Shown: positions 1 through 48,944 of the stretch, one piece after another | How the letters are laid out: each line of letters begins with the position of its first letter | Position numbering within the stretch: position 1 is the stretch's first letter | DNA from: Candidatus Gottesmanbacteria bacterium RIFCSPLOWO2_01_FULL_49_10 | GTDB taxonomy: Bacteria > Patescibacteriota > Microgenomatia > UBA10105 > UBA927 | Direction of reading: 5' to 3' | Assembly (NCBI GenBank): GCA_001781025.1 | Contig: MFJZ01000058.1 | Location: 34,583 to 83,526, forward strand | DNA length: 48,944 nt | The notes under the pieces: generated by a model | Databases searched by the model: none | The model's input: only the letters and a program-made list of their open reading frames with translations | What the model was told of the DNA's origin: nothing | Translations under genes and position numbers: made by a program

Positions 1-654
1 CGTGTGCATGCTAATCAAACGTGCTGACATACCGTTTCCTTTTAATGCGCGTACAACTTCAAGACCTCTGTATAAGAGCGTCGATGTCGCAATAATAGTC
101 ACATCAGTCCCCTTTTGTACGACAATACCTTTCCCTATCCGAAAATCCGGTTTTTTCCTGTAGACGGACGGTTCACCTGCCTTACCCAATCGTATATATA
201 CGGGCCCATTGTATTTCGATGCGGCTTTCGTTGCTACCACTACTTCAAACGGATCTCCCGGACATAAAATAACTAAATTGGGTAGCGTACGCATAATACC
301 GATATCTTCCAACCCGTGATGCGTATGTCCATAAGGACCGTACGAAAAACCAGCTCCGATACCAACAATTTTTACGTTGAGATTTTGATAACAGATATCA
401 TTTCTGATCTGCTCAAAGTTTCTCATAGTCGCAAACGGAATAATGGAATAGACCCAGGGTATTTTGCCTTCCGTGGCAAGTCCGGCTGCAACACCGGTCA
501 TATTTTGCTCGGCAACACCGGCATTTATATACTGTCGGGGGCACACCTGCTGAAAATTTTCGAACGCAGAAAATCCCAAATCACCGGTCATCAAAATAAT
601 ATTTTTGTCTTTTTTTGCCAACTGCGTTAATGTTTTAATGAAAGAGATTCTCAT
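1..654 (-). CDS. Transketolase, C-terminal (pyrimidine-binding) subunit; gene runs off the left window edge
   Basis: Not in the ORF track because it is open at the window edge. Hand translation from ATG 654..652 gives MRISFIKTLTQLAKKDKNIILMTGDLGFSAFENFQQVCPRQYINAGVAEQNMTGVAAGLATEGKIPWVYSIIPFATMRNFEQIRNDI...GPYGHTHHGLEDIGIMRTLPNL, the typical split-transketolase C-terminal subunit. Its ATG overlaps the TGA of the upstream gene (ATGA at 651-654). Confidence 0.85.
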   Translation of the reverse strand, partial: MRISFIKTLTQLAKKDKNIILMTGDLGFSAFENFQQVCPRQYINAGVAEQNMTGVAAGLATEGKIPWVYSIIPFATMRNFEQIRNDICYQNLNVKIVGIGAGFSYGPYGHTHHGLEDIGIMRTLPNLVILCPGDPFEVVVATKAASKYNGPVYIRLGKAGEPSVYRKKPDFRIGKGIVVQKGTDVTIIATSTLLYRGLEVVRALKGNGMSARLISMHT

Positions 655-1481
655 AGAGACTCCAACGCACGTAGCGCTTCGATATATTCTTCTTTCGTTG
701 GCGGTTTATATTGTGATGACACCTGATCAACATGTTTTTCTACTCCGCCAATCCCCTTGATCGTATGTGCTATAACGACGGATGGCTTACCCGACTGAAA
801 CGGAATCTTCTCCAATATCTTCGATAATCCATCCTCAGCATGACCGTTCACTTCCCGGGTTTGCCAACCAAACGCTCTCCATTTGGCCGCAAACGGCTCT
901 AAATTCAAAACATCCTTTGTTTTGCCATACCCTTGCAGACCGTTCTTATCGACAAGAACGATAAGATTATCAAGTTTATGATGTCCCGCAAACAGTGCCG
1001 CTTCCCAAACAGATCCCTCGTCGCATTCCCCGTCAGAAAGTATTGCGAATACTCTCCATTTCTTGTTATCAATCTTTCCCGCAAGCGCCATACCGGCTGC
1101 CATCGGGAGACCATGACCTAATGATCCGGCAGAAATCTCTATCCCAGGAACACTATGCCTGATTGAATGCCCAGCCAATAATCCATGATCTAGTTCATAG
1201 CCTTCAAGAATTTTTTTATCAAAAAAACCTCGTTCTGAAAGCACCGCGTACAACGCCTTTGCATCATGAGCTTTGCTAAAAACCAATCTATCCCGATCTT
1301 GCGCCCAAGGCTTTTTCGGATCGATATGCATGATGCGAAAGTATAAAACGGTCAACAGTTCCACGCATGACAGTGCGCCACCCGTATGCGCACTTTGGGC
1401 ACGATAACTCATCAGCAATATCTGTTTTCGTACTTCTCTTGCAAGTTTTTTTAATTCGTCAGTTGAAATACTATATGTCAT
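651..1481 (-). CDS. Transketolase, N-terminal (thiamine-diphosphate-binding) subunit
   Basis: ORF 651..1571 contains 'AHTGGALSCVELLTVLYF', 'GSLGHGLPMAAGMALA' and the ThDP motif 'SDGECDEGSVWEAALFAGHHKLDNLIVLVDKN'. I chose the start at ATG 1481 (MTYSIS...) because it forms an ATGA overlap with the stop of the upstream GT2 gene (1478-1481). Confidence 0.9.
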   Translation of the reverse strand: MTYSISTDELKKLAREVRKQILLMSYRAQSAHTGGALSCVELLTVLYFRIMHIDPKKPWAQDRDRLVFSKAHDAKALYAVLSERGFFDKKILEGYELDHGLLAGHSIRHSVPGIEISAGSLGHGLPMAAGMALAGKIDNKKWRVFAILSDGECDEGSVWEAALFAGHHKLDNLIVLVDKNGLQGYGKTKDVLNLEPFAAKWRAFGWQTREVNGHAEDGLSKILEKIPFQSGKPSVVIAHTIKGIGGVEKHVDQVSSQYKPPTKEEYIEALRALESL

Positions 1482-2488
1482 ACGTGCAATATATTTTTCC
1501 ATGTATATGCAATTTCGGAGCGAGTATACGATAAAACAGACACAAAACAAACAATTGGGTGTAAAAACCATGCCGGATCAGGAATAGCTAAAAATCCTCG
1601 AAAAGCAACAAAAAGAGGCTGGATAAATGTGAGAGAGTACAATATAAATAAGCTCAAACGGATACAGTCGCGCGTTGAATGCGAATCAAAAACATAATAG
1701 TGACGGATTCTTCTATATGCATCATAATGTCGCTTTTTGTAAACAGACCGGCGCCGTACAAAATCCGATATATCTGAACCTGTATAGTGAATTATTTCAT
1801 TTTTGACGACACCATACGTGTCATATCCCATTGTCAATAACTGTGCAAATGCATCGGTGTGTAAAAAGTTTTCTGGCTGTTTGTTTACTTTTTCAATAAT
1901 TCGCCGTCTGACCATGTGCCCATTGTCGCCGAGCACTGGTAGATCATCTTTTGAAAAACGCACCACTAAGTAATCGTCAGTCTCATTATATATTCGTCCC
2001 AGATGATATTTTGTCTCAAAACGCGGCAGTTTTTCCGATTTATTCAGATAGTATACAGTCGGGTCATTAACACCGATAAGAGCAGTGTAACGTGTTAAGG
2101 CCGGCATATCACGTTCAAATCCGTTGTAGATACTATACGTACCTATAACTGAACCAACCGAAAACGGTGCAATCATTTGCGTCAACCAATTCTTTGTAGG
2201 AATAATGTTATCCGGCTCTAAAAACAATATAATGTTCCCTCGAGCGATTTTGATGCCCGTGCTCATTCGGGCAAGTGGCTTATCTTTATATTCCGGAAGA
2301 CGCAACACGCTACAACCATATCTTGATGCAAGAGAATCAGAACCGTTTGAAGATCCACCGTCCATTACTAAATGTTCTATCAATGTATGATCATAGTTCT
2401 GCTGACGAACGGCACGTAACACTTTCTCGAATAACTGACACTCACTATTTAAAGAACACGTAACAATGCTTATAGTATCGTGCTTCAT
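1478..2488 (-). CDS. Family-2 glycosyltransferase with a C-terminal membrane segment; paralogue of 23573..24574
   Basis: The N-terminus 'ISIVTCSLNSE...LVMDGGSSNGS...FLEPDN' is GT-A/GT2-like. The hydrophobic C-terminus is 'LSLFILYSLTFIQPLFVAFRGFLAIPDPAWFLHPIVCFVSVLSY'. It aligns end to end by eye with the product of 23573..24574. Confidence 0.8.
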   Translation of the reverse strand: MKHDTISIVTCSLNSECQLFEKVLRAVRQQNYDHTLIEHLVMDGGSSNGSDSLASRYGCSVLRLPEYKDKPLARMSTGIKIARGNIILFLEPDNIIPTKNWLTQMIAPFSVGSVIGTYSIYNGFERDMPALTRYTALIGVNDPTVYYLNKSEKLPRFETKYHLGRIYNETDDYLVVRFSKDDLPVLGDNGHMVRRRIIEKVNKQPENFLHTDAFAQLLTMGYDTYGVVKNEIIHYTGSDISDFVRRRSVYKKRHYDAYRRIRHYYVFDSHSTRDCIRLSLFILYSLTFIQPLFVAFRGFLAIPDPAWFLHPIVCFVSVLSYTRSEIAYTWKNILHV

Positions 2489-2496
2489 TCTATGGT

Positions 2497-3291
2497 TTAA
2501 GTGAGTTTTCTCTTCCGCATTCTCTTTGCGCCGGAACGTGGAGAACAGAGTATTTTGATATACACTTTTCTTCCCGACTCAATATAGTAATTGTAATATC
2601 TATCGGTGTAAGATCTTGAACGGAGAATATTTATAATCTGTTTACCGGTATATGTTTTTGAAAGATTAATCTCATCAAGGGAATTCACGTCGACTGCCTT
2701 ATGCAAAGTCGGCACTTCTGGAAAACGTGACTGGGGAATTCTTTTGTTGGTCTGTTGTTTAATTTTTGGCCATTCGTTTTTAAATAATGTAACTATTTGA
2801 TTGAGAGTCTTATTGTACAAAGTTTCCGCCGTATCCCACGGTAAAATTTTTATCTTTTTCCGCGCTATAATATCGCCGGTGTCAACTCCTCTATTTATGT
2901 AGTGCAATGATACTCCCCCATTTGACCCATCTATAAAAGGCCAAACGTTCGGATTCATTCCTCTGTTTTGAGGCAAGTATCCGGGGTGAAAATTAATACA
3001 ACCGAGTGTTGGTATGTCTATTACTTCCGGTTTGAGGATATATCCCCAGAAAGCGGAGACTCCAAGCTCAGGATTTAGTTTCTTTAAACGATGCAGGACT
3101 TTATTTTCATTTAATTCTTCGTGTACATATATATCCTGGGGTGATACGCGGGAATCCCGAACGATTTCTTTAACATAACGCTGTTTCTTAGTATCATGCA
3201 AACAAAGCGCAACTATCTCATCTTTCTGTTGTGTCAAATAGTTAGCAACCTGCCAGCCTACCCAATTATTAGCAAACAATATAATACGCAT
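2497..3291 (-). CDS. Formyltransferase, sugar N-formyltransferase-like
   Basis: 'MRIILFANNWVG' is a formyl_trans N-terminal fold. 'INFHPGYLPQNRGMNPNVWP' matches the HxxxLPxxRG folate-dependent formyltransferase motif. It sits directly downstream of a DegT aminotransferase. ATG 3291 is preferred over the TTG at 3303. Confidence 0.75.
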   Translation of the reverse strand: MRIILFANNWVGWQVANYLTQQKDEIVALCLHDTKKQRYVKEIVRDSRVSPQDIYVHEELNENKVLHRLKKLNPELGVSAFWGYILKPEVIDIPTLGCINFHPGYLPQNRGMNPNVWPFIDGSNGGVSLHYINRGVDTGDIIARKKIKILPWDTAETLYNKTLNQIVTLFKNEWPKIKQQTNKRIPQSRFPEVPTLHKAVDVNSLDEINLSKTYTGKQIINILRSRSYTDRYYNYYIESGRKVYIKILCSPRSGAKRMRKRKLT

Positions 3292-3308
3292 ACGTGAATA
3301 CAATTGTG

Positions 3309-4451
3309 TTATTTTAATAACAATTTTCGTATTACCGAAGCAATATAATCCACCATTCTCTCAGTGAGCATGACTCCGCTCGGAAGGTTTATTCCATTAT
3401 GAGAGACATGATATGACACAGGATTATTGATCGGTTGCTTATTATAAAAACAAAACTCCGAGATGGGGAAAAAGAATGGACGTGTGTCTATCTTCATTTC
3501 GCTCATTTTTATTCTTAGTTCATCCCGTGTTATACCGAAATCTGTATCTAAAACTATTGTATTCATCCAAAAACTACTCACAACTCCTTTGCGTTCCGGG
3601 CTAAATTGGATTCCTTTTATACCTCCGAGGCGTTCCCGGTACCAACGGTTAATTCTGCGTTTACGAGCAATAAGATCGTCAATATCTTCAAGCCTCGACA
3701 ATCCCAGCGCTGCCTGAATATTACTCATTGCATACATATACCCGATTTCATTGTGCCAAAATTGTCGCGTAAAACTTATTCCGTTATCTACAATCGATCT
3801 AGCGCGCTCAATCCAACCCTTATGTTTCGTGACCAGCATCCCTCCTTCTCCGATTGAAAGTAATTTCGCACCCTGAAAACTGAATGCAGCGGCATCAGAA
3901 AGGCTTCCGACCTGCTTCCCATGGAGAGTCGATCCTAAGCCTTCGCACGCGTCCTCAAGAATATGCAAATGATGCTTTTTTGCAATTTGCGCAATGCCGT
4001 CCATATCGGCAATATTCCCATACAAATGGACTGGCATGATAACTTTTGTCTTCTTCGTGATGTATTTCTCGAGGCGCGATGTGTCAATGGACCAGGTTTC
4101 CCGATCGATATCGACAAGAATAGGTATTGCTCCAAGCTGATGCACGACATTAGCGCACGTTACATAGGTCAGGTCCGGAACAATCACCTCATCCCCCCTT
4201 CCCACCCCCATGCACACAAGAGCAATATGGAGCGCGCTTGTCCCGTGAGGCATGCTGAGTGTATATTTCGCGTTAACGTATTTGGCGAATGCTTCTTCAA
4301 ATTTGTAAATGTAATCACTATGGTGGAGATTCCATCCGTTTTTAACGGCATCACTCACGTAACGGATATCATTTTTCCCGATTTTCGGCCCTGCAGTGAG
4401 TATCATTTTTGAAGGTTGCCACATTTTATATACGATTTTACCATATGTCAT
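3309..4451 (-). CDS. DegT/DnrJ/EryC1-family NDP-sugar aminotransferase (PLP-dependent)
   Basis: Contains 'MPHGTSALHIAL', 'DEVIVPDLTYVTCANVV' and 'FSFQGAKLLSIGEGGML' with the Schiff-base Lys retained. The start is uncertain. In-frame ATGs at 4424 and 4406 are alternatives. Confidence 0.85.
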   Translation of the reverse strand: MTYGKIVYKMWQPSKMILTAGPKIGKNDIRYVSDAVKNGWNLHHSDYIYKFEEAFAKYVNAKYTLSMPHGTSALHIALVCMGVGRGDEVIVPDLTYVTCANVVHQLGAIPILVDIDRETWSIDTSRLEKYITKKTKVIMPVHLYGNIADMDGIAQIAKKHHLHILEDACEGLGSTLHGKQVGSLSDAAAFSFQGAKLLSIGEGGMLVTKHKGWIERARSIVDNGISFTRQFWHNEIGYMYAMSNIQAALGLSRLEDIDDLIARKRRINRWYRERLGGIKGIQFSPERKGVVSSFWMNTIVLDTDFGITRDELRIKMSEMKIDTRPFFFPISEFCFYNKQPINNPVSYHVSHNGINLPSGVMLTERMVDYIASVIRKLLLK

Positions 4452-4582
4452 TGATTTCTTTAGGATTGTGCGCTAAATATTGATTTATCCTTTATTATCA
4501 ATAATAATACCGTTGTTATCATAGTGAGATACTCTATCCGAAAAAATTGTGTAGTCAGTACAAAACAGATATATACCAGTAT

Positions 4583-5749
4583 ATGAGATCAAAAGAAACT
4601 ATAATCTATATCAATTTCGCTCCATATGAAAATGCCGGTAAAATTTTAGACTATATTCTTACACGATTTCATACCGTTTTAGTCTTCAGTTTCAACTTTC
4701 ATCGTTTGGGCGTACATCAGAAACCGAGCACGTTACGTATTTATCGAGAGGGGAAAATAATCGAACATTTCCGCTTGATTCAAACCCCGACGACACCGCA
4801 GATTGCATTTCTTCTTTTGCCAATTCGCTCGCTTATAATCTTTCTTCAGATAATTTTTCACGCGATCCGTCTCCACAGGGAATTCGGGCCCTATGACATA
4901 TATTTCACCGTGAACGCATTTACGGCATGGTCCGGCAACATTTTAAGACGCATAGGAATTGTGAAAAAGACTATTTTCTGGGTTTGGGATTATTACCCAC
5001 CGATAGATAAAAGCAAAATTGTGATGTTTATGCGCTGGATGTATTGGCAATTTGATAAACTAGCAAGTCATTCTGATAGTCTTATCTTTTTAAATCACAG
5101 GCTTGAAAGACTACGGAAAAAAATAAATATCCTGCCTTTGGCAAAAAGCTACCCAATTGTAGGCATAGGTACAAAAATTATAAATATACAAAGAAATCCG
5201 ACATTTTCATTATTATTTATCGGTGTATTAAAACAAAGCCAAGGACTCGACTTAATCCTATCTAATACCGAAAAATTATTTTCTACCTTCCCAGCCATAG
5301 CTCTTCACATCATCGGTTCCGGTCCCGACGAAGATTATTTCAAGAAACTGGCACAAAAAAGTAAAATGCCAATATACTTTCATGGATTGCTCGATGTATT
5401 CTCTGTTGACGCGAAACAAATAATTAAAAAAACGGCAATCGGTATAGCCCCATATAAACCGGAGCGGGGCAATGTTTCCTATTTTGGAGACCCGGCAAAA
5501 ATTAAAAATTATATCGGATACGGCTTACCTGTCATAACAACAAATGTTTTTGAATTTGCGAAAGAAATCAAAAAAACAAAATCCGGTATTGTTATTCCTT
5601 ACAACATTACATCATTTATACGTGCGTTGAAAAAAATTAATGCGGATTATAGTGAATATGCATCAAATAGTTATAAACTTTCAAAAAAATATAACTATAC
5701 TAAATATTATAATTTAATTTTCAAAAACATTACTCAAGCAACGTATTGA
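4583..5749 (+). CDS. GT-B fold glycosyltransferase (GT4-like); paralogue of 18014..19177
   Basis: The C-terminal 'LHIIGSGPDEDYFKKL...GIAPY...YFGDPAKIKNYIGYGLPVITTNV' is a Glycos_transf_1-type motif. It shares 'GIVKKTIFWVWDYYPP' with 'GLVKKTVFYTIDYIPH' in 18014..19177. ATG 4583 is preferred over the TTG at 4547. Confidence 0.7.
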   Translation: MRSKETIIYINFAPYENAGKILDYILTRFHTVLVFSFNFHRLGVHQKPSTLRIYREGKIIEHFRLIQTPTTPQIAFLLLPIRSLIIFLQIIFHAIRLHREFGPYDIYFTVNAFTAWSGNILRRIGIVKKTIFWVWDYYPPIDKSKIVMFMRWMYWQFDKLASHSDSLIFLNHRLERLRKKINILPLAKSYPIVGIGTKIINIQRNPTFSLLFIGVLKQSQGLDLILSNTEKLFSTFPAIALHIIGSGPDEDYFKKLAQKSKMPIYFHGLLDVFSVDAKQIIKKTAIGIAPYKPERGNVSYFGDPAKIKNYIGYGLPVITTNVFEFAKEIKKTKSGIVIPYNITSFIRALKKINADYSEYASNSYKLSKKYNYTKYYNLIFKNITQATY

Positions 5750-5759
5750 TTATTTATCT

Positions 5760-6770
5760 TTAATCTTTATACCGTTCTAATCCATTAAAAAGCATCGTAT
5801 AATACTCAAGCCTTGGATTCCTGCGCACTTCGGGTAAAAAATCGTTATCGGGAAGTCGTCTAATTTGGGTTTGAACGTATACTCTTTTGTGCCATGTGCT
5901 TCTCAGGTGACTCACGTTATACATCAATGCCTTAAGAACCGCGAGTGAATTTTCCGGTTTGCCTAAAATAGCAAATCCAAATAACGAAAGTATATTTAGC
6001 AGAAGATGCACCGGTAATACTTTTAGCAACGAATGCGCTTCCAAATTTTTTAAATAACTCATAAGCCTGTTTCGAGTAGCGTTGTACACCAGCTGTGAAT
6101 ACTTATATGTACTATTATCCATACCACCCAAATGGTACACGACAGCTTTGGGTTCATACCAAATCTTGTACCCTGCAAGAAGCGCCCGATGACAAAAGTC
6201 CGTCTCCTCAAAATAGAGAAAAAAATCTTCATCAAATAATCCTATTTTTTCAATCACCTCCCGTTTGACAAGCGTGCAGGCGCCGTTTACAGAATGCATT
6301 TGCATAGGAACATTGTATTTTGGTTCGTTTGGATCCTTACCATGCCCAAAATAATACAGAAAACCGGTATTCGTAAAAAACGTGCACCCGGCTTGAAGCT
6401 TCTTTGTTTTTTGAAATATAAGCTTCGGCTGTACGATACCGTTATTAGGATCTTCTTCCATTCGTCGGACCAGCGTTGTCAAAAAATCTTTCGTCACAAT
6501 CGTATCGTTATTTAATAAAAGAACATACTGCCCCCTGGCATACCGGTAAGCGTCATTGGTCCCCTTGCAATAACCAACATTCTGCTTAATTTTGATGATC
6601 CGCACATGCTTAAATGTCTTTTTCACGACTTGAGCAGTATCATCACTCGATCCGTTGTCATAGAGGATAATCTCATAGTCGACAAAAGAAATCTTCGCAA
6701 GCGACCTCAAGCAATCCACAGTATGCCTGCAGCCGTTGTAGTTCAAAATAATAATACTCACTTTCGTCAT
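5760..6770 (-). CDS. Family-2 glycosyltransferase (soluble, rhamnosyltransferase-like type)
   Basis: Contains 'VSIIILNYNGCRHTVDCLRSL...YEIILYDNGSSDDT...LLLNNDTIV...DEDFFLYFEETDFCHRA', a classic GT2 pattern. Confidence 0.85.
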   Translation of the reverse strand: MTKVSIIILNYNGCRHTVDCLRSLAKISFVDYEIILYDNGSSDDTAQVVKKTFKHVRIIKIKQNVGYCKGTNDAYRYARGQYVLLLNNDTIVTKDFLTTLVRRMEEDPNNGIVQPKLIFQKTKKLQAGCTFFTNTGFLYYFGHGKDPNEPKYNVPMQMHSVNGACTLVKREVIEKIGLFDEDFFLYFEETDFCHRALLAGYKIWYEPKAVVYHLGGMDNSTYKYSQLVYNATRNRLMSYLKNLEAHSLLKVLPVHLLLNILSLFGFAILGKPENSLAVLKALMYNVSHLRSTWHKRVYVQTQIRRLPDNDFLPEVRRNPRLEYYTMLFNGLERYKD

Positions 6771-6788
6771 AATAGAGGCGTCCTGCTA

Positions 6789-6797
6789 TGATATAAT
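6789..6797 (+). promoter_or_regulatory. Extended -10 box TGATATAAT upstream of rfbF (candidate promoter, near-leaderless)
   Basis: Read directly from the sequence. TGnTATAAT ends 8 nt before ATG 6806, and no GGAGG-like motif lies between them. Confidence 0.4.
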
Positions 6798-6805
6798 ACA
6801 AGCGT

Positions 6806-7585
6806 ATGAAAGTCATCATTCTCTGCGGCGGTATGGGAACCAGACTCAAAGAAGAAACGGAGTTTAAGCCCAAGCCGATGGTCCTGATAGGCAACAAACC
6901 CATCATTTGGCACATCATGAAGTATTACACCTATTATGGCTACAACGACTTTATTTTAGCCCTTGGGTATAAGGCAGACTACATCAAAGACTTCTTTCTC
7001 AACCAAAAGGCGTTCACTTCCGACTTTACCCTTAAAACCAAAAACCATACGACAAAGTTCTACTTAAACCATAGGATAGATGTTGACGATTTTACTATAA
7101 CGTTCGTTGATACGGGTCTCGAAACACAACCAGGGGAGCGAATCTTGCGCTGCCACAACTACATCCCCGCAAGCGACGCTCTTTTCATGGTAACGTATGG
7201 AGACGGTGTTACTGATCTCAACCTCAACGATCTTATCCGGTTTCATAAAAAACAGAACACGATAGGCACAGTGACCGGCGTACACCCCCGCTCGAAGTAC
7301 GGTCTGGTTCAACTTGGGAAAAACAATATCGTCTCCGGTTTTCAGGAAAAGCCGGTCTTATCCGACTGGGTAAACGGAGGTTTTGGTATCTACGACAAAC
7401 GGGCATTTGACTATTTCAAGCCCGGCGAAACGGAACACCCTGCACTCATGCGACTGGCAAAAGAAAAGCAACTATCGCTCTACAAGCATAACGGTTTTTG
7501 GTTCTCCGTGGACACGTATAAAGAATACGAAGATTTGAATACTCTCTGGAAATCCGGTACAAAACCTTGGATGGTATGGGAATGA
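6806..7585 (+). CDS. rfbF: Glucose-1-phosphate cytidylyltransferase (CDP-glucose synthase)
   Basis: 'MKVIILCGGMGTRLKEETEFKPKPMVLIGNKPIIWHIMKYYTYYGYNDFILALGYK' and the C-terminal 'FWFSVDTYKEYEDLNTLWKSG' match RfbF/DdhA/AscA along the full length by eye. Confidence 0.92.
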   Translation: MKVIILCGGMGTRLKEETEFKPKPMVLIGNKPIIWHIMKYYTYYGYNDFILALGYKADYIKDFFLNQKAFTSDFTLKTKNHTTKFYLNHRIDVDDFTITFVDTGLETQPGERILRCHNYIPASDALFMVTYGDGVTDLNLNDLIRFHKKQNTIGTVTGVHPRSKYGLVQLGKNNIVSGFQEKPVLSDWVNGGFGIYDKRAFDYFKPGETEHPALMRLAKEKQLSLYKHNGFWFSVDTYKEYEDLNTLWKSGTKPWMVWE

Positions 7586-8550
7586 GCCCTGACAATAGTA
7601 ATTGTTTAATCACCGGCGGCACAGGCTTCATAGGAAGCCACCTCGTAGAGGAGTTGGTACGACGGAAAAACCGCGTAACTGTCATCGACACAAACTTGCT
7701 CCCCCGTTCGTGGTTTTTACTAAACGGACTGGATAAAAAAACGAACCTTCTGCGCGTCGACGTACGTGACAGACATGCAATTTCCGCAATCATCAAAAAA
7801 CTTGAACCCCTTTATGTGTTCCACTTCGCGGCACGGGCCATCGTCGAAGAAGTCTATCAAAACCCACAAGAAGCCCTGGAAACCAACATTATGGGTACAG
7901 TCAATATACTGGAAGCGGCCAGAGCGTGCCACAACTTGAGATGCGTCCTCGTGACCTCCTCGGATAAAGCGTACGGCAAAAAGGAAGGCAAGTACCGCGA
8001 ATCAGACGCGCTCAAAGGCGATCATCCGTACGAAGTATCCAAATCCGCGGCGGATTTGATTGCGTATTCCTATTATAAGACCTATGGACTTCCCGTCACC
8101 ATTACAAGATTCGGCAATGTATACGGCGAGGGTGATTTACATTTCTCCCGAATTATTCCGGGCATCATGATGGCTCTTGTTACAGATAAAACTCTTGCAA
8201 TACGAAGTAACGGGAAATTCGTCAGAGACTATGTGTATGTAAAGGATATTGTAAACGGGTGCATGCGTTTGGCAGAGGAGGCAGATAAAACCACGGGCGA
8301 TGCATTTAATTTCGGTTCGCACGAAACACTCTCCGTTATAGATCTCATTAAAAAAGTCCAAAAACTCTTAAACAAAAAAATCAAATACGAAATTCTTAAC
8401 TGTACACAAAATGAAATTCCATCACAGTCTCTCGATTTTACGAAAATCACTAGGGTAATCTCATGGAAACCGACATGGTCTTTGGAGAAATCCATTTCTA
8501 ACATTTTTGAGTTCTACAAAAAATTCTATGAAATGTCGAGCCTGCAATAA
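7582..8550 (+). CDS. Extended-SDR NDP-hexose 4,6-dehydratase, probably CDP-glucose 4,6-dehydratase
   Basis: Contains 'ITGGTGFIGSHL', 'VTSSDKAYG' and 'HPYEVSKSAADL' (YxxxK). ATG 7582 overlaps the rfbF TGA (ATGA). The CDP specificity is inferred only from coupling to rfbF. Confidence 0.7.
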   Translation: MSPDNSNCLITGGTGFIGSHLVEELVRRKNRVTVIDTNLLPRSWFLLNGLDKKTNLLRVDVRDRHAISAIIKKLEPLYVFHFAARAIVEEVYQNPQEALETNIMGTVNILEAARACHNLRCVLVTSSDKAYGKKEGKYRESDALKGDHPYEVSKSAADLIAYSYYKTYGLPVTITRFGNVYGEGDLHFSRIIPGIMMALVTDKTLAIRSNGKFVRDYVYVKDIVNGCMRLAEEADKTTGDAFNFGSHETLSVIDLIKKVQKLLNKKIKYEILNCTQNEIPSQSLDFTKITRVISWKPTWSLEKSISNIFEFYKKFYEMSSLQ

Positions 8551-9739
8551 AGACATTGTTCCCTTTTTTTCTTTGGGCATGATGCCGCTGGTTAATTCTT
8601 TTCTTAAAAAAAAACAATTACCCAGAGAAAAAAAATACAACCTATCCCTTTCTTTTTGCCCATCCTGTTATCTTGTGCAACTCAATAAGACGGTACCTCC
8701 GGAGGAACTCTTTCGAAACTATATCTATTTTTCCTCAACTTCAAGCAAATTTCTTGAACATTGCCGGAAAACGGCAAATTATTTAACCAGGAGATTCCGC
8801 CTACATTCATCCTCTCTGGTTTTAGAAGTGGCCAGCAATGACGGGGCGCAGCTGCAATATTTTAAAAAATTAGGAATCCCCGTGCTAGGCATTGATCCTG
8901 CCCAAAATATAGCCAAAATTGCCAATGCGAAAGGCATTAGAACCATTCCTGAATTTTTTAATTTCAAATTCGCTCAAATACTATCCCGGGAAAAAAAGAT
9001 TCAAGCGGACTTGGTCTTCGGAGCAAACGTTCTGGCCCATGTTCCCGAAATCGTTGACTTTGTCAAAGGCATTAAATGTATTCTAAAGTCTACCGGCTCC
9101 GCTGTTTTTGAATTCCCTTATGTTGCAGGGTTATTTGAAAATAAATTCGACACCATTTATCACGAACACGTATTTTATTATTCTTTACTTGCTCTGCGTA
9201 ATCTTTTTCTTCAGGCTCACCTAATTATTTATGACGTGGAATTAACAGAAATGCAGGGGGGATCGCTCCGGATATTCGTTTCACATCCCAACGTATTCCC
9301 GGTTACCAGATATGTGACTCGTATGCTTGCGAGAGAACGCAAAGCCGACTTCAATGACATCCACCTATATCATCACATTAAAACCAATATAGAAAAATTA
9401 CGGTCCGATATTTTGCGTACCTTAACCGCTTTAAAGAAAGAAGGAAAGACAATTGCCGCCTATAGTGCACCTGCTAAAGGAAATGTTTTATTAAACTACT
9501 TCGGAATCGGCAGCAACTACCTTGATTTTATTGTCGATAAGTCGAAAGCAAAACAAGAGCTATACGCACCAGGAACGCACTTACTCATCAATCCGCCGAC
9601 TAAAATCTATAAAAAAAATCCTGATTACCTTTTAATCTTATGCTGGAACATCGCCGATGAAGTAATGGAAGAATATAAAAATTACCATACGAAGGGAGGA
9701 AAATTTATTATTCCGATTCCTCAATTGAAAATCATATGA
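8528..9739 (+). CDS. NDP-hexose C-methyltransferase-like enzyme (Zn-ribbon + SAM domain + C-methyltransferase C-terminal domain)
   Basis: 'MKCRACNK...FCPSCYLVQL' is a 4-Cys N-terminal domain. 'VLEVASNDGAQLQYFKK' is the SAM fold. The C-terminal domain is 'IAAYSAPAKGNVLLNYFGI...DKSKAKQELYAPGTHLLI'. This is the TylCIII-type architecture. ATG 8528 overlaps the previous gene by 23 nt. Confidence 0.8.
   Translation: MKCRACNKDIVPFFSLGMMPLVNSFLKKKQLPREKKYNLSLSFCPSCYLVQLNKTVPPEELFRNYIYFSSTSSKFLEHCRKTANYLTRRFRLHSSSLVLEVASNDGAQLQYFKKLGIPVLGIDPAQNIAKIANAKGIRTIPEFFNFKFAQILSREKKIQADLVFGANVLAHVPEIVDFVKGIKCILKSTGSAVFEFPYVAGLFENKFDTIYHEHVFYYSLLALRNLFLQAHLIIYDVELTEMQGGSLRIFVSHPNVFPVTRYVTRMLARERKADFNDIHLYHHIKTNIEKLRSDILRTLTALKKEGKTIAAYSAPAKGNVLLNYFGIGSNYLDFIVDKSKAKQELYAPGTHLLINPPTKIYKKNPDYLLILCWNIADEVMEEYKNYHTKGGKFIIPIPQLKII
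8606..8614. repeat. Homopolymer A9 in the C-methyltransferase gene, followed by A8 at 8628-8635
   Basis: Counted directly. The tracts encode KKK and EKK. Confidence 0.9.
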
Positions 9740-10278
9740 AATTTGAAAAAACGAAATTACTAGGAGTGTACATCGTCCATTTTGAACCAAAAAAGGACAA
9801 GCGGGGATATTTTGTCCGTACGTTTTGCCAGCAAGAGTTTGCCAATGCCGGTATAGCCTTTCACGTCGTCCAAATCAATCGCTCTCTCACGAAAAGGCAG
9901 GGAGCCATTCGCGGCATGCACTTCCAGCGCCAACCGCACCAAGAAGATAAGCTTGTTCAGTGCATAAAAGGAGCTATGTACGATGTAGCGCTCGATGTAC
10001 GGACGAATTCAAAGACATTTGGCCAGTGGATTGGTATCCAACTTACCAGTGACAATAACACAGCACTTTTTATCCCACAAGGCTATGCACACGGATTCCA
10101 GGTCATCGAGTCTGACACCGAGGCAGAATACTTCATGTCTCAATACTATTCACCACAGCATGCAACGGGAGTCCGGTGTACTGATCCTTTCTTTCAGATC
10201 ACCTGGCCGCTGCCTATACAATTTTCCTCCGCAAAAGACCAGGAGTGGCCACTTGTGGAAATAAATCAAAAAGCATGA
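9736..10278 (+). CDS. rfbC: NDP-4-keto-6-deoxyhexose 3,5-epimerase (RmlC/AscE cupin family)
   Basis: Contains 'DKRGYF', 'IRGMHFQ', 'KLVQCIKGAMYDVALDVR' and 'FIPQGYAHGF'. There is an ATGA overlap with the upstream stop at 9736-9739. Confidence 0.85.
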   Translation: MKFEKTKLLGVYIVHFEPKKDKRGYFVRTFCQQEFANAGIAFHVVQINRSLTKRQGAIRGMHFQRQPHQEDKLVQCIKGAMYDVALDVRTNSKTFGQWIGIQLTSDNNTALFIPQGYAHGFQVIESDTEAEYFMSQYYSPQHATGVRCTDPFFQITWPLPIQFSSAKDQEWPLVEINQKA

Positions 10279-11141
10279 ACACAGTACTCATCGGTAAACG
10301 CGGACAATTAGGCACCGAGTTGGAACGCGCACTATCAGGAAAAGGCGGAAAAGTATACGCGTTTGATCATCAAGAACTAGATATAACGGATTATCAACAT
10401 ACCAACGATGTACTCACACGAATACGCCCTGATATCGTGATAAACACATCGGCCTATCACGTTTTGAGTGAGTGTGAAACGCATCCGGAACAGGCATTCT
10501 TGGTCAATGCGATTGCGTTAAAAAATCTTGCAGTGACATGCCGGGACAACAAAATCAAACTCGTTACATACAGCACGGACTACGTGTTCGACGGCGCCAA
10601 GGGCAAGCCCTACACCGAATACGACTGCCCTAACCCACTACAATTATATGGATTATCCAAACTCGCAGGAGAATTTATTTGTTTCAACTATAATCCTGAT
10701 AGCATTGTTATCCGTACATGCGGTGTATATGGTGGTCAAAAAGGAAGTAGACAAAAAGGAGGGAATTTTGTTCTGACCATCCTTGAGGAATCAAGACACA
10801 AAACAACGATAGACGTCTCGACGGAACAGATCGTCAGTCCTACTCATGCGGGAGACTTAGCCCAATGCACCGTCGCGCTCGTTGAACAATATTCTGCCCG
10901 AGGTATATATCATTTAGTTAATGAAGGATATTGCTCCTGGTACGAATTTGCCAAAGAACTTATTACACTAAATAAACTCTCCATACGTATCAGGCCCATC
11001 GATAGAAAGGGAGTATTCTCCGGAATAAAACGTCCGCTATTCTCGGCGCTTACCAACACCAGAGCTAAAAGCGAAGGAATAATTATGCCGTCTTGGCAGG
11101 ACGGACTAAAAAGATATCTGTGGTATATTACCAAAAAATAG
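10275..11141 (+). CDS. rfbD: NDP-4-keto-6-deoxyhexose 4-reductase (RmlD/AscF family)
   Basis: Contains 'MNTVLIGKRGQLGTEL', 'YSTDYVFDG' and 'LYGLSKLAGE' (YxxxK). ATG 10275 forms an ATGA overlap with the epimerase stop. Confidence 0.85.
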   Translation: MNTVLIGKRGQLGTELERALSGKGGKVYAFDHQELDITDYQHTNDVLTRIRPDIVINTSAYHVLSECETHPEQAFLVNAIALKNLAVTCRDNKIKLVTYSTDYVFDGAKGKPYTEYDCPNPLQLYGLSKLAGEFICFNYNPDSIVIRTCGVYGGQKGSRQKGGNFVLTILEESRHKTTIDVSTEQIVSPTHAGDLAQCTVALVEQYSARGIYHLVNEGYCSWYEFAKELITLNKLSIRIRPIDRKGVFSGIKRPLFSALTNTRAKSEGIIMPSWQDGLKRYLWYITKK

Positions 11142-11145
11142 AATA

Positions 11146-11154
11146 TGTTATACT
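11146..11154 (+). promoter_or_regulatory. Extended -10 box TGTTATACT upstream of the radical SAM gene
   Basis: Read directly from the sequence. It ends 11 nt before ATG 11166 and lies in the 24-nt gap after rfbD. Confidence 0.35.
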
Positions 11155-11165
11155 AGCGAAAATTT

Positions 11166-12626
11166 ATGAAAGTTCTATTTATTTCCTCTTCATTCGAAGA
11201 TGATGCCAGGAGCAAAACAATCAACATTAATTCTCATTATCCCATGGGTTTAGCTTATCTGCATGCGTTCCTTGAAAAATACGGCCATACCGTGCATACG
11301 CTTTTCCTCAACGACTACTCATACGCCGATTGCCGAAAAATTGTTCTTAAAAATGTAAAAATGCATTCACCGGATGTTGTCGGGTTTAATATCATCACAC
11401 AAAACAGAACCGCATCTTTCCGACTTATTCACCATATACATAAAAATAATCCACATATCCGTATATTGATCGGCGGTATACACACAACAGTCATGTATAA
11501 GCAAATCCTGAAACGTTTCCCCTATATCATCGCTGTTCTCGGGGAAGGTGAAATTACTGCAAAGGAAATTCTGGAGAAAATACATGCGAGAAAGAGTTTG
11601 CGGCACGTAGACGGTATTGCATACGTTTCAAAACGAAAAATTATTAAAACGAAAAACAGAGTACTTATTACGGATCTTGATACGCTTCCATTTCCAAAAC
11701 ATGAAGTTTTTTTCTCGGAAACACGCACGATTGCAAGCATGATCACAAGCCGCGGTTGTCCATTTCATTGCAGTTTTTGCGTGTTAAATGCCATTACGCG
11801 GGGCTATCCCCGAAAAAGATCAGTACAGAACGTCATAGCAGAAATCGAATATCTCATTGCCACATATCCGCAGCTGGAAACTATATGGTTTCACGATGAT
11901 CAATTTTTCCTCATTAATTCACGGGTTATTGAATTCTGCAATGAAATATTCCGGAAAAAAATCAAGCTGAAATTTATTTGCAGCGGGAGATTTAAACCAA
12001 TTTCAAAAGAAATGGTTGAGGCGTTAGAAAAAGCGGGGTTCATTCAAGTACTGCTTGGTCTGGAAAGCGGATCTCCAAAAATTCTCGATCTATGTCACAA
12101 ATTTATTACTCACGAAGACGTCATAAAGGCGATGACGCTATTTAAAAACTCAAAAATAATTATTTCTACGTTTTTGATCGTCGGGTTATATGGAGAAACC
12201 GATGAAACCGTCGAGGAGACGATTAGATTCGTTCAGCGCATACAAAGGATTAAGTACCTGGTTTTCGTGGACATCGGTATACTTCTGGTTTATCCGGGAA
12301 CGGAAATTTATAGCATTGCAAAAAAAAGAGGCTTTATGAATGACTCCTATTGGCTTACAGAAAAGCCGACTCCCTTTTTTACTGTCGAACACTCCCAAAA
12401 ACAATTAGAGGAATTCAAAAAACGTACATTAGACAGCATTGCAATTGGCCGTATCCTGACTCCATCGGGTTTTCCTCACCAGTATTACATGATACCATGG
12501 ATTATAAAATTTCTTATTGCACAAACACCACGCTATCCACTGTATGCAGGACATATTTTGCAGCGCTTCTTCCCATCGGTATACCTACGTGCGCATCATT
12601 TGTTTAACCGTAAGCCGCTTGTTTAA
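11166..12626 (+). CDS. B12-binding-domain radical SAM protein (class-B-like)
   Basis: The N-terminal Rossmann-like region 'KVLFISS...PDVVGFNIITQNR...ILIGGIHTT' is followed by 'ITSRGCPFHCSFCVLN' (CxxxCxxC). Confidence 0.85.
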   Translation: MKVLFISSSFEDDARSKTININSHYPMGLAYLHAFLEKYGHTVHTLFLNDYSYADCRKIVLKNVKMHSPDVVGFNIITQNRTASFRLIHHIHKNNPHIRILIGGIHTTVMYKQILKRFPYIIAVLGEGEITAKEILEKIHARKSLRHVDGIAYVSKRKIIKTKNRVLITDLDTLPFPKHEVFFSETRTIASMITSRGCPFHCSFCVLNAITRGYPRKRSVQNVIAEIEYLIATYPQLETIWFHDDQFFLINSRVIEFCNEIFRKKIKLKFICSGRFKPISKEMVEALEKAGFIQVLLGLESGSPKILDLCHKFITHEDVIKAMTLFKNSKIIISTFLIVGLYGETDETVEETIRFVQRIQRIKYLVFVDIGILLVYPGTEIYSIAKKRGFMNDSYWLTEKPTPFFTVEHSQKQLEEFKKRTLDSIAIGRILTPSGFPHQYYMIPWIIKFLIAQTPRYPLYAGHILQRFFPSVYLRAHHLFNRKPLV

Positions 12627-12630
12627 CCAC

Positions 12631-12659
12631 TTGTGCTTAAAAGTTTTCTTCACTATACT
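12631..12659 (+). promoter_or_regulatory. Candidate sigma70-type promoter TTGTGC-17 nt-TATACT upstream of the secreted-protein gene
   Basis: The -35-like TTGTGC is at 12631-12636 and TATACT at 12654-12659, with a 17-nt spacer. ATG 12669 lies 9 nt downstream. Confidence 0.4.
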
Positions 12660-12668
12660 GTGTTTATT

Positions 12669-13220
12669 ATGAAAAAGACTATTCTCTCGGCTATTTCGTT
12701 TCTGATTATTCTGTCTTTCTCAGTGACACTCATACATGCGCAGGAACCTAACGAAACGCCTCAAGCATCACCCACTCCTACAATACAATATAAAATGCCT
12801 TATCCGGGCATGCTTCCGGACAATTCATTATACAAACTTAAAGTGCTTCGGGATAAAATTATACTTGCTTTAATCCAGGATCCGAACAAAAAAGCCGGAT
12901 ACTATCTTCTATTGGCTAACAAACAGCTACTCATGAGCAGGATGCTCATCGATAAAGGGAATATTCCATTAGCACGAGAAACTGCCCTTAAAGGAGAAAA
13001 CCAGATAACTCTCATGACGTTCGTCTTTAAAAACGCTGGTCGAGAACCACAAGCAAATTTTTTAGACGAAGTAAAGCTGGCAAGCCTTAAACATCAAGAG
13101 TTATTAGAAGAAATTATTAGCAAAGTTAACACAAACGACGCGAAAATCTTTTCTGATATACTGGAATTTTCACAACGAAATGTTAGAGAACTTCAAAGAC
13201 TGACAGAAGACAGAAATTGA
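12669..13220 (+). CDS. Secreted helical protein, DUF5667-like; paralogue of 44495..45037
   Basis: The signal peptide is 'MKKTILSAISFLIILSFSVTLIHA'. It is followed by the Pro/Thr-rich stretch 'QEPNETPQASPTPT' and then 'YKMPYPGMLPDNSLYKLKVLRDKI'. ATG 12669 is preferred over the GTG at 12633. Confidence 0.6.
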   Translation: MKKTILSAISFLIILSFSVTLIHAQEPNETPQASPTPTIQYKMPYPGMLPDNSLYKLKVLRDKIILALIQDPNKKAGYYLLLANKQLLMSRMLIDKGNIPLARETALKGENQITLMTFVFKNAGREPQANFLDEVKLASLKHQELLEEIISKVNTNDAKIFSDILEFSQRNVRELQRLTEDRN

Positions 13221-13254
13221 AGTCACACCAGCAACTTCAACTTCATAACCCGAT

Positions 13255-14199
13255 ATGAGACAAATTTCTGTCTGTCCCATTTGTCACAGATACTCTTTCC
13301 AAACTCTTTACGAAAGCACGGACAGAATGTTTCATATACCCGGCAAATTTTCCGTTTTAAAATGTAATAACTGTAGCATTGCCTTTCTTAATCCCAGACC
13401 TTCGTTCAGGGAACTCCAAAAATATTATCCTACCAAAAGATACTACGCTTATAACGAAAACAAAAAAGGTTTCTTCTCGTTTATACGTGAGTATTTAATT
13501 AAGCATTACTATGCCCCGACGATAGTATCAAAAATCATTTCTGTGTTTATCTCGAATGTTCCCGCTATGCCTACCTGGAAAAATTCTGGTAAAATCCTCG
13601 ACGTAGGATGCGGTACAGGAGAAACGCTGCAGCTTCTTAAAAGGCTTGGATGGGATGTATATGGCATAGATATTGACCGTCGTGCCATCAAAATTGCTCG
13701 CCAAAAAGGTTTAAGCCGCGTAGAATATGGTGCGTATCAACATCTTTCAACCTATCCGGATCATTTTTTTGATGCGATCCGACTATACCATGTCATCGAA
13801 CATCTGGATAACCCGCAAGAATGCCTCAGAATCATAGCGCAAAAGTTAAAAATCGATGGCGAAATCATTATTGGCACACCAAATGTAGAAAGCATTGTGG
13901 CACGTATCTTTAAACACTATTGGTACAATCTCGATTCTCCACGTCATCTCATTCTTTTTTCAGCAAATACCCTTAGGAAAATATTAAAAAAAGAAGGATA
14001 TTTACCAAATGAGGTTAGATTCTGCTCAGCAGGTGGGATGGCCGGAAGCATGCAGTACGTGTTGTTTCAGATTACCGGACGAACAATAAATCTCATCAAT
14101 AATACGTTATTTGTTCTTCTCATCTATCCTTTTGAGTGGATATTTGATCGCCTTAAACAAGGAGATATTTTAATCGTGAGAGCAAAATTGTATACCTAA
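13255..14199 (+). CDS. Class I SAM-dependent methyltransferase with an N-terminal Cys4 ribbon
   Basis: Contains 'CPICHR...CNNCSIAFLNP', the SAM motif I 'ILDVGCGTGETLQLL' and 'YHVIEHLDNPQ'. Confidence 0.8.
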   Translation: MRQISVCPICHRYSFQTLYESTDRMFHIPGKFSVLKCNNCSIAFLNPRPSFRELQKYYPTKRYYAYNENKKGFFSFIREYLIKHYYAPTIVSKIISVFISNVPAMPTWKNSGKILDVGCGTGETLQLLKRLGWDVYGIDIDRRAIKIARQKGLSRVEYGAYQHLSTYPDHFFDAIRLYHVIEHLDNPQECLRIIAQKLKIDGEIIIGTPNVESIVARIFKHYWYNLDSPRHLILFSANTLRKILKKEGYLPNEVRFCSAGGMAGSMQYVLFQITGRTINLINNTLFVLLIYPFEWIFDRLKQGDILIVRAKLYT

Positions 14200-14570
14200 G
14201 ATAATGGTCTATTTGATTGCCTTGTTCTCCATTTTTGCACCAAGAGTTGTGCAAGACTCATCCACAGTAAAACATATACCGCGACTCCGATTAAGTCTGC
14301 TACGGAATTTTTTCCAATTAATACTGCCAGAATTGCAGTAACAATTAACGCTAACGAAGCCCACAACGAATACGAAATTTGAGGCTTAAAAATATTAATA
14401 ATGATTACGTACGGGACGATAACTTGTACGATTGGATTCATAAAAAATACGTTCAGATAAGGCACTACAGATAACAATTTAAATAACACAAATAATACTC
14501 CCGCTATTGCTAAAAATTTGACACCAGTCCATTCCTGTATAGAAGTGAGTTTAACTTTTAATAAATTCAT
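14196..14570 (-). CDS. Small (124 aa) integral membrane protein with 3-4 predicted helices, function unknown
   Basis: Hydrophobic segments include 'FLAIAGVLFVLFKLLSVV', 'IVQVIVPYVIIINIF', 'LWASLALIVTAILAVLIG' and 'LIGVAVYVLLWMSLAQLL'. There is an ATGA overlap (14567-14570) with the upstream 1144-aa gene. Confidence 0.6.
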   Translation of the reverse strand: MNLLKVKLTSIQEWTGVKFLAIAGVLFVLFKLLSVVPYLNVFFMNPIVQVIVPYVIIINIFKPQISYSLWASLALIVTAILAVLIGKNSVADLIGVAVYVLLWMSLAQLLVQKWRTRQSNRPLS

Positions 14571-17500
14571 AGTTTATAGAATTTTATAATGCGATGTATC
14601 ACAAGTATACATAAAACACTTCCTGCCCCGAGCATAGATATCATTATTCCGATATAAAACATTACTTGGGGCTCATACATGAAAATGAGTGTATGAGCAT
14701 TTGTATTTTGGATCAGCCAACCGTTCGCATAGCCGTCTACAAGAAAGTGACCTTGATCATTCGATTTGAGCGTGGATAATCTGATAGTTGTAATTATTTT
14801 TTGAATATTGTCTTTCGCTTTACCTACCTCTCCGATATCTTCAAGGGGAATAACTCTCCACCCGTTATTGAATAATTCGTTTAGTTTGATCATATATGGT
14901 CCACTGACATTTTCCAACCGTACAGAATATAAGGTTGGATCTATTTTTTGAACTGTTATCGATGGCTGATCCAGCCTATCCAAATAAGAAAAATCACGTT
15001 CAAGCAAAACGGAAATAGGTGAATTAGTTGGTATCGAATTTAAATTCTCCACGGTGATTCTTGCAGGAGAATCATCATACGATCTAAATATTACCTTAAT
15101 TGATTGACTACGATCGTTTAAAGTATAGTTTTTTCTAATTTTATGCCATTTTTCATCAGCCTCAAGTGAAATAATTTGTGTACTCTGACATGAATTATTT
15201 GTTCCTCCCGTAATTATTGCAACGATATTATTGCCTCTTTCTATATGATAATTAAATTGAAGCAAATAGGATTGGCCGTCATCGTAATAAGGAAAAGAAT
15301 ATTCTTTCTCTCCATATTCGTTCAGAACAACAGAGTCCTGATCCAATAAAGTTATACCGTTTGTCTGATCCGAATCTGATATATATATATCCAAAATATG
15401 GATTCCGCGATTGAAAAAAATAGGTTTAGTGCTATCTAACATTGACTTTGTGGCTGTATCAATGATATTTTCTATATTTTGATTTGAAACAATTTTATAT
15501 TCACCGTCATCGGGTACGTTAAAAACATATCGTTGCTGATTGACTATATTCGGCATTTGTTGAGCCACCTTTCTATTTATAGAGTTGAGATAATCAAGAA
15601 TTTCAATAAATTTATCAGGACCAAATTCACTTTTTCTAATTGATTCGGCAAGCACTTGTCTTTGTGCGTCCAAATAAATAGATAAAACCATGTTCATTTT
15701 GTATTGTTCAACCTCTGACATTTTTTGTATTATGTCAACTAAATTTGTAATTTCTTTCTTATATTCCTGCAGGTTGTTTACAATTAATTTTCTGTTTCTT
15801 TCCTTCTTTTTCCCATAATCCAGTAGCTGATTTATTTCAGTAACTCGTTTGAATGACAAGCTTGAATATATATCGAACAAAACCGACGGATTATTACTAA
15901 ATTTTCGAAGCTGTAATTGTTCTTTAAAATTAATCAGTTGATAAAAAAGAGAACCAGGTAATATATTTAAATATGGAAATACTGCCCTATCTTCATAAAT
16001 ATGACGCTCCCCGTAGTCGCAAAGAATACACCTCCCTTTTATTGCGGCTTTATCCGCAAATTTAGATAATAAGTTCTCCTTAGAGGTTGTCTGTAAGGAG
16101 CTATCTGCACTAATTATATTTTCATTTGAAATATTGTTTTGATTGAATATAATAGGCACGATACTCGGATCGGAAATTAACTGAATCTGTGATATCACTT
16201 CAACCGGAGGACGAGGTGTTTCTATCAGGGCATATAATGTCCATAATTCAGATTTCTTCTTTATGTGCACACCGGGCATAGATTCTAGCGAAGTTTTTAA
16301 ATAAGCAAAATTATTCGCAGTAAGACATTTGTTTGTATCTAGAATGTCATCCCGCCACAGAAAGTAAGAAATTCCCAATCTGGAACTGATCACGTTAAAC
16401 ATATTAGGGTTTCGATCCGTAAGCGCTTTTATTAACGACTGTGTTAATGCTCCGGATGGATTACCGTCTGTAATATAGGTTGTATTTATATTTGAATTAA
16501 CTAAGGAATAACTACTCCAGAATCCCCAGCTATATCCGTCGGCACCAGAAGTCATATCTGTAGTTGGTAGCGAAAGAATCCTTGAATTTGAAGGAACATT
16601 CTGTCTTATATAATCAATCATTTCTGTAACATATGTAGGGACCACAACTCTCGTAGTAAAAGGTTTGTTCCAATCAAAAAAGTTGCCAAGAAAAAATGGA
16701 TAATGATAGGCCAGAATATATAAAATCGCGCATACGCCTACCATTCTTCTAAAAAAGTCATTCTTGAGAAATGAAAAAGTCAGACCATTGACCATATAAC
16801 CAAAAAGGAAAGCCATAGAAAACCAAACCATTGGTCCAAATTTGTATATCGATGACCTAAATATTGAAAATCCTGGTACATTTTTGATAAACCATATGTA
16901 AATTCGACCAAATGGCTCATGAGATCCTCCGGCAAAGACTATTCCCACAAGTAGAACGGAAAATATAACAAGCATTAATTGATCTCTCTGAGCCTCTCGA
17001 CGAAAACGGAGATATAAGCTAGCGCCGAGAACGATGGTAATTATCGGAACAAAACTTAAAATAATGAGACCGGGATTATTTAAATACGCTTGTGAAAAGG
17101 GATGAAATAGACTATCGTACCAATCAGGGACCCCCTGCATTCGGAGAAGGTTTATAACACTTGAATTTTTTGAAACAACCTGTTCCCAATTAATGACACC
17201 GTTTACACCGCCCAGTGATGAAACTGTAGAATTATAACTTTTGATAACATCCATCACTTGGGGAAAAAGCCAATACGCGTTAAGAAAACCCGTAAAAAAT
17301 AATGAAGAAGCAATAAATATTATCGTTCGAATTATCGACCGTAGACCATCATTGATACTTTGAATAACGGTCAAAATTATAATGGTGATCAAAGTGGTAA
17401 TAATTAACCCGCCAAAATAAGGCACCAGACTTCCGCCGTTTAGGAAAAAAATTGTAATTCCGATATATAAACCGGCCATCACCGGGTGAATTTTTTTTGT

Positions 17501-18001
17501 CAAAGCACGATAAGTAATAACAAATACTATCGGCAACGCGGCATACGCAGAAAATTTTGCGCGCTCGACTATGAACCACGCCTGTAAAATAAAAAAATTA
17601 TATACATATAAAAGCGTCGTTGCTAATCTCAAAATCCAAAATTTACTTTCCGGAAAAAGCTTTCGAATAGAAAAATACATTGAAAAACTCATAACTAAAA
17701 ACCAAAATACGAAAGTGAGAGTCTGGCCCATGGCAGTCGACTTTGTAAGCGTCATAAAAATTGTCTCCGGTAATTGGGTAATCAAAAATCCTTTAAGAAC
17801 CGAAAAATCAGCACCAAAATTATGATATGAATCCCATGAGTAGAAAAGGCTTTTCAGGTATTCCAGGGAATTTACTCTGAAGCCGGAATCATGACCTAAT
17901 ACTATTTGATTACCGTGGAGCCAAAAAAGAGGGGTAAGAGAACAAGTAAAAATAACCGTAATTTCAATAATTTTTCTGAAAAGTGATTTATATTTATCCA
18001 T
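14567..18001 (-). CDS. Giant (1144 aa) polytopic membrane protein, GT-C-like with AftD/DUF3367-like N-terminus
   Basis: The N-terminal loop 'GHDSGFRVNSLEYLKSLFYSWDSYHNFGADF' resembles the AftD-family 'DTK..L..P..FL....W....FG' loop. About 480 aa of repeated hydrophobic helices follow, then about 620 aa of soluble region, then a terminal TM 'FYIGIMISMLGAGSVLCILV'. The family call is tentative. Confidence 0.6.
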   Translation of the reverse strand: MDKYKSLFRKIIEITVIFTCSLTPLFWLHGNQIVLGHDSGFRVNSLEYLKSLFYSWDSYHNFGADFSVLKGFLITQLPETIFMTLTKSTAMGQTLTFVFWFLVMSFSMYFSIRKLFPESKFWILRLATTLLYVYNFFILQAWFIVERAKFSAYAALPIVFVITYRALTKKIHPVMAGLYIGITIFFLNGGSLVPYFGGLIITTLITIIILTVIQSINDGLRSIIRTIIFIASSLFFTGFLNAYWLFPQVMDVIKSYNSTVSSLGGVNGVINWEQVVSKNSSVINLLRMQGVPDWYDSLFHPFSQAYLNNPGLIILSFVPIITIVLGASLYLRFRREAQRDQLMLVIFSVLLVGIVFAGGSHEPFGRIYIWFIKNVPGFSIFRSSIYKFGPMVWFSMAFLFGYMVNGLTFSFLKNDFFRRMVGVCAILYILAYHYPFFLGNFFDWNKPFTTRVVVPTYVTEMIDYIRQNVPSNSRILSLPTTDMTSGADGYSWGFWSSYSLVNSNINTTYITDGNPSGALTQSLIKALTDRNPNMFNVISSRLGISYFLWRDDILDTNKCLTANNFAYLKTSLESMPGVHIKKKSELWTLYALIETPRPPVEVISQIQLISDPSIVPIIFNQNNISNENIISADSSLQTTSKENLLSKFADKAAIKGRCILCDYGERHIYEDRAVFPYLNILPGSLFYQLINFKEQLQLRKFSNNPSVLFDIYSSLSFKRVTEINQLLDYGKKKERNRKLIVNNLQEYKKEITNLVDIIQKMSEVEQYKMNMVLSIYLDAQRQVLAESIRKSEFGPDKFIEILDYLNSINRKVAQQMPNIVNQQRYVFNVPDDGEYKIVSNQNIENIIDTATKSMLDSTKPIFFNRGIHILDIYISDSDQTNGITLLDQDSVVLNEYGEKEYSFPYYDDGQSYLLQFNYHIERGNNIVAIITGGTNNSCQSTQIISLEADEKWHKIRKNYTLNDRSQSIKVIFRSYDDSPARITVENLNSIPTNSPISVLLERDFSYLDRLDQPSITVQKIDPTLYSVRLENVSGPYMIKLNELFNNGWRVIPLEDIGEVGKAKDNIQKIITTIRLSTLKSNDQGHFLVDGYANGWLIQNTNAHTLIFMYEPQVMFYIGIMISMLGAGSVLCILVIHRIIKFYKL

Positions 18002-18013
18002 AATCTTATACGA

Positions 18014-19177
18014 TCAATGCAATGTTTGTCTTAATGATTTAGCGAAAATCAAATTCCATGAATACTCTCTTCCTAACTTCAGAGATCTATCTCTAAATGA
18101 TCGGAGTTTTTTTTCGTCTAAAAGCAATTTTATTATCCCCTCAGCGATTTTGTGCATGTTGTCTGAAACTGCGATACCTACCCTTCTTTTAACTATCTCT
18201 TTCCATACATCGGGCACTTTAGTGATTATGATGGGCAATCCAACAGCAAGATATGCCTTAACTTTTCCCGGATCCGTATATCGTACAAAATTATCGGGAC
18301 TGTCCACGTATGGAGCAATTGCAGCAGCACATTTTGCTAATAATGCCTCCACCTCATCATGATTTTTTATAAATCCATAAAATGTTACATACTTTTGCAG
18401 ATGTAACTTTTGCACCATATCCAAAAGCTCACTTTCCATTGGTCCCCCGCCAATGATGTCGAAATGAAAGTGCGGAAGCTTTGTTACAATCAACGGAATA
18501 GCTTCTATAACCGACTGTACTCCCTGTTTCTTCGTTAAATGGCCCATATGAGCCAAATGATAACGTTTGATCTTACTAAAAGGCACGGGGTTTGTGATAG
18601 CGTCAGTTCCTACGGGAACGACTATCTGTTTTTTTCTAATTTCCGGATCATTAAGACCCTTTCTTGAACGTTCGAGTTCCATGATTGAAGATAGATTCCA
18701 TAAAGTATCTGCGTTTTTCGCCGCAAAAGCGTCCAGCTTGTGATAGACAGCATTAATGAACGGGTTTGCAAAACGGTGGGGAATATAGTCAATAGTATAA
18801 AAAACAGTTTTTTTTACTAACCCCACCTTTTGGAGCAGTATTCCCATGCATGCATTGATGTTATCCACACCGATAAAAATATCCGTATATCCCAAGCGAA
18901 TACACCACCATAACGTCAACACTGCATCCTTTATGACACTGACAAATTGAAAAGGTACGTGCCAAGGAAAAATAATTTCCTTAACTCGTACGCCGCTGAC
19001 GTCAAAAATGCTCAAATGTGATCGTTTCTCTTTTGCAAAGACAAAGGGATGCGCGATAAATGCAAGGTGCGCAGTTTTTCCCCGTAGATAGGTTGCAAGC
19101 GCATGCGGCGGACCGGTCGCATACTCATGGGTGACAATGACCACACGCAATTGGTGAAGCTTAGCGGTTAAATTCAT
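18014..19177 (-). CDS. GT-B fold glycosyltransferase (GT4-like); paralogue of 4583..5749
   Basis: Contains 'FDIIGGGPMESELLDMV...AIAPY...YTDPGKVKAYLAVGLPIIITKVP'. ATG 19177 (MNLTAKLHQLRVVIVTHEY) was chosen. The longer ORF-track N-terminus lies inside the upstream gene. Confidence 0.75.
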   Translation of the reverse strand: MNLTAKLHQLRVVIVTHEYATGPPHALATYLRGKTAHLAFIAHPFVFAKEKRSHLSIFDVSGVRVKEIIFPWHVPFQFVSVIKDAVLTLWWCIRLGYTDIFIGVDNINACMGILLQKVGLVKKTVFYTIDYIPHRFANPFINAVYHKLDAFAAKNADTLWNLSSIMELERSRKGLNDPEIRKKQIVVPVGTDAITNPVPFSKIKRYHLAHMGHLTKKQGVQSVIEAIPLIVTKLPHFHFDIIGGGPMESELLDMVQKLHLQKYVTFYGFIKNHDEVEALLAKCAAAIAPYVDSPDNFVRYTDPGKVKAYLAVGLPIIITKVPDVWKEIVKRRVGIAVSDNMHKIAEGIIKLLLDEKKLRSFRDRSLKLGREYSWNLIFAKSLRQTLH

Positions 19178-20138
19178 GACGATACCATGCAATGGTTTGA
19201 GATAATCCCTTCTCAAGCCGGGTTGAGGCGGTGAAGTGAAGATGTTTTTGGGCCTTCGTATTGTCACTGTTTCTTCTGGGACTCCCGTCGGGCTTCGTTG
19301 TATCAAATACGATCTTGGGTGATTTTCCGCTCAATCGTACAATAATCTCTACAAGCTCTCTAATGGTCACTTCCTCATCCGTACCAAGGTTCACCGGGTC
19401 CGGCTTCGGATAGCGCTCCACAGCCTGCATCATGCCTTCTGCCAAATCTTCAACATAGAGAAATGCGCGGGTCTGACCTCCGGAGCCCCACACCACCACG
19501 GGATCCTCGCCGTCAAATACCCGTTTGATAAGAGCTGGAATGACATGGGAAGTTTTCGGGTTAAAATGATCACGCGGCCCGTAACAATTGTACGGACGGA
19601 CAATACTCACCTTCATACCATACTCTTCTGCATAATACATCCCTAGTTTTTCCGCCATGCGTTTGGCCCACCCATATCCGCCGTTGGTAGGTTCCGGTTC
19701 ATTCACGAATCCTTCTCCCTCCGCCGTCGGTACGCGGCAGACGCGGGGATACACACACGCGGAAGAAACGACAAGAAATCGTTCTACCTTTGCTAGTCTG
19801 GCTGCTTCTATCATGGTTGTTGCAATCTCCAAGTTGTCCAGAAGCATCGTCGCCTGATGCGTCCGGTTGTACTCAATGCCGCCCACGCGGGCAGCCAAAT
19901 TCATAACCACCTCCTGATCTCTACACGCCTTCAGTGCATCGTTGGGATCTGCGCAGTTGCCTTTGATAAATCTGACGCTATCTTTTAGATAGGCGATATT
20001 TTTGACGTTACCGTTTTGCAGGTTATCCAACACGGAGACGCGGGCTCCCTGCTCCACAAGTTTTTCTACGACGTGACTGCCGATGAACCCGGTACCACCG
20101 GTGACAAGAACATTTTTATCTTTCCAGAAAGTACTCAT
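19161..20138 (-). CDS. Extended-SDR epimerase/reductase, GDP-L-fucose synthase / ColC-like
   Basis: Contains 'VLVTGGTGFIGSH', 'VVSSACVYPR', 'EPEPTNGGYGWAKRMAE' and 'VVVWGSGGQTRAFLYVEDLA'. There is an ATGA overlap (20135-20138) with the ColD-like gene. Confidence 0.75.
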   Translation of the reverse strand: MSTFWKDKNVLVTGGTGFIGSHVVEKLVEQGARVSVLDNLQNGNVKNIAYLKDSVRFIKGNCADPNDALKACRDQEVVMNLAARVGGIEYNRTHQATMLLDNLEIATTMIEAARLAKVERFLVVSSACVYPRVCRVPTAEGEGFVNEPEPTNGGYGWAKRMAEKLGMYYAEEYGMKVSIVRPYNCYGPRDHFNPKTSHVIPALIKRVFDGEDPVVVWGSGGQTRAFLYVEDLAEGMMQAVERYPKPDPVNLGTDEEVTIRELVEIIVRLSGKSPKIVFDTTKPDGSPRRNSDNTKAQKHLHFTASTRLEKGLSQTIAWYRHEFNR

Positions 20139-21316
20139 GTTTGTGTAAATATCTTGATAATCGTTTCCATCTCTTTTTTCGTCAACTCCGGATTATTACC
20201 GAAGTACAACCCTTGCTCATGGATGAGTCTCGCGTTGGAGTTTGCCCATCCGCCGTTCTCTTTCACATACTTATGAAAAAATGGTTGACTCGTCATATCT
20301 CCTCCCACGACCGGACGAATCTCTACTTTCCCGTCGCAGCGTGTAACCAGTTCGTCCCGAATCTTCCCGGAGCGGCATATCACCGGGACTGCGAAATTAG
20401 AAACCACATCAATATGATCGTAGCGGATAGGAAAGTATCGATCAGTCTGTGCATAAATCGGTGCCGCCATACGAAAAAAATTTGTTTGTCTTTTGTCCAC
20501 AATATCTTCAATGTACTGCAATTGATTGTTCCCTAAAAATCCCTGTATCTCTGTCGTTCGAAAGTTATATCCTAAGTCATAAAACGTATAGCGCGAATAA
20601 AATGTTGAATTCACGTTATGTTTGAGCCGTATGATGAGCTGTTTTTGTTCCGTCAAGTTTCTATCCCACCCGTGGGCCCGGACCAACTGAAGCATGGTTT
20701 CTAGCTCTTCGTTATCGGTACACACCGCGCCCCCTTCTACTGTGGACATGTGATGCCCTACATAAAACGAAAACGTGCTTGCAAGCCCCCAGTTCCCGAG
20801 CCTTTTCTTTTTAAAGACCGTTCCTAATGCCTCACAGTTATCCTCTATCAATAATATGTTATATTTTTTGCAGTAATCTGCGATTTGGTCTATATCATCA
20901 CAAAACCCGAGAAGGTTTGTGATAAATAGAGCCTTTATCGGACGGTGTCTGCAAACGTTTTTAAGCGTCCGACTGGAGACGTTCAACGTATCCATCTCAA
21001 CATCCACAGGCACAGGGGTAAGCCCTAATTGAATAAGGGGCATGACGTCTGTGGACCACGTGAGAGCGGAAAAACCTACCGGATCGCCTTTTTTTAGTTT
21101 CCCCAAATTGAGAAGCGCTTGAATGAGCGCGAGATTAGCCGAACTTCCGCTGTTCACGAAAACACAGTGTTTACGCTTTTGATAATGTGCAAAATTTGCC
21201 TCAAATGTCCTACACTGCTGCCCGATACTCAATTTGTCCGCATGGAGAATAAAGTCACAAAGCTTCCGTTTGGTTTCCGCCTCTTTATAAAACGTTGATT
21301 TAATGAGCTTGATCAT
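20135..21316 (-). CDS. PMP-dependent NDP-4-keto-6-deoxyhexose 3-dehydratase, ColD-like
   Basis: Contains 'VNSGSSANLALIQAL', 'LLIEDNCEALG', 'TFSFYVGHHMSTVEGGAV' and 'LVRAHGWDRNL'. A His-His dyad (nt 20750-20755) sits where aminotransferases carry the Schiff-base Lys. No Fe-S cysteine cluster is present. Confidence 0.8.
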   Translation of the reverse strand: MIKLIKSTFYKEAETKRKLCDFILHADKLSIGQQCRTFEANFAHYQKRKHCVFVNSGSSANLALIQALLNLGKLKKGDPVGFSALTWSTDVMPLIQLGLTPVPVDVEMDTLNVSSRTLKNVCRHRPIKALFITNLLGFCDDIDQIADYCKKYNILLIEDNCEALGTVFKKKRLGNWGLASTFSFYVGHHMSTVEGGAVCTDNEELETMLQLVRAHGWDRNLTEQKQLIIRLKHNVNSTFYSRYTFYDLGYNFRTTEIQGFLGNNQLQYIEDIVDKRQTNFFRMAAPIYAQTDRYFPIRYDHIDVVSNFAVPVICRSGKIRDELVTRCDGKVEIRPVVGGDMTSQPFFHKYVKENGGWANSNARLIHEQGLYFGNNPELTKKEMETIIKIFTQT

Positions 21317-21333
21317 AACGATAATGTTGTATT

Positions 21334-22653
21334 CTACGTCTTTTTCGGTAAAAAATCATGTATACTTTCTGCGATAAAATCTATTTCCTCGTTGCCTAGT
21401 CCGGGATATATCCCTACAAAAAACGTATTATGAAGCACTCTGTCTGCATTTGTTAAGTCTCCGACTTTACGATACGGTACGTTGAAGTATGCCGGCTGCC
21501 TGGTGATGTTTCCGGCAAACAGTGGCCGTGTCTGTATCATGCGGCTTTCCAAAAACATCGTGATCTCATGCGTCGTAAACGGAGCCTCATCCCGTATGGT
21601 GAAAGGAAACGCAAACCAACAGGGGTCTGCCTTAGGGAGGGACCTCGGAAGAATAAAATGTTGCTCCCATCTCTTGGCGTGACCGTACATCCGCGCGAAA
21701 TTCTTTCTTCGCGCTTTCATAAATGATGGCATGCGCTTGAGCTGTTCTACTCCCATCGCCGCTTGGGGCTCTATGGGCTTAAGGTTGTAGCCTATCTGAT
21801 TAAACATGTATTTATGATCATAGGGCTTGCCACCCACACGATAGTTGAATCTGGATTTGCACGCACCGTTCATCGTTTTATCATCGCCCCTGCACCAACA
21901 GGACCGCCCCCAATCACGAAGAGATCTCGTGATGCGCTCAAAACGCAAGTCGTTGTAATGCACGGCTCCCCCCTCACCCATAGTCATGTGGTGAGGAGGA
22001 TAAAAAGATTGTGTCGAGAGAATTCCAAAGCTTCCTGTTCTTTGTCCGTCGTATTCGGATCCTAGTGCATCGCAGTTGTCTTCCACGAGCAATAAATTAT
22101 GTTTTTTACAAAACGCGACGACTGCGTCCATCTCGTTAGGATTACCCAGAGTATGGGCAAGCATTACTGCTTTCGTTTTCTTCGATAGAGCACGTTCTAA
22201 ATTGTTGGCATCGATATTGTATGTATCAGGCGTCACATCCAGAAAAACCGGTACGAGTCCATAAAGAACCATCGGGTTTACCGTGGTTGGAAATCCGCAT
22301 GCGGCCGTTATCACTTCATCACCGGGGGTCATATGCCCAGGATAAAAATATGACATGAGGGATGCAATCGCTAAAAGGTTCGAACTGGATCCTGAGTTTG
22401 TCAGAATACTTCCTTTTACACCAACAAAATGAGCCAGACCTAGCTCAAGTTCTTCGGCTTTTCTACCCAATCCGAACCAACCATCAATAAGTGATTCTAT
22501 ACTCGCGTTGATTTCTCTATCATCAAATACGCCACCTGAATATTGAATCCACGTTTTTCCCCGTATAAATTTTTTTTTTGCCTTACGGTCCGAAAAAATC
22601 TTATTTACAGCGCGTTCAATCTCTTTTCGCTTTGATTCTTCTGTTGTGTCCAT
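21334..22653 (-). CDS. rfbH: CDP-4-keto-6-deoxy-D-glucose 3-dehydrase (E1; RfbH/DdhC/AscC type)
   Basis: Resembles Salmonella RfbH over the full length by eye. Motifs include 'LIDGWFGLGR', 'TNSGSSSNLLA', 'GDEVITAACGFPTTVNP', 'LVEDNCDALG', 'SFYPPHHMTMGEGGAV', 'RDWGRSCWC', 'YDHKYMFNQIGYNLKP', 'LFAGNITRQPAY' and 'FFVGIYPGL'. Cys194/252/254/265 resemble the E1 [2Fe-2S] motif. Confidence 0.92.
   Translation of the reverse strand: MDTTEESKRKEIERAVNKIFSDRKAKKKFIRGKTWIQYSGGVFDDREINASIESLIDGWFGLGRKAEELELGLAHFVGVKGSILTNSGSSSNLLAIASLMSYFYPGHMTPGDEVITAACGFPTTVNPMVLYGLVPVFLDVTPDTYNIDANNLERALSKKTKAVMLAHTLGNPNEMDAVVAFCKKHNLLLVEDNCDALGSEYDGQRTGSFGILSTQSFYPPHHMTMGEGGAVHYNDLRFERITRSLRDWGRSCWCRGDDKTMNGACKSRFNYRVGGKPYDHKYMFNQIGYNLKPIEPQAAMGVEQLKRMPSFMKARRKNFARMYGHAKRWEQHFILPRSLPKADPCWFAFPFTIRDEAPFTTHEITMFLESRMIQTRPLFAGNITRQPAYFNVPYRKVGDLTNADRVLHNTFFVGIYPGLGNEEIDFIAESIHDFLPKKT
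22570..22579. repeat. Homopolymer T10 (A10 on the coding strand) in codons 25-28 of rfbH
   Basis: Counted directly. The tract encodes A-K-K-K (gcA AAA AAA AAA). Confidence 0.9.
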
Positions 22654-22665
22654 ACAACAAAATAC

Positions 22666-23571
22666 TTATTTATCCTTGTAATACTCTATTGTTTTCAACA
22701 ATCCAGCTTCAAGCGGTGTCTTGGGAACCCAATGCAATATTTTCTTTGCGCGTGTAATATCCATGTTCCAGACATCTGACTCTAAAACCCTGTCTGGAAA
22801 AGCTCCGTAACGGATAGATGATGTACTTTGACATAATTTTACGATCTTTTCAACTACTGACTTGAGCGTATACGATTTACCGCCGCCAATATTCACAATA
22901 GCTGAATTTTTCCTATCGGACCAATCCAAACATGCTAGTAATGCATCAACGACGTCTTCGACGAATATATAGTCTCTCAGTTTTTTTCCTGAATTTAACG
23001 GTATTTCTTTTCCATGAAGCGCTTTCATAATAATACTTGGAATAAACCGCTTTTCAGTTTCTCCGGGACCGTACATGGTGCTAACTCTAAGTATTAGGAC
23101 AGAAAATCCAAAATACTTTCCGTACATACTACATATATGTTCTCCTGCCAGTTTCGTCATGGCATAGGGTGACGGGGGATGGGTCAAGGACGTTTCTTCT
23201 TTATAGGGTATGGATGCGTCTCCATATACTTCTTCTGTGCTAACATAAATAAATAGTTTGGGTGCATGACCACGTGTCGCTTCCAGTAGATTCAGGGTTC
23301 CCAAAATATTTGCATCAATGCATTTCTTTGCTACATCAAAATCCCGCGTCAAATTTACAAGTCCCCCCAAATGAACGATGACGTCCGCCTCTATATCAGC
23401 CACTAATTTTTGCAAACCCGAAAAGACAGTAAGATCCATGGTAGATATGTTACGCGCAGGATTCGCGTGCCGACTAAACAGATGCGTTTGATAATGACGA
23501 AGATCAATCCTACGAGCGAAATGACTCCCCAAAAAACCTGTTGCACCGGTAAGCATGAGATTTTTTTTCAT
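22666..23571 (-). CDS. Extended-SDR NAD(P)-dependent epimerase/reductase; candidate NDP-4-ketohexose reductase
   Basis: Contains 'LTGATGFLGSHF', 'VSTEEVYG' and 'SPYAMTKLAGE' (YxxxK). It sits directly downstream of rfbH. The specific role, for example paratose or abequose synthase-like, is only a guess. Confidence 0.75.
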   Translation of the reverse strand: MKKNLMLTGATGFLGSHFARRIDLRHYQTHLFSRHANPARNISTMDLTVFSGLQKLVADIEADVIVHLGGLVNLTRDFDVAKKCIDANILGTLNLLEATRGHAPKLFIYVSTEEVYGDASIPYKEETSLTHPPSPYAMTKLAGEHICSMYGKYFGFSVLILRVSTMYGPGETEKRFIPSIIMKALHGKEIPLNSGKKLRDYIFVEDVVDALLACLDWSDRKNSAIVNIGGGKSYTLKSVVEKIVKLCQSTSSIRYGAFPDRVLESDVWNMDITRAKKILHWVPKTPLEAGLLKTIEYYKDK

Positions 23572-23572
23572 A

Positions 23573-24574
23573 TTAAAGACGTATTGTACGCTTAATAATG
23601 GCTCTTCCGTAGGAAAGAAGGTATATCCAACAAATCAGCGGATGGACAAACCAGGCGACATCGGCGATATAGAAAAATCCACGTAATGCGTCAAAACATG
23701 GCTTCACCATGGTCATGGTATAAAAAATATAAAGGAGTAACTTCATGTTGCTTTTTGTTGAATGAGGATCATAGATAAGATAACGACGGTTCGTCTCTGA
23801 CGCAAGATAATAATGAGATAAAAATGCGATACGCTTTTTCATAAGCGCAGGAAGACTCACCGCCGTGTCATGAATAACATCATTTTTTACAATCGCAAAT
23901 CTTCTATGTCCACTTTTTATAGCATCGACAAATACATCAATGTGCAAAAAATCTTTTGGAGTACTTTTTGAATACTTAAGAAGTATATCCCTACGATACA
24001 CAACCCCATTACATCCCACTGTCGGCAGAGTGTTCGTATCGAATTCCACTACTGTATATGCCCGTCTGTCCGAAATGATTTTTCCCGATGTCCAACACTT
24101 TTGATACCGAGGAAGCCTATCCGGCCGTCCAATATAGTAAACAATAGGATCGACATTTCCGAATAATCCAACATATCTGTTATAAAGGGAATCGGTTCTC
24201 CGATACCCATAGTACATGGTGCCCGCATGAATAACCATCGGATCCTCCATAAATGGCCGTACCATTTGACGCAGCCACAGCCGTGTTGGCAAATAATTAT
24301 CCGCATCGATCGATACAATGAGGTTATGTGATGCTAACTTGAGGCCAATAGCCCGTTGTGCCTCTGCATTTTTAAGTATTGGACTGGCTATAACACGAAA
24401 ATGGAATTTTTTAAATATTGCAACTGTCTCGTCAATGGATCCACCGTCTATTGCCAAATACTCAATGTTATCTTGCGGATAATCTTGGTCTTTGATGCCC
24501 CGAAGACATTCGCTAAGGGTCCGTTCATTATTTAAACTCACGATAACGATGCTTATGTATGGCAATGCCTTCAT
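23573..24574 (-). CDS. Family-2 glycosyltransferase with a C-terminal membrane segment; paralogue of 1478..2488
   Basis: Contains 'ISIVIVSLNNERTLSECLRGIKDQDYPQDNIEYLAIDGGSIDET...SIDADN' and the C-terminal 'LLLYIFYTMTMVKPCFDALRGFFYIADVAWFVHPLICWIYLLSY'. The start at ATG 24574 gives an N-terminus matching the paralogue. ATG 24583 is the alternative. Confidence 0.8.
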   Translation of the reverse strand: MKALPYISIVIVSLNNERTLSECLRGIKDQDYPQDNIEYLAIDGGSIDETVAIFKKFHFRVIASPILKNAEAQRAIGLKLASHNLIVSIDADNYLPTRLWLRQMVRPFMEDPMVIHAGTMYYGYRRTDSLYNRYVGLFGNVDPIVYYIGRPDRLPRYQKCWTSGKIISDRRAYTVVEFDTNTLPTVGCNGVVYRRDILLKYSKSTPKDFLHIDVFVDAIKSGHRRFAIVKNDVIHDTAVSLPALMKKRIAFLSHYYLASETNRRYLIYDPHSTKSNMKLLLYIFYTMTMVKPCFDALRGFFYIADVAWFVHPLICWIYLLSYGRAIIKRTIRL

Positions 24575-24575
24575 A

Positions 24576-27206
24576 TTAATCATTATTGGGAGGCACAGAA
24601 TATGGAAGATAATCTTCGCTGTATCTGTATGTTGCAAATGGGTCAAGTCGTATGCGGCGTACACGAATAGATACGTTTTTCGGTGTTATGAGCCTAATAT
24701 TTGCCAGTTTTCGCTTGAGAAACTGCCCCTGTGCACTATAATAATCACTCTCGAGTAGCTCAAAACGCATCTCGTGCGGCATACTGTCGGTGAACATCGG
24801 TATATAGAGTGTTGTATCCGCCATAGGCGCAGTATTATCCGGATTAGTAGCCCATATAACCTTCATCCAGCTCGTCGCCATTTGTGACGTTAATAGTGGG
24901 AAGTACCTCTCGGCAACTTTATCCCAAAGCATATACACATCATCATATAACTCGGGTACATGCTGGTAATACCTGGAAATACTTACTGTCTCAGGAAATA
25001 ATGGAACGAACTCGTTGATGATAAGCAATTGCCGGTATGCTGTTTCATCCACCCAAAGTCGAAGGTATCGTCCAACAACTGGTTTCGGGAAAACATCAAT
25101 TTTACTTTTCTCCTCATTGCGTTTTACTCCCACTACCTGCTCCCATGTTTTACCGTCGCGGGACACATCGTAATGATAATCCCGTGGTACTGCGTCAGCT
25201 TGTGAAAGGCTCGCCCAGGCGGCACCGACAAACGTCATCTGACTCCCCATGTCCAATACTATCCATGCCGGACGGCAATCTGACCACCAATAAGATCTGT
25301 TGCTCAAATTAGCATCCAGGGCTAGTTCTTTTCTAAAATCATAAAACGGCTCTCTTTCATCTCCTATGGTTTGACAAACTGAAATACGCACATCTGACAA
25401 AAGTGAGGCTAACTTTGAAGAAAAGGCGGATAATGCCTGGACCTGTTGATCGTCCTTTAAGATTGCTGACGAACTTGCAAGAGAGGGAGACGCCTCGTAC
25501 TCGACAGTAAGATTGTAGCGAAAGTCAACCGGGTAGGTATTGGTGGTATCTACAATTACCGCGCCACCAGTGGCAATGGTAAATGAAAGATCAATAGGTG
25601 TAAGCGCGGACACTATCTCTCTTACACTCTGCGTATGATCCCGTACTCCCCGGTCAACTGAATAATCAATGAAGTGTACATACGGTGCCCATGCTACCTT
25701 CTGGAACAGGGCTTTAAGAAGGTAATACATTTCGGATCGCACCCAGAGAGGAGGAAGTTTTTTGATATTTGGATAATATATTGGGTAGATATACGAAAGT
25801 TCGCCAATAAAATCATTTAACCCGTGGCTCCCCTTGAACGCGAAAAATCTGTCGTCAGATGTAAGCGACGGAAACGTCTTCAAAAATGTCCGGTAAAATA
25901 TGATCGCCGGCAAACTATTCTGGCGATACATTTGTTCTTCAATACCCAGCAAAAGAACGGTGTTCACTGCAATGTAGGTTACGAGCAGTACGATACCAAT
26001 CGTAGGACTCTTTGCCCACTGGAATTTTCGCTGTTTCCTGCTGAATGAAGTAAAAAAATTATAGAAAAAAATACTGAGTCCTGCGGCAAAAAAAGTAAAT
26101 CCTAAATACCTCCAGCGATTCTCGCTCCATCCATATGCAGTTGCCAAAAAGCTGTCTTTCATTGTCCAGGCAAAAGCATAGAAAAGCGTCACCGCAGTAA
26201 AGGAAAAAAAACAAAACCAAATATATATACTATACCGATGTTTCCTCAATCGATACACCGCGTAATAAAATATCGCATAGAGGATCCATCCAACAAACGC
26301 AAAAAAGTACGTTCGGACAAATAAGAATGGTAAAAAACGGAGTACGATATCACGAATAAGATTAAGCATTGGATATGGTATGACATACGGGCCTATGAAA
26401 TAGCCAAATGCCAAAAGCCCCCGCCAAATGTATTCAAAGTAGCGGTGTTCATGAAAAAGAAGGATTCTAAACTGCACGCGTTCATCAATAAAATCATGTC
26501 CTGACCCTCCGTAAGAGGACCGCAATATCAAGTACCCAATACCGATAATCCATACAATAAAATGGCGACGAATAACCTGTGCGAGGATTTGCAGCCATGC
26601 TTTGGGCTTCTTTATAAAAATTTTCTCATAAAACAATGCATCGAATAGAAACAGCAACGCGAGAAATAGAAGCCCGGATTCCCGAATGACAAGAGACAAA
26701 AAAAATGCGATAAGCATAACTACATACCAACCGTTTCGTTTGGATGTCAAATAGATATCAAAAGCCCATAGCCCCGTATAAAAACACAGCGTTTGTACGG
26801 CATAGAGAGACTCAAAGGCTCCCCAGGTAATGACATCATGATGCGCCGTCGTAATGAGAAACAATAATCCGGCGACGAGTCCGACTGTACGGTTGGTTTT
26901 TCGGGAAACAAAAAGGTTAACCACCATTGCAGTCACGATATGAAACACGAGTGCCGTCGCAAACCATCCTACAGGGCGCCAGCCAAAAAGCAGGTTATTC
27001 ATGTATGAAATAAGTCCATGACTTTTCATGAGGCTAATAAGAGAGAAATTACCACCCATGAGGCCCAACCAAGATGTTTCCCAACCGTGATAAAACCAAA
27101 AGGAAAAAATTTTGTGAAACGCTATGAGCGCAAGGAGTCCGAACAGCAACCATTGCCAAACAGCATTATCGCGTACCCGCTGAAAAATGGGGAAAAATAA
27201 TTTCAT
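24576..27206 (-). CDS. Polytopic membrane protein (GT-C-like N-terminal half) fused to an extracytoplasmic region containing a discoidin (F5/8 type C) domain
   Basis: About 430 aa carry many hydrophobic helices, for example 'WQWLLFGLLALIAF', 'VGLVAGLLFLITTAHHD' and 'VVMLIAFFLSLVIRESGLLFLALLFLF'. A soluble C-terminal half follows, containing the discoidin-like segment listed separately. Confidence 0.7.
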   Translation of the reverse strand: MKLFFPIFQRVRDNAVWQWLLFGLLALIAFHKIFSFWFYHGWETSWLGLMGGNFSLISLMKSHGLISYMNNLLFGWRPVGWFATALVFHIVTAMVVNLFVSRKTNRTVGLVAGLLFLITTAHHDVITWGAFESLYAVQTLCFYTGLWAFDIYLTSKRNGWYVVMLIAFFLSLVIRESGLLFLALLFLFDALFYEKIFIKKPKAWLQILAQVIRRHFIVWIIGIGYLILRSSYGGSGHDFIDERVQFRILLFHEHRYFEYIWRGLLAFGYFIGPYVIPYPMLNLIRDIVLRFLPFLFVRTYFFAFVGWILYAIFYYAVYRLRKHRYSIYIWFCFFSFTAVTLFYAFAWTMKDSFLATAYGWSENRWRYLGFTFFAAGLSIFFYNFFTSFSRKQRKFQWAKSPTIGIVLLVTYIAVNTVLLLGIEEQMYRQNSLPAIIFYRTFLKTFPSLTSDDRFFAFKGSHGLNDFIGELSYIYPIYYPNIKKLPPLWVRSEMYYLLKALFQKVAWAPYVHFIDYSVDRGVRDHTQSVREIVSALTPIDLSFTIATGGAVIVDTTNTYPVDFRYNLTVEYEASPSLASSSAILKDDQQVQALSAFSSKLASLLSDVRISVCQTIGDEREPFYDFRKELALDANLSNRSYWWSDCRPAWIVLDMGSQMTFVGAAWASLSQADAVPRDYHYDVSRDGKTWEQVVGVKRNEEKSKIDVFPKPVVGRYLRLWVDETAYRQLLIINEFVPLFPETVSISRYYQHVPELYDDVYMLWDKVAERYFPLLTSQMATSWMKVIWATNPDNTAPMADTTLYIPMFTDSMPHEMRFELLESDYYSAQGQFLKRKLANIRLITPKNVSIRVRRIRLDPFATYRYSEDYLPYSVPPNND
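25008..25307 (-). other. Discoidin / F5-8 type C-like carbohydrate-binding domain within CDS 24576..27206 (aa ~634-733)
   Basis: 'YWWSDCRPAWIVLDMGSQMTFVGAAWASL...YHYDVSRDGKTWEQVV...VVGRYLRLWVDE...LLIINEF' follows the bacterial discoidin consensus (W..., wi.vDLG, y.i.vS.DG..W, aRYvRl, i.Ef). Confidence 0.6.
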
Positions 27207-27227
27207 ATGGATGAAAACTTACCATTG

Positions 27228-27233
27228 ATTATA
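27228..27233 (-). promoter_or_regulatory. TATAAT box (minus strand) upstream of the GT-C/discoidin gene
   Basis: The plus-strand 'attata' at 27228-27233 reads TATAAT on the minus strand, 21 nt upstream of ATG 27206. It lies in a divergent arrangement with the box at 27246-27254. Confidence 0.3.
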
Positions 27234-27245
27234 GTCCATGGTACT

Positions 27246-27254
27246 TGATAGAAT
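27246..27254 (+). promoter_or_regulatory. Extended -10 box TGATAGAAT upstream of the DPM1-like GT2 gene
   Basis: It ends 7 nt before ATG 27262. Confidence 0.35.
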
Positions 27255-27261
27255 CAACAAA

Positions 27262-27939
27262 ATGAAACTATCTATTATTATTCCCGCCTACAACAGCCAT
27301 GACCGGCTACCGGAGCTTGTAGAAAATATTCAGAAAGTTAAATTTAAAGGCGTAACTACAGAAATTATCGTTGTAGATGATTGTTCTATCGACAAAACTT
27401 ACGAAATCGCTAAGTCAATGAAAGGCATAACACTTGTTCGACATAAAACAAATACAGGGAAAGGTGGCGCTGTCAAAACCGGGCTCGCCAAAGGCAAAGG
27501 CGACATCCTCTATATTCAGGATGATGATCTGGAATATGATCCTATTGATATTCCTCTAATTATTGAGCCAATTTTGTCCAAAAAAGCAGACGTATGCTTC
27601 GGATCACGTCATATGAATCATCAAAACACGTATTCATCTCTCGCCTATTATCTAGGCGGAATTTTCATAGATACTCTCATAAATCTCTATTTAAAATCCA
27701 ATATTACTGACGCTCTGACCGGCGCGAAAGCATTTACAAAAAAAGTGTACAAGGCTATCCAACCAATAGAATCAAAGGGATTTGAAATTGAAACTGAAAT
27801 AGCAGCAAAAGCGGTGAAATATCATTTCAGAATAACAGAAGTCCCCATACACTACTGGCCACGGACACATCGACAGGGAAAAAACATTCATTGGCATCAT
27901 GCATTCCACATCCTGTGGGCACTAGTCAGATTTGCATAA
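27262..27939 (+). CDS. DPM1/GtrB-like family-2 glycosyltransferase (candidate polyprenyl-phosphate sugar synthase), no C-terminal TM pair
   Basis: Contains 'MKLSIIIPAYNS...EIIVVDDCSIDKT...NTGKGGAVKTGL...IQDDDLEYDP...GSRH'. Its homologues in the window are 33199..33885 and 37109..37798. ATG 27262 is preferred over ATG 27238 because the paralogues start the same way and a TGnTAGAAT box lies 7 nt upstream. Confidence 0.8.
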   Translation: MKLSIIIPAYNSHDRLPELVENIQKVKFKGVTTEIIVVDDCSIDKTYEIAKSMKGITLVRHKTNTGKGGAVKTGLAKGKGDILYIQDDDLEYDPIDIPLIIEPILSKKADVCFGSRHMNHQNTYSSLAYYLGGIFIDTLINLYLKSNITDALTGAKAFTKKVYKAIQPIESKGFEIETEIAAKAVKYHFRITEVPIHYWPRTHRQGKNIHWHHAFHILWALVRFA

Positions 27940-27944
27940 AGCTC

Positions 27945-28880
27945 CTATTCCTTACCTAAATAGCGCCTATACCAGGAAATTGTTTGTAGTAATCCTTCTG
28001 AAAGTTGTATGGTGGGTTCCCATCCAAGAATCTTTTTTGCTTTTGTCCAGTTGACGTACTGCTCTGCTATCTCCTGATCTCTTCCTTTCCCGCCTATAGC
28101 TATTTTCGCCTGAACGCCGGACAACCGTATTATGGTAAGCATCAAATCCCGGACAGAAATAACACCCCCGGTTCCAAAATTAAATATACGGTTCTTATCT
28201 AGAGTAGTATCCCCTATTTGAGCAAGCAATATAAATGCATGTATCGCGTCATCGATAAATAGAAAATCTCGTATTGCGCTGCCACCCCAAAGCGAGGGGT
28301 TTTGACCGAATAAAACGGACCGGATAGTTTTCGGTATCAACCGGGAAAAATTCGTGTCGCCGGGCCCATAAATGTTCACAAACCTTGGTATTAAAACCGG
28401 AAGGTGGTAGCTGTCAGCATACGATTGGGCTATAAGGTCTGCACACGTTTTAGATGTTTCATAGGGACGTGAAGGTCTCGGAGAAATATCTTCAGTCGTA
28501 GGGGGCTTTGCATCACCATACACCTGAACAGTGGAGGAAACTACTACACGCGCTACATGGTATATTTTACTTAACTCCAATATATTAAGCGTCCCAAGAA
28601 TATTGTTTTGAAACGTCCTATACGGAGACTCTTTACCCTCCTCAACTAGGGCTTCTCCGGCTAAATGAAAACAGGCAAATAGATTTCGTGGGGAAAAGAG
28701 AACTTCAAGCTTGCGCTTGCTTGCGACATCCGCTGCGATAATACCTTGCCTGTGTACGATTCGTGAGACAGCTACAACAATTGCGCCTTCTTCCCGGAGT
28801 TTCGTCGAAAGGGCAGTTCCTAAAAATCCGCCTGCGCCGGTCACCAATACCTTTTTGCCTTTCCAAAAATGCGATTTCAT
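27945..28880 (-). CDS. Extended-SDR NAD-dependent epimerase/dehydratase
   Basis: Contains 'VLVTGAGGFLGTAL', 'VVSSTVQVYGD' and 'RPYETSKTCADL' (YxxxK). Confidence 0.8.
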   Translation of the reverse strand: MKSHFWKGKKVLVTGAGGFLGTALSTKLREEGAIVVAVSRIVHRQGIIAADVASKRKLEVLFSPRNLFACFHLAGEALVEEGKESPYRTFQNNILGTLNILELSKIYHVARVVVSSTVQVYGDAKPPTTEDISPRPSRPYETSKTCADLIAQSYADSYHLPVLIPRFVNIYGPGDTNFSRLIPKTIRSVLFGQNPSLWGGSAIRDFLFIDDAIHAFILLAQIGDTTLDKNRIFNFGTGGVISVRDLMLTIIRLSGVQAKIAIGGKGRDQEIAEQYVNWTKAKKILGWEPTIQLSEGLLQTISWYRRYLGKE

Positions 28881-28917
28881 TTTTTTCCTTCAAAGCGACC
28901 GTATCCATCGGGTTGCT

Positions 28918-30027
28918 TCATGATTCCAAAAACTTCACGAATGCTGCATAACTTTTTTCCCAAGTAAATTGACGGCTTCGTCCACGCGCCTCTATGGCAA
29001 GGCCATCGGAAAACTTCTTGTCTTTGATAATCCGTCGCATTGCCCCGGCGAGTTCTTCTGCCGTCGGGTCCGAGGAAATCACGAGTCCCGTCTTACCGGC
29101 AACCACCGAATCGCGAAGGCCACTGACATCCGTGACAATCGCAGGCGTCCCGCATGCTGCCGCTTCTGTCACCACCATGCCCCATCCTTCTTTCACTGAC
29201 GGCAACAGGAGAGCCCAGGCTTGCTGCATAAACCAGACTTTTTTGTCTTTTGTGTTTTTGGCAAAAAAAAGCGTATCTTTGTTGACTAATGATACATTTG
29301 CTTCAAGATTTAACATCTGTATCAATTTCAGCTGTTTTTGCTCCATCGGCCCGTACCCAAGGATAGCTAGTTTTGCCTTCGGATATGTATCTACCACTAG
29401 CCGCATCGCACGTATACACAAATCCGGCCGCTTCATACGCGTCAACCTAGCCACAAAAATAAACAGCGGATTTTGGGATTTTTTGCCCGGCTTATATCGT
29501 AAATGGTCAATGCCTAATGGGAATACATGCACGTTTCGCTCTCGGATACCAAATGTCGCGAGATCTATTTTCGTACTTGTGGAGTAGCAGAGTACTTGCG
29601 TATCTTTATACGTCAAATATTCGAACCGCTCAAAAACATAGGTGAACCAGGAAAATGGAAATGGCAGTTCATAAAAGAATACTTCTTTCGCAAGTTGATT
29701 GACGAGCATCACTCGATTTCCAACCGGCACATAGAGCGGTGTCTGCCAACAGAGCGTGTTGACACAATCAATAACTTTATCGGGTTTTCTGGCAAGCGAC
29801 CGGTAATACCGGTAGGCTTCCCAATAGACGGAGAACTTGCCACCCCGTCTAATAATATTGACACCATCATACGCGTCATGTTCTTTACTTCCTGAAAACC
29901 GACGGGTAAACCACATCACATGATGGCCATTTGCTGCTAAGCGTTTGGCGAGCTCATATACTATGATCTCCGCCCCTCCAACATCCGGATTCTTGAGATC
30001 CTTCCAGCTAAGAAAGAGAATATCCAT
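28918..30027 (-). CDS. GT4-family (GT-B) glycosyltransferase
   Basis: Contains 'MDILFLSWKDLKNPDVGGAEI' and 'LLLPSVKEGWGMVVTEAAACGTPAIVTDVSGLRDSV' (EX7E-type motif). ATG 30027 was chosen because the ORF-track extension overlaps the upstream gene. Confidence 0.85.
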   Translation of the reverse strand: MDILFLSWKDLKNPDVGGAEIIVYELAKRLAANGHHVMWFTRRFSGSKEHDAYDGVNIIRRGGKFSVYWEAYRYYRSLARKPDKVIDCVNTLCWQTPLYVPVGNRVMLVNQLAKEVFFYELPFPFSWFTYVFERFEYLTYKDTQVLCYSTSTKIDLATFGIRERNVHVFPLGIDHLRYKPGKKSQNPLFIFVARLTRMKRPDLCIRAMRLVVDTYPKAKLAILGYGPMEQKQLKLIQMLNLEANVSLVNKDTLFFAKNTKDKKVWFMQQAWALLLPSVKEGWGMVVTEAAACGTPAIVTDVSGLRDSVVAGKTGLVISSDPTAEELAGAMRRIIKDKKFSDGLAIEARGRSRQFTWEKSYAAFVKFLES

Positions 30028-30031
30028 GAAA

Positions 30032-31057
30032 TTAGGTAAATAGAGCAGCGTTTGAGGTAACCCATTGGTAAAGCCTGGCAATTCCGTTTTTCACCCCCAT
30101 GGTAGGTACCCAACCAAAATCATGTTGTGCTTTTCGGATATCTGATATAAAAACTTTCTGATCTCCTTGCCGCCACTCGTGAAATGACGAAGCTACGGTA
30201 CGACCAAATAGCCCGTTGAGCATCGGACCGAACTCTGACCAAACAGACATCGTATTATTCGACCCTCCACCAATATTATAGATTTCACCGCGAGTTTTCT
30301 CTCCAGCTTGGTATGCTTTGTCAAACGCGCCAATGAGGTCATCCACAAAAAGCAAGTCACGCACCTGTTTACCGTCCCCATAGATAGATAATGGAATCCC
30401 GATCGTTTGGGCGATAATAAACCAAGCGACCCACCCCTGATCTTCCACGCCAAATTGACGGGGGCCATAGATACATGACTGCCGCATGACGACCGTGTCG
30501 AGCCCGTAAATCCTTCCGTAGTCATGTACATACTGATCCGCAGCCCCCTTGCTGCATCCATATGGCGAATGGAAGTCAAGACCCCTGTCCTCACCCACAC
30601 CAAAGGGCAAATTCTTATACGCCCAGCGCGTCTCCTCTTCCACCACTTCAACATCCTCCATACCCCCATATACTTTATTGGTGGAAGAATAAATGAATTT
30701 CGCTTTTGTTTTCGACGCGCGCGCTGCCTCGAGCACATTGAAGGTGCCGCGAGCGTTTATATCAAAATCTTCCCGAGGACTAGCGACTGAAGTAGTCACC
30801 GCGACCTGTGCAGCCAGGTGGAGCAGCAAATCGGCTGATGCTATAGATGTATGTACACCGTCCAGGTCTTTAACATTACAAATGTCACCAATGGTTACGG
30901 ATAATTTTCCACCAAGCGTTTTGAGCCATTCAAGGTTTTTAGCTGCTCCCCTACGGGATAAGTTGTCCAAAATAACGACAGACGCGCCCCTTGACAAGTA
31001 ATACGCAGCTGCATTACTGCCGATAAACCCTGCTCCTCCGGTAATAAAAACATTCAT
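30032..31057 (-). CDS. CDP-paratose 2-epimerase (tyvelose epimerase)-like extended SDR
   Basis: Contains 'MNVFITGGAGFIGSN', 'ILDNLSRRGAAKNLEWLK', 'IYSSTNKVYG', 'LDFHSPYGCSKGAADQYVHDYGRIYGL', 'EDQGWVAWF' and 'GDGKQVRDLLFVDDL'. These track the Salmonella tyvelose epimerase sequence closely by eye. Confidence 0.85.
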   Translation of the reverse strand: MNVFITGGAGFIGSNAAAYYLSRGASVVILDNLSRRGAAKNLEWLKTLGGKLSVTIGDICNVKDLDGVHTSIASADLLLHLAAQVAVTTSVASPREDFDINARGTFNVLEAARASKTKAKFIYSSTNKVYGGMEDVEVVEEETRWAYKNLPFGVGEDRGLDFHSPYGCSKGAADQYVHDYGRIYGLDTVVMRQSCIYGPRQFGVEDQGWVAWFIIAQTIGIPLSIYGDGKQVRDLLFVDDLIGAFDKAYQAGEKTRGEIYNIGGGSNNTMSVWSEFGPMLNGLFGRTVASSFHEWRQGDQKVFISDIRKAQHDFGWVPTMGVKNGIARLYQWVTSNAALFT

Positions 31058-31137
31058 AATGATGATATCTAAAGAATAGCAGAGTATACGGCGCAAATCT
31101 ACCTGATCATTGCAGGATAAAATTTAGGAACGACCCC

Positions 31138-31941
31138 TTAGGGCAGCGCAATCTTAAAGTTGAGCTCCGGATCAAAACGCCATCTCCGTTTATTAACGTT
31201 ATCATAGTAGTGGAGGATACGAAGTCGATAAAAAACCGCCAGTGTATCCCATAGTGTTCGAAATATAATACGCCAAAAATTTTTCGATGTGATACTTGAA
31301 AATCCTGTAAATAATAGCTCCACAGGCGCCTCATAGATACGCGTATATCCTAAATGGTAGGCCACGGCAAGAATTTCTATATCAAACGCAAATTCCTTAA
31401 CCAAGAGCCTTGGTAATACATCTTCCAGTACCCGCCGTCGATACAACTTCAATCCCACCTGGGAATCCCTGATGTTGAGCACAAAAAGGACTTTTACAAG
31501 AATCTGATATCCCAATGAAAGAATTTTTCTAAACCACGGGTACTGCACCTTAGAAACAGGATGCCTTTTGCTTCCGACAATAATATCCGCGTTGTACCAC
31601 CGGAAATGTTCAAGCATCATTGATAAACCCTCTTCCTTGATGTCCCCTCCAGCGTCGATAAATCCGATGATATCTCCATGACTTTTAGCCATCCCAAAAC
31701 GCACAGCGTACCCTTTTCCGTGATTTGATTTGTAGCCGGTAACAAAAATGTGTGGTGATTTTACCTTTTCTGCTTCTTCCCGACTTCGATCTACTTCACC
31801 ATCTACGACAACAATAAGCTCATATGGTACAGGCAGATGAGCCAATTCCAAAAGGACAGAACGAAGCGATGCTGCGACGGTCTTTTCCTGGCGGTAGACA
31901 GGAATAATAAGCGATAACAGTTTTGGTCGATCACTTCGCAT
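31138..31941 (-). CDS. Family-2 glycosyltransferase, divergent DPM1-like
   Basis: Contains 'LLSLIIPVYRQEKTV...YELIVVVDGEVD...NHGKGYAVRFGM...IDAGGDI...VGSKRH'. It overlaps the flippase stop by 11 nt. Confidence 0.75.
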   Translation of the reverse strand: MRSDRPKLLSLIIPVYRQEKTVAASLRSVLLELAHLPVPYELIVVVDGEVDRSREEAEKVKSPHIFVTGYKSNHGKGYAVRFGMAKSHGDIIGFIDAGGDIKEEGLSMMLEHFRWYNADIIVGSKRHPVSKVQYPWFRKILSLGYQILVKVLFVLNIRDSQVGLKLYRRRVLEDVLPRLLVKEFAFDIEILAVAYHLGYTRIYEAPVELLFTGFSSITSKNFWRIIFRTLWDTLAVFYRLRILHYYDNVNKRRWRFDPELNFKIALP

Positions 31942-33193
31942 GGTTTTTCTCCATACCGTAGTATATCAAAAGAGCAAAAAATAGGACCGAGCTTACTCCG
32001 ATATTGACCGTAACCACTGAACGGAGGGACTCGTGATAGAGGGAAACCAATATCACGTGGAGAATGGCGGCACTTGCCGCGAATACCCACACGCGAGTTC
32101 TTCCGACGGCAAGACATACCTGAATAAGAAGGTATGACAGTGAAAAAAACGTCATGAAGAGCCCGAAGGAAAACATATAGGGCGCCGCATCGTCATAGAC
32201 CCTACCATAAAGAAGCCGAACGATAAACGTCGGGAATAACCCATACCCTAACGTAAGGATGACAGATATCGCTCCAACCGCAGCCAAACCCAACCACACC
32301 ATGTGACGGCGATCGGTTCCTTGCTCATGGTGCTCGGCAAGAACTGGAAAAAGAATGGTGCCGACGGTAAAGGAAGCATAGTAGATGATCTTGCCCAACA
32401 CAGAAAGCGCCGCATACAGTCCGGCGTCCGCGGCGGAAAGATAATGCTTGACTAAAACGACGTCCTGTGAATAGATTGCCGTAATCCCCAAAATCGCCAA
32501 AAATGTGGGGATCATATAGCGAACTGCGGGCATCATATCTATGGCAACAACAGCCTTCTTTTTTTGTAGGATAAACCCGATTGGCAAAAAATAGAGTGCA
32601 TAAACAACGATTCCCGTCACGGAGAACCCCACCATGGTCCATCCGACACCCAGGGGTGCCCCGATGGCCCCAAAAATAAGCCGGATTGCCGAAACGACGA
32701 TACCAAAAAGCGCGATCTGACGAAATCGCTGAAACCCCTGAAGCACCCCTATGTTAACGGTCGTGAGGACAAAAAAAACGAGACCCACGAAGAGCCAAAC
32801 CACGAGCCAAGGTGAACTCAATCGGAGATACTGTGTCAAGAACGGGACGAAGGGCAACGCGAGGACGAATAATATGGACGTAATAATCGCAAGATACGTT
32901 GTGGCAATGACAAAAAGCGACCGCGCCTTATCAAGTGACCCGGATGCTTTATACCCCGAAAAAAACTTCGTGAATGCAGTCAGGAGAACGAGGGCCGGGA
33001 CGTTCAGAATGTAGAGAAGCGATAGAAGTGCGCCGACCTCGCTATACGCTTCCTTTCCCAGTATTCTGCCGACCATAAGGTGGTAAAGATATGCGCCGAC
33101 GTTGGCAACCATGGTTCCGGAAAACATAAAAAATCCGTCTTTGGCCAAGCGGTGTGTCAAAAGCGATCTTCCGAATCGGATAATACGTTTCAT
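31931..33193 (-). CDS. MOP-superfamily oligosaccharide/polysaccharide flippase (Wzx-like)
   Basis: The protein is about 420 aa with about 12 hydrophobic helices. The N-terminus 'LAKDGFFMFSGTMVANVGAYLYHLMVGRILGKEAYSEVGALLSL' is typical of polysaccharide biosynthesis (Wzx/RfbX-type) proteins. ATG 33193 was chosen. Confidence 0.8.
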   Translation of the reverse strand: MKRIIRFGRSLLTHRLAKDGFFMFSGTMVANVGAYLYHLMVGRILGKEAYSEVGALLSLLYILNVPALVLLTAFTKFFSGYKASGSLDKARSLFVIATTYLAIITSILFVLALPFVPFLTQYLRLSSPWLVVWLFVGLVFFVLTTVNIGVLQGFQRFRQIALFGIVVSAIRLIFGAIGAPLGVGWTMVGFSVTGIVVYALYFLPIGFILQKKKAVVAIDMMPAVRYMIPTFLAILGITAIYSQDVVLVKHYLSAADAGLYAALSVLGKIIYYASFTVGTILFPVLAEHHEQGTDRRHMVWLGLAAVGAISVILTLGYGLFPTFIVRLLYGRVYDDAAPYMFSFGLFMTFFSLSYLLIQVCLAVGRTRVWVFAASAAILHVILVSLYHESLRSVVTVNIGVSSVLFFALLIYYGMEKNHAK

Positions 33194-33198
33194 GTGAG

Positions 33199-33885
33199 TT
33201 ACTCCGACAACCTGCACCGGAGAAGTGTCCAAAGCGCGACGACGCCATCGCGCCACGTCAACTTTTTCCCTTCCGAAAACTTGCGACCGAAGTAGGAAAT
33301 CGGTACCTCATAAATCTGGTGCCCGGCTTTAAGGACGTTAGCCGTAAATTCAGGTTCAAAATCAAACCGCCGCGCATGAATCGTCATATCGTCGACAACA
33401 CCACGCCTGAACGCTTTGTACCCTGTCTCCATGTCTGTAATGTTCGTATTAAAGAGAACATTGGTAACCAATGTCACAAACTTATTTCCCATCGCATAGA
33501 GGTACATCGTGGACAGATGCGGGCCTAAAAATCGCGACCCGTAGACGACCGTCACCCGCGTGTCGGCAAACGGCTCAAGAAGCTTGGGATAATCGGAAGG
33601 GTTATACTCGAGATCCGCATCTTGGAGAAGGATCACCTCTCCGTGTGCGCGCATCAAACCCTGGGCAACCGCAGCGCCTTTCCCCTGATTGAGAGGCATA
33701 CAAACGATGATTGCCTTCTTTTGCCATGATGCCAGAACCTCTGGAGTCTTATCGGTCGATCCGTCGTCGACCACGATTACCTGCCTTTTCCATCTGTCAA
33801 GTTTTACCGAAAAAACGCGCCTCAGCACTTCTCCGACGGTTGCGCCTTCGTTGTAAACGGGAATGATAATCGATACGGTGTTCAT
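33199..33885 (-). CDS. DPM1/GtrB-like family-2 glycosyltransferase (candidate polyprenyl-phosphate sugar synthase)
   Basis: Contains 'VSIIIPVYNEGATV...VIVVDDGSTDKT...NQGKGAAVAQGL...LQDADLEYNP...YGSRF...ITDMETGYKAF'. Confidence 0.85.
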   Translation of the reverse strand: MNTVSIIIPVYNEGATVGEVLRRVFSVKLDRWKRQVIVVDDGSTDKTPEVLASWQKKAIIVCMPLNQGKGAAVAQGLMRAHGEVILLQDADLEYNPSDYPKLLEPFADTRVTVVYGSRFLGPHLSTMYLYAMGNKFVTLVTNVLFNTNITDMETGYKAFRRGVVDDMTIHARRFDFEPEFTANVLKAGHQIYEVPISYFGRKFSEGKKLTWRDGVVALWTLLRCRLSE

Positions 33886-33897
33886 AGTATACTCGAA

Positions 33898-34992
33898 TTA
33901 TCCGACAAAATAACCCTGAAGGTAAAGAGCTGCTCCCATGATAAAAACAGATATACTCACGAGTGCATAGACAAAATAAAATTTTCGTGACGAAAAGGAT
34001 GAAAGAATCAAAAAAAGCGGGATGGCACAGAGCATATATCGTGGTACTGACGAAAGAGTTCCCGTAAGGGCCGGGACAACCAGAACTGCCCCAGAATAAA
34101 ATAAGTACGAAGCGTCCCACCCTGCCCTCCATCCCCTGTACAACACCCACATGCCAAACAGAAAGGCGGTAAGCTCAAAAAACGCGACTGCCCAGACGGG
34201 CGAATCTGGCACAACCGTAGTCAAAATTTTCCCATAACGCCAAAGTACCTGAGGAGGAAGGACAATAGTTCCCCCGGTCCTTCCTGCGCCAAAGGCAGGT
34301 TGTGCATGAATGAATGCAATCGGGTCGCCGACAGCATACTGCAAATATATCATATACGCTACCAGTCCAAGGGGTATAAGCAATAAGGAAAGCATATGTC
34401 TCGCATGGATTCGGTAACCGTATACTTTTATATATTCATACCCCGAAATAACCAGCAAAAATACACCAAATAGTCTCGTTAGGCTTGCGAGGAACCCCAA
34501 TATCCCCGCAAGAACAAAACGGTGCTTTTTCGTGGCAAAAATAACAACAGTTGCAAATAGAAAATAAAGACTCTCAGTGTAGGTCGCAGCGAAAAAGAAG
34601 CTTGTGGGAAATACGAGAAGCAGGATGACCGCGCGAAGCGGTTTAGCCCGATCCGTCAATTTTGCTAATCGGTAAAAGACGAGAAGTCCTACAAAAAACG
34701 AGGCATTGGATATGATGAGCGCAGATAACGCGTAAGACGTGTTGGCGATGCGGGAGATAAATTGTATGATAAGTGGATACAGGGGGAAAAAAGCTTGCTC
34801 AAATTGTACATACCCGTTTTCTGCAATAGACAAATAATGGACGCCATCCATGTTTGCCCATGGCGTCGGTCCCAAAAAACCCTGTCTCAGGGAAATGATG
34901 TGCGGCGCGAGAGAGGATATTCCGATTAAAAAAAGTTTCCACAGGAGATAGATGCTGCCGATACATGCTGCGTCACGAAATAGTTGTTTCAT
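33898..34992 (-). CDS. PIG-V-like (GT76-type) membrane mannosyltransferase-family protein, GT-C
   Basis: 'WANMDGVHYLSIAENGYVQFEQAFFPLYPLIIQFISRI' matches the PIG-V family signature (D..HYL.IA..GY....AFFPLYP). Multiple TM helices are present. ATG 34992 is preferred over the GTG at 35010. Confidence 0.7.
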   Translation of the reverse strand: MKQLFRDAACIGSIYLLWKLFLIGISSLAPHIISLRQGFLGPTPWANMDGVHYLSIAENGYVQFEQAFFPLYPLIIQFISRIANTSYALSALIISNASFFVGLLVFYRLAKLTDRAKPLRAVILLLVFPTSFFFAATYTESLYFLFATVVIFATKKHRFVLAGILGFLASLTRLFGVFLLVISGYEYIKVYGYRIHARHMLSLLLIPLGLVAYMIYLQYAVGDPIAFIHAQPAFGAGRTGGTIVLPPQVLWRYGKILTTVVPDSPVWAVAFFELTAFLFGMWVLYRGWRAGWDASYLFYSGAVLVVPALTGTLSSVPRYMLCAIPLFLILSSFSSRKFYFVYALVSISVFIMGAALYLQGYFVG

Positions 34993-36025
34993 AACTTTTG
35001 ACTGTCTCACTCGCCACGCGCCTCCAGCTAAACTGTTTTACCCATTCCATGCCCTTTCGTGCGGCTTCTGATCGATCGCTCTCCCTCATGTCAATGACGG
35101 CTCTAATTTTCGTTGCGATATCTTCTATGTCTCGTGGATCTATCACAAATGAAGGACCGGCAATTTCCGCTAAACTTGCTTCTCGTGAACAAACGACCGG
35201 TGTCCCGCATGCCAATGCCTCAAGCACGGGTAATCCAAAACCCTCATAAAACGATGGCTGTACATACACGGTAGCCAGAGAATATACTGCCGGAAGATCC
35301 TCTGGCTTGATATACCCAGGATGGATAACTGCTTCTCCCATATTCATTGACGCGATAAGCTCATTGATGCGAGATACTTCTGAAATAGCCCTCTTTTGAA
35401 ATGCTTCACCCGCGAGCACCAGGAGAGTTTTCTCGTTTTTGTTTCTCCGAAGGATGGCAAATGCGCGAATCAGACCTTCGACATTTTTATTCCAATTTAC
35501 ATCGCCAACGTAAAGGATAAATCGCTCCGGCAAGTGGTACTTTGCTTTAATATTATGCAGTAATGAAGCGTTATGAATCGGATGAAAGCTCGGCGACGGA
35601 GCAAGATATATGACGTCAATCTTCATCGCTTGTATTCCCGCGATTCGTTCTATGTCTTGTCTCGAGGCTTTAGAATCCACAATGAGCCTATTGAGTCGGG
35701 ATAAACTCCATCTTTGGATGATCCACTTTACGCTCCCACGGATTCCTGCCGGAAAATGTTTCGGAAACACAAGCGGGATGAGGTCGTGCACTGTCACGAC
35801 CGTAGGTTTATCATAGAAAAGGGGCAACGTAATAAAGAATGGATCAAAATACGGGTAATGTATGAGCTCAACATCATTGGGTATCTTTTGTCCTCGAGTA
35901 AAAAAGTAATACAAATGATTGTTTTCATGCTCCTGCAACGCTTCTATCAATAATTTTGTATACATACCCACACCCCGATTCCGGTGACCGGTATGAAGTG
36001 GAGTGATATCTATGGCAATGTTCAT
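34973..36025 (-). CDS. GT4-family (GT-B) glycosyltransferase
   Basis: Contains 'MNIAIDITPLHTGHRNRGVGMYT' and 'VYVQPSFYEGFGLPVLEALACGTPVVCSREASLAEI'. Confidence 0.85.
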   Translation of the reverse strand: MNIAIDITPLHTGHRNRGVGMYTKLLIEALQEHENNHLYYFFTRGQKIPNDVELIHYPYFDPFFITLPLFYDKPTVVTVHDLIPLVFPKHFPAGIRGSVKWIIQRWSLSRLNRLIVDSKASRQDIERIAGIQAMKIDVIYLAPSPSFHPIHNASLLHNIKAKYHLPERFILYVGDVNWNKNVEGLIRAFAILRRNKNEKTLLVLAGEAFQKRAISEVSRINELIASMNMGEAVIHPGYIKPEDLPAVYSLATVYVQPSFYEGFGLPVLEALACGTPVVCSREASLAEIAGPSFVIDPRDIEDIATKIRAVIDMRESDRSEAARKGMEWVKQFSWRRVASETVKSYETTIS

Positions 36026-36036
36026 ATCTATTAATC

Positions 36037-36042
36037 AGTATA
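36037..36042 (-). promoter_or_regulatory. TATACT box (minus strand) upstream of the GT4 gene at 36025
   Basis: The plus-strand 'agtata' reads TATACT on the minus strand, 11 nt upstream of ATG 36025. Confidence 0.3.
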
Positions 36043-36099
36043 GACGAAGAAAACAACCAAAACAAACTGCCAAAAAAATATTTGGTGACAAATACATTG

Positions 36100-36108
36100 T
36101 GTTACAAT
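36100..36108 (+). promoter_or_regulatory. Extended -10 box TGTTACAAT upstream of the SDR gene at 36119
   Basis: It ends 10 nt before ATG 36119. A TTTGGT -35-like hexamer lies 16 nt upstream. Confidence 0.4.
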
Positions 36109-36118
36109 ACCTCCAATT

Positions 36119-37105
36119 ATGTCACACCCTTTCCGCGAAGCCCATGTTCTCATAACTGGCGGATTAGGATTTATTGGCAGTAACCTCGCCATTGCGCTCG
36201 TCAAAAAAGGAGCAATCGTAACTATTGTTGACAACCTCACTCCCAACCAGGGCGGTAATCTGTTCAACATCAATCCCATCAAAAAAAGTGTCACTGTAGA
36301 CCACAACGATATTCGCAACGTTTCCGCTATGACGAAACTCGTAAAAGGTAAACAATATATTTTCCATTTAGCCCGGCAAACTGATCATGTATTAAGCCAA
36401 CGAGACCCGTTTCTTGATATAGACGTAAATATTCGCGGAACGACAATCATTCTTGAGGCATGCAAAAAAAACAACCAACAGGTAAAGTTTATCTATACCG
36501 GGACCCGCGGCCAATATGGCAAAGCCGTGAAGTTGCCGGTTTCCGAAGATGCACCGACAAACCCAAAAGGCATCTATGAAATCACCAATCTCGCAGCAGA
36601 AAAAATTGTCCGCGTTTACCACGATATTCATGGCATCCGCTCCGTCATGCTCCGACTCACCAATATCTATGGGCCGCGCTCACAGATGAAACATGATCGC
36701 TTTGGCGTCGTCAACTGGTTTGTCCGCCTTGCTCTCGATGGAACGCCAATCAGCGTATTCGGTGACGGGCAACTAAAAAGAGACTTTTTATATATTGACG
36801 ATACGATTGATGCCATGCTTGGAGTAGCGGCCTGCAACGAGTGTTATGGAGAAATTTTAAACATCGGTAAGGAAAAGCCGGAAACATTTCTCCACCTGGC
36901 CAAAACAATCGTACAATTATCCGAACAGGGATCGTACATGATGACCCCGTTTACCAAAGAACGCGCGATCCAAGAACCGGGACATTTCGCCAGTGATATC
37001 ACGAAAATCCATAGACTCACCGGTTGGAGTCCCACGACTACGCTCATCACCGGACTTACCAAAACGCTTACATATTACAAAAAATATAAAAAACACTACT
37101 GGTAA
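36119..37105 (+). CDS. Extended-SDR NAD-dependent epimerase/dehydratase with an atypical YxxxN catalytic segment
   Basis: Contains 'VLITGGLGFIGSNL' and 'IYTGTRGQYG'. The expected YxxxK position reads 'GIYEITNLAAEK' (tat gaa atc acc aat). Confidence 0.8.
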   Translation: MSHPFREAHVLITGGLGFIGSNLAIALVKKGAIVTIVDNLTPNQGGNLFNINPIKKSVTVDHNDIRNVSAMTKLVKGKQYIFHLARQTDHVLSQRDPFLDIDVNIRGTTIILEACKKNNQQVKFIYTGTRGQYGKAVKLPVSEDAPTNPKGIYEITNLAAEKIVRVYHDIHGIRSVMLRLTNIYGPRSQMKHDRFGVVNWFVRLALDGTPISVFGDGQLKRDFLYIDDTIDAMLGVAACNECYGEILNIGKEKPETFLHLAKTIVQLSEQGSYMMTPFTKERAIQEPGHFASDITKIHRLTGWSPTTTLITGLTKTLTYYKKYKKHYW

Positions 37106-37108
37106 ATC

Positions 37109-37798
37109 ATGAAATCCGTATCATTCCTCATCCCCGCTTATAATGATGAAGCAACTATTGCAACGCAGATTATAGAAGCCCGCTCCGTCGGCATAAAACT
37201 CGGCATTCCGTTTGAAATTATCGTAATCAATGATTGTAGCGAAGACCAAACAGCCCAAATCCTGACGAGCCTCGCCAAACGCTTCCGGGAACTGCGAGTA
37301 CTCACGCATACAGTAAACAAAGGATATGGAACAACGATCAAAGAACTCTACTATACTGCAAAAAGGGAGTGGCTCTTCACGATCCCCGGCGACTATCAGG
37401 TGCAAGCCAAAGAACTACTCAAGCTCTTACCCCACGAGAGAAGTGCGGATATGATACTCGGGTGGCGCACCAACCGGAACGATGATGGAATGAGACAATA
37501 TCAGTCACGCATCTACAATTGGATCATCCCCCTCCTCTTTGACACAAAAACTCATGATGTAAACACGGTCCGCCTGATGAGGTCGCGGATCATGAAATCA
37601 GTGATTCTTCGCGGCACATCAGCATTTACCGATGCCGAGCTTATTATTAAAGCAAAACGGCTGGGATTTACGATCAAGGAAATCCCAATCGGTCATCGAC
37701 ACAGGCACGGTGGGACAGGAACAGGTGACGGCGGAAAACTTCACGTAATACTACCCACCGTCTGGGAAATGCTGCTCCTCGTGTTTGGACACCTATAA
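37109..37798 (+). CDS. DPM1/GtrB-like family-2 glycosyltransferase (candidate polyprenyl-phosphate sugar synthase)
   Basis: Contains 'VSFLIPAYNDEATI...EIIVINDCSEDQT...NKGYGTTIKEL...IPGDYQ...GWRTNRND'. Confidence 0.8.
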   Translation: MKSVSFLIPAYNDEATIATQIIEARSVGIKLGIPFEIIVINDCSEDQTAQILTSLAKRFRELRVLTHTVNKGYGTTIKELYYTAKREWLFTIPGDYQVQAKELLKLLPHERSADMILGWRTNRNDDGMRQYQSRIYNWIIPLLFDTKTHDVNTVRLMRSRIMKSVILRGTSAFTDAELIIKAKRLGFTIKEIPIGHRHRHGGTGTGDGGKLHVILPTVWEMLLLVFGHL

Positions 37799-37804
37799 AA
37801 AGCA

Positions 37805-39376
37805 CTAATTTCTATGCTTTCGCAGCACCGGAAAACAAATCAACCACAATATACAGGCCAATGAAAATATGTCCGCGGCCAGACGAAGCGGAGTTTCACC
37901 AAAACTTACGGCTATGCTGTGATCTCCTTTGGGAACCGACACCGTAATCATCCCTTTCTCATCCGGCTGAACTGATGAGCTCTTGCCATCTATGGCTACG
38001 CGCCAACCCGGATAGTAAGCGACGTGGACACGCACCATCGCGTCAGTAGTCAAGCGGGTATCTCCTGTAAACGTCGCCACGCCCTCACGTCTCATAATAA
38101 CAGATCCGTCACCGCTAACTATTTCCATGCGTTCCTTCGGCCTATTTGGCTGCCATAACATCCAGCGTGTACTGAAAAAATTTCCCAATGACGACGTGCC
38201 GTCAGTAAATTCGCTACGTGAAAGATAGTATTGATCATCCCGGCTGGCATAGACAACAGGCTTGGTGTAAGAAAAACCTGCGGCAATGGCAAATATCACA
38301 AATGCAATAACGATGACCCTATTATGCGTCGTAGATATAGTATAGGTTGCTAAAAAGCCAGAAACTGGCATCATAAACGACAAAAGACGCCATGGGTACT
38401 GCAAAAACTGAAGTGGACGGATAATCTCCCACAAAGGTATCGACATCTCCTGCATAAGCACAAATGAAGCTAAATTGCACAGAAGAAACAGAAGTGCTAT
38501 TGACTTCATGGGGTTTTTCGGATGTTTTACCACCAAAATTACCGCTATAAGTGCGACAGCCATAGGGACGACTCCAATCTGATACGACATTTCATTAAAC
38601 ACAAAATCCTTCCCAGAAAAACCAGTTCCCCAGGAAGGAACCAGGAGCTGACTAAGGTCAGGAAAGTGATCTTTGAAATTCACGGTATTAAGCCCGACGA
38701 CAAATGACCGCTCCAGGAGTGCCGGTAACCAAAAATAGGTTGCCAATACTATTCCGATCAGTATAAAAACAAGTGCCTGTCTACTGCGAATACTCGCGTA
38801 CAGTATAAGAAACGGCAAAAAGAGTATCGACAAAATATTATGACTCACGATGATGCCACAAATACCCGCGGCTAAGAGTCGTTTATTTCCGTTCTCTATG
38901 AAAAAAAGACAGCTCATTAAAAACGCGATTGCCCAAACTTCTCCGACCGAACCACGCACAAAAATGTCGACAAACCAATACGGCACGAATGCAAAAACGA
39001 CTGATCCTGCCAAGGCGCTTCTTCTATCAAACATCTTCTGTAACCATTGGAAACAAAAGACATTCGCAACGACATAACCCGTCGCCAGGGTCAACTTGAG
39101 TGAATCAACTAAATTCCATCCCATCTGGTGGAAGAGGACGCCCACGTAATTAGGAAATGGATAAAAAAAATTAAAGAGTGGTAATCCGAACTTGCTGTTT
39201 AGGTCAGGAGCCCACCTCGGGAACCAATATCCATTCAAAAGCATTGTCCCAAATTCATGAATTCTCATGAGATGGTATTCACCATCGTGTGTCGGGATGA
39301 AACCGGAAATAAATAACCACCGTATCGCAATAACCACGAAAACCAAATGGACGAATGGATATACTTTTGTTTTCAT
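37805..39376 (-). CDS. Polytopic membrane protein of the 'PTPS-related' type (GT-C-like); paralogue of 45821..47518
   Basis: 'THDGEYHLMRIHEFGTMLLNGYWFPRWAPDLNSKFGLPLFNFFYPFPNYV' parallels 'GHDTPDHVARIASFYASLREGILVPRWAGNLNWGYGHPILMFLYPLPSYV' in the paralogue. The C-terminal module is 'YYPGWRVAIDGK...GDHSIAVSF' plus a terminal TM. The start ATG 39376 forms ATGA with the upstream stop. Confidence 0.65.
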   Translation of the reverse strand: MKTKVYPFVHLVFVVIAIRWLFISGFIPTHDGEYHLMRIHEFGTMLLNGYWFPRWAPDLNSKFGLPLFNFFYPFPNYVGVLFHQMGWNLVDSLKLTLATGYVVANVFCFQWLQKMFDRRSALAGSVVFAFVPYWFVDIFVRGSVGEVWAIAFLMSCLFFIENGNKRLLAAGICGIIVSHNILSILFLPFLILYASIRSRQALVFILIGIVLATYFWLPALLERSFVVGLNTVNFKDHFPDLSQLLVPSWGTGFSGKDFVFNEMSYQIGVVPMAVALIAVILVVKHPKNPMKSIALLFLLCNLASFVLMQEMSIPLWEIIRPLQFLQYPWRLLSFMMPVSGFLATYTISTTHNRVIVIAFVIFAIAAGFSYTKPVVYASRDDQYYLSRSEFTDGTSSLGNFFSTRWMLWQPNRPKERMEIVSGDGSVIMRREGVATFTGDTRLTTDAMVRVHVAYYPGWRVAIDGKSSSVQPDEKGMITVSVPKGDHSIAVSFGETPLRLAADIFSLACILWLICFPVLRKHRN

Positions 39377-40620
39377 GGATTGAGAGCGCGTATGCCCGTA
39401 TAATAAATCCAAAGAGAAAATACGACCCCGAGAGAAAAAACCGCGTTCGTCTTTCCTTTCATGCCAAACACGCAAAGAAGAAGGAGGGGCAGGACGATAT
39501 CAAGGCTATATCGGTAGCCAAATTGCATCCATCCGGTGCTATATAAAAATAGACTTGGTGACATCGTAGCGACCGACGCAAACCACAATGATAACCTATA
39601 CGGATCAAGAGTAAAACGCCCTCGATAGGAAAAAAATGGTTTGGCCAAGATAATGGCAAAAAACCCGGGACTCAGAAAAAAAATTGAGTTACCTTCCAGG
39701 GAAAAACGCAGCTTCACTCCGTGATCATAGATGATTGCAGGTACCTCAAAAAGGAAGTACCAGATATTATGACGCAAGTTTGTCCATGACATTATCCCCT
39801 GAGACAATCGAATAGACGCAAGGTATGGGGCTTCCTGAATATATCTATAACCATATTCAAATGGATTTTCAAATCGAAGGTAATTATAAAAGAAAAATAA
39901 GAGAGAAAACAGACCCAAAGGAAGACCAAATATCACGATACCCCGCACGACAACGCGCTTAAAAGAAGATATCGACCATCCTTTAGTATGCACATATTGA
40001 ACCAGATACAATACCGCCGGTATACTCACGAGTAACACCATCGTCGCTCGACCCAAAAGGGTTATAGAAAAAAGACCGACGGAAAGGAGATAGTCCAGAG
40101 TTTTCCGTTTCTTTTTGAATATCACTGCGATCCCAAGTATGCTAAACGTCGTCGTCACCATCTGGTCCACATGCCAGGAACTCCCGAGGGTCCCGACATA
40201 AAACTGTGCAGTGCCAAATGCAAAAAAGGTAAGAAATACGAAAATGTCAAAGAGGGACATTTCGGGAAAAAATTCTCTTCGTATGCGAAGAAGCAGAACA
40301 GAGACGACGAGGACATTGATACTCGCAAAAAGAACAGTCAGGTAAATAGCTGGGACATATCTACCGGCCGCAACCTGCATAGGTATAAGAAACATTGCTG
40401 CCAAAATCCCCCAGGGGGCATACCAGCGGCCTTTGTAGAAGATAAGGTCGTATCGACTTGACGGATCTGGTATATCTAAACGAAACGAGGATAATGCTTT
40501 GGCCAACGGATTTAAATGATCCAGCTCCCATCGGGGAATATACGTAAACTTCGTCGCGACCCCCAAATATACTATAAAAACAAACAGAAATAATGCTGCC
40601 CCAATGATTGTTCGTCTCAT
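39373..40620 (-). CDS. Polytopic membrane protein (415 aa), GT-C-like but family unassigned
   Basis: The first loop after TM1 is 'DIPDPSSRYDLIFYKGRWYAPWGILAAMFLIP'. About 11 hydrophobic segments are visible by eye. There are ATGA overlaps at both ends (39373-39376 and 40617-40620). Confidence 0.5.
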   Translation of the reverse strand: MRRTIIGAALFLFVFIVYLGVATKFTYIPRWELDHLNPLAKALSSFRLDIPDPSSRYDLIFYKGRWYAPWGILAAMFLIPMQVAAGRYVPAIYLTVLFASINVLVVSVLLLRIRREFFPEMSLFDIFVFLTFFAFGTAQFYVGTLGSSWHVDQMVTTTFSILGIAVIFKKKRKTLDYLLSVGLFSITLLGRATMVLLVSIPAVLYLVQYVHTKGWSISSFKRVVVRGIVIFGLPLGLFSLLFFFYNYLRFENPFEYGYRYIQEAPYLASIRLSQGIMSWTNLRHNIWYFLFEVPAIIYDHGVKLRFSLEGNSIFFLSPGFFAIILAKPFFSYRGRFTLDPYRLSLWFASVATMSPSLFLYSTGWMQFGYRYSLDIVLPLLLLCVFGMKGKTNAVFSLGVVFSLWIYYTGIRALNP

Positions 40621-42233
40621 AGTTTGTATACGATGACGTGAGCGTCTCGGTAAACGACGGACAAGGTATTCTCCAATACTGTTTTACTCCCTAGAGAAAA
40701 TAAGCCCTGTCCAGGATCAGTAGAAACTGCGATGTAATCAATCTTTTCTTGCCTCATTTTGCCCAGAATTACTGCGTCGTTAGCTTGGGAGAAAAGGGCT
40801 ATATTTTTCTCCCGAACGCTAGTATTGTATCCCATGACGGATGTGTAATATGAATGACCGAGATAGTTTTTTCGGCCGGCCATTGTCACCGGGTCATACA
40901 ATTCCTGATGCGCGAGAAATATAGAATCGGGGTCTGTCTGGGTTTTAATCCATTGAATGAATGGCTGCGATGAAGCGTCGAAAACATACCATTGGAAATC
41001 GTTTTTCACTGCCATGAGATTTAATATTCCAGAAGCAATAAGAAGGAATACCGTCATGGCGGTCGTTAATTTCCAATATGTGTTATGAGCCCATAGCAAA
41101 ACCAGAAGACGTGCAAGGTAAAAATTTGATAACACGAGAAAGTAGTTAATGAGAGAATGATTGTGCTCTATCCGAAAACTAAATTGAAAAATATTTGCCA
41201 GAATAAACAGGGCCAAGAACGAAAAAAAGAATAGTCGCTGGCCACTCCTTACTATATAGACCGCAATGGGAAGTAAAAGTATGGCAATTCCCAAATTCCA
41301 GCCCCAGTATGAGGTAAATCCCACCAAGGACAACGGTCTTGGGCTTAAAAAGCCGGGATTGAACCATGCATTGCGAACCAGTTCCGGGCGTTCCCCTATA
41401 ATCTGGATCATGTGGAACCCGGAAAAAATAAGCACAGAAACCAGGAGTATCGACAGCTCTTTAAGACGCTTAAGCCAAGTAAACAGAAAAACTAAAATTA
41501 CCACTGTTCCAAAAAAGATAAGACCATGAACCCTCGAAGACAATCCCAGGACAAAACCAGTAAGAAGTAGTTCCTTCACAGAGAGCCTCTCATGCTGCAA
41601 AAGCCTGGGCACAAGTCTATACAGAATACCCAACGCCAGAGCCAACCCAACAATAAGATGTCTCTGGTTGAGATATGGCGCAAGAGTAAAATAAATAGAT
41701 ATCAGAGATCCGTCAAATGGCCCTTTATGTATATAATCAGGAAGGTACCACAGATCGTGAAAGAGCAAAAAAGAAATTGGTCTGGTCCGGAAGAACTCGA
41801 TAAACGATAGCGTGCTCGGAAAAATGAACAACAACACGGACAACATACCCAGCAGAACACTTTTCCCGAATAATCGCTGCGGGAACAGATAAAGAAGAAA
41901 CAAAAGGATGGCAAACGCTATAGCACTTATTCCATTGTATGCGATGTCAATTCTCACTCCGACTTTTTCTAGAAATCCGGTCAACATGTCAACCCTGTAG
42001 TGATATAGCAGCCCTTTGCCCGGAAAAAACGGTGACTGAGGATTTAGATAATTTTTCCCCCATGAAAACGACCGAATAAGAGATATGTGGAGACCAAAAT
42101 CTCCGACCTCGTGTCGCGCGACGCGAAATTGGTGCAGGCGTACGTCGTACCCGAAGGATTTTGCCATAAGCCACCAGGAAAAAATGAAAAACAACATGAA
42201 CAACAGCACGTTAAAGCTTTTTGAGAATGGCAT
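40617..42233 (-). CDS. Polytopic membrane protein (538 aa) with a C-terminal soluble domain, family unassigned (GT-C-like architecture)
   Basis: After TM1 comes 'HEVGDFGLHISLIRSFSWGKNYLNPQSPFFPGKGLLYHY'. Many hydrophobic helices extend to about aa 400. A roughly 130-aa hydrophilic C-terminus follows ('FDASSQPFIQWIKTQTDPDSIFLAH...'). Confidence 0.5.
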   Translation of the reverse strand: MPFSKSFNVLLFMLFFIFSWWLMAKSFGYDVRLHQFRVARHEVGDFGLHISLIRSFSWGKNYLNPQSPFFPGKGLLYHYRVDMLTGFLEKVGVRIDIAYNGISAIAFAILLFLLYLFPQRLFGKSVLLGMLSVLLFIFPSTLSFIEFFRTRPISFLLFHDLWYLPDYIHKGPFDGSLISIYFTLAPYLNQRHLIVGLALALGILYRLVPRLLQHERLSVKELLLTGFVLGLSSRVHGLIFFGTVVILVFLFTWLKRLKELSILLVSVLIFSGFHMIQIIGERPELVRNAWFNPGFLSPRPLSLVGFTSYWGWNLGIAILLLPIAVYIVRSGQRLFFFSFLALFILANIFQFSFRIEHNHSLINYFLVLSNFYLARLLVLLWAHNTYWKLTTAMTVFLLIASGILNLMAVKNDFQWYVFDASSQPFIQWIKTQTDPDSIFLAHQELYDPVTMAGRKNYLGHSYYTSVMGYNTSVREKNIALFSQANDAVILGKMRQEKIDYIAVSTDPGQGLFSLGSKTVLENTLSVVYRDAHVIVYKL

Positions 42234-43329
42234 AGATACTACCTGAAAGAAACAGGGGTACTACGGTCACTATTTTTTTCACGACTGGCGTGATGCCACC
42301 CCATTCCCGGGTCCATAAAAAGGGAACGATCCGTAGTGAAAGTCCCAGGGACAACACATATGCGCCGTCCAGAACGACAATTGGACCCGGAACTAATGCG
42401 AGAAAGGTCATCGGCCAGATGAAATACCATGGATACAGTTCCTCCCGTAGGGGCGATAACAAAAAAATTACAAACATACTAACGGCTGACCATCTCCACA
42501 CAGCGTTCCAGTAAATATCGTTCTTTCTGGCTTGTTGCCACACAATCCAAACAAATACCGGAAGGAGTGCTACTGTGGCACCCTTTATCAGTATTGAACA
42601 GACGAAAATGAATGCCGACGCCAAAACGCGCCGTCGTTTCAATAAGTCAAACGCAAACAAGGCAAGAAACATCATTACGACATCGTTATGACCATCGACA
42701 AGCGTTTGTAGGATGACAAGAGGATTAAGGGCAAACCAAATAAGGTTTGTGAGTTTTTGTTGAGAATGTTTCCATAGAAACCACAACAGAAAAAGATAGA
42801 AGCCTGCAACCAAAGATTTAAATGCATACAACGTAATCAAAAGATTACCAAAACCCAACCGATACGGTATAAACGTCATGGCAATCCAGACAGGACCGTA
42901 GAGAGCAACCTTATTGGACGCATGAAGAAATGACAGCATTTGCTCGTTTCTTATGTCTATCGGCATCACGACGTACGGATTTTCCTTATAAAGGAACGTC
43001 ACCTTGGCGGTCGCGATGTAATTGAAAATATCATTAGAAAAAGCCGGAAAGGCACACACCAAACTTAGAACAGTCAGGAAAATAATCTTCCAAACAAAAC
43101 GAGCAGACACTTTTTTTTCCGAAGCGAGACCCAACAGATATCGATGGTAAACAAAAAGCACAATAAGCGTACCGACGTACCACGCTGTCGGATAAACGCG
43201 GGCAAACTGAACAAGCCGATATATTTCCCCAAAACGAGGGAATGGAGAATTTGCGTCGACGAAACCATAGGACACAAACACAAGGAGCCAAAGAACGACA
43301 AAGTAGAGGAGATGAAAAATTATAGCCAT
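42211..43329 (-). CDS. GT87/DUF2029-like polytopic membrane glycosyltransferase candidate
   Basis: 'FSNDIFNYIATAKVTFLYKENPYVVMP', 'LYGPVWI' and 'LNPLVILQTLVDGHNDVVMMFLALFAF' resemble the S.DvysY...NPY / YGP / NPL...G.ND motifs of mycobacterial-type polyprenyl-P-mannose-dependent mannosyltransferases. Confidence 0.6.
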   Translation of the reverse strand: MAIIFHLLYFVVLWLLVFVSYGFVDANSPFPRFGEIYRLVQFARVYPTAWYVGTLIVLFVYHRYLLGLASEKKVSARFVWKIIFLTVLSLVCAFPAFSNDIFNYIATAKVTFLYKENPYVVMPIDIRNEQMLSFLHASNKVALYGPVWIAMTFIPYRLGFGNLLITLYAFKSLVAGFYLFLLWFLWKHSQQKLTNLIWFALNPLVILQTLVDGHNDVVMMFLALFAFDLLKRRRVLASAFIFVCSILIKGATVALLPVFVWIVWQQARKNDIYWNAVWRWSAVSMFVIFLLSPLREELYPWYFIWPMTFLALVPGPIVVLDGAYVLSLGLSLRIVPFLWTREWGGITPVVKKIVTVVPLFLSGSIYAILKKL

Positions 43330-43343
43330 AGCAACAAGAAACC

Positions 43344-44498
43344 TTATCGAGACAGTACCTTAGTAACTACCGCGGTTATCGCTGCAACACCGATAATGAA
43401 TGTGACCGGGAGATACGGCAAGAGGAATCGGGAAGATATGACGCCGACAGATAAAAAGAGACTGTACACGATGATCCAAAAAATACATACAAGATGCGCA
43501 TAGCTTGGTCGTTGCTTTCGGATGAGAATAACCACCGCAAAGACTATCCAAACTATGGTAAAAGCCGGCCATGTCCAACGCCAGTCATCGGCATGGATAA
43601 TACTTCTGTCTCCCCACCAGGCCTGCCACTCGTTAAAAAATATAAGCCGCCAGGAAGAAAGCGGATACTGGAGTTTACTTTGTTGGTACAACAATATCCA
43701 TTTCTGAAAACCAAAAAAGTCCCACAATGAATACCCGCTCAGAAATGTCCGGAGATACGTAACAGAAAAGACCAAGAGAGATAGAGGTAAAAACATCACA
43801 AATCGCCGCGTCTTTTGCCAAACATCTTGAGACAGGAGCAGAGAAATAGAAAAACAACCCACAAGGAGTATTGCGGGAATGACCGACTTTGTTGCCATTA
43901 CAATCCCGAGAAGTATACACGTCCAGAAAAACCTTCCTCTCTTAGACTCTCGTATGAATACATAAATTGTGACGAGAATGAAAGGCAATTGAATAATATC
44001 CATAAGCGGAGTCACCTTTAGCTGATTTTCAAAAAGCGGTTCCGTCGCCATCAATAAAACCGGTAGAAGCGCAACGACGCGATCTCGTAATACTGTGAGT
44101 CCCAAGAGCCAAACAGCAACCAACGTAAAAAGCGCAAAAGGGATAGCGACGATGCGGTCGTTTTTAAACAGTGCGATAGAAAGTCCGACTATATATTTCC
44201 CCAGGGGAGTAATTTCTGAATTTATAAGAATCGGGTCTGTCCCGCGAATATACGCTCCGGATGCGTAGCCAAGTATCGTTTCATCAGGGAGAAGCGCCGT
44301 AGGCTGTTTTTGACGATACTGAGATCTTGAATACGCATCCTCTAGAAACGAATAATACGAATCGGTATAGTAGGGAGATATATACGACGCATAATTTGGT
44401 GCGATAATAACGACGAGTCGATACGCTATATATCCTGTAAAGACGAGAGACATGAGTCCCCTCGCCCAACTTCGACCGGATAAACGATGGGTATTCAT
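43344..44498 (-). CDS. PMT/GT39-like polytopic membrane glycosyltransferase candidate
   Basis: The first-loop 'LPDETILGYASGAYIRG...EITPLGKYIVGLSIALF' parallels the PMT 'DE...y...hPPLgK' motif. The start ATG 44498 forms ATGA with the upstream stop. Confidence 0.65.
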   Translation of the reverse strand: MNTHRLSGRSWARGLMSLVFTGYIAYRLVVIIAPNYASYISPYYTDSYYSFLEDAYSRSQYRQKQPTALLPDETILGYASGAYIRGTDPILINSEITPLGKYIVGLSIALFKNDRIVAIPFALFTLVAVWLLGLTVLRDRVVALLPVLLMATEPLFENQLKVTPLMDIIQLPFILVTIYVFIRESKRGRFFWTCILLGIVMATKSVIPAILLVGCFSISLLLSQDVWQKTRRFVMFLPLSLLVFSVTYLRTFLSGYSLWDFFGFQKWILLYQQSKLQYPLSSWRLIFFNEWQAWWGDRSIIHADDWRWTWPAFTIVWIVFAVVILIRKQRPSYAHLVCIFWIIVYSLFLSVGVISSRFLLPYLPVTFIIGVAAITAVVTKVLSR

Positions 44499-45037
44499 TC
44501 TATAAGTTGTAGTATATTCTGACGTATCTGTATGGACTCTTCGATATTTATTGCGATACGTAATTTTGTCGGTTTTCCTTTTTCTGGCGTCCAATCAAAT
44601 TCCACGGGTGTCGTCTTTTGGATAGACTCAAGAACTTCTCTATGCTTCTTCATTGCTTCGATAACTCTTGCCTTAATCTCTGACATGTCTTTCCCTTCTT
44701 TTATTCCTTGTCCCAGATACAGTGGAATCTGCTGTACCGCGTTATTGGATTCTTTTAGGGCGTCGGTTGCTAGAAGATACTGTTTATACTCATAGAGCGT
44801 TTTGGCTTCCACAATTTCAGAGTCAGTCAGATCGAGGTAATAGCCTAGCGATGCTATATTTCCCCAGCACCACCAACGCTTTGCCAAACGCACGAATTTC
44901 GAAATTCTATAGAATCGGTTCCCAGGCATGTAAGAGGGATACGGCAATACATAGTCACTGTAAACTCGCTGGGTACAAAGACTCATAAAAAGAATGAATA
45001 CGCTGGCTGCAATGGGAATCTTAATGTTCTGCTTCAT
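44495..45037 (-). CDS. Secreted helical protein, DUF5667-like; paralogue of 12669..13220
   Basis: The signal-like N-terminus is 'MKQNIKIPIAASVFILFMSLCTQRVYS'. It is followed by 'DYVLPYPSYMPGNRFYRISKFVRLA', which parallels 'MPYPGMLPDNSLYKLKVLRDKI'. ATG 45037 was chosen because the ORF-track extension lies inside the upstream gene. Confidence 0.55.
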   Translation of the reverse strand: MKQNIKIPIAASVFILFMSLCTQRVYSDYVLPYPSYMPGNRFYRISKFVRLAKRWWCWGNIASLGYYLDLTDSEIVEAKTLYEYKQYLLATDALKESNNAVQQIPLYLGQGIKEGKDMSEIKARVIEAMKKHREVLESIQKTTPVEFDWTPEKGKPTKLRIAINIEESIQIRQNILQLIE

Positions 45038-45824
45038 GAAATATTTTCTTGGAACCCTTGTGACGAATATGTAGATATTTTTGAAATGCAATCGGATAAT
45101 GGAGCGCGGAGAAAAGTGCAAATAATAATCCGTACCAGCCGTCGATAAAACCTTTGTGACGGACAAAAAGATTCACAAATGTCACGATCGGCAACATGAC
45201 ATTGTACTCGAGAATCGTCATCATTGTCACAAAAATGTTCTTTTGCAACAACTCATGCGCAGCAAGACTTGTGTAGGCATCTGCTTTTCTCCAATACTCC
45301 GATACTGAGCGATAGGTATTGTGAGTGAGCGGTTCATGAAGATAACCGACAGAACCGGCGATTTGTATCTGCTCATGAACGCTCTTACAGGGAAACGCTC
45401 CTTTACCGCGCTTAAACAGCCGAATGACGTAATCCGGAAATTGACCACCTTTTCTCAGCCAATGCCCGCAGAAAAAATTTTTCCTGGGTATAAAATATCC
45501 ATCACGTGTTGCTCTTTCTGTCGCCACGGTAATTGAATATATTTCTCGCTGCAACTCTCCCGATACAATCTCGTCAGCATCCAGCTGCAGAATCCATTTT
45601 CCGCTACACGCCTCAACTGCTTTTTGTTTATTCAGATGAAAAATCGGAGGATTGGGAGATGAGATGACATGCGCACCAAAACGCTTCGCGATTCCGACAG
45701 TCTTGTCCTGGGATCCGCCGTCAACGAGAATTATTTCGTCTACCCATGATGATACGCTCACAAGACAGGGAGCTATATTTTCTTCTTCGTTGTATGTTGC
45801 GATCGCCACAGATATAGTTTTCAC
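45021..45824 (-). CDS. Family-2 glycosyltransferase, WaaE/KdtX-like, with a C-terminal hydrophobic tail
   Basis: Contains 'ISVAIATYNEEENI...ILVDGGSQDKT...LQLDADE', 'GHWLRKGGQFPDYVIRLFKRGKG' and 'VHEQIQI...LHEPLTHNTYRS'. GTG 45824 forms a GTGA overlap with the upstream stop. GTG 45878 is the alternative. Confidence 0.75.
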   Translation of the reverse strand: MKTISVAIATYNEEENIAPCLVSVSSWVDEIILVDGGSQDKTVGIAKRFGAHVISSPNPPIFHLNKQKAVEACSGKWILQLDADEIVSGELQREIYSITVATERATRDGYFIPRKNFFCGHWLRKGGQFPDYVIRLFKRGKGAFPCKSVHEQIQIAGSVGYLHEPLTHNTYRSVSEYWRKADAYTSLAAHELLQKNIFVTMMTILEYNVMLPIVTFVNLFVRHKGFIDGWYGLLFALFSALHYPIAFQKYLHIRHKGSKKIFHEAEH

Positions 45825-47518
45825 GTCCTCCTCCTTTTTACTCCGACAATTACCTTTGGGAACATTCGGACCCAGCACCAGGTGAGGACAAAAAATAATA
45901 ATCCCACCAGACTCACTTGATTTGCGCGTGTTCTTAATTTGGTATCCGTAAAAGACACCATAACGCTGTGTTGACCGGGTTCAATCCAAAACGTCATGAG
46001 TCCTCGATAATCAGGATCCTGATATTGAACCTCTGTGCTATTGAGACGACTTCCGTCTATGTCTATGTTCCAACCGGGAAAATAGAGAGTATTTTCCACA
46101 ATTCTCGTTTTTGTTTTCGCGTTGATGACATAGGAGTGATGGGTGCTTTTGCGTGACCCTGGAGCTATGTTCGCGTTACCTGAAATCACCTCCGCGGGCG
46201 CGCGTGGAAAGTGCTCCATGAAACGGATTGACCATATGGGGCTACTCTCTCCCGTATCGGTAGTACCCGGATACGGCAAGTCAAATATCTTTTCATCTTT
46301 TGGGCTGTACTGCTTGGCATGCCACATCGGAATGGTCGTGACGATTGACACGAAAAGAATTACAACAACAAAACCAAGCGTGTATTTTTTGGGCAACGAT
46401 GATACTGCTATACCCCCCAAAACCGAAAGAATAAATACCGCAACAGACAAAAAACGCCAGGGAAATTGGAACTTCTGAAGGATGGTTATGGCATTCCACA
46501 ACGGCGAAGAGACACTCGTCATCATGAGTAAAATTCCAAAAAGTACTGCAAGTACAACCAGTAATAATTTTTTCCTGAGCGTATCTGTGCGAGGATGAAC
46601 TATCAATACTATCGACAAGCCTACCACAAGCAATCCAGAAATCCCGATTTCTTTCGTGAATTCGTTCCCTCCCCCCCAATTCCACGGAGACCATATAAAT
46701 GACTGCCAGGGAACAAATCGTGAAGCAAAATCACCCTTCGTCACGATATCCCGAAGCGTGTATTTGCCTTCAAGAAATGCCGGCATCCAGAAGAATGCCG
46801 AAACGAAAAAGCCAATCACCGCAAACCACCAACCGCGAACAAAAAAACCTAGTCGATCCTTGGCTTCAAAGAAAAACAAATATCCGCCGTACAGTAGTAA
46901 AAACGGCAGCATCATAAGCGACACTGCGTTGTGTGACAAAAGAAGTCCTGCAATACCCAGCCCTACCGCAAACCCGGCTGTGGCATCAGACTGACGTCCC
47001 CATGACTCCTTCAGTAGCCCCCATGCGATAAGGGGTGGAAATATGAATGCGACATGTTCGCCGATAGCGCCGCGCACGTAAAGATCAACGAACCGATATG
47101 GCGCAAAACCATAAAGAACGGCGGCGAGTGAGCCCGGTAGGGCTCCCCAGGCGGTGGATGCAAAAAGATACATCGCTAGTAAGCTTGCAATATACGAAAC
47201 CGCAAATACGAGCTTCGTGCTGTCTACGAATGAAAACCCAAGTGCATGAAAGAATGATGCGACATACGAAGGAAGCGGGTAGAGAAACATCAGGATCGGG
47301 TGCCCATATCCCCAGTTCAGGTTCCCCGCCCACCGAGGGACCAAAATGCCTTCTCTGAGAGACGCATAAAAACTGGCTATCCTTGCCACATGATCCGGAG
47401 TGTCATGACCAAGCGGTATGCCCGGGTGGAATAAATCCAATAGTGGCACGAAGGATATACTCACCAGAACAATAAGGAGCATGCGCTCAAGGTGTATTAT
47501 TTTAATCAGCTTATTCAT
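45821..47518 (-). CDS. Polytopic membrane protein of the 'PTPS-related' type (GT-C-like); paralogue of 37805..39376
   Basis: See the evidence for 37805..39376. The C-terminal module is 'LYFPGWNIDIDGSR...GQHSVMVSF' plus the terminal TM 'LVGLLFFVLTWCWV'. ATG 47518 was chosen, 4 nt after the upstream stop. Confidence 0.65.
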   Translation of the reverse strand: MNKLIKIIHLERMLLIVLVSISFVPLLDLFHPGIPLGHDTPDHVARIASFYASLREGILVPRWAGNLNWGYGHPILMFLYPLPSYVASFFHALGFSFVDSTKLVFAVSYIASLLAMYLFASTAWGALPGSLAAVLYGFAPYRFVDLYVRGAIGEHVAFIFPPLIAWGLLKESWGRQSDATAGFAVGLGIAGLLLSHNAVSLMMLPFLLLYGGYLFFFEAKDRLGFFVRGWWFAVIGFFVSAFFWMPAFLEGKYTLRDIVTKGDFASRFVPWQSFIWSPWNWGGGNEFTKEIGISGLLVVGLSIVLIVHPRTDTLRKKLLLVVLAVLFGILLMMTSVSSPLWNAITILQKFQFPWRFLSVAVFILSVLGGIAVSSLPKKYTLGFVVVILFVSIVTTIPMWHAKQYSPKDEKIFDLPYPGTTDTGESSPIWSIRFMEHFPRAPAEVISGNANIAPGSRKSTHHSYVINAKTKTRIVENTLYFPGWNIDIDGSRLNSTEVQYQDPDYRGLMTFWIEPGQHSVMVSFTDTKLRTRANQVSLVGLLFFVLTWCWVRMFPKVIVGVKRRRT

Positions 47519-47522
47519 GCGG

Positions 47523-48944
47523 TCATCGACTCGCGATACGGATCGCCTCATCGCCATTGAGATAAAAAATAGTTGCAAGCGTCGCTTGGGGGATTTCCTT
47601 GGGAGTACCGATAAAGAGTGTCTTTTCATTTTTCGTTTCACCATCCCAGTCTATCGGCCGAAACTCATATATATCAAAGCGATTTTTCCTCTCAGCAAAT
47701 CCACCGGATGCGGTACCACCCTCTGCAAGATAGCGCACGGGATCATACTTAAGGAAAAAAAGAAAAAACATGTGCGGCTGTTCGAGCCTGGTCGAAACAA
47801 CGATTCGATCATAGTCCTGCCGATGTTGCTGGGCGTATGCCGCTGCCTCTTTATACCCATACTGCCAGTACTTTGAATACTCGTGATTCATGTGACCAAA
47901 GTACATATGGAGGTAGTAGACAATATTAATCATAAAACATAAAAGAGTGAACGAGAGAATCAATGCGCCAATACCTTTTGAGTATTTTTCCTTCACGATG
48001 GAAATATAGGCTATAACCCCCGCGGCGCTAAATATTTGAAATGTCGGCAGAAAGACAAGTGTCCGTATTGCGTGGGGGAGTTCCGTGGTTGGAGATGCGG
48101 CAATCGGCGCAATGAGAAACCAAGAAAAAAGCAGTGTCCTAGCCTTATTTTTTTGTTTTCCTATCTGGTACATCCCAAACAGGAAAAACGGCAGCTCAAT
48201 AATGTATAAAAGTCCCATGTCCGGTGCGTGGTGACGAGGGTTGTCCCCAGTCAAAAATAGCCATCTCATCGAATAATGGGCGAGGTACCCGTCGACAAGC
48301 GTTTTAAACCAAACCAATCTTCTGTTGTCAAATACCAACCCCCACGCATTTCCGTCTTTACCATCTTTTTCCAGCTTGGCCACTGTTCTTGCCAGAAGCC
48401 CTGTCTGGTCTGCAAGCGAACTCGTACCGCGAAGCCTCGTAAGAGTCGACTGATTCATAAAGACAGAAAACAGCGGAAGGGCAGTGACTATCCCGACAAT
48501 TCCGCAATACAAAAAATGCCGCCGCATGACCAAAACGTGCTTTCTGTAGATAACGACAAGAAGGACAACGAGAAATGGTACAAAAATCCGCTCACTATGA
48601 TAGGCATACAACGAGAGTCCAAACAAGAATGCCGAAAAAAGAAGCATGCGTTTATTGATGAGTCCCTTAAGGAAACAGTACGTTGCAAAAATATTAAGTG
48701 CCACGCCGAGATTTGCCTCAAAGGCAATTCTTGAAAACTGTATATGCCACGGCGACAATGCCAGGAGAAGTGACGCAACCAGTGCCAGGTCTTTTCTTGA
48801 AAAAAGTTCCTTCGTTAACAGGTACGTCCCATAGACGGCGAGTATCCCAGCCAACGCCGACGGAAGTCTTACCGCCCATGTCTCCAAACCAAACAGAGCA
48901 ACAAACGGAATAGTTACATACATATAAAGTGGTGGCTTATAGTC
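47523..48944 (-). CDS. ArnT/PMT_2-like (GT39/GT83-type) polytopic glycosyltransferase; 5' end runs off the right window edge
   Basis: The reading frame stays open upstream of the track's Met. Nt 48944..48924 translate to 'DYKPPLY', then 'MYVTIPFVALFG...WAVRLPSALAGILAVYGTYLLTKELF...LALSPWHIQFSRIAFEANLG'. This is the typical ArnT-like first loop and TM2-4. Confidence 0.8.
   Translation of the reverse strand, partial: DYKPPLYMYVTIPFVALFGLETWAVRLPSALAGILAVYGTYLLTKELFSRKDLALVASLLLALSPWHIQFSRIAFEANLGVALNIFATYCFLKGLINKRMLLFSAFLFGLSLYAYHSERIFVPFLVVLLVVIYRKHVLVMRRHFLYCGIVGIVTALPLFSVFMNQSTLTRLRGTSSLADQTGLLARTVAKLEKDGKDGNAWGLVFDNRRLVWFKTLVDGYLAHYSMRWLFLTGDNPRHHAPDMGLLYIIELPFFLFGMYQIGKQKNKARTLLFSWFLIAPIAASPTTELPHAIRTLVFLPTFQIFSAAGVIAYISIVKEKYSKGIGALILSFTLLCFMINIVYYLHMYFGHMNHEYSKYWQYGYKEAAAYAQQHRQDYDRIVVSTRLEQPHMFFLFFLKYDPVRYLAEGGTASGGFAERKNRFDIYEFRPIDWDGETKNEKTLFIGTPKEIPQATLATIFYLNGDEAIRIASR

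Follow-up and report, generated by a model that had tools for sequence, protein, structure and literature searches.

How can a bacterium with a tiny genome assemble a cell-envelope glycan from a locus that contains no PGT, Wzy polymerase, ABC exporter, or LCP gene? This question is raised by a 49-kb stretch of DNA (48,944 nucleotides; hereafter the window) of a Candidatus Gottesmanbacteria bacterium (Microgenomates, CPR/Patescibacteria), which forms the middle of a glycan gene island that spans at least 65 kb when both flanks are included. We scanned all 44 window products against Pfam with hmmscan and additionally used NCBIfam profiles (Table 1). The 44 genes form an uninterrupted run, as an earlier sequence-only reading of this DNA had described, with a coding fraction of 0.986 (non-overlapping ORF tiling), and the inventory by enzyme class given in that reading was reproduced exactly: 7 extended SDRs (g09, g12, g19, g22, g26, g28, and g34), 3 DegT-fold enzymes (g05, g20, and g21), 3 methyltransferase-type enzymes (g10, g13, and g15), 1 sugar N-formyltransferase (g04), 4 GT4/GT-B enzymes (g06, g18, g27, and g33), and 8 GT2 enzymes (g03, g07, g23, g25, g29, g31, g35, and g42). 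Missing from its itemized list were the split transketolase g01/g02, the nucleotidyltransferase g08, the 3,5-epimerase g11, the 2 secreted DUF5667 proteins g14 and g41, and the small 4-TM protein g16. Large polytopic proteins number 11 (g17, g24, g30, g32, g36 to g40, g43, and g44). The genes at both window edges are truncated: g01 continues beyond the window start at its 3' end (complete gene, 307 aa; contig L008) and g44 beyond the window end at its N-terminus (complete protein, 538 aa; contigs L096/L097).

Table 1. Genes of the window with their assignments and the evidence behind them.
Gene	Position	Strand	Assignment	Evidence
g01	1..654	-	transketolase pyrimidine-binding/C-terminal subunit	Transket_pyr 3e-34
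g02	651..1481	-	transketolase N-terminal TPP-binding subunit, 276 aa	Transketolase_N 8e-36
g03	1478..2488	-	GT2	Glycos_transf_2 9e-13
g04	2497..3291	-	sugar N-formyltransferase	Formyl_trans_N + N_formyltrans_C; NF005755 2e-29
g05	3309..4451	-	DegT-family sugar aminotransferase	DegT_DnrJ_EryC1 4.5e-102
g06	4583..5749	+	GT4 (GT-B)	Glycos_transf_1 / Glyco_trans_1_4
g07	5760..6770	-	GT2, 1 predicted TM segment	Glycos_transf_2 6e-25; far under PgaC cut-off
g08	6806..7585	+	glucose-1-phosphate cytidylyltransferase-like	TIGR02623 6e-78, 262 bits vs cut-off 300
g09	7576..8550	+	NDP-glucose 4,6-dehydratase, best match CDP type	TIGR02622 3e-60
g10	8528..9739	+	NDP-hexose C-methyltransferase	Methyltransf_14 7.6e-52 + Methyltransf_13
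g11	9736..10278	+	NDP-4-keto-6-deoxyhexose 3,5-epimerase	dTDP_sugar_isom 7.6e-60
g12	10275..11141	+	RmlD-type 4-ketoreductase	RmlD_sub_bind 1e-77
g13	11166..12626	+	B12-binding radical SAM enzyme, probable C-methylase	B12-binding + Radical_SAM
g14	12669..13220	+	secreted DUF5667 protein	DUF5667 1.6e-10; N-terminal TM/signal segment
g15	13255..14199	+	SAM-dependent methyltransferase	Methyltransf_23 1e-26
g16	14196..14570	-	124 aa, 4 TM; candidate polyprenyl-P-sugar flippase or GT2 activator	TM prediction
g17	14567..18001	-	1144-aa polytopic, putative YfhO-like GT-C	transitive profile evidence
g18	18014..19306	-	GT4	Glycos_transf_1 6e-19
g19	19161..20138	-	SDR epimerase/reductase, Fcl-like	Epimerase 5e-60; NF047922 2e-63
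g20	20135..21316	-	DegT-fold, RfbH-like paralogue	Pfam + NCBIfam
g21	21334..22653	-	RfbH / CDP-6-deoxy-4-hexulose 3-dehydrase (E1)	NF011936 560 bits > cut-off 423
g22	22666..23571	-	extended SDR	Epimerase 3e-54
g23	23573..24664	-	GT2	Glycos_transf_2 3e-19
g24	24576..27206	-	876-aa polytopic, ~8 TM segments, outer F5/8-type-C (CBM32) domain	F5_F8_type_C 5e-11, TM prediction
g25	27238..27939	+	soluble DPM1-like GT2, candidate polyprenyl-phosphate sugar synthase	AglJ 1e-32, PpgS 5e-17, ArnC
g26	27945..28880	-	extended SDR	Pfam
g27	28918..30027	-	GT4	Glycos_transf_1 8e-35
g28	30032..31057	-	extended SDR, dehydratase/epimerase type	Pfam + NCBIfam
g29	31138..31941	-	polyprenyl-phosphate glycosyltransferase-type GT2	PpgS 5e-13, ArnC 1e-10
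g30	31931..33193	-	Wzx-type (MOP) flippase, 420 aa	homologues with PF01943/PF13440, named oligosaccharide flippase
g31	33199..33885	-	soluble DPM1-like GT2, candidate polyprenyl-phosphate sugar synthase	AglJ 4e-35, PpgS 2.5e-19, ArnC 4e-19
g32	33898..34992	-	GT-C, PIG-V (GT76)-like	Mannosyl_trans2 35.7 bits > cut-off 22.4
g33	34973..36025	-	GT4, kept in relatives	Pfam + locus comparison
g34	36119..37105	+	extended SDR	Pfam
g35	37109..37798	+	ArnC/DPM1-like GT2	ArnC 2e-14, profile positions 6-204 of 316
g36	37805..39376	-	GT-C, YfhO-like, g43 paralogue	YfhO weak match
g37	39373..40620	-	GT-C, family without Pfam model	AF2 + Foldseek
g38	40617..42233	-	GT-C, C-terminal outer alpha/beta domain	AF2 + Foldseek
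g39	42211..43329	-	GT-C, GT87 / MptA_B-like	GT87; TIGR03459 1e-9; PF26314 precomputed
g40	43344..44498	-	GT-C, PMT_2-like	PF13231 in family members; hhalign to g44 93.5%
g41	44495..45037	-	secreted DUF5667 protein, 180 aa	retained between g42 and g40 in related loci
g42	45021..45878	-	GT2 adjoining g43/g44, conserved there	Glycos_transf_2 1.6e-17
g43	45821..47482	-	GT-C, YfhO / PTPS_related	YfhO 28.6 bits, PTPS_related
g44	47523..48944	-	GT-C, PMT_2/PMT type	PMT_2 6.5e-16

None of the 44 window products matched Bac_transf, Glycos_transf_4, Wzy_C, Wzz, ABC_tran, LCP, or sortase families at E <= 0.01, and the coding density of 98.6% leaves no space for an overlooked gene. PGT, Wzy/WaaL, Wzz, ABC exporter, LCP, and sortase genes were likewise absent from around 9.3 kb of left flank and 6.9 kb of right flank covered by near-identical contigs. 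The sequence-only reading had named a PGT with Wzy next to the window as a finding that would refute it, and the search of both flanks for these genes was negative. For the relatives, we examined 80 loci in 80 related genomes, spanning 10 kb to either side of the g44 homologue (relatives of g44 show 37% to 65% identity), and compared one representative of each of 42 clusters (ORFs with 150 aa or more that lack a window homologue) to Pfam. PGT, ABC, Wzy (Wzy_C), Wzz, WaaL, LCP, and sortase families were all missing from the best 25 of the 57 matched Pfam families, and the absences that the sequence-only reading had claimed extend from the window over both flanks to the families listed for relatives. 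In these loci, g43 is present in 69 and g42 in 58 of 80, and the order g44-g43-g42-g41-g40-g39...g33-g29 repeats across Gottesmanbacteria and Levybacteria in arrays that hold 10.5 GT-C-like ORFs (median) within 21 kb and combine GT-C families without Pfam models with a conserved DUF5667 partner.

Ten polytopic proteins had been proposed as GT-C candidates, and Pfam, profile comparison, or AlphaFold/Foldseek supported 9 of them; the exception, g24, matched a PMT_2-type profile only weakly (domain i-E 1e-4; hhalign 16%) and is not demonstrably a GT-C enzyme. With 7 further candidates in the flanks, the 9 to 10 of the window become around 17 in the whole locus. The g36 product is 29% identical to g43 (E 2e-61; hhalign 100%). 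For g37, with an invariant D34 directly behind TM1 and an hhalign probability of 90.7% to g44, the best Foldseek matches of the AF2 model (pLDDT 91) were PglB, AglB, ArnT, STT3, ALG12, and PMT, and every match above a probability of around 0.6 was a GT-C enzyme or PIG-U, a GPI-transamidase subunit with the GT-C fold. The model of g38 (pLDDT 94; D45/R54 invariant) matched STT3, DPY19, ArnT, AglB, PglB, and AftA (lowest E 3e-8). The low-GC gene g17 (0.345) encodes a large outer domain containing DUF5667 and a C-terminal TM segment, and is linked to the GT-C enzymes transitively (g17N+LF677 to cluster c5, 92.8% over 368 columns; c5 to g43/g38, 94.6%; hhalign). A Wzy/WaaL identity was considered for the polytopic proteins and rejected: The models of g37 and g38 match GT-C structures only, and the others tested link to PMT_2, YfhO, GT87, or PIG-V instead.

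Four GT2 enzymes of the polyprenyl-P-sugar-synthase type (g25, g29, g31, and g35) adjoin GT-C genes and align with AglJ, PpgS, ArnC, and DPMS across the whole catalytic domain, but at scores far under NCBIfam equivalog cut-offs (e.g., AglJ 121 bits versus 325), so that their specificity for polyprenyl phosphate is suggested by family resemblance. Among them, g25, divergently oriented relative to g24, resembles Pyrococcus furiosus DPMS (4.6e-21), g29 further matches DPMS (1.2e-9), ArnC, and the GtrB homologue sll0501, and g31, with a DAD motif at residue 89, matched ArnC (7.5e-17) and DPMS (1e-14) in a second comparison. Synthase, flippase, and GT-C genes are neighbors in g32-g31-g30-g29, g24/g25, g35/g36, and g17/g16. 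The start of g16 overlaps the stop of g17, and its product has no Pfam or significant family match but shows weak full-length similarity to SMR proteins (E 0.03). The Wzx-like flippase noted earlier is borne out in g30 by its homologues. Taken by themselves, a Wzx-type protein and four GT4s would also suit a conventional repeat unit linked to Und-PP, with its PGT encoded elsewhere.

A polyprenyl-P-sugar GT2, a flippase, and a GT-C are the defining parts of three- or multi-component transmembrane glycosylation, an established paradigm in which the flippase exports, and the GT-C transfers, a sugar that a DPM1/ArnC/PpgS-like GT2 has linked to polyprenyl monophosphate (PMC11127046, PMC8035078; see also PMC5836110). 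In Lactococcus lactis Wps and Haloferax volcanii Agl, a GT2 initiates the glycan on polyprenyl monophosphate, soluble GTs elongate it, a Wzx-like protein flips it, and a GT-C polymerizes or transfers it, with neither PGT nor Wzy needed (PMC9574508, PMC3871713). At the level of genes, the Gottesmanbacteria locus is like these systems in its polyprenyl-P-type GT2s, Wzx-type flippase, GT-Cs, and lack of a local PGT or Wzy. Since its parts list is that of multi-component transmembrane glycosylation, we consider it rather probable that this cell-envelope glycan locus works in this way and not by Wzx/Wzy, ABC, or synthase routes. Against this reading stand the low GT2 scores, the lack of a firm GT-C match for g24 and of a significant family match for g16, and the likeness of g42 to protein/peptide GT2s. 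The sequence-only reading was right about the absences, while its implication that the locus lies outside known assembly paradigms was not supported, given the parts list and the Wps/Agl precedents.

In the scheme that we infer, including its donor lipids, step order, PGT-independent start on polyprenyl monophosphate, and acceptor, cytoplasmic enzymes would first produce unusual nucleotide sugars. These would comprise a branch that leads from CDP-glucose through 4-keto-6-deoxy to 3-deoxy forms, 6-deoxyhexoses bearing C-methyl and possibly O-methyl groups, N-formylated amino sugars, and possibly sugars with a two-carbon branch. The soluble GT2s g25, g29, g31, and g35 would then charge polyprenyl monophosphate with sugars, with the GT4s and the remaining GT2s possibly elongating a lipid-linked oligosaccharide. 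These lipid-linked sugars would be flipped by g30, possibly also by g16, before the GT-C battery would transfer, polymerize, and decorate the glycan at the membrane's outer face.

An unlikely alternative is a conventional Und-PP pathway with PGT (WecA/TagO/WbaP type), polymerase, and LCP-type ligase encoded elsewhere, in which the GT4 and GT2 enzymes build a unit that g30 flips and the GT-Cs only decorate side chains as in Gtr-type seroconversion. A Wzx-type flippase with soluble GT4/GT2 enzymes is typical for such repeat-unit assembly, and PGTs such as WecA are commonly encoded outside glycan loci. However, Wzy, Wzz, WaaL, and LCP genes are missing across at least 65 kb and from the families listed for neighbors in the 80 related loci, the number of GT-Cs and their lineage-wide conserved core far exceed the needs of side-chain decoration, and the conserved portion is the GT-C array itself and no backbone module.

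We regard it as still less likely that PMT/PMT_2, YfhO, and STT3-fold enzymes O-glycosylate secreted proteins (e.g., an S-layer protein, pilins, or DUF5667 proteins) from polyprenyl-P sugars. This idea draws on the PMT/PMT_2 matches of g44 and flanking paralogues, on STT3, DPY19, and AglB as nearest structures to the g38 model, on secreted DUF5667 proteins conserved within the array, on the prominent piliation of CPR bacteria (PMC6744442), and on g42, the GT2 with the tightest linkage to g43/g44, which is GmaR/SunS-like and not CsbB/GtrB-like, with the protein/peptide glycosyltransferases GmaR (1.4e-10) and SunS as nearest solved relatives. Yet a motif search found the WWDxG oligosaccharyltransferase motif in none of the polytopic proteins, the window showed no candidate substrate protein that has Ser/Thr-rich repeats, the CBM32-type carbohydrate-binding domain of g24 hints at a glycan acceptor, and the family names PMT_2 and YfhO do not specify the acceptor, as members also act on lipid A, teichoic acids, and glycans. 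Least probable is a mycobacterial LM/LAM-type lipoglycan, for which GT4s prime a membrane glycolipid inside and MptA/B-like, PIG-V-like, and PMT_2-like GT-Cs extend it outside from polyprenyl-P sugars, making polyprenyl-PP carrier and PGT dispensable: Although g39 (MptA_B/GT87 and TIGR03459), g32 (PIG-V), Ppm1/PpgS-like GT2s, four GT4s of the PimA/PimB fold class, and a GT-C number similar to Corynebacterineae (PMC3229680) would suit it, g39 at 37.9 bits versus a cut-off of 439 is no MptA equivalog, the Pfam scan of the 44 window products revealed no decaprenyl-phosphoarabinose or phosphatidylinositol genes, and a Wzx-type flippase is foreign to this scheme.

Under multi-component transmembrane glycosylation, a surface sugar polymer appears to be assembled mostly outside the cell membrane by around 17 membrane-embedded GT-C enzymes. 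We agree with the sequence-only reading that sequence does not identify the acceptor; our best guess is a complex heteropolysaccharide anchored to the wall or the membrane. What looks new is the scale and the lineage: An already known strategy that normally operates on a small scale is found here on an unusual one.

The 44 genes of the window (g01 to g44 in their order) cover it at a coding density of 98.6%, with neither a tRNA nor an Rfam RNA family among them. Pfam scans of all 44 products reproduced the class inventory of the sequence-only reading, that is, 7 extended SDRs (g09, g12, g19, g22, g26, g28, and g34), 3 DegT-fold enzymes (g05, g20, and g21), 3 methyltransferase-type enzymes (g10, g13, and g15), a sugar N-formyltransferase (g04), 4 GT4 glycosyltransferases of the GT-B class (g06, g18, g27, and g33), and 8 GT2 enzymes (g03, g07, g23, g25, g29, g31, g35, and g42) next to 11 large polytopic proteins (g17, g24, g30, g32, g36 to g40, g43, and g44). 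Beyond that list, we found a split transketolase (g01/g02), a nucleotidyltransferase (g08), a 3,5-epimerase (g11), 2 secreted DUF5667 proteins (g14 and g41), and a 124-aa protein with 4 transmembrane (TM) segments (g16). The absences reported in the same reading were borne out as well: None of the 44 products matched Bac_transf or Glycos_transf_4 (the initiating polyprenyl-phosphate sugar-1-phosphate transferases, PGTs), Wzy_C, Wzz, ABC_tran, LCP, or sortase families at E ≤ 0.01. Coordinates of individual features are compiled in the table.

Features of the locus with their positions in the window
Gene(s)	Position (nt)	Feature
g01/g02	1-1481, continues left	split transketolase (TPP enzyme); its operon also holds a GT2, a formyltransferase, and 2 DegT genes
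g08, g09, g20, g21	6806-8550, 20135-22653	RfbF-, RfbG-, and RfbH-like enzymes
g10	8528-9739	NDP-hexose C-methyltransferase
g13	11166-12626	B12-dependent radical SAM enzyme
g14	12669-13220	DUF5667 domain
g15	13255-14199	class I SAM methyltransferase
g16-g17	14196-18001	GC content 0.34 (0.38-0.51 in other genes)
g17, residues 679-763	~15710-15965	DUF5667 domain
g19	~19.5 kb	break of one public assembly, ~1.5 kb from g16-g17
g24	24576-27206	CBM32 / F5-F8 type C domain in the outer part (residues 625-721)
g38	40617-42233	annotated as 2 ORFs in L092/L096
g41	44495-45037	DUF5667 domain
g42	45021-45878	GT2 most tightly linked to g43/g44

Proteins from the window recur as exact copies in GCA_001003305.1 (a Microgenomates bacterium of the GW2011 series; locus tags UY10_), in a RIFCSP genome of Candidatus Gottesmanbacteria (102-kb contig; locus tags A2973_), and in a number of ENA assemblies. 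The lineage is given as Patescibacteria group, Microgenomates group, Candidatus Gottesmaniibacteriota. Compared with the deposited strains, g43 carries 2 differing residues. Using g05, g02 (276 aa), g39, g37, and g42 (262 aa), we located near-identical contigs from which both flanks could be read. To the left, the locus goes on for at least 9.3 kb with the remainder of the transketolase, a DegT enzyme, a GT4, polytopic proteins of 540 and 677 aa, a PMT_2 protein, a GT2, and a hexapeptide acyltransferase. To the right, at least 6.9 kb were read, comprising the complete g44 (538 aa) and, before it, genes for a PMT/PMT_2 protein (537 aa), for two polytopic proteins (413 and 578 aa), and for a YfhO protein of 795 aa. 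Neither flank holds a PGT together with Wzy/Wzz or an ABC transporter, the arrangement that would have made this a conventional locus. An assembly chimera was rejected because the same gene order recurs in at least 5 independent assemblies. In L092/L096 (GCA_001003305.1, LCOS01000003.1), g38 is annotated as ORFs of 217 and 264 aa; alignment placed a run of Ns at the split, i.e., a scaffold gap and not a frameshift or phase variation.

Family classification of the polytopic proteins returned no Wzy or WaaL: g30 is of the Wzx type, and 9 of the other 10 link to the membrane-embedded GT-C glycosyltransferases, as do the flank proteins, with g24 as a candidate. Specifically, g32 is PIG-V-like and exceeds the Pfam cut-off, g44 belongs to PMT_2/PMT, and g43 and g36 are YfhO-like paralogues that score 28.6 and 26.1, respectively, against a gathering threshold of 28.5, with clear YfhO proteins represented by the 795-aa flank protein and relatives of around 800 aa. 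The GT87/MptA_B-like g39 has a precomputed PF26314 match and stays below the MptA/MptB cut-offs (TIGR03459, 37.9 versus 439.4 bits; Pfam GT87, 18.5 versus 25), so by sequence it is a distant relative of mycobacterial MptA/MptB and not an equivalog. PMT_2 is detected in some members of the g40 family, whose profile matched g44 at 93.5%.

Two families required structural comparison. No member of the g37 family carries a Pfam domain, and among the Foldseek matches of the g37 model (pLDDT 91) above a probability of about 0.6 were only GT-C enzymes (PglB, AglB, ArnT, STT3, ALG12, ALG3, PMT1/2, Emb, and Aft) or the GPI-transamidase subunit PIG-U, which has a GT-C fold. Since the best E-value is a modest 7e-3 and TM-scores are 0.4-0.5, the model places g37 as a distant GT-C. 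The g38 family (1145 representatives) shows only stray DUF2298 and DUF6798 matches in Pfam, and its profile retrieved nothing from the PDB by sequence so that a fold search was required; the model (pLDDT 94) matched STT3, DPY19, ArnT, AglB, PglB, and AftA with E-values down to 3e-8, the best matches being STT3-type enzymes. WaaL, Wzy, and SEDS proteins were absent from the matches of both models. Both families have an invariant acidic residue directly after TM1 (D34 in g37 and D45 in g38), so the window encodes GT-C folds whose first outer loop carries a conserved acidic residue. No protein of the window or the flanks contains the WWDxG motif, and none of the 44 products matches STT3 in Pfam; we rejected g38 as an oligosaccharyltransferase for lack of this motif. 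Automatic annotation partly recognizes the fold, given that g37 and g39 are named “RgtA/B/C/D-like domain-containing” in UniRef.

The link is weaker for g17 and g24. As single sequences, g17N and g24N gave nothing significant in phmmer, hmmsearch, Pfam (E ≤ 10), or PDB searches, and because a scan of JGI metagenomes with g17 returned just one near-identical fragment and no other relatives, no alignment was built for either. Only when paired with its flank paralogue did g17 connect to GT-C, matching, at 92.8% over 368 columns, a GT-C cluster from related loci that in turn matched g43 and g38 at 94.6%. Like g43 and g36, g17 has a G-H-D motif after TM1 and a C-terminal TM segment, a layout typical of YfhO proteins. 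No such rescue was obtained for g24, which has around 8 TM segments and an outer CBM32-type domain and matches the PMT_2 core weakly and locally.

Candidate donor synthases and a flippase are encoded beside these enzymes. The small GT2s g25, g29, g31, and g35 (228-267 aa) align across the entire catalytic domain to AglJ, PpgS, ArnC, the Pyrococcus dolichol-phosphate-mannose synthase, and the GtrB homologue sll0501, with scores well under equivalog cut-offs (AglJ, the top NCBIfam match of g25 and g31, gives 114-121 bits versus 325), so their assignment as synthases is made at the family level only. The flippase g30 belongs to the Wzx-type MOP proteins. Homologues of g30 go by the name of oligosaccharide flippase, and since their domains are Polysacc_synt (PF01943/PF13440) and not MurJ, an assignment of g30 as MurJ was discarded; the 4-TM protein g16 is a candidate for a flippase role. 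The genes g32-g31-g30-g29 form a single co-directional block, g24 and g25 are divergently oriented, g35 lies directly beside g36, and g16 overlaps the stop codon of g17. As for g42, it is present in 58 of 80 related loci, and its nearest similarity is to GmaR and SunS, which glycosylate proteins or peptides, and not to CsbB/GtrB-type lipid-sugar synthases.

Scanning a genome collection with g44 retrieved these 80 loci, mostly from Gottesmanbacteria and Levybacteria, at 37-65% identity (65% for the best relative among GTDB representatives), with 245 g44-like ORFs in total. Their common order is [PMT_2 paralogues, YfhO] g44-g43-g42-g41-g40-g39-(g38-g37)-g36 ... g33-g32-g31-g30-g29. Of the ORFs that lack a counterpart in the window, almost all group into a few polytopic clusters, which match GT-C profiles at 92.7-99.7% or Pfam PMT_2, GT87, DUF2079, or YfhO. 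Across 48 full-length loci, a median of 10.5 of around 15 ORFs per locus are GT-C-like, and the organism's own locus, which spans at least 65 kb, holds around 17 candidate GT-C enzymes; with the largest related contigs at around 1.02 Mb, this corresponds to roughly 6% of such a genome. Many related MAG records (L011, L014, L016, and others) are titled “uncultured Gammaproteobacteria bacterium”, which look like placeholder or wrong labels because a Microgenomates-type array is present at 40-65% identity. While g29-g44 is the conserved core, the left half with its low-GC genes and assembly breaks resembles a variable, serotype-like part, in which g16-g17 may represent a cassette that is hypervariable or was acquired recently. 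We found no description of such GT-C arrays in the literature on glycosyltransferases of CPR/Patescibacteria, Microgenomates, or Gottesmanbacteria; Méheust et al. describe Microgenomates-enriched families as mostly hypothetical and often membrane proteins, with nothing further on them (PMC6744442).

The sugar genes outline what the locus may handle. Resemblance of g08, g09, and g21 to RfbF, RfbG, and RfbH (g21, 560 bits against a cut-off of 423) indicates a putative CDP-3,6-dideoxyhexose-type branch; g20 is a second RfbH-like paralogue, and an E3 reductase (RfbI/AscD) was not found anywhere in the window. Methylated 6-deoxyhexoses are suggested by g10, g11, g12, g13, and g15, and the 3 methylation chemistries in a single sugar operon (g10, g13, and g15) suggest a heavily methylated deoxysugar, while g05 and g04 suggest an N-formylated amino sugar. 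Thiamine-dependent enzymes add a two-carbon branch in yersiniose-type pathways, and by analogy the split transketolase may attach such a branch to a keto-sugar. The 3 DUF5667 domains lie in g14, g41, and g17. Of these, g41 is a signal-peptide protein with the invariant core YxLPYPxxxPG...LVEAKxLxEYxQY that is kept between g42 and g40 in relatives; the DUF5667 profile has no solved relative, and we found no mention of the domain in the literature.

How would such a locus build a glycan? The sequence-only reading had placed it outside the Wzx/Wzy, ABC, and synthase paradigms, and its misfit to these classical routes stands. As in Wzx/Wzy O-antigen or capsule loci, nucleotide-sugar genes (including the RfbF/G/H-like module) cluster with GT2/GT4 enzymes and a Wzx flippase, but PGT, Wzy, Wzz, WaaL, and Wza/Wzc are missing from window and flanks and GT-C enzymes dominate. 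No ABC_tran or ABC2_membrane match to a Wzm/Wzt-type exporter exists in window or flanks. For the synthase route, g07 reaches 83.7 bits against PgaC (cut-off 422) with one predicted TM segment, and no GT2 in the window has more than 2. What did not hold is the implication that nothing described fits: Three-component extracytoplasmic glycosylation, defined by a synthase, a flippase, and a GT-C enzyme, is established (PMC11127046, PMC8035078, and PMC5836110), and the locus probably fits this fourth route. The observation was correct, and its interpretation partly so.

We accordingly consider multi-component transmembrane glycosylation the probable mechanism. What the sequences show are the folds and families of the parts, how these adjoin, how far they are conserved, and which genes are absent locally. 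In this scheme, of which we infer the lipid donors, the order of steps, and the acceptor, nucleotide sugars would be made in the cytoplasm and moved onto polyprenyl phosphate by the DPM1-like GT2s; GT4/GT2 enzymes may extend the lipid-linked sugars, g30 would flip them, and the GT-C battery would transfer or polymerize them outside. Initiation without a PGT, taken by itself, is perhaps less likely than not.

Two characterized systems offer, by analogy, an explanation for the striking absences. In Lactococcus lactis, WpsA/B start the PSP chain on C55-P via a monophosphate intermediate, soluble GTs (WpsC-F) extend it, the Wzx-family WpsG flips it, and the GT-C enzymes WpsI and WpsJ polymerize and attach it, respectively, with no need for PGT or Wzy for that chain (PMC9574508). 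The locus may share GT2 (GT-A) initiation on polyprenyl monophosphate with this system; soluble GTs that could extend the lipid-linked unit, a Wzx-family exporter, and GT-C enzymes that would polymerize and attach are present as well. The locus differs in having around 17 GT-C candidates instead of 2-3, from families unrelated in sequence, and in that the acceptor-supplying rhamnan/ABC-transporter/LCP module was not found here, nor a recognizable WpsB/GacJ activator or two-TM WpsH-like regulator (the DUF5667 proteins have a single N-terminal TM segment). In Haloferax volcanii, the GT2 AglJ starts the N-glycan on dolichol phosphate, AglG/I/E belong to the same pathway, and AglS and AglB do their work outside; the Wzx-like AglR takes part in bringing dolichol-phosphate-mannose to the other side of the membrane, and its relative Agl15 has been proposed to flip the lipid-linked tetrasaccharide (PMC3871713). 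A GT2 start on polyprenol monophosphate, a Wzx-like protein in flipping, and GT-C enzymes outside the membrane may be common to both, whereas the STT3/AglB WWDxG motif is missing here and the host is bacterial, not archaeal. The triads GtrA/GtrB/Gtr*, ArnC/ArnE-F/ArnT, and CsbB/GtcA/YfhO (PMC11127046, PMC8035078, and PMC5836110) combine a polyprenyl-P-sugar synthase GT2, a flippase, and a GT-C enzyme, which would be the same set as in the locus; YfhO-, PMT_2-, and ArnT-like folds are present here, and the candidate synthase genes adjoin GT-C genes. Those systems add one sugar to a polymer from another pathway, while the conserved core of this locus consists of the GT-C array itself, with no sign of a backbone pathway. 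No GtrA-family match was found, and the window GT2s do without the C-terminal TM helices of GtrB, ArnC, and CsbB, in this resembling PpgS, Ppm1, and DPM1.

Three rivals, not fully exclusive of one another, have to be weighed. The strongest, though still unlikely, is that PGT, Wzy, and LCP are encoded remotely and the GT-C enzymes are decorators, which would make the locus merely conventional and unusually GT-C-rich. No PGT, ABC, or Wzy_C family is among the best 25 of the 57 Pfam families for neighbors in the 80 related loci. Protein O-glycosylation, for which the PMT-type enzymes would speak, is improbable. Least credible of all is an LM/LAM-like lipoglycan: As in Corynebacterineae LM/LAM and arabinogalactan synthesis (Ppm1, PpgS, MptA/B, PimE, Emb, and Aft; PMC3485146 and PMC3229680), many GT-C enzymes would draw on polyprenyl-P donors to assemble a complex envelope glycan outside the membrane, with GT87/MptA_B-like and PpgS/Ppm1-like members and with the GT-C candidate g24 carrying a C-terminal carbohydrate-binding domain that recalls mycobacterial EmbC, but the phylum differs, the genome is roughly 1 Mb, the genes form one island instead of being dispersed, deoxy, amino, and methylated sugars replace mannose/arabinose with no arabinose (DPA) pathway, and all family matches lie far under equivalog cut-offs.

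Multi-component transmembrane glycosylation can be taken further, albeit speculatively: In Gottesmanbacteria and Levybacteria, perhaps in Microgenomates generally, the main envelope glycopolymer might come wholly from an assembly line that needs no PGT, Wzy, or LCP and in which around 10-17 clustered GT-C enzymes, including the Pfam-less g37 and g38, polymerize and attach polyprenyl-monophosphate-linked sugars or oligosaccharides outside the cell, with secreted DUF5667 proteins serving in a novel way to regulate chain length, as a scaffold, or as the acceptor. We hold this to be doubtful; if true, GT-C assembly would be a primary and not an accessory envelope pathway in a major bacterial radiation.

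The CPR/Patescibacteria surface mediates host attachment, and its composition and biogenesis are largely unknown. What stands out is the scale of the locus, its lineage-wide conservation in CPR with a GT-C core shared across two candidate phyla, several GT-C families that no Pfam model covers, and the DUF5667 partner. If our reading is right, the makers of the dominant surface glycan in these organisms have been identified, PGT-independent GT-C assembly would extend from accessory decoration to a core pathway, and several uncharacterized GT-C families with a conserved DUF5667 partner would become available for structural and biochemical study.

Follow-up and report, generated by a model that had tools for sequence, protein, structure and literature searches.

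Biosynthesis of CDP-activated, C-methyl-branched 6-deoxyhexoses has been described in Bacillus cereus, where a four-gene operon for a cytidylyltransferase, a dehydratase, a C-methyltransferase and a reductase is reported to lead to CDP-3-C-methyl-6-deoxyhexoses (Li et al., 2017, J Biol Chem 292:7636, cited in PMC10050317). CDP-cereose and CDP-cillose are catalogued among the known nucleotide sugars, with the pathway in PMC7725333, and an O-antigen containing 3-C-methylrhamnose has been reported (PMC7203242). Two B. cereus proteins, Q81B33 and Q81B31, are listed as experimental reference enzymes, and a long-standing annotation of S. meliloti SMb21416-21418 gives ddhA, ddhB and an NDP-hexose 3-C-methyltransferase. 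CDP-vinelose (CDP-6-deoxy-3-C-methyl-2-O-methyl-L-talose) was reportedly described from Azotobacter vinelandii by Okuda, Suzuki and Suzuki in the 1960s; we know of no genes assigned to it. The late steps of dTDP-L-mycarose biosynthesis are carried out by the C-3 methyltransferase TylC3, the 5-epimerase TylK and the 4-ketoreductase TylC2, and members of the TylC3 family can also methylate C-5 (NovU).

The locus studied here belongs to an uncultured member of the Gottesmanbacteria (candidate phyla radiation) and consists of five co-directional, overlapping plus-strand genes at 6806-11141 of the 49-kb window (the whole 48,944-nt stretch of DNA analysed). It resembles the B. cereus cereose operon in steps one to three, whose genes also follow one another in the same order (RfbF-type transferase, 4,6-dehydratase, TylC3-type methyltransferase), the plasmid-borne B. 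cereus-group copies (rfbF-rfbG-methyltransferase-SDR) being 43%, 34% and 43% identical, respectively, as well as in the predicted product class, a surface-glycan CDP-3-C-methyl-6-deoxyhexose. It differs in an added RmlC-like epimerase, in an RmlD-type reductase showing no homology to the B. cereus and Methylocystis cassette reductases past the SDR fold, in a dehydratase from a shorter sister clade of RfbG, and in a product predicted to be L-configured rather than of the D-gulo/D-allo cereose type. The five-gene order is identical to that on a plasmid of Methylocystis sp. MJC1 (rfbF-rfbG-methyltransferase-rfbC-oxidoreductase), and the ddhA/ddhB-C-methyltransferase linkage is that of S. meliloti; both are known from annotation only, and the cassettes of cultured bacteria differ from the window in reductase class and dehydratase clade. 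Our literature search found no biochemistry on epimerase-containing versions of the cassette.

Organization of the operon and its surroundings

Read directly from the DNA, all five ORFs are free of internal stops, and the gene order and tight coupling that a sequence-only reading of this DNA had described were borne out. ATGA overlaps lie at 7582-7585, 9736-9739 and 10275-10278, and the methyltransferase ATG (8528) is 23 nt upstream of the dehydratase stop (8548-8550). Two further in-frame starts are available to the dehydratase, an ATG at 7576, taken by the public gene call, and a TTG at 7567; with this second ATG, the first overlap is either 4 or 10 nt. The claimed domain content was likewise recovered throughout (Table 1). 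Two related metagenomic contigs, L003 and L007, carry the same overlapping five-gene arrangement, which argues that it is conserved and not a chance juxtaposition. Both also encode a GT2 protein of 336-337 aa in the same divergent position as the GT2 glycosyltransferase of the window, which is a candidate transferase for the operon product. The radical SAM gene downstream is missing from both contigs, its product reached no NCBIfam model at its cutoff, and its homologues sit in other glycan islands, next to GT1/SDR/DegT modules; it is probably context, outside the pathway. Distant relatives of the class I SAM methyltransferase further downstream adjoin the cassette in GTDB loci L024, L031, L044, L069 and L072, and a role as O-methyltransferase is possible, if speculative.

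Table 1. Genes of the operon and related features in the window.
Feature	Position	Strand	Length	Basis
GT2 glycosyltransferase, divergent from operon	5760-6770	-		PF00535, 88.5 bits
RfbF-type glucose-1-phosphate cytidylyltransferase	6806-7585	+	259 aa	NTP_transferase/TIGR02623
Extended-SDR NDP-glucose 4,6-dehydratase	7582-8550	+	322 aa	TIGR02622; Asp-Lys dyad; tree
SAM-dependent NDP-4-keto-hexose C-methyltransferase, TylC3/TcaB9/MtmC family	8528-9739	+	403 aa	Three-domain architecture
RmlC-like cupin epimerase	9736-10278	+	180 aa	PF00908, TIGR01221
RmlD-like NAD(P)H 4-ketoreductase	10275-11141	+	288 aa	PF04321, TIGR01214
B12-binding radical SAM protein, 25 nt downstream of operon	11166-12626	+		PF02310 + PF04055
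Class I SAM methyltransferase	13255-14199	+		PF13489, 94 bits
ColC/GDP-fucose-synthase-like epimerase-reductase	19161-20138	-		NF047922, 214.5 bits, under cutoff
ColD-like 3-dehydratase	20135-21316	-		PDB ColD 2GMS, 186 bits
True E1 (RfbH, CDP-4-keto-6-deoxyglucose 3-dehydrase)	21334-22653	-		NF011936
CDP-tyvelose 2-epimerase homologue	30032-31096	-		PDB 9RL0, 316 bits; 1ORR, 303 bits

Nucleotide specificity

TIGR02623 was by far the top model for the transferase over its full length (261.8 bits, under the NCBIfam cutoff of 300.25). The protein is 40% identical to Salmonella RfbF and 41% to the S. typhi RfbF structure (PDB 1TZF, E 9e-57); RmlA proteins align over only about 50 N-terminal residues and split from it with 100/100 bootstrap in a neighbour-joining tree, the method used for all trees, each with only five dTDP-pathway references. 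It is the sole nucleotidyltransferase gene of the window, in which no RmlA was found; one may be encoded elsewhere in the genome.

The dehydratase scored 204 bits with the CDP model TIGR02622 (NCBIfam trusted cutoff 278) and 183 with the dTDP model TIGR01181, both under cutoff, and pairwise BLAST was ambiguous, with 27-29% identity to RfbG and RmlB alike. Its SSDKAY aligns with TSDKCY of RfbG, an Asp-Lys dyad, and not with the Asp-Glu site of RmlB (TDEVYG) or with STNKVYG of the tyvelose epimerase, the motif of the homologue at 30032-31096; no other SDR of the window carries S-D-K. In the tree, from which the outlier L030 was left out, the dehydratase grouped with RfbG in 95/100 replicates and with RmlB in 4/100, its clade being placed as a shorter sister to RfbG. 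The epimerase (PF00908, 202 bits; TIGR01221, 168.5 bits, cutoff 155.75) carries RGMHFQ, DKLVQC, QYYSP and SAKD, and the reductase (PF04321, 261.5 bits; TIGR01214, 270.8 bits, cutoff 224.05) carries STDYVFDG and YGLSKLAGE, so that folds, catalytic motifs and passed cutoffs are those of dTDP-L-rhamnose RmlC and RmlD. Each nevertheless split 100/100 from its five rfbA-linked references, the epimerase grouping with cassette-linked homologues, and both clades include homologues physically linked to RfbF-like genes. A check of nucleotide clades, set beforehand, thus came out on the CDP side for the dehydratase and apart from the rfbA-linked RmlC/RmlD for the other two. Because of these placements, the RfbF-type transferase and the Asp-Lys dyad, we assign the pathway as CDP-linked, in agreement with the sequence-only reading; the assignment also fits the presence in the window of an E1 and of a homologue of CDP-tyvelose 2-epimerase together with only one nucleotidyltransferase.

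The C-methyltransferase

The methyltransferase combines a PF08421 Zn ribbon (70 bits), a class I SAM domain and PF08484 (176 bits), the TylCIII-type layout first read from the sequence. It retains the Zn-binding Cys3/6/44/47 (Cys4 site) and the SAM motif, along with the equivalents of TcaB9 Y76, H181, Y222, E224 and H225, which match TcaB9 mutant positions. In the PDB it matched MtmC (258 bits, 35% identity), KijD1 (232 bits, 31%) and TcaB9 (225 bits), and every structurally solved relative found is an NDP-sugar C-methyltransferase; its identity to the methyltransferases linked to rfbF in B. cereus and Methylocystis is 43-45%. By these features it genuinely belongs to the TylC3/TcaB9 family of NDP-hexose C-methyltransferases. 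It shares its fold and catalytic residues with TcaB9, KijD1 and MtmC, and the logic proposed here is that of dTDP-L-mycarose, with methylation at C-3 of a 4-keto sugar, epimerisation at C-5 and reduction at C-4. Unlike the window, these pathways are dTDP-linked, use 2,6-dideoxy or 3-amino substrates and belong to actinomycete antibiotic clusters (31-35% identity). The view that enzymes of this architecture act only on dTDP sugars of actinomycete pathways is outdated.

Occurrence of the cassette and its relation to E1

Among the 80 closest GTDB representative-genome loci, 68 pair the methyltransferase with an RfbF-like gene on the same strand within 6 kb, 54 have an RmlC-like gene, and transferase, methyltransferase, epimerase and reductase are all present in 20; an RmlD-type reductase occurs in 3/80 and a window-type dehydratase in 5/80. 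The cassette context is conserved across phyla. None of the 80 loci has a strong E1 match in the flanking DNA examined, which reaches up to 8 kb on either side, nor does the DNA examined beside the L007, Methylocystis and B. cereus cassettes.

The E1 dehydrase that had been noted 10 kb away is authentic (559.9 bits against a cutoff of 423; Yersinia E1 structures 3BB8/3BCX, 398-402 bits), retains the HH motif and Cys residues, and lies 10.2 kb from the operon. Its ColD-like neighbour, in which His replaces the PLP lysine, and the ColC-like gene are tailoring genes of this E1 cluster. The CDP-L-ascarylose pathway of Yersinia pseudotuberculosis (AscA-F) is comparable in its AscA/AscB-type first steps and its E1 (AscC/RfbH), but has no C-methyltransferase. 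The proposal of an ascarylose scheme interrupted by a methyltransferase was not supported, since the cassette is widespread without E1, no E3 (AscD-like) gene was found in the window, and E1 sits in a separate minus-strand cluster.

Proposed pathway and alternative explanations

Our preferred explanation, to which we give roughly two chances in three as a whole, is that the five genes make up a single operon, translationally coupled and self-sufficient, that would convert glucose-1-phosphate to a CDP-activated C-methyl-branched 6-deoxy-L-hexose for the surrounding glycosyltransferases, while E1 probably serves a parallel 3,6-dideoxyhexose branch from the same CDP-4-keto-6-deoxyglucose pool. 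We infer the regiochemistry, the order of the third and fourth steps and the stereochemistry as follows. The RfbF-type enzyme would form CDP-D-glucose from CTP and glucose-1-phosphate, and the Asp-Lys SDR dehydratase would convert it to CDP-4-keto-6-deoxy-D-glucose. The TylC3/TcaB9-type enzyme would then deprotonate C-3, adjoining the 4-keto group, and move the SAM methyl onto it. Because C-3 is quaternary after methylation, the RmlC-like enzyme would probably epimerise C-5 alone, and the RmlD-like enzyme would finally reduce the 4-keto group. The likely product is CDP-6-deoxy-3-C-methyl-L-hexose.

A noviose-like route on a CDP scaffold would use an equivalent set, as NovU, NovW and NovS are a TylC3-family methyltransferase, an RmlC-like and an RmlD-like protein; C-5 methylation, 3-epimerisation and reduction would then give a 5-C-methyl (gem-dimethyl) 6-deoxyhexose. 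NovW (PDB 2C0Z) is among the epimerase matches (93.6 bits), but true 3,5-epimerases score higher (137 bits; EvaD, 81), the C-methyl 6-deoxyhexoses of bacterial surface glycans found in the literature are all 3-C-methyl, and the nearest characterised relatives (B. cereus type 43%, MtmC 35%, KijD1 31% identity), in a comparison of MtmC, KijD1, TcaB9, B. cereus and Methylocystis proteins, are all C-3 methylators. We regard this route as unlikely, and slightly more so a joint, ascarylose-like action of operon and E1 in which a CDP-3,6-dideoxy-4-keto intermediate is methylated to a C-methyl-branched 3,6-dideoxyhexose. Such joint action would fit the E1 near the cassette of L003, the closest relative, and the window offers just one cytidylyltransferase and one CDP-type dehydratase, which obliges both branches to have their early steps in common. 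Against it stand the census, the lack of an E3 match and the opposite strand of E1, whose own ColD-like, ColC-like and other SDR genes could complete a 3,6-dideoxyhexose unaided; moreover, the B. cereus enzyme of Li et al. 2017 reportedly methylates a 3-hydroxylated 4-keto sugar directly.

It is quite improbable that the last three enzymes act on a sugar linked to dTDP (or to another nucleotide than CDP) and produced at a different place in the genome, with the RfbF-like gene serving the E1 branch only. The passed rmlC/rmlD cutoffs, and the dTDP-glucose dehydratases as top PDB matches of the dehydratase (129 bits, against 114 for 1RKX), would suit it, but the translational overlap of all five genes, the dyad and RfbG grouping, the separate epimerase/reductase clades, the RfbF linkage in most loci and the lack of RmlA in the window argue otherwise. 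Least credible of all is a non-sugar substrate or a decayed, non-functional cassette, for which nothing specific speaks, given the intact ORFs, the kept catalytic residues, the solved relatives and a context conserved across phyla.

Under the preferred CDP-3-C-methyl-L-hexose pathway, the product would fall in the class to which CDP-vinelose reportedly belongs, a CDP-linked 3-C-methyl L-6-deoxyhexose as expected from a dehydratase, a C-3 methyltransferase, a 5-epimerase and a 4-reductase, though CDP-vinelose bears an extra 2-O-methyl. If methylation inverts C-3, as for cereose (gulo/allo), the product would be CDP-6-deoxy-3-C-methyl-L-mannose (3-C-methyl-L-rhamnose) or the L-talo isomer. The L-talo isomer corresponds to the vinelose core without the O-methyl. 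The initial suggestion of new chemistry did not stand: CDP-vinelose was reportedly described as early as the 1960s, the S. meliloti annotation, the Methylocystis gene order, the 3-C-methylrhamnose O-antigen and the RfbF-like pairing point the same way, and the pathway type is reported as already demonstrated in B. cereus and is widespread in genomes. The operon is thus most likely a sound annotation of a known pathway type, supplying a sugar most likely destined for surface glycans.

Gene order and coupling of the five-gene operon

The order and tight coupling of the five genes read from sequence alone were borne out: all are intact forward-strand ORFs (table), and direct reading of the DNA at each junction found ATGA overlaps at 7582, 9736 and 10275, and showed that the methyltransferase gene, with its ATG at 8528, overlaps the end of the dehydratase gene (stop codon 8548–8550) by 23 nt. 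The public gene call starts the dehydratase at another in-frame ATG, at 7576, so that the first overlap measures either 4 or 10 nt. Searches of all five proteins against Pfam and NCBIfam also matched the domain content claimed for them, namely, in gene order, NTP_transferase (TIGR02623 best), an extended SDR, PF08421 with a class I SAM domain and PF08484, PF00908, and PF04321.

A scan of 6400–14700 returned 21 promoter-like and 8 terminator-like sites, compared with 20.2 and 6.8 in shuffled sequence, that is, not above chance; thus, operon boundaries are claimed from the gene overlaps only. The sole promoter-like site upstream of the operon, within 6764–6805 (+), comprises TCGTCA, 17 nt and TG-TATGAT, ends at 6792 and stops 13 nt short of the rfbF ATG; TATAAT then lies at 6791–6796. 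No Shine-Dalgarno-like sequence was evident ahead of any of the five starts. With the scan overall at chance, this and the position of the promoter-like site suggest that the operon leader is very short or absent.

Features of the operon and the surrounding island (window coordinates)
Feature	Position	Strand	Remarks
Transketolase-like split pair	1–1571		N-terminal half at 651–1571 (−); pyrimidine-binding and C-terminal half upstream
Sugar N-formyltransferase and adjoining DegT-type aminotransferase	2497–4451	−	N_formyltrans_C domain
RfbF-type transferase	6806–7585	+	intact ORF
4,6-Dehydratase	7582–8550	+	intact ORF
C-Methyltransferase	8528–9739	+	intact ORF
RmlC-like epimerase	9736–10278	+	intact ORF
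RmlD-like reductase	10275–11141	+	intact ORF
B12-binding radical SAM gene	11166–12626	+	25 nt past reductase; best models BchE (158 bits) and HpnJ (150 bits), below NCBIfam cutoffs
DUF5667 protein	12633–13220	+
DUF5667 protein	14567–18001	−
ColD-like and ColC-like genes	19161–21316	−	directly adjoin E1
E1 (RfbH/AscC 3-dehydrase)	21334–22653	−
CDP-tyvelose 2-epimerase homologue	30032–31096	−	316 bits to 9RL0, 303 bits to 1ORR; STNKVYG motif
DUF5667 protein	44495–45166	−

A TylC3-type sugar C-methyltransferase follows the dehydratase

The methyltransferase, encoded directly after the dehydratase, consists of PF08421 (residues 3–62), a SAM domain (91–230) and PF08484 (242–398), with the zinc-ribbon cysteines Cys3, Cys6, Cys44 and Cys47 conserved. 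Its Y65, H171, Y211, E213 and H214, which are invariant across a 13-sequence alignment, map via the KijD1 alignment to TcaB9 Tyr76, His181, Tyr222, Glu224 and His225, which we take to be active-site residues from the TcaB9 mutant structures. Full-length PDB matches were MtmC (258 bits, 35% identity), KijD1 (232 bits, 31%) and TcaB9 (225 bits), and the closest characterised relatives are sugar C-3 methyltransferases; NovU-type members of the family methylate C-5. Identity to the B. cereus-group enzyme is 43%.

At least 6418 homologues were found at E ≤1e-20; among the matches listed, the closest named ones are from CPR bacteria (62–66% identity), after which identity drops to about 46% across many phyla. 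The sequence-only reading, which placed the characterised enzymes of this architecture on dTDP sugars in actinomycete antibiotic pathways, is thus out of date, given a sampled clade that is mostly RfbF-linked and spread over many phyla.

The transferase and dehydratase point to a CDP sugar

TIGR02623 was the best model for the transferase, matching it over its full length with 261.8 bits; this is under the trusted NCBIfam cutoff of 300.25 and so indicates a divergent member. A PDB search aligned it over its full length with S. typhi RfbF (1TZF; E 9e-57, 41% identity), with the next structural classes at E 1e-17, and it shares 43% identity with B. cereus-group rfbF and 40% with Salmonella RfbF. 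The evidence speaks against an RmlA-type enzyme: TIGR01207 gave only 24.8 bits, alignments with RmlA proteins extend over no more than about 50 residues of the transferase, and RmlA split off with 100/100 bootstrap.

For the dehydratase, TIGR02622 (204 bits, cutoff 278) and TIGR01181 (183 bits) both scored below cutoff, BLAST gave 27–29% identity to RfbG and RmlB alike, and the best PDB matches were dTDP enzymes. Because such rankings could not assign the nucleotide, motif and tree analyses were needed. The protein carries the YxxxK motif and an Asp-Lys dyad; its SSDKAY aligns with the TSDKCY of CDP-glucose 4,6-dehydratases (1RKX and PGAP-annotated rfbG) and not with the TDEVYG of RmlB or the STNKVYG of tyvelose epimerase, so that S-D-K stands in place of the T-D-E containing the Asp-Glu dyad of RmlB. 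Its identity to RfbG is only 29–34%, and it falls in a sister clade of shorter proteins. In a neighbour-joining tree this clade joined RfbG, including Salmonella RfbG, with 95/100 bootstrap and RmlB with 4/100; this split appears only when one outlier locus (L030) is left out, and was absent from the first tree, which included it.

The epimerase and reductase pass the cutoffs of the dTDP-named models TIGR01221 and TIGR01214, respectively. In neighbour-joining trees, nevertheless, a split with 100/100 bootstrap divides both from the five rfbA-linked RmlC/RmlD proteins used as references (Salmonella, Marinobacter, Lactiplantibacillus, Bacillus and Phaeobacter). Compared with the RmlABCD system for dTDP-L-rhamnose, the operon therefore has RmlC- and RmlD-like proteins that pass the model cutoffs yet split away, and lacks both RmlA and an Asp-Glu RmlB. 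Firm placement of the dehydratase, epimerase and reductase in dTDP or GDP clades had been named beforehand as evidence against a CDP linkage; the dehydratase instead sided with RfbG, and the other two separated from the rfbA-linked proteins. Together with the RfbF-type transferase, these placements support the prediction that the operon is CDP-linked.

Distribution of the cassette

We sampled the best 80 of at least 596 methyltransferase loci in species-representative GTDB genomes, scoring neighbours on the same strand within 6 kb of the methyltransferase, and E1 up to 8 kb on either side. In this sample, an RfbF-like gene stood beside the methyltransferase in 68/80 loci and an RmlC-like gene in 54/80, while an SDR occupied the dehydratase slot in 62/80 (30 RfbG-type, 5 of the window type and 28 of another type). 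Transferase, methyltransferase, epimerase and reductase occurred together in 20 of the 80, and in 4 more an aminotransferase replaced the reductase. The other SDR type of the 28 loci, a possible dehydratase that fills the slot between the RfbF-like and methyltransferase genes and is also seen in the compared contigs L006 (6950–7990) and L092 (4890–5936), has SSCSMY replacing the Asp-Lys/Asp-Glu dyad.

Among named replicons, the exact order on a Methylocystis plasmid is rfbF-rfbG-methyltransferase-rfbC-oxidoreductase, megaplasmids of the B. cereus group have rfbF-rfbG-methyltransferase-SDR, and on a Brachyspira plasmid this methyltransferase type is linked to rfbF and an RmlC-family gene; S. 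meliloti SMb21416–21418 are annotated as ddhA, ddhB and NDP-hexose 3-C-methyltransferase. The five genes of the window recur in two related CPR contigs (L003 and L007), again preceded by a divergent GT2 and followed downstream by a DUF5667 gene.

Probable parallel branches rather than an interrupted ascarylose pathway

The operon had been read as an ascarylose pathway interrupted by the methyltransferase, with E1 supplied from a distance. The E1 of the window is genuine, though encoded away from the operon and on the opposite strand: it scored 559.9 bits against the RfbH model NF011936 (cutoff 423) and 398–402 bits against 3BB8/3BCX, with the HH motif and cluster cysteines conserved. This enzyme is shared with CDP-L-ascarylose synthesis by AscA-F, whereas its flavin/[2Fe-2S] reductase partner AscD (E3) was not found, since no FNR-like or 2Fe-2S ferredoxin-reductase domain occurred in the non-overlapped window ORFs of ≥150 aa; an E3 gene may lie in another part of the genome. 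The E1 cluster also has its own GDP-fucose-synthase/ColC-like epimerase-reductase, one more SDR and a ColD-like 3-dehydratase (186 bits to ColD, His replacing the PLP lysine), and the adjacency of the last to a true E1 means that the island holds two different 3-deoxygenation systems without an E3-like gene.

No strong E1 match was found within 8 kb on either side in any of the sampled loci (0/80, the best 80 of at least 596), and the Methylocystis cassette likewise lacks E1, so that the epimerase and reductase do not appear to depend on an E1 product. The occurrence of the cassette without E1 in every sampled locus argues for two or more parallel branches sharing CDP-4-keto-6-deoxyglucose, which is the simplest reading; an interrupted ascarylose pathway is less likely.

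The surrounding glycan island

The window belongs to an 83-kb scaffold of a Rifle aquifer metagenome, and the radical SAM protein encoded downstream of the operon shows 100% identity to one from Candidatus Gottesmanbacteria bacterium RIFCSPLOWO2_01_FULL_49, which places the organism in the candidate phyla radiation. The entire 49-kb window forms a glycan island. It encodes numerous GT2/GT4 glycosyltransferases, along with YfhO/PMT-like membrane proteins and several modules for sugar tailoring, and the RfbF-like gene is its sole nucleotidyltransferase gene among non-overlapped ORFs of ≥150 aa. The presence of a true E1 and a strong CDP-tyvelose 2-epimerase homologue makes CDP-glucose the hub of the island.

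Several neighbouring genes deserve mention in their own right. The radical SAM gene was considered as a pathway member and set aside: it is missing from the sister cassettes in L003 and L007, and its homologues (56–69% identity) associate with other glycan modules, lying in other islands (contigs L094 and L095) beside GT1, a 325-aa SDR and a 391-aa DegT-like gene. The sugar N-formyltransferase adjoins a DegT-type aminotransferase in a window whose only nucleotidyltransferase is RfbF-like; the enzymes of this kind characterised so far are known to act on dTDP, GDP or UDP sugars, and a CDP-linked formamido sugar would be unusual. Beside the transketolase-like pair, just outside the window, the covering public scaffold (L001, 1–1258) encodes a second E1-like protein 45% identical to the window E1; this combination recalls, by analogy, the ThDP-dependent two-carbon branching of yersiniose. 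The L003 island encodes a ThDP enzyme of 594 aa. DUF5667 proteins recur in the island, and such a gene directly follows the cassette in L003 (12548–13150) and L007 (10604–11155), and the radical SAM gene in the window. In the 195-aa DUF5667 protein, a hydrophobic segment at the N terminus precedes a region rich in Pro and Thr, and we speculate that the protein could be a glycosylated surface protein.

Proposed pathway and relation to known CDP sugars

The analyses above show the family membership, the catalytic residues, the coupling of the genes and their linkage; from these we infer the regiochemistry of methylation, the order of steps and the stereochemistry as follows. CTP and glucose-1-phosphate would yield CDP-glucose, whose 4,6-dehydration would be followed by SAM-dependent methylation at C-3 via the enolate of the 4-keto sugar. 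Because C-3 would then be quaternary, the RmlC-like enzyme would epimerise C-5, and the RmlD-like enzyme would reduce the 4-keto group. If C-3 is inverted on methylation, as implied by the gulo/allo products of B. cereus, an L-manno (3-C-methyl-L-rhamnose) or L-talo (vinelose core) sugar would result.

Such a product had been proposed as new chemistry. However, CDP-vinelose, a CDP-linked 6-deoxy-3-C-methyl-2-O-methyl-L-talose from Azotobacter, is older than the other precedents, and a B. cereus "four-gene operon" reportedly makes CDP-3-C-methyl-6-deoxyhexoses. The title of Li et al. (2017, J Biol Chem 292:7636), as given in a citing paper (PMC10050317), concerns the B. cereus four-gene operon. 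CDP-cereose and CDP-cillose are catalogued among known CDP sugars, with the B. cereus cytidylyltransferase Q81B33 (255 aa) and C-methyltransferase Q81B31 (407 aa) as experimental references (PMC7725333); their lengths equal those of the plasmid-borne B. cereus-group genes compared here. 3-C-Methylrhamnose is present in the Burkholderia andropogonis O-antigen (PMC7203242), and virenose in Coxiella. By these precedents, CDP-linked, C-methylated 6-deoxyhexoses destined for surface glycans are established chemistry; with the ddhA/ddhB-methyltransferase annotation and RfbF linkage in 68 of the best 80 of at least 596 loci, they show that the cassette opens no new class of chemistry. Thus, of the sequence-only interpretation, the CDP-linked, C-methyl-branched sugar is retained, and the ascarylose logic and the novelty are not.

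The window operon shares with the cereose-type operon an RfbF-type first gene and a TylC3-type methyltransferase right after the dehydratase. It differs in the added RmlC-like epimerase before the reductase, in an RmlD-type reductase with no BLAST match to the B. cereus and Methylocystis reductases, and in a dehydratase from the sister clade of RfbG; no biochemical characterisation of an epimerase-containing cassette was found in the literature. At a probability of roughly one in eight, the cassette may represent CDP-specific sister clades of RmlC, RmlD and RfbG whose joint product is an L-configured CDP-3-C-methyl-6-deoxyhexose, either 3-C-methyl-L-rhamnose or the vinelose core, perhaps tailored further in this genome by the adjacent B12-radical SAM protein or a downstream methyltransferase, or else its methyltransferase may take the E1 or ColD product to a 3,6-dideoxy-3-C-methyl sugar so far unreported from nature. 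The L-configured product, if true, would bring the first gene assignment for that class of sugar. For linking genes to 3-C-methyl-L-rhamnose or vinelose-type sugars, the epimerase-containing cassette offers a tractable target.

More broadly, TylC3-type C-methyltransferases are not confined to dTDP sugars of actinomycete antibiotic clusters, the sampled clade being mostly linked to RfbF-type genes, and "rfbC" and "rfbD" calls within such cassettes probably denote CDP-sugar enzymes rather than dTDP-rhamnose enzymes. For this small-genome CPR bacterium, a large island appears to be given to several CDP-glucose-derived sugars, through C-methyl, E1, ColD/ColC-like and tyvelose-epimerase-like branches.

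What the first reader, a model, noticed from the sequence alone, without database searches (positions are those of the whole stretch)
19161..22653. Two different PMP-type sugar 3-dehydrases in tandem (Fe-S E1 type and ColD type), with no E3 reductase and no GDP-sugar genes
Gene 21334..22653 tracks Salmonella/Yersinia RfbH/AscC (E1) along its length. It keeps the pattern Cys194-X57-Cys252-X-Cys254-X10-Cys265. As I recall, the E1 [2Fe-2S] motif is C-X57-C-X-C-X7-C.

Gene 20135..21316 looks like ColD instead, with 'SFYVGHHMSTVEGG' and 'RAHGWDRNL'. It has no Cys cluster. Its first His is residue 188 by my count, and from memory the ColD catalytic His is reported as His188.

Both carry a His-His dyad (nt 21988-21993 and 20750-20755). 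At the same position the window's genuine aminotransferase (3309..4451, 'FQGAKLLSIGEGG') has the Schiff-base Lys.

The ColD-like gene is ATGA-coupled to a ColC/GDP-fucose-synthase-like SDR. However, the only nucleotidyltransferase in the window is the CDP-glucose type. There is no GDP-mannose 4,6-dehydratase. No AscD/RfbI-type ferredoxin-reductase (E3) is present to reduce the E1 cluster.

Two mechanistically distinct C3-deoxygenation routes side by side suggest one of two things. The locus may make two different 3,6-dideoxyhexoses. Alternatively, the ColD-type enzyme may have been recruited to a non-GDP substrate.
Basis: partly seen in the sequence, partly recalled or inferred. Interest (0 to 1): 0.75.

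Follow-up and report, generated by a model that had tools for sequence, protein, structure and literature searches.

The report
Two sugar 3-dehydratase types in tandem
In a surface-glycan operon of an uncultured ultra-small (CPR/Patescibacteria) bacterium, an iron-sulfur "E1" sugar-deoxygenating enzyme sits next to an iron-sulfur-free "ColD-like" one; they belong to two separately exchangeable sugar cassettes, and the ColD-like enzyme probably removes the 3-hydroxyl of a CDP-sugar without any reductase, which has not been shown for any enzyme.

Summary
Gene 21334-22653(-) is an RfbH/E1 orthologue: it passes the curated NCBIfam cut-off, is 44% identical to Yersinia E1, and has His221 at the Lys position. 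All four cluster cysteines are present, with the last spacing X10 instead of X7.

Gene 20135-21316(-) is a His-type DegT protein without the Fe-S loop. It carries ColD signature residues but is not a ColD orthologue: it is 34% identical to ColD and 33% to E1, and it falls in a separate large clade found mostly in CPR bacteria.

The window holds no E3, ManC or Gmd. It does hold a glucose-1-phosphate cytidylyltransferase, a CDP-glucose-4,6-dehydratase-like SDR and a CDP-tyvelose-2-epimerase homologue.

In 87 related loci the ColD-like gene nearly always travels with a GDP-fucose-synthase-like SDR. RfbF-like genes occur in 16 of 32 long loci, ManC in none.

The left cassette (GT2, SDR, E1) is swapped for a GT2+SDR cassette in close relatives. 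The tandem is therefore a junction of two modules, not a co-evolving pair.

Most likely the locus makes two different CDP-3,6-dideoxyhexoses, one by the Fe-S route using housekeeping reductants and one by an E3-independent ColD-type route. The nucleotide specificity is inferred, not shown.

The parts
23573..24664 (-). GT2 glycosyltransferase with C-terminal membrane segments; first gene of the left (E1) cassette
   Evidence: Pfam Glycos_transf_2. It is 70-79% identical in the loci that also carry the E1 cassette (L016, L017, L100) but only 35-39% identical in loci with the alternative SDR311 cassette.
22666..23571 (-). Extended SDR (301 aa) and constant upstream partner of E1. Presumed 4-ketoreductase of the E1 product. 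Its T-E-E motif resembles the T-D-E of 4,6-dehydratases, so a dehydratase role is not excluded.
   Evidence: Pfam Epimerase. Best PDB hits are dTDP-glucose 4,6-dehydratases at about 110 bits, with 'stEEvyg' aligned to 'stDEvyg'. 'StEE.YG' is conserved in the seven E1-adjacent homologues. It lies directly upstream of E1 in L016, L017, L025, L100 and L102-L104.
21334..22653 (-). Gene A: E1/RfbH-type PMP-dependent, [2Fe-2S]-type NDP-4-keto-6-deoxyhexose 3-dehydrase
   Evidence: NCBIfam RfbH 559.9 bits, above the 423 cut-off. PDB 3bcx 401.7 bits over the full length. 44% identical to Yersinia E1.
21859..22074 (-). Codons of the four cluster cysteines of gene A: Cys194 (22072-22074), Cys252 (21898-21900), Cys254 (21892-21894), Cys265 (21859-21861). 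Motif C-X57-C-X-C-X10-C.
   Evidence: Positions. They align with Yersinia Cys193, 251, 253 and 261. The X10 spacing is present in 121/121 family members.
21988..21993 (-). His221-His222 of gene A. His221 occupies the Schiff-base Lys position.
20135..21316 (-). Gene B: His-type DegT-fold protein without an Fe-S loop. ColD-type 3-dehydratase-like, member of a large uncharacterised clade found mostly in CPR bacteria.
   Evidence: PDB ColD 186 bits, E1 156 bits. 34% identical to ColD and 33% to E1. More than 120 cluster representatives at 71-86% identity. Forms a separate clade from ColD in the NJ tree. Shares ColD-type signature residues W87, E162, H215, W217, R219, R253. The predicted fold matches ColD best, TM 0.75-0.80.
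20750..20755 (-). His188-His189 of gene B. His188 aligns with ColD catalytic His188. It is preceded by Gly187, where ColD has Ser187.
19161..20138 (-). GDP-fucose-synthase/ColC-like SDR (325 aa). Presumed 5- (or 3,5-) epimerase/4-reductase acting on the gene B product. Its start overlaps the gene B stop (ATGA).
   Evidence: NCBIfam Fcl 214 bits, below the 500 cut-off. 33% identical to E. coli Fcl over the full length, with Cys109 and His179 equivalents (C128, H198) retained. Directly downstream of gene B in 46 related loci. ATGA overlap.
18014..19177 (-). GT4 glycosyltransferase, last gene of the right cassette. Probable start is the ATG at 19177, overlapping the SDR gene by 17 nt.
   Evidence: Pfam Glycos_transf_1. 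Present in 26/32 long gene B loci. Overlap read.
6806..7585 (+). Glucose-1-phosphate cytidylyltransferase (RfbF-like). The only nucleotidyltransferase in the window and the presumed source of CDP-glucose for both dehydratases.
   Evidence: TIGR02623 261.8 bits, below the 300 cut-off. PDB 1tzf 196 bits over the full length; the next hit scores 67 bits.
7567..8550 (+). CDP-glucose 4,6-dehydratase-like SDR (RfbG-like, 'TSSDKAYG')
   Evidence: TIGR02622 is the best model at 204 bits, below the 278 cut-off. PDB hits are mixed between dTDP- and CDP-glucose 4,6-dehydratases.
30032..31096 (-). CDP-tyvelose/paratose 2-epimerase homologue. A further sign that the locus handles CDP-hexoses.
   Evidence: PDB 9rl0 316 bits and 1orr 303 bits; the next hit scores 126 bits.
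27945..28880 (-). GalE-like SDR (311 aa). In most related loci its homologue sits directly upstream of gene B, where SDR301+E1 sit in this window.
   Evidence: PDB 4zrm 130 bits. SDR311-like genes lie upstream of gene B in 14 loci and are present in 15/32 long loci.

Best explanation
The region is the junction of two separately exchangeable deoxysugar cassettes inside one long minus-strand glycan operon of a Patescibacteria (Microgenomates/Gottesmanbacteria-like) genome.

Both cassettes most likely draw on CDP-4-keto-6-deoxy-D-glucose, made by the RfbF-like cytidylyltransferase and the RfbG-like 4,6-dehydratase at 6806-8550.

Left cassette (GT2, SDR301, E1):
- E1 binds PMP and a [2Fe-2S] cluster, forms the C4 ketimine, and His221 triggers loss of the 3-OH.
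- The glucoseen intermediate is reduced by two electrons that arrive through the cluster.
- No dedicated E3 gene was found in the window or the sampled loci, so the electrons would come from a housekeeping ferredoxin or flavodoxin system, as for SpnQ.
- SDR301 then reduces C4, giving a D-series 3,6-dideoxyhexose. The TyvE-like enzyme at 30032-31096 could epimerise it at C2.

Right cassette (gene B, Fcl/ColC-like SDR325, GT4):
- Gene B works like ColD. PLP is converted to PMP by L-glutamate, His188 catalyses the dehydration, and the enamine is hydrolysed to the 3-deoxy-4-keto sugar plus ammonia. No Fe-S cluster or reductase is needed.
- SDR325 epimerises C5 and reduces C4, giving an L-series 3,6-dideoxyhexose of the ascarylose or colitose type.
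- The GT4 transfers this sugar.

What is shown: gene identities, catalytic residues, gene order and its conservation, the cassette exchange, and the absence of E3, ManC and Gmd in the window.

What is inferred: the nucleotide (CDP) for gene B, the electron source for E1, the roles of the SDRs, and the final sugars.
For: Identity and intact catalytic residues:
- E1 identity and cluster/His residues.
- Gene B has His at the Lys position, no Fe-S loop and ColD signature residues.
- Gene B belongs to a strongly conserved family, with mean column identity 79% over 34 members.

Partner enzymes:
- SDR325 keeps the Cys/His epimerase pair of GDP-fucose synthase.
- SDR325-like genes follow gene B directly in 46 loci and occur in 26/32 long loci.

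CDP context:
- RfbF matches 1tzf at 196 bits, and the best model for RfbG is the CDP-glucose 4,6-dehydratase model.
- The TyvE homologue scores 316 bits.
- RfbF-like genes occur in 16/32 and RfbG-like genes in 10/32 long gene B loci. ManC occurs in 0/87 and Gmd in 1/32.
- In L001, L030, L035 and L040, RfbF and RfbG occur with gene B as the only DegT-fold gene within 10 kb.

Modularity:
- Gene B at 82-86% identity is found either with the E1 cassette (window; L100, 83%/83%) or with a GT2'+SDR311 cassette (L019, L101).
- L016 has E1 at 86% identity but gene B at only 69%.
- Each type also occurs alone: gene B in L001, L002 and L030; E1 in L018 and L103.

No E3:
- No Fer2, FAD_binding_6 or NAD_binding_1 gene appears in the Pfam tables of ten related loci or in the scanned window ORFs.
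- SpnQ, which uses general reductases, is the precedent (PMC8987622).
Against: - If both enzymes take the same substrate, one 3-dehydratase would be enough, so the redundancy is unexplained except by cassette history.
- All characterised ColD-type enzymes use GDP-sugars and are 62-67% identical to each other (PMC10440746).
- The partner SDR is of the GDP-fucose-synthase type.
- Two related loci carry GDP-pathway genes: a true Gmd 9 kb from gene B in L085, and a near-true Fcl directly after gene B in L090.
- RfbF and RfbG score below their curated NCBIfam cut-offs. In some loci they sit next to an aminotransferase or C-methyltransferase that could be their real client (L021, L057; window 8507-9739).
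- Only 10 kb of flank was seen per locus, so manC, gmd or an E3 gene could lie elsewhere in these genomes.
- No residue-level test of nucleotide binding was possible.
- E1-type and ColD-type genes co-occur more often than I expected (7/32 long gene B loci; 5 of 7 E1-side contexts), which leaves room for a functional link.
Confidence: 0.5

Rival explanations
1. This is an ordinary colitose-type pathway. Gene B and SDR325 are ColD and ColC equivalents acting on GDP-4-keto-6-deoxy-D-mannose (or another non-CDP sugar), and the manC and gmd genes lie outside the window. The E1 cassette is an unrelated CDP pathway that happens to be adjacent.
For: - ColD is the best PDB and fold match.
- Gene B shares ColD signature residues.
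- Its partner SDR is Fcl/ColC-like with the catalytic Cys/His pair.
- L085 has a true Gmd (535.8 bits, above the 415 cut-off), and L090 has a near-true Fcl directly after a gene B homologue.
- All characterised ColD-type enzymes use GDP-sugars.
Against: - An E. coli-type ManC was found in 0 of 87 loci, and Gmd-like genes in 1 of 32 long loci. RfbF-like genes occur in 16/32.
- In several loci RfbF and RfbG have gene B as the only DegT-fold enzyme nearby.
- Gene B is only 34% identical to ColD and lies outside the ColD clade.
- The Gmd in L085 is paired with a second Gmd-like gene. I read this pair as possibly a self-contained GDP-rhamnose-type pathway, which is my own inference.
Confidence: 0.2
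2. The two proteins are functionally coupled. One option is that gene B acts on the E1 product, for example as a 4-aminotransferase-like enzyme on the 3-deoxy-4-keto sugar. Another is that gene B stands in for the missing E3 by recycling the cofactor (PLP to PMP with glutamate). A third is that they work as a complex.
For: - The genes are 17 nt apart in one operon.
- No E3 gene is present.
- The tandem is conserved in L016, L017, L069 and L100.
- E1-type and ColD-type genes co-occur within 10 kb in 5 of 7 E1-side contexts, even with a different ColD-type clade in L102 and L104.
Against: - Each type occurs alone in many loci. About 78% of long gene B loci have no E1-like gene, and E1 is alone in L018 and L103.
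- Discordant identities show that the two genes are exchanged independently.
- Gene B keeps Gly187-His188, not the Asn-Lys pair. The PDB holds a ColD H188K/S187N double mutant (3gr9); from my own memory, this double change is what converts ColD into an aminotransferase.
- Gene B's constant partner is the Fcl-like SDR, not E1.
Confidence: 0.12
3. One copy is redundant or decaying. For example, E1 may be inactive without E3 and is simply carried along with its cassette, so only the ColD-type route operates.
For: - No E3 gene appears in any sampled locus.
- If both act on the same substrate they do the same chemistry, so one would be redundant.
Against: - All four cluster cysteines with identical spacing occur in 121/121 family members, and the FYPxHH motif occurs in 118 of 121 members (the window's gene A plus 120 homologues).
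- Family members are 64-99% identical, full length and free of frameshifts.
- The E1+SDR301 pair is conserved in many loci.
Confidence: 0.08

Closest known systems
E1 / RfbH / AscC / DdhC (CDP-6-deoxy-L-threo-D-glycero-4-hexulose 3-dehydrase) of Yersinia and Salmonella
   Same: Gene A has the same length and fold and passes the curated RfbH model. His replaces the Schiff-base Lys. The four cluster cysteines align, with the C-X57-C-X-C part identical. It sits in a locus with CDP-glucose genes and a TyvE homologue.
   Different: The last cysteine spacing is X10 rather than X7, and the Yersinia extra Cys257 is absent; this variant is fixed in 121/121 relatives. No E3 (AscD/RfbI) gene lies in the window or in ten Pfam-annotated related loci. 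Identity to Yersinia E1 is only 44%.
ColD (GDP-4-keto-6-deoxy-D-mannose 3-dehydratase, E. coli O55 / Yersinia) and the C. jejuni GDP-heptose C3-dehydratases
   Same: Gene B has the same fold and the catalytic His at the same position. It lacks the Fe-S loop and shares W87, E162, the RAHGWxR motif and R253. It is followed by an Fcl/ColC-like epimerase-reductase.
   Different: Gene B is 34% identical to ColD, whereas characterised members are 62-67% identical to each other (PMC10440746). It forms a separate clade: the 150 best-scoring of 1.84 billion cluster representatives all score 190 bits or more against gene B, above the 186 bits ColD scores against gene B in the PDB search. It has Gly187 instead of Ser187. 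Its neighbourhood holds RfbF and RfbG rather than ManC and Gmd.
SpnQ (TDP-4-keto-2,6-dideoxy-D-glucose 3-dehydrase of spinosyn biosynthesis)
   Same: SpnQ is an Fe-S-containing, His-type 3-dehydrase with no dedicated E3. It is served by general ferredoxin or flavodoxin reductase pairs (PMC8987622). I propose the same situation for gene A.
   Different: SpnQ acts on a 2,6-dideoxy TDP-sugar in a secondary-metabolite cluster. No 2,3-dehydratase or dTDP-glucose genes were seen here. I made no sequence comparison with SpnQ.
Sugar aminotransferases of the DegT/DnrJ/EryC1/StrS family (e.g. PseC, perosamine synthase; window gene 3309-4451)
   Same: They share the fold, the PLP-binding Asp, and the SGS and EGG motifs.
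   Different: Both gene A and gene B have His where aminotransferases have the Schiff-base Lys.

Membership tests
E1/RfbH (Fe-S, PMP-dependent CDP-sugar 3-dehydrase), tested on gene A | Full-length similarity to characterised E1, passing a curated family model | tested here: met
   NCBIfam NF011936 RfbH 559.9 bits against a 423 cut-off. 3bcx 401.7 bits, residues 5-434 versus 3-432.
E1/RfbH, tested on gene A | His replaces the Schiff-base Lys (Yersinia His220) | tested here: met
   His221 aligns with His220. The H220K entry 3bb8 has K at that position. The Lys of the window aminotransferase falls in the same column.
E1/RfbH, tested on gene A | Four-cysteine [2Fe-2S] motif C-X57-C-X1-C-X7-C | tested here: met
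   Cys194, 252, 254 and 265 align with Cys193, 251, 253 and 261. The last spacing is X10, not X7, in 121/121 relatives. Cluster binding itself was not tested.
E1/RfbH, tested on gene A | Dedicated E3 reductase (AscD/RfbI: Fer2 + FNR-like domains) encoded with it | tested here: not met
   None among the scanned window ORFs. None in the Pfam tables of ten related loci. The motif scan of the window and the 98 related loci then held (L001-L098) was negative, but I ran no positive control. The rest of the genome was not visible.
E1/RfbH, tested on gene A | Substrate is CDP-4-keto-6-deoxy-D-glucose | not testable with these tools
   Context only: RfbF-like, RfbG-like and TyvE-like genes lie in the window.
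ColD (GDP-4-keto-6-deoxy-D-mannose 3-dehydratase), tested on gene B | DegT fold with catalytic His188 and no Fe-S loop | tested here: met
   Foldseek top hits are ColD, TM 0.75-0.80.
ColD, tested on gene B | Membership of the clade of characterised enzymes (62-67% mutual identity) | tested here: not met
   34% identical to ColD and 33% to E1. ColD groups with P0329, P0326 and P0369, away from gene B, in the NJ tree. The top 150 cluster representatives all score higher against gene B than ColD does.
ColD, tested on gene B | GDP-mannose pathway context (ManC, Gmd) | tested here: not met
   None in the window. ManC 0/87 and Gmd 1/32 in related loci. The exceptions are L085 and L090.
ColD, tested on gene B | ColC/GDP-fucose-synthase-type epimerase-reductase partner | tested here: met
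   ATGA-coupled SDR325 is 33% identical to E. coli Fcl and retains the Cys/His pair. It is a conserved neighbour in 46 loci.
ColD, tested on gene B | PLP/L-glutamate-driven turnover without a reductase | not testable with these tools
   Inferred from the missing Fe-S loop and shared signature residues only.
SpnQ-type (Fe-S 3-dehydrase served by general reductases), tested on gene A | Fe-S motif present and no dedicated E3 | tested here: met
   See the E1 rows above. The precedent is described in PMC8987622.
SpnQ-type, tested on gene A | TDP-2,6-dideoxy substrate context (2,3-dehydratase and dTDP-glucose genes) and sequence clade | not tested
   No SpnQ sequence was available for comparison. 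No Nudix-type 2,3-dehydratase turned up in the Pfam scans.
DegT-family sugar aminotransferase, tested on genes A and B | Schiff-base Lys | tested here: not met
   Both have His. All 115 full-length representatives nearest to gene B also have His.

The most novel reading that the evidence does not exclude
The gene B clade may be a widespread way to deoxygenate C3 of CDP-4-keto-6-deoxy-D-glucose without Fe-S or E3, by ColD-style chemistry driven by glutamate. The clade has hundreds of clusters, mostly in CPR bacteria. If so, the classical E1/E3 radical system is not required for CDP-3,6-dideoxyhexoses. This window and its relatives carry both solutions in one operon, fed from the same precursor, which offers a natural side-by-side comparison of the two mechanisms.
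Probability: 0.4. Interest if true: 0.65.

Novelty: new variant of a known kind. Interest (0 to 1): 0.5.

Why it matters
The review PMC8987622 describes three substrate classes for C3-deoxygenation of nucleotide sugars: E1 plus E3 for CDP-sugars, ColD for GDP-sugars, and SpnQ for dTDP-sugars.

A ColD-type enzyme working on CDP-sugars would break the link between nucleotide type and mechanism. It would give a one-enzyme, oxygen-tolerant, reductase-free route to CDP-3,6-dideoxyhexoses. That would be useful for chemoenzymatic synthesis, because CDP-paratose and CDP-tyvelose have been hard to make (PMC7851689).

It would also reopen the question of why E1 uses an Fe-S cluster at all. The operon supplies both enzyme types with a shared precursor, so the comparison can be tested directly.

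The locus further shows that ultra-small CPR bacteria keep large, cassette-like glycan loci in which sugar modules are swapped. In that respect they resemble O-antigen loci, which bears on how these episymbionts vary their surfaces.

Tried and rejected
- **Residue-level test of nucleotide specificity.** The ColD and E1 structure papers and the SpnQ paper (PMC2242600, PMC2533848, PMC2782820, PMC2515268) are not held. I could not list GDP- or CDP-contact residues and dropped this test.
- **Literature on related enzymes.** Searches for a CDP-linked ColD-type enzyme, for PDB entry 9wvy, and for CPR dideoxyhexose pathways found nothing.
- **Genome-contig scan.** The single-protein scan returned only two close loci, L004 and L005. 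Both are labelled Gammaproteobacteria but have CPR-like gene content. The metagenome scan with an alignment was far more productive.
- **Second metal or cluster site in gene B.** Only Cys161 (equivalent to E1 Cys193, and general to the fold) and Cys149 are broadly conserved. I rejected the idea.
- **SDR311 or SDR301 as the 4,6-dehydratase for gene B.** The window's SDR311 has 'STVQ' at the catalytic acid/base site and is GalE-like, so it is unlikely. SDR301 has T-E-E, so the question is left open.
- **Structure prediction.** The gene B model has mean pLDDT 81.6 but is below 50 in the His loop (186-192) and in parts of 218-252. It supports only the fold assignment.
- **E3 motif scan.** The [2Fe-2S] ferredoxin motif scan was negative everywhere, but I ran no positive control. 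I rely mainly on the Pfam tables.
- **Heteromer hypothesis.** This could not be tested with single-chain prediction.

Full report
**1. Observation**

The window is a dense glycan-biosynthesis locus. Named close homologues of its genes come from Patescibacteria (Candidatus Gottesmanbacteria, Microgenomates group, Woesebacteria).

On the minus strand a tightly packed run reads as follows:
- GT2, 23573-24664
- SDR of 301 aa, 22666-23571
- gene A, 21334-22653
- gene B, 20135-21316
- SDR of 325 aa, 19161-20138
- GT4, 18014-19177

Gene A and gene B are separated by 17 nt. The gene B stop overlaps the SDR325 start as ATGA. The probable GT4 start overlaps the SDR325 end by 17 nt.

*Gene A.* It passes the curated NCBIfam RfbH model, 559.9 bits against a 423 cut-off. 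It aligns end to end with Yersinia E1 (3bcx, 401.7 bits) at 44% identity. It has Cys194, 252, 254 and 265 and His221-His222 at nt 21988-21993. In the HMMER alignment these fall on Yersinia Cys193, 251, 253, 261 and His220.

*Gene B.* It matches ColD best in the PDB (186 bits), then E1 (156 bits). It has His188-His189 at nt 20750-20755. His188 aligns with the residue mutated in the H188N and H188K ColD entries. Gene B has gaps where E1 has its Cys-X-Cys...Cys loop.

*Lys position.* In the same alignment the Lys of the window's true aminotransferase (3309-4451, minus strand) occupies the His-His column.

**2. What is absent**

Pfam and NCBIfam scans of the ORFs up to 42233 give glycosyltransferases, SDRs, methyltransferases, a B12-radical-SAM protein, a formyltransferase, a split transketolase and large membrane proteins. 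The ORFs from 42211 to 48923 were judged from their translations only.

There is no Fer2/FNR-type reductase (E3), no GDP-mannose 4,6-dehydratase and no mannose-1-phosphate guanylyltransferase.

The only nucleotidyltransferase, 6806-7585, matches Salmonella glucose-1-phosphate cytidylyltransferase 1tzf at 196 bits. The next PDB hit scores 67 bits. It scores 262 bits against TIGR02623, below the 300 cut-off.

The next gene, 7567-8550, matches the CDP-glucose 4,6-dehydratase model best (204 bits, below the 278 cut-off). It reads 'TSSDKAYG' where dTDP-glucose dehydratases read 'STDEVYG'.

The SDR at 30032-31096 is a clear CDP-tyvelose 2-epimerase homologue: 9rl0 316 bits and 1orr 303 bits, with the next hit at 126 bits.

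The locus is thus built around CDP-hexoses.

**3. What gene B is**

Gene B is 34% identical to ColD, 33% to Yersinia E1 and 30% to gene A. By overall similarity it is nearly equidistant from the two known types.

It belongs to a strongly conserved family. More than 120 cluster representatives share 71-86% identity with it, almost all unnamed or from Patescibacteria. A 34-member alignment has 79% mean column identity.

I ran a full HMMER scan of 1.84 billion cluster representatives. It gave 670 hits at E<=1e-30, and the best 150 all score at least 190 bits. That is more than the 186 bits ColD scores against gene B in the PDB search.

All 115 full-length representatives have His at the Lys position and lack the Fe-S loop. 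In a neighbour-joining tree, ColD groups with its own relatives (P0329, P0326, P0369 and others, 48-54% identical to ColD), away from the gene B clade. The E1 clade is separate again.

Gene B shares with ColD, and with this whole loop-less radiation, the residues W87, E162, H215-G-W217-x-R219 and N251-x-R253. At W87, E162, H215 and R253, E1 and gene A have different residues; N251 is conserved in E1 as well, and gene A matches gene B at W217 and R219.

A predicted structure (mean pLDDT 81.6, but low in the His loop and in parts of 218-252) matches ColD first (TM 0.75-0.80) and E1 next (TM 0.74).

Characterised ColD-type enzymes, including the C. jejuni GDP-heptose C3-dehydratases, are 62-67% identical to each other and all use GDP-sugars (PMC10440746).

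My conclusion is that gene B is ColD-like in type, and probably in mechanism, but it is not a ColD orthologue. It represents an uncharacterised clade.

**4. Neighbourhoods of the gene B family**

I mapped the window's proteins, plus E. coli Gmd, Fcl and ManC, onto 87 loci that carry a gene B homologue of at least 60% identity. Thirty-two of these loci are 15 kb or longer.

| Feature | Count |
|---|---|
| SDR325-like gene directly downstream of gene B | 46 loci |
| SDR325-like gene present | 26/32 long loci |
| GT4 (18014-type) present | 26/32 |
| RfbF-like gene (54-70% identical) present | 16/32 |
| RfbG-like gene present | 10/32 |
| E. coli-type ManC | 0/87 |
| Gmd-like gene | 1/32 |

The commonest layout is: GT2', SDR311-like, gene B, SDR325-like, TyvE-like SDR, GT4, then RfbF and RfbG a few kb away (examples: L019, L030, L035, L040, L057).

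In L001, L030, L035 and L040, RfbF and RfbG occur with gene B as the only DegT-fold gene within 10 kb.

SDR325 is 33% identical to E. coli GDP-fucose synthase over its full length and keeps the Cys109/His179 epimerase pair.

There are two exceptions. L085 has a true Gmd (535.8 bits, above the 415 cut-off) 9 kb from gene B. L090 has a near-true Fcl (478.6 bits against a 500 cut-off) directly after gene B.

The neighbourhood evidence therefore leans towards a CDP-glucose-derived substrate for gene B but does not settle it.

**5. The tandem is a cassette junction**

The exact block GT2, SDR301, E1, gene B, SDR325, GT4 recurs in L016, L017 and L100. It recurs in part in L069. In L025 the two dehydratase genes are 5 kb apart.

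Identities are discordant between the two halves:
- L016 has E1 at 86% but gene B at 69%.
- L019 and L101 have gene B at 86% and 82%, but carry a different GT2 (35-37%) plus an SDR311-like gene where this window has GT2+SDR301+E1.
- L100 has both genes at 83%.

The left cassette is thus exchanged independently of gene B. Each half carries its own glycosyltransferase.

Both types also occur alone: gene B in most loci, and E1 in L018 and L103.

Even so, E1-type and ColD-type genes lie within 10 kb of each other fairly often:
- 7/32 long gene B loci also have an E1-like gene.
- L102 and L104 pair an E1 (66-74% identical to gene A) with a different ColD-type clade. That protein is 35% identical to gene B and 39-40% to ColD. 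It sits next to an Fcl-like SDR and a split transketolase.

**6. E1 without E3**

All 121 family members (the window's gene A plus 120 homologues) have C-X-C-X10-C. Ninety-five of them show the X57 spacing by my pattern, and 118 have FYPxHH. The cluster site is therefore under selection.

No Fer2, FAD_binding_6 or NAD_binding_1 gene appears in the Pfam tables of ten related loci. A ferredoxin-motif scan of the window and the 98 related loci then held (L001-L098) was also negative, though I ran no positive control.

The known precedent is SpnQ, an Fe-S 3-dehydrase served by general ferredoxin or flavodoxin reductase pairs (PMC8987622). Whether these CPR genomes encode such pairs, or an E3 elsewhere, could not be examined.

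**7. Most likely mechanism (confidence 0.5)**

RfbF and RfbG make CDP-4-keto-6-deoxy-D-glucose.

The left cassette deoxygenates C3 by the E1 route: PMP ketimine, His221-triggered loss of the 3-OH, then two-electron reduction through the [2Fe-2S] cluster from a housekeeping donor. SDR301 finishes the sugar, and the TyvE-like enzyme could epimerise it at C2. The GT2 transfers it.

The right cassette deoxygenates C3 by the ColD route: glutamate-driven PLP/PMP cycling, His188, hydrolysis of the enamine, and no reductase. The Fcl/ColC-like SDR325 epimerises and reduces the product to an L-series 3,6-dideoxyhexose. The GT4 transfers it.

Gene identities, catalytic residues, gene order and cassette exchange are shown. 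Substrates, the electron donor and the products are inferred.

Rival explanations:
- An ordinary GDP-linked colitose-type pathway with manC and gmd elsewhere in the genome (0.2).
- Functional coupling of the two proteins (0.12).
- One redundant or inactive copy (0.08).

**8. Comparison and novelty**

Gene A is a new member of the E1/RfbH family, with a lineage-specific X10 cluster spacing and a SpnQ-like lack of E3.

Gene B is a new variant of the ColD type. It has the same fold, the same catalytic His and the same signature residues. It differs in clade and in neighbourhood, and probably in nucleotide.

The review of nucleotide-sugar dehydratases lists three substrate classes only: E1-CDP, ColD-GDP and SpnQ-dTDP (PMC8987622). 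I found no report of a ColD-type enzyme in a CDP pathway, nor of these CPR loci.

Overall this is a solid, moderately interesting finding. The tandem itself is explained by modular locus architecture. The ColD-like clade is a testable candidate for an E3-independent route to CDP-3,6-dideoxyhexoses.

Noticed in passing
window 1-1571 (-): A split transketolase. The N-terminal half is at 651-1571 (NCBIfam transketolase 240 bits). A C-terminal half begins in 1-650 and runs off the window start. Homologous split transketolases sit next to E1-like or ColD-like genes in L007, L008, L019, L038, L054, L102 and L104. This suggests ThDP-dependent two-carbon branching of a 4-keto-3,6-dideoxy sugar (yersiniose-like).
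   Followed up: partly
window 6806-12626 (+): The gene order RfbF, RfbG, NDP-hexose C-methyltransferase (Methyltransf_13/14), RmlC-like 3,5-epimerase, RmlD-like 4-reductase, B12-binding radical SAM enzyme points to a further CDP-linked, C-methylated 6-deoxy-L-hexose branch from the same precursor.
   Followed up: partly
window 2497-4451 (-): A LegC/PseC-like aminotransferase with the normal Lys (3309-4451) lies next to a sugar N-formyltransferase (2497-3303). Together they probably make a 4-formamido-4,6-dideoxyhexose branch.
   Followed up: no
window 1478-2488 (-) and 23573-24664 (-): Two paralogous GT2 proteins with similar C-terminal membrane segments, each next to a sugar cassette. The window also holds many large polytopic membrane proteins (37805-48923; weak YfhO or PIG-V-type hits, and PMT_2 or PTPS_related in related loci). 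This looks like sugar transfer to a lipid carrier followed by glycosylation outside the cytoplasm.
   Followed up: no
L019 4310-5203, L101 9081-9986 versus window 22666-24664: Alternative cassettes occupy the same position upstream of gene B. Some loci have GT2'+SDR311-like; others have GT2+SDR301+E1. Gene B itself is 82-86% identical across both types. This is O-antigen-like cassette swapping in CPR glycan loci.
   Followed up: yes
L102 16172-18278; L104 16111-18219: A second clade of His-type dehydratases without an Fe-S loop (35% identical to gene B, 39-40% to ColD; 'WGHHMT'). It is followed by an SDR 44-45% identical to E. coli Fcl and preceded by a split transketolase, in loci that also carry an E1 homologue.
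   Followed up: partly
L004, L005: Both contigs are labelled 'uncultured Gammaproteobacteria/Pseudomonadales' MAGs. They carry gene B homologues at 63-69% identity, and L004 has gene content and order typical of the CPR loci (PTPS_related membrane protein, the same GT and SDR order). This may be mis-binning or horizontal transfer.
   Followed up: no
L001 19181-20176: A 331-aa protein with 4Fe-4S ferredoxin domains (Fer4_7, LdpA_C) lies directly after the RfbF-RfbG pair in a locus that has gene B but no E1. Its role is unknown.
   Followed up: no
L030 19237-20022; L035 ~19228: A second, divergent RfbF-like nucleotidyltransferase (36-38% identical to the window's RfbF; TIGR02623 228 bits) directly follows RfbG. 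It may activate a different hexose.
   Followed up: no
window 14000-18000 versus 18000-22000: G+C falls to 0.33-0.36 over the 1144-aa membrane-protein gene (14567-18001) and rises to 0.45-0.47 over the sugar cassettes. This could reflect membrane-protein composition or different origins.
   Followed up: no
window 24576-27206 (-): An 876-aa membrane protein with an F5/8 type C (discoidin, carbohydrate-binding) domain lies immediately upstream of the cassette operon. An 812-aa protein with the same domain lies downstream of the cassette block in L016 and L017.
   Followed up: no

Follow-up and report, generated by a model that had tools for sequence, protein, structure and literature searches.

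What would a bacterium assemble with nine closely packed genes, most of which encode large polytopic membrane proteins? The genes in question (g1 to g9, Table 1) lie between positions 37805 and 48944 of a 48,944-nucleotide stretch of DNA, here called the window. A preliminary description had read them as an operon of GT-C-type glycosyltransferases that serves as an extracytoplasmic glycan assembly line. We asked how far their layout, their families and folds, and their neighbours bear this out. The source of the DNA is an ultra-small groundwater bacterium of the Microgenomates, within the candidate phyla radiation (CPR/Patescibacteria).

Layout and conservation of the gene run

All nine open reading frames were found head to tail on the minus strand when coordinates and junctions were recomputed. 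With the starts first proposed, the junctions from g1 to g9 measure +4, -4, -17, -4, +14, -23, -4 and -4 nt; that is, reading-frame overlaps of 4-23 nt or gaps of at most 14 nt link all the genes. Gene callers chose slightly different starts in the public contigs, which are 100% identical (g2 553 aa, g3 285 aa, g7 526 aa), and the spacers are at most about 40 nt with either set. The g3 start used here is directly preceded by AAAGGAGGAGG, and homologue alignments favour the 538-aa start of g7. No start codon for g1 lies in the window; its frame is open from base 48944, with DYKPPLY as first residues, and its N-terminus lies past the window end. A promoter and terminator scan of the operon gave consensus matches at intragenic positions only. 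Judging from the spacing, the nine genes would be co-transcribed and translationally coupled. The arrangement is identical in four independent assemblies and syntenic in other genomes, which rules out an assembly artefact. By class, the order is two GT-C genes, a GT2 gene, a gene for a secreted protein and five GT-C genes. The seven GT-C genes had been described as consecutive; their number stands, but g3 and g4 sit between g2 and g5.

The nine-gene order recurs in related genomes. In Woese- and Gottesmanbacteria, the order from g1 to g9 followed by GT4, PIG-V-like, GT2, Wzx and GT2 genes is kept at about 45-60% protein identity, which argues for a single functional unit under selection, and in Levybacteria a reduced form lacks g5, the PIG-V-like gene and one GT2 gene. 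Accordingly, the limit that had been set at 37805 does not hold, and the functional unit reaches about 31138. Relative to other Microgenomates, a dehydratase/epimerase and GT2 pair on the opposite strand (36119..37798) is an insertion that separates g9 from the GT4 gene; it is absent from this position in four related loci (L002, L011, L018 and L020), where g9 adjoins the GT4 gene directly. Because this convergent pair lies in between, the block from GT4 to the last GT2 does not share the g9 transcript in this organism.

Table 1. Features of the gene run and of the downstream block, with the evidence for each assignment.
Feature	Position	Strand	Evidence
g1: ArnT/PMT_2-type GT-C	47523..48944	-	Pfam PMT_2 1.2e-13, 52 bits (cutoff 26)
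g2: YfhO/PTPS_related-type GT-C, g9 paralogue	45821..47518	-	YfhO 29.0 bits (cutoff 28.5)
g3: soluble GT2 (GT-A fold), hydrophobic C-terminal region	45021..45824	-	Glycos_transf_2 1.4e-17
g4: secreted DUF5667-like helical protein	44495..45037	-	signal peptide; DUF5667 4e-4, below cutoff
g5: short divergent PMT_2-type GT-C, 384 aa	43344..44498	-	family-level PMT_2 matches
g6: MptA/MptB (GT87)-like GT-C	42211..43329	-	NCBIfam alpha-(1->6)-mannopyranosyltransferase A, 1e-9
g7: GT-C, ArnT/STT3/DPY19 structural class	40617..42233	-	AlphaFold2 and Foldseek
g8: GT-C-fold protein	39373..40620	-	AlphaFold2 and Foldseek
g9: second YfhO/PTPS_related-type GT-C, final gene of nine	37805..39376	-	homology to g2
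ArnC-like GT2	37109-37798	+	Pfam and NCBIfam
NDP-sugar 4,6-dehydratase/epimerase	36119-37105	+	Pfam and NCBIfam
GT4 (GT-B), cytoplasmic glycosyltransferase	34973..36025	-	Glycos_transf_1 3e-35
PIG-V-like GT-C, the window's eighth	33898..35010	-	Mannosyl_trans2 (PIG-V) 8.3e-9, 35.7 bits (cutoff 22.4)
GT2, polyprenyl-phosphate-sugar synthase type (ArnC/DPM1/AglJ/PpgS-like)	33199..33885	-	NCBIfam and PDB
Wzx-type MOP-family flippase, 441 aa	31931..33256	-	family Pfam matches
Second ArnC/PpgS-like GT2	31138..31941	-	Glycos_transf_2 1.2e-21

Families and folds of the membrane proteins

Profile HMMs, family searches and Foldseek comparisons of structure models for g7 and g8 support seven GT-C-type proteins from five or six unrelated families. 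Pfam cutoffs are exceeded by g1 (PMT_2) and g2 (YfhO). For g2, g5, g6 and g9, the GT-C fold is assigned from HMM membership, and some of the scores of these window proteins lie below the curated cutoffs. The g1 protein, which also matches Pfam PMT (23.2 bits), has a soluble C-terminal domain, and its position holds 2-4 tandem paralogues in related genomes. PTPS_related matches g2 at 23.8 bits, and YfhO matches the C-terminal part of g9 at 26.3 bits; in the family that they share, PTPS_related is matched by 16 of 20 members (best 2e-17) and YfhO by 12 of 20. The g5 protein lacks a large soluble domain and had no match in a Pfam search; in its family, PMT_2 matches were found in 11 of 40 members (best 1.3e-10), and hhalign relates this family to that of g1 with a probability of 57%. 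For g6, the GT87 match (18.5 bits) is below cutoff, and precomputed tables give MptA_B/GT87 matches, with PF26314 MptA_B_family on an identical protein.

The two polytopic proteins that had been left unassigned, g7 and g8, are of GT-C type according to confident AlphaFold2 models and their Foldseek matches in the PDB. The g7 model (pLDDT 88.9, pTM 0.90) includes an alpha/beta C-terminal domain and matches DPY19 (4.6e-8), STT3 (8e-8) and ArnT (1.8e-6), and also AftA, AglB and PglB; all of its best 29 matches are of GT-C type. A Pfam search with g7 itself found no match, and some of its homologues have precomputed Dpy19 or DUF2298 matches. The g8 model (pLDDT 91.1, pTM 0.91) has AglB as best match (2.3e-3), with ArnT, STT3, PglB, ALG12, Pmt2 and PIG-U, a non-catalytic protein that also has the GT-C fold; all of its best 13 matches are of GT-C type, at modest scores (E 2e-3, TM 0.37-0.50). 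Its family comprises 4336 representative clusters (E<=1e-3) and has no model in Pfam or NCBIfam.

Moreover, the acidic residues expected in the first outside loop are invariant or nearly so in each family, and lie directly after TM1. They are invariant in g2 (D39, together with H38, H43 and R46), g9 (D31 and E33), g5 (D72, followed by E73, at least 90% conserved), g6 (D100 of SNDIFNY) and g7 (D45 and D82), and D58 of g8 is 99% conserved among 102 sequences of median identity 24%, and Arg, Asn and Gln residues are conserved as well. The N-termini are basic, which suggests an N-in topology. The proteins are as dissimilar as had been noted: g2 and g9 (29% identity, E 1e-64) form the sole recognisable paralogue pair, and the remaining pairs are unrelated or marginal at most by BLASTP and profile-profile comparison.

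Accessory and downstream genes

The assignment of g3 to GT2 was borne out. Its nearest solved relatives are GmaR (6.7e-13) and SunS, and its counterparts in syntenic loci are 47-61% identical. The g4 protein, which shares the conserved motifs DYVLPYPSYMPG and YLVEAKTLFEYKQYLL with 10 homologues from syntenic loci, is likely an extracytoplasmic accessory protein. This would fit a review that expects small GT-Cs to rely on partner proteins when they recognise acceptors (PMC8035078).

In the downstream block, the best NCBIfam models for the GT4 protein are MSMEG_0565, MshA and GlcN-PG synthase, together with the glycolipid synthases IagA/BgsA, Dgs and Mgs, all below their cutoffs. The PIG-V-like protein has an invariant first-loop D55 and is syntenic in L002, L011, L013, L014 and L018. 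The GT2 that follows has no TM helices; it matches AglJ (4e-35), PpgS (2.5e-19) and ArnC (3.9e-19) in NCBIfam and, across the entire catalytic domain, ArnC (7.5e-17) and Pyrococcus Dol-P-Man synthase (1e-14) in the PDB, and it is 66-74% identical in syntenic loci. The last GT2 (PpgS 4.7e-13, ArnC 1.2e-10 in NCBIfam; 52-75% identity in syntenic loci) closes the block conserved in Microgenomates. Altogether, four GT2s of the window come closest to ArnC, Dol-P-Man synthase, AglJ and PpgS, and 4-5 can be counted as ArnC-like. As the GT4 and GT2 matches all lie below equivalog cutoffs, they do not allow sugars or acceptors to be named.

The 441-aa protein was rejected as a GT-C. Its syntenic homologues match Polysacc_synt_3 (6 of 9, best 4e-17) and Polysacc_synt (5 of 9), and its nearest PDB relative by profile is PfMATE (8.5e-4), as in a Wzx-type flippase. 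The ten GT-Cs once counted in the window thus reduce to eight, the seven of the run and the PIG-V-like protein; the proteins of 876 and 1144 aa fell into no class.

Proposed function and its alternatives

We consider it probable that this operon, conserved within the Microgenomates lineage, encodes an extracytoplasmic glycan assembly line, an expanded 'multi-component transmembrane glycosylation system'. The genomic context, with donor-type GT2s, a Wzx flippase and GT-Cs, supports this idea, already put forward in the preliminary description. ArnC/DPM1-type GT2s would load polyprenyl monophosphate at the cytoplasmic face from nucleotide sugars, supplied by the many NDP-sugar-modifying enzymes encoded elsewhere in the window, and one lipid-linked primer may be lengthened by GT4 and GT2 enzymes. 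The lipid-linked sugars would reach the outer face through the Wzx-type protein and possibly further flippases. There, at least eight GT-Cs (two or more PMT_2, two YfhO/PTPS, MptA-like, g7, g8 and PIG-V-like) would each attach sugars, form branches, polymerise or carry out the final transfer to a cell-surface acceptor, using the conserved Asp/Glu of the first outside loop, and g4 would probably help to handle that acceptor. A non-protein envelope glycopolymer or lipoglycan is the most likely acceptor, given the MptA-like and PIG-V-like enzymes and the glycolipid-anchor synthases among the GT4 models; a protein acceptor would suit the PMT_2 enzymes and the GmaR/SunS-like g3 just as well.

That the operon is a machine for protein glycosylation is conceivable, though we think it rather unlikely. 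PMT_2 paralogues would then O-glycosylate secreted, S-layer or pilin proteins, g7 would transfer a sugar or oligosaccharide to protein, other GT-Cs would lengthen the protein-linked glycan outside the cell and g3 would modify a cytoplasmic protein or peptide. The PMT_2 and PMT matches of g1 and the PMT_2 matches of the g5 family agree with this, but the PMT_2 family includes the lipid or polymer modifiers ArnT and GtlB (PMC8035078). DPY19 and STT3, the top structural matches of g7, are protein-modifying; however, ArnT and AftA, which have lipid or glycan acceptors, score close to them, and no WWDYG-type motif was found in the C-terminal domain in the g7 family alignment (consensus and invariant residues). 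GmaR and SunS are protein/peptide glycosyltransferases, and AglJ, of archaeal S-layer N-glycosylation, is the top NCBIfam model for two GT2s, whereas MptA-like and PIG-V-like enzymes have glycolipid substrates and the operon has no obvious gene for a Ser/Thr-rich acceptor, g4 not being Ser/Thr-rich.

It is unlikely that the locus is a set of independent decoration systems, in which each GT-C and a matching polyprenyl-phosphate-sugar synthase would decorate one or more existing envelope polymers with a single side-chain sugar, as in CsbB/YfhO, GtlA/GtlB and GacI/GacL. Characterised YfhO and PMT_2 GT-Cs do decorate with single sugars (PMC8035078), the number of ArnC-like GT2s roughly matches several donor types, and the variable gene content seen in Levybacteria would be expected of modular decorations. 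However, the g6-g7-g8-g9 and g2-g3-g4 cores keep a fixed order with overlapping frames in lineages that are 45-60% identical, a constancy that suits a pathway or a complex better than a collection of independent modules, and a Wzx flippase together with GT4s implies that a lipid-linked oligosaccharide is involved, not monosaccharide donors alone. Finally, that several of the polytopic proteins are PIG-U-like scaffolds, Wzy/WaaL-type polymerases or ligases of polyprenyl-diphosphate glycans, or transporters is very improbable: g8 scores with PIG-U much as it does with some catalytic GT-Cs, one distant member of its family has a weak PIG-U Pfam match, hhalign relates it weakly to the Wzx family (42%) and g5, g7 and g8 themselves lack Pfam matches, but transporters fall far behind GT-Cs for g7 and g8 (Foldseek probability <=0.18), WaaL, Wzy and SEDS structures are not found among their matches listed, and the first-loop acidic residues are conserved in each family, in g8 along with Arg, Asn and Gln residues.

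We found no paper that describes this locus. A locus with several GT-Cs is nevertheless not without parallel, and the statement that characterised systems use one GT-C per locus, dispersed in mycobacteria, was too strong: embCAB is a tandem GT-C trio (PMC2610374), and a pair of GT-Cs, WpsH and WpsJ, is encoded in lactococcal cwps clusters (PMC10821137). Among window ORFs of at least 120 aa, no phosphoglycosyl transferase or Wzy was detected, which likens the locus to systems based on polyprenyl monophosphate. Such a system is the lactococcal PSP pathway, in which WpsA/B are the GT2s, WpsG is the Wzx protein and WpsH and WpsJ are the GT-Cs (PMC10821137).

Layout and conservation of the block

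The nine minus-strand open reading frames that the preliminary description placed between 37805 and 48944, numbered here g1 to g9 from position 48944 downward, are present as stated (Table). With the start codons chosen there, the junctions from g1 to g9 measure +4, -4, -17, -4, +14, -23, -4 and -4 nt. On public contigs of 100% identity, automatic calling placed the starts of g2, g3 and g7 elsewhere, later or earlier, and with either set the spacers within the run do not exceed about 40 nt. The GTG start taken for g3 has AAAGGAGGAGG directly upstream, and the 538-aa form of g7 agrees with its homologues in length and N-terminus. An exact look-up of g7 returned the 526-aa form and not the 538-aa form, because the public gene calls take the later start. 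A scan for consensus promoters and terminators gave intragenic matches only, promoter-like sites being no commoner than in shuffled sequence. To judge by spacing alone, g1 to g9 would form a single operon with translational coupling. The end of g9 lies 6 nt from that of a convergent plus-strand gene, and the run therefore stops there in this organism.

Table. Features of the window, with predicted assignments
Feature	Position	Strand	Remarks
g1	47523-48944	-	predicted PMT_2 protein
g2	45821-47518	-	putative YfhO/PTPS-type GT-C
g3	45021-45824	-	predicted GT2
g4	44495-45037	-	DUF5667-type segment
g5	43344-44498	-	candidate PMT_2 relative
g6	42211-43329	-	putative MptA/GT87 relative
g7	40617-42233	-	candidate GT-C
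g8	39373-40620	-	candidate GT-C
g9	37805-39376	-	putative YfhO/PTPS-type GT-C
Dehydratase/epimerase and ArnC-like GT2	36119-37798	+	between g9 and GT4
ArnC-like GT2 of this pair	37109-37798	+	ArnC/DPMS/AglJ/PpgS-type matches
GT4	34973-36025		downstream of g9
PIG-V-like GT-C	33898-35010		above Pfam cutoff
GT2	33199-33885		ArnC 7.5e-17, Pyrococcus Dol-P-Man synthase 1e-14; whole catalytic domain covered
Wzx-type flippase, 441 aa	31931-33256		Polysacc_synt_3 in 6/9 homologues, best 4e-17
ArnC/PpgS-like GT2	31138-31941
876-aa protein	24576-27206	-	polytopic N-terminal domain; F5/8 type C (CBM32-like) domain, residues 625-721
1144-aa protein	14567-18001	-	polytopic N-terminal half, internal DUF5667-like segment, C-terminal TM helix
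124-aa small membrane protein	14196-14570	-	3-4 hydrophobic segments, no family match; 4-nt overlap with 1144-aa gene
DUF5667-type segment	12633-13220	+
B12-binding radical-SAM enzyme	11166-12626
RmlC/RmlD	9736-11141
Sugar C-methyltransferase	8507-9739
N-formyltransferase	2497-3303
Transketolase N-terminal-domain protein (split transketolase)	651-1571	-	edge of sugar island

Identical copies of the locus occur on several groundwater-metagenome contigs, the longest of 83 kb, and an assembly chimera is ruled out by four identical independent assemblies together with the synteny across genomes. The g1 frame is open from base 48944, where it begins DYKPPLY, so that the gene extends past the window edge. 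Every public assembly of this organism examined (L005, L006, L007, L008) breaks in or just before g1, probably because this is where relatives have two to four PMT_2 paralogues in tandem. The window probably shows only part of the GT-C array of this genome.

The conserved unit is larger than the interval 37805-48944 that had been singled out. According to a tblastn synteny map, the gene order recurs across Microgenomates: the full order g1 to g9, GT4, PIG-V, GT2, Wzx, GT2 is found in Woesebacteria, in one Gottesmanbacteria genome and in another Patescibacteria genome, and Levybacteria carry a reduced block from which g5 and PIG-V are absent, one instance being a complete chromosome of 762 kb. 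The annotations of homologues at 45-65% identity read Woesebacteria, Gottesmanbacteria, Levybacteria or 'Microgenomates', which makes the organism a Microgenomates-type member of the candidate phyla radiation; wherever a homologous protein has a source name, its product is called just 'hypothetical protein'. In Woesebacteria GW2011_GWA1_41_13, the order is three to four PMT_2, PTPS_related, GT2, proteins of 175 and 363 aa, MptA_B, proteins of 537 and 402 aa and PTPS_related, then GT4, a 365-aa protein, GT2, a 417-aa MOP-like protein, GT2, GT4 and PMT_2. Six TPA MAG records titled 'uncultured Gammaproteobacteria bacterium' (L009, L010, L014, L015, L017, L019) carry the same order at 45-52% identity, and their organism labels look wrong. 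In the window, the plus-strand pair between g9 and the GT4 gene breaks the otherwise co-directional block; it looks like a lineage-specific insertion adding one more lipid-linked sugar donor.

By sequence, the locus brings together three GT2s with ArnC/DPMS/AglJ/PpgS-type matches, a Wzx-type flippase and eight putative GT-Cs. The lineage appears to keep this block of about 17 kb (31138-48944), with at least eight predicted GT-Cs, donor synthases and a flippase, under purifying selection. Positions 1-31100 of the window form one large sugar-biosynthesis island, with several NDP-sugar 4,6-dehydratases/epimerases, three DegT aminotransferases and further GT2 and GT4 genes. Together with the formyl- and C-methyltransferases, RmlC/RmlD and the radical-SAM enzyme (Table), these genes suggest that the building blocks are unusual formylated, aminated or C-methylated deoxysugars. 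The split transketolase may be part of a branched- or keto-sugar pathway rather than of central metabolism.

Assignment of the membrane proteins

GT-C proteins are polytopic, with about 8-13 TM helices, and all seven candidates of the run (g1, g2 and g5 to g9) fit this pattern. A hydropathy scan with a 19-residue window found 5 segments in the N-terminally truncated g1 and 7-10 in each of the others. The acidic motif of the first loop (a modified DxD), noticed by eye in the preliminary description, is conserved in the homologue alignments of the g2/g9 family and of g5 to g8: D39 in g2, D31/E33 in g9, D72 in g5, D100 in g6, D45 and D82 in g7 and D58 in g8, with the DYKPPLY of g1 at the window edge. 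The N-termini ahead of TM1 are basic in all seven candidates, and the predicted topology is therefore N-in, with the acidic loop outside the cell.

For g1, g2, g5, g6 and g9, the proposed fold rests on HMM family evidence, which for the window proteins g2, g5, g6 and g9 themselves lies below or at the curated cutoff. The clearest case is g1, a predicted PMT_2 (ArnT/PMT-like) protein that scores 52.1 bits against PF13231 (gathering threshold 26.1). The g5 protein itself has no Pfam match and stays under the PMT_2 threshold; 11 of its 40 close homologues match PMT_2 at E<=0.01 (best 1.3e-10), and the family has an invariant D72 in the first loop, followed by E73 with at least 90% conservation. 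It is best called a putative divergent PMT_2 relative. The paralogues g2 and g9 share 29% identity (E 1e-64). Against YfhO (PF09586, gathering threshold 28.5), g2 is marginal at 29.0 bits and g9 below at 26.3; g2 is also below the cutoff of PTPS_related (PF10131; 23.8 vs 26.4). Their family (n=20) matches PTPS_related in 16 members (best 2e-17), YfhO in 12 and PMT_2 in two, with H38, D39, H43 and R46 invariant right behind TM1. As for g6, GT87 gives 18.5 bits vs a cutoff of 25, the NCBIfam MptA model 37.9 bits (1e-9) vs an equivalog cutoff of 439, and a precomputed PF26314 MptA_B_family match is unmarked, that is, at E<=1e-5. This protein would be an MptA/GT87 relative, not an equivalog.

The g7 and g8 proteins have no Pfam, NCBIfam or PDB match by sequence. 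Single-sequence and profile searches of the PDB with g5, g7, g8 and g2/g9 gave chance matches only, and folds were therefore assigned with AlphaFold and Foldseek. The AlphaFold2 models of g7 (pLDDT 88.9, pTM 0.90) and g8 (pLDDT 91.1, pTM 0.91), built from alignments of about 40 sequences, contain 11-13 long helices. When compared with the PDB, both gave GT-C-type structures as top matches. The best 29 matches of g7 are all of this type, with TM about 0.5 (DPY19 at 4.6e-8, STT3, ArnT, AftA, AglB, PglB, AftD), and DPY19, the first of them, has 12% identity. The Dpy19 model (PF10034) does not match g7, for which Pfam at E<=10 yields a spurious DUF6798 only, and a precomputed PF10034 entry is found in a minority of g7 homologues only. 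An assignment of g7 as an oligosaccharyltransferase (STT3/PglB/AglB, GT66) was rejected, the consensus and invariant residues of 37 homologues showing no WWDYG-type motif; conservation in the C-terminal part falls on K410, N411, D412, W428, D447 and R454. The model looks OST-like in fold, but g7 should not be filed as an OST.

For g8, the best 13 Foldseek matches are all GT-C-type (AglB at a modest 2.3e-3, ArnT, STT3, PglB, ALG12, Pmt2, PIG-U), with unrelated folds following at a probability of at most 0.18. A profile of the family, run against 1.84 billion representative proteins, retrieved 4336 clusters at E<=1e-3, of which 1720 reach E<=1e-10. Of ten distant members, one has a TPR fusion at the C-terminus and one a weak PIG-U match; otherwise they had no Pfam domain. 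Among 102 members (median identity 24%), D58 is 99% conserved, and W149, R191, N246, R249, Q366, R370 and D374 are conserved as well. This points to a large GT-C-fold family for which Pfam and NCBIfam have no model, D58 being the clear candidate for a catalytic Asp. Distant relatives at 22-30% identity are found in Polyangiaceae, Planctomycetes and Eisenbacteria, where the neighbouring genes do not accompany them. Many distant members (P0348, P0364, P0372, P0374, P0388 and others) have lengths of 560-650 aa, about 170-250 residues of which form an N-terminal extension unmatched in Pfam, and P0363 bears a TPR array at its C-terminus, like TMTC-type GT-Cs.

Profile-profile comparison of all nine membrane-protein families gave no convincing link beyond g2-g9, the weak matches being g1-g5 (57%), g2-g5 (42%) and g8-Wzx (42%). 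This bears out the earlier view that the proteins are mutually dissimilar apart from one PTPS-related-type pair, and rules out recent duplication as the origin of the set. The seven would represent five families, or six if g5 is separate: PMT_2 (g1 and, distantly, g5), YfhO/PTPS (g2, g9), MptA/GT87 (g6), g7 and g8. The count of ten GT-Cs in the whole window has to be lowered to eight, the eighth being the PIG-V-like protein: the 441-aa polytopic protein, a Wzx-type flippase, is ruled out as a GT-C, and the searches place the 876-aa and 1144-aa proteins neither as GT-Cs nor otherwise. The architecture of the 876-aa protein recalls large GT-Cs with outside lectin domains, its membrane part having no fold or family match. 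The 124-aa protein might conceivably act as a GtrA-like flippase or as an activator of a GT2.

Of the two remaining genes, g3 is a predicted GT2 whose best solved relatives are the protein/peptide glycosyltransferases GmaR and SunS, and g4 encodes a protein with a signal peptide, the strongly conserved motifs DYVLPYPSYMPG and YLVEAKTLFEYKQYLL and a weak DUF5667 match. Since g4 is not Ser/Thr-rich, an accessory role seems more likely for it than that of an acceptor. The 49-kb window has three DUF5667-type segments, in g4, in the 1144-aa protein and on the plus strand; the last scores 41.7 bits vs a Pfam cutoff of 27 and the other two are below it. DUF5667 has no described function, and a full-text search of open-access papers found no mention of it.

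A candidate pathway and its acceptor

In the multi-component scheme of transmembrane glycosylation, the polyprenyl-monophosphate sugar made by a GT2 is carried across the membrane by a flippase of the GtrA or Wzx type, and a GT-C transfers the sugar outside; small GT-Cs may need partner proteins (PMC8035078). The locus most likely represents an expanded version of this scheme. Several ArnC-type GT2s would supply different lipid-linked sugars, a primer, possibly extended by GT4 and GT2 enzymes, would be flipped across the membrane by Wzx, and eight or more GT-Cs would elongate, branch and finally transfer the glycan outside. The ArnC/DPM1-like GT2s and the Wzx flippase in the same conserved block lend contextual support to a polyprenyl-phosphate-linked sugar as donor for the putative GT-Cs. 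No GtrA/GtcA-type flippase was detected among the scanned window ORFs.

As to the acceptor, the MptA-like and PIG-V-like enzymes, and a GT4 with glycolipid-anchor synthases among its best models, tilt the balance towards a lipoglycan or wall polymer. The tilt is weak, because all these matches are below equivalog cutoffs. A protein acceptor is a serious rival, to which the PMT_2 paralogues, the DPY19/STT3-like fold of g7, the resemblance of g3 to GmaR and SunS and the AglJ-like GT2s all point. We also considered, as an improbable reading, that Microgenomates possess a bacterial counterpart of ER-lumen-style assembly, encoded in one operon in genomes below 1 Mb. A GT2/GT4 primer on polyprenyl monophosphate would be flipped by Wzx, five to eight successive GT-Cs of unrelated families, g8 included, would act outside, and the STT3/DPY19/ArnT-like g7 would finally pass the whole glycan en bloc to a wall acceptor or a protein of the surface. 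If this were true, the resulting glycoconjugate would rank as a major envelope component of these episymbiont-like bacteria, one that defines their lineage. The window does not show the marks of a Wzx/Wzy-dependent pathway: its scanned ORFs of at least 120 aa included neither an initiating phosphoglycosyl transferase (WecA/WbaP type) nor Wzy, with no Pfam match to Bac_transf, Glycos_transf_4 (MraY/WecA) or Wzy/O-antigen ligase, although such genes may lie at another place in the genome.

A large share of bacterial diversity belongs to the CPR/Patescibacteria, whose genomes are tiny and lack many biosynthetic pathways, and to our knowledge almost nothing is known of their cell envelopes. Such a large block within a 49-kb sugar island, when a related complete chromosome has only 762 kb, suggests that a complex surface glycoconjugate is central to the biology of the lineage, probably serving attachment, host interaction or phage defence. 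Among the GT-C arrays that we found described in a full-text search of open-access papers, none is denser or more diverse in its families, and such searches gave no relevant paper on GT-C arrays in CPR bacteria. The locus offers a compact natural test bed for the cooperation of different GT-C families.

Comparison with known systems

The ArnC-ArnT system of lipid A modification shares single components with the locus: the window GT2s are ArnC-like (best solved relatives, 7.5e-17), g1 is ArnT/PMT_2-like, and ArnT is among the best structural matches of g7 and g8. However, ArnC-ArnT uses one GT-C where the window has many, and no ArnA/B/D/E/F set was found as such in the window. Synthesis of lipid A is not known from CPR Microgenomates.

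The logic of a GT2 donor, a flippase and an outside GT-C is common to CsbB-GtcA-YfhO, GtlA-GtlB, GacI/J-GacK-GacL and WpsA/B-WpsG-WpsH-WpsJ. In the Gac and Wps systems the flippase is of the Wzx type, as here, and the window likewise has PMT_2-type and putative YfhO-type GT-Cs. The agreement is especially good with lactococcal PSP, for which the repeat unit is built on C55-P by the GT2 WpsA/B, flipped by the Wzx protein WpsG, polymerised by the GT-C WpsH and attached by the GT-C WpsJ (PMC10821137); by this parallel, no phosphoglycosyl transferase would be needed. The Gram-positive systems differ in having one or two GT-Cs per locus, whereas the window has seven in the operon and at least eight in the conserved block, from five to six sequence families. 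The MptA-like, PIG-V-like, DPY19/STT3-like and g8 families are not known from Gram-positive wall decoration, and in contrast to these systems the window GT2s have no TM segments and no GtrA/GtcA-type flippase was detected.

Eukaryotic ER-lumen assembly (ALG3/9/12/6/8/10, DPM1/ALG5, Rft1, OST-STT3) and the GPI enzymes PIG-V/M/B/Z use the same module types: cytoplasmic GT4-type steps, a MOP-superfamily flippase, GT2s of the Dol-P-sugar synthase type and a series of GT-Cs beyond the membrane. The window holds a PIG-V-family member, and g7 and g8 structurally match STT3, DPY19 and ALG12. The likeness is limited to fold and pathway logic, as g7 and g8 show identities of 10-14%, the OST WWDYG-type motif is absent and, in contrast to ER-lumen assembly, no GlcNAc-1-P transferase was found for the window locus.

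The mycobacterial and corynebacterial machinery for LM/LAM and arabinogalactan (PimE, MptA/B/C, EmbC/A/B, AftA-D, Ppm1) resembles the pathway proposed for the window in employing many GT-Cs in series outside with polyprenyl-P-sugar donors and in cytoplasmic GT4 priming, and the window has a putative MptA/B-type enzyme as well. The window yielded no Emb or Aft sequence families, DPA pathway genes or phosphatidylinositol pathway. In mycobacteria most of the genes lie dispersed over a 4.4-Mb genome, their tandem members being close paralogues, whereas the window GT-Cs are mutually unrelated and apparently coupled in one operon, in a lineage with a related chromosome of 762 kb. The earlier statement that characterised systems use one GT-C per locus was too strong: embCAB is a tandem GT-C trio in an organism, M. 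tuberculosis, with about 15 GT-Cs overall (PMC2610374), and the lactococcal cwps clusters contain two (PMC10821137). Multi-GT-C loci as such are therefore already known, but these have one or two families or close paralogues. What is new is a putative multi-family GT-C operon, its members unrelated, conserved across a small-genome lineage, together with g8 as a new predicted GT-C-fold family.
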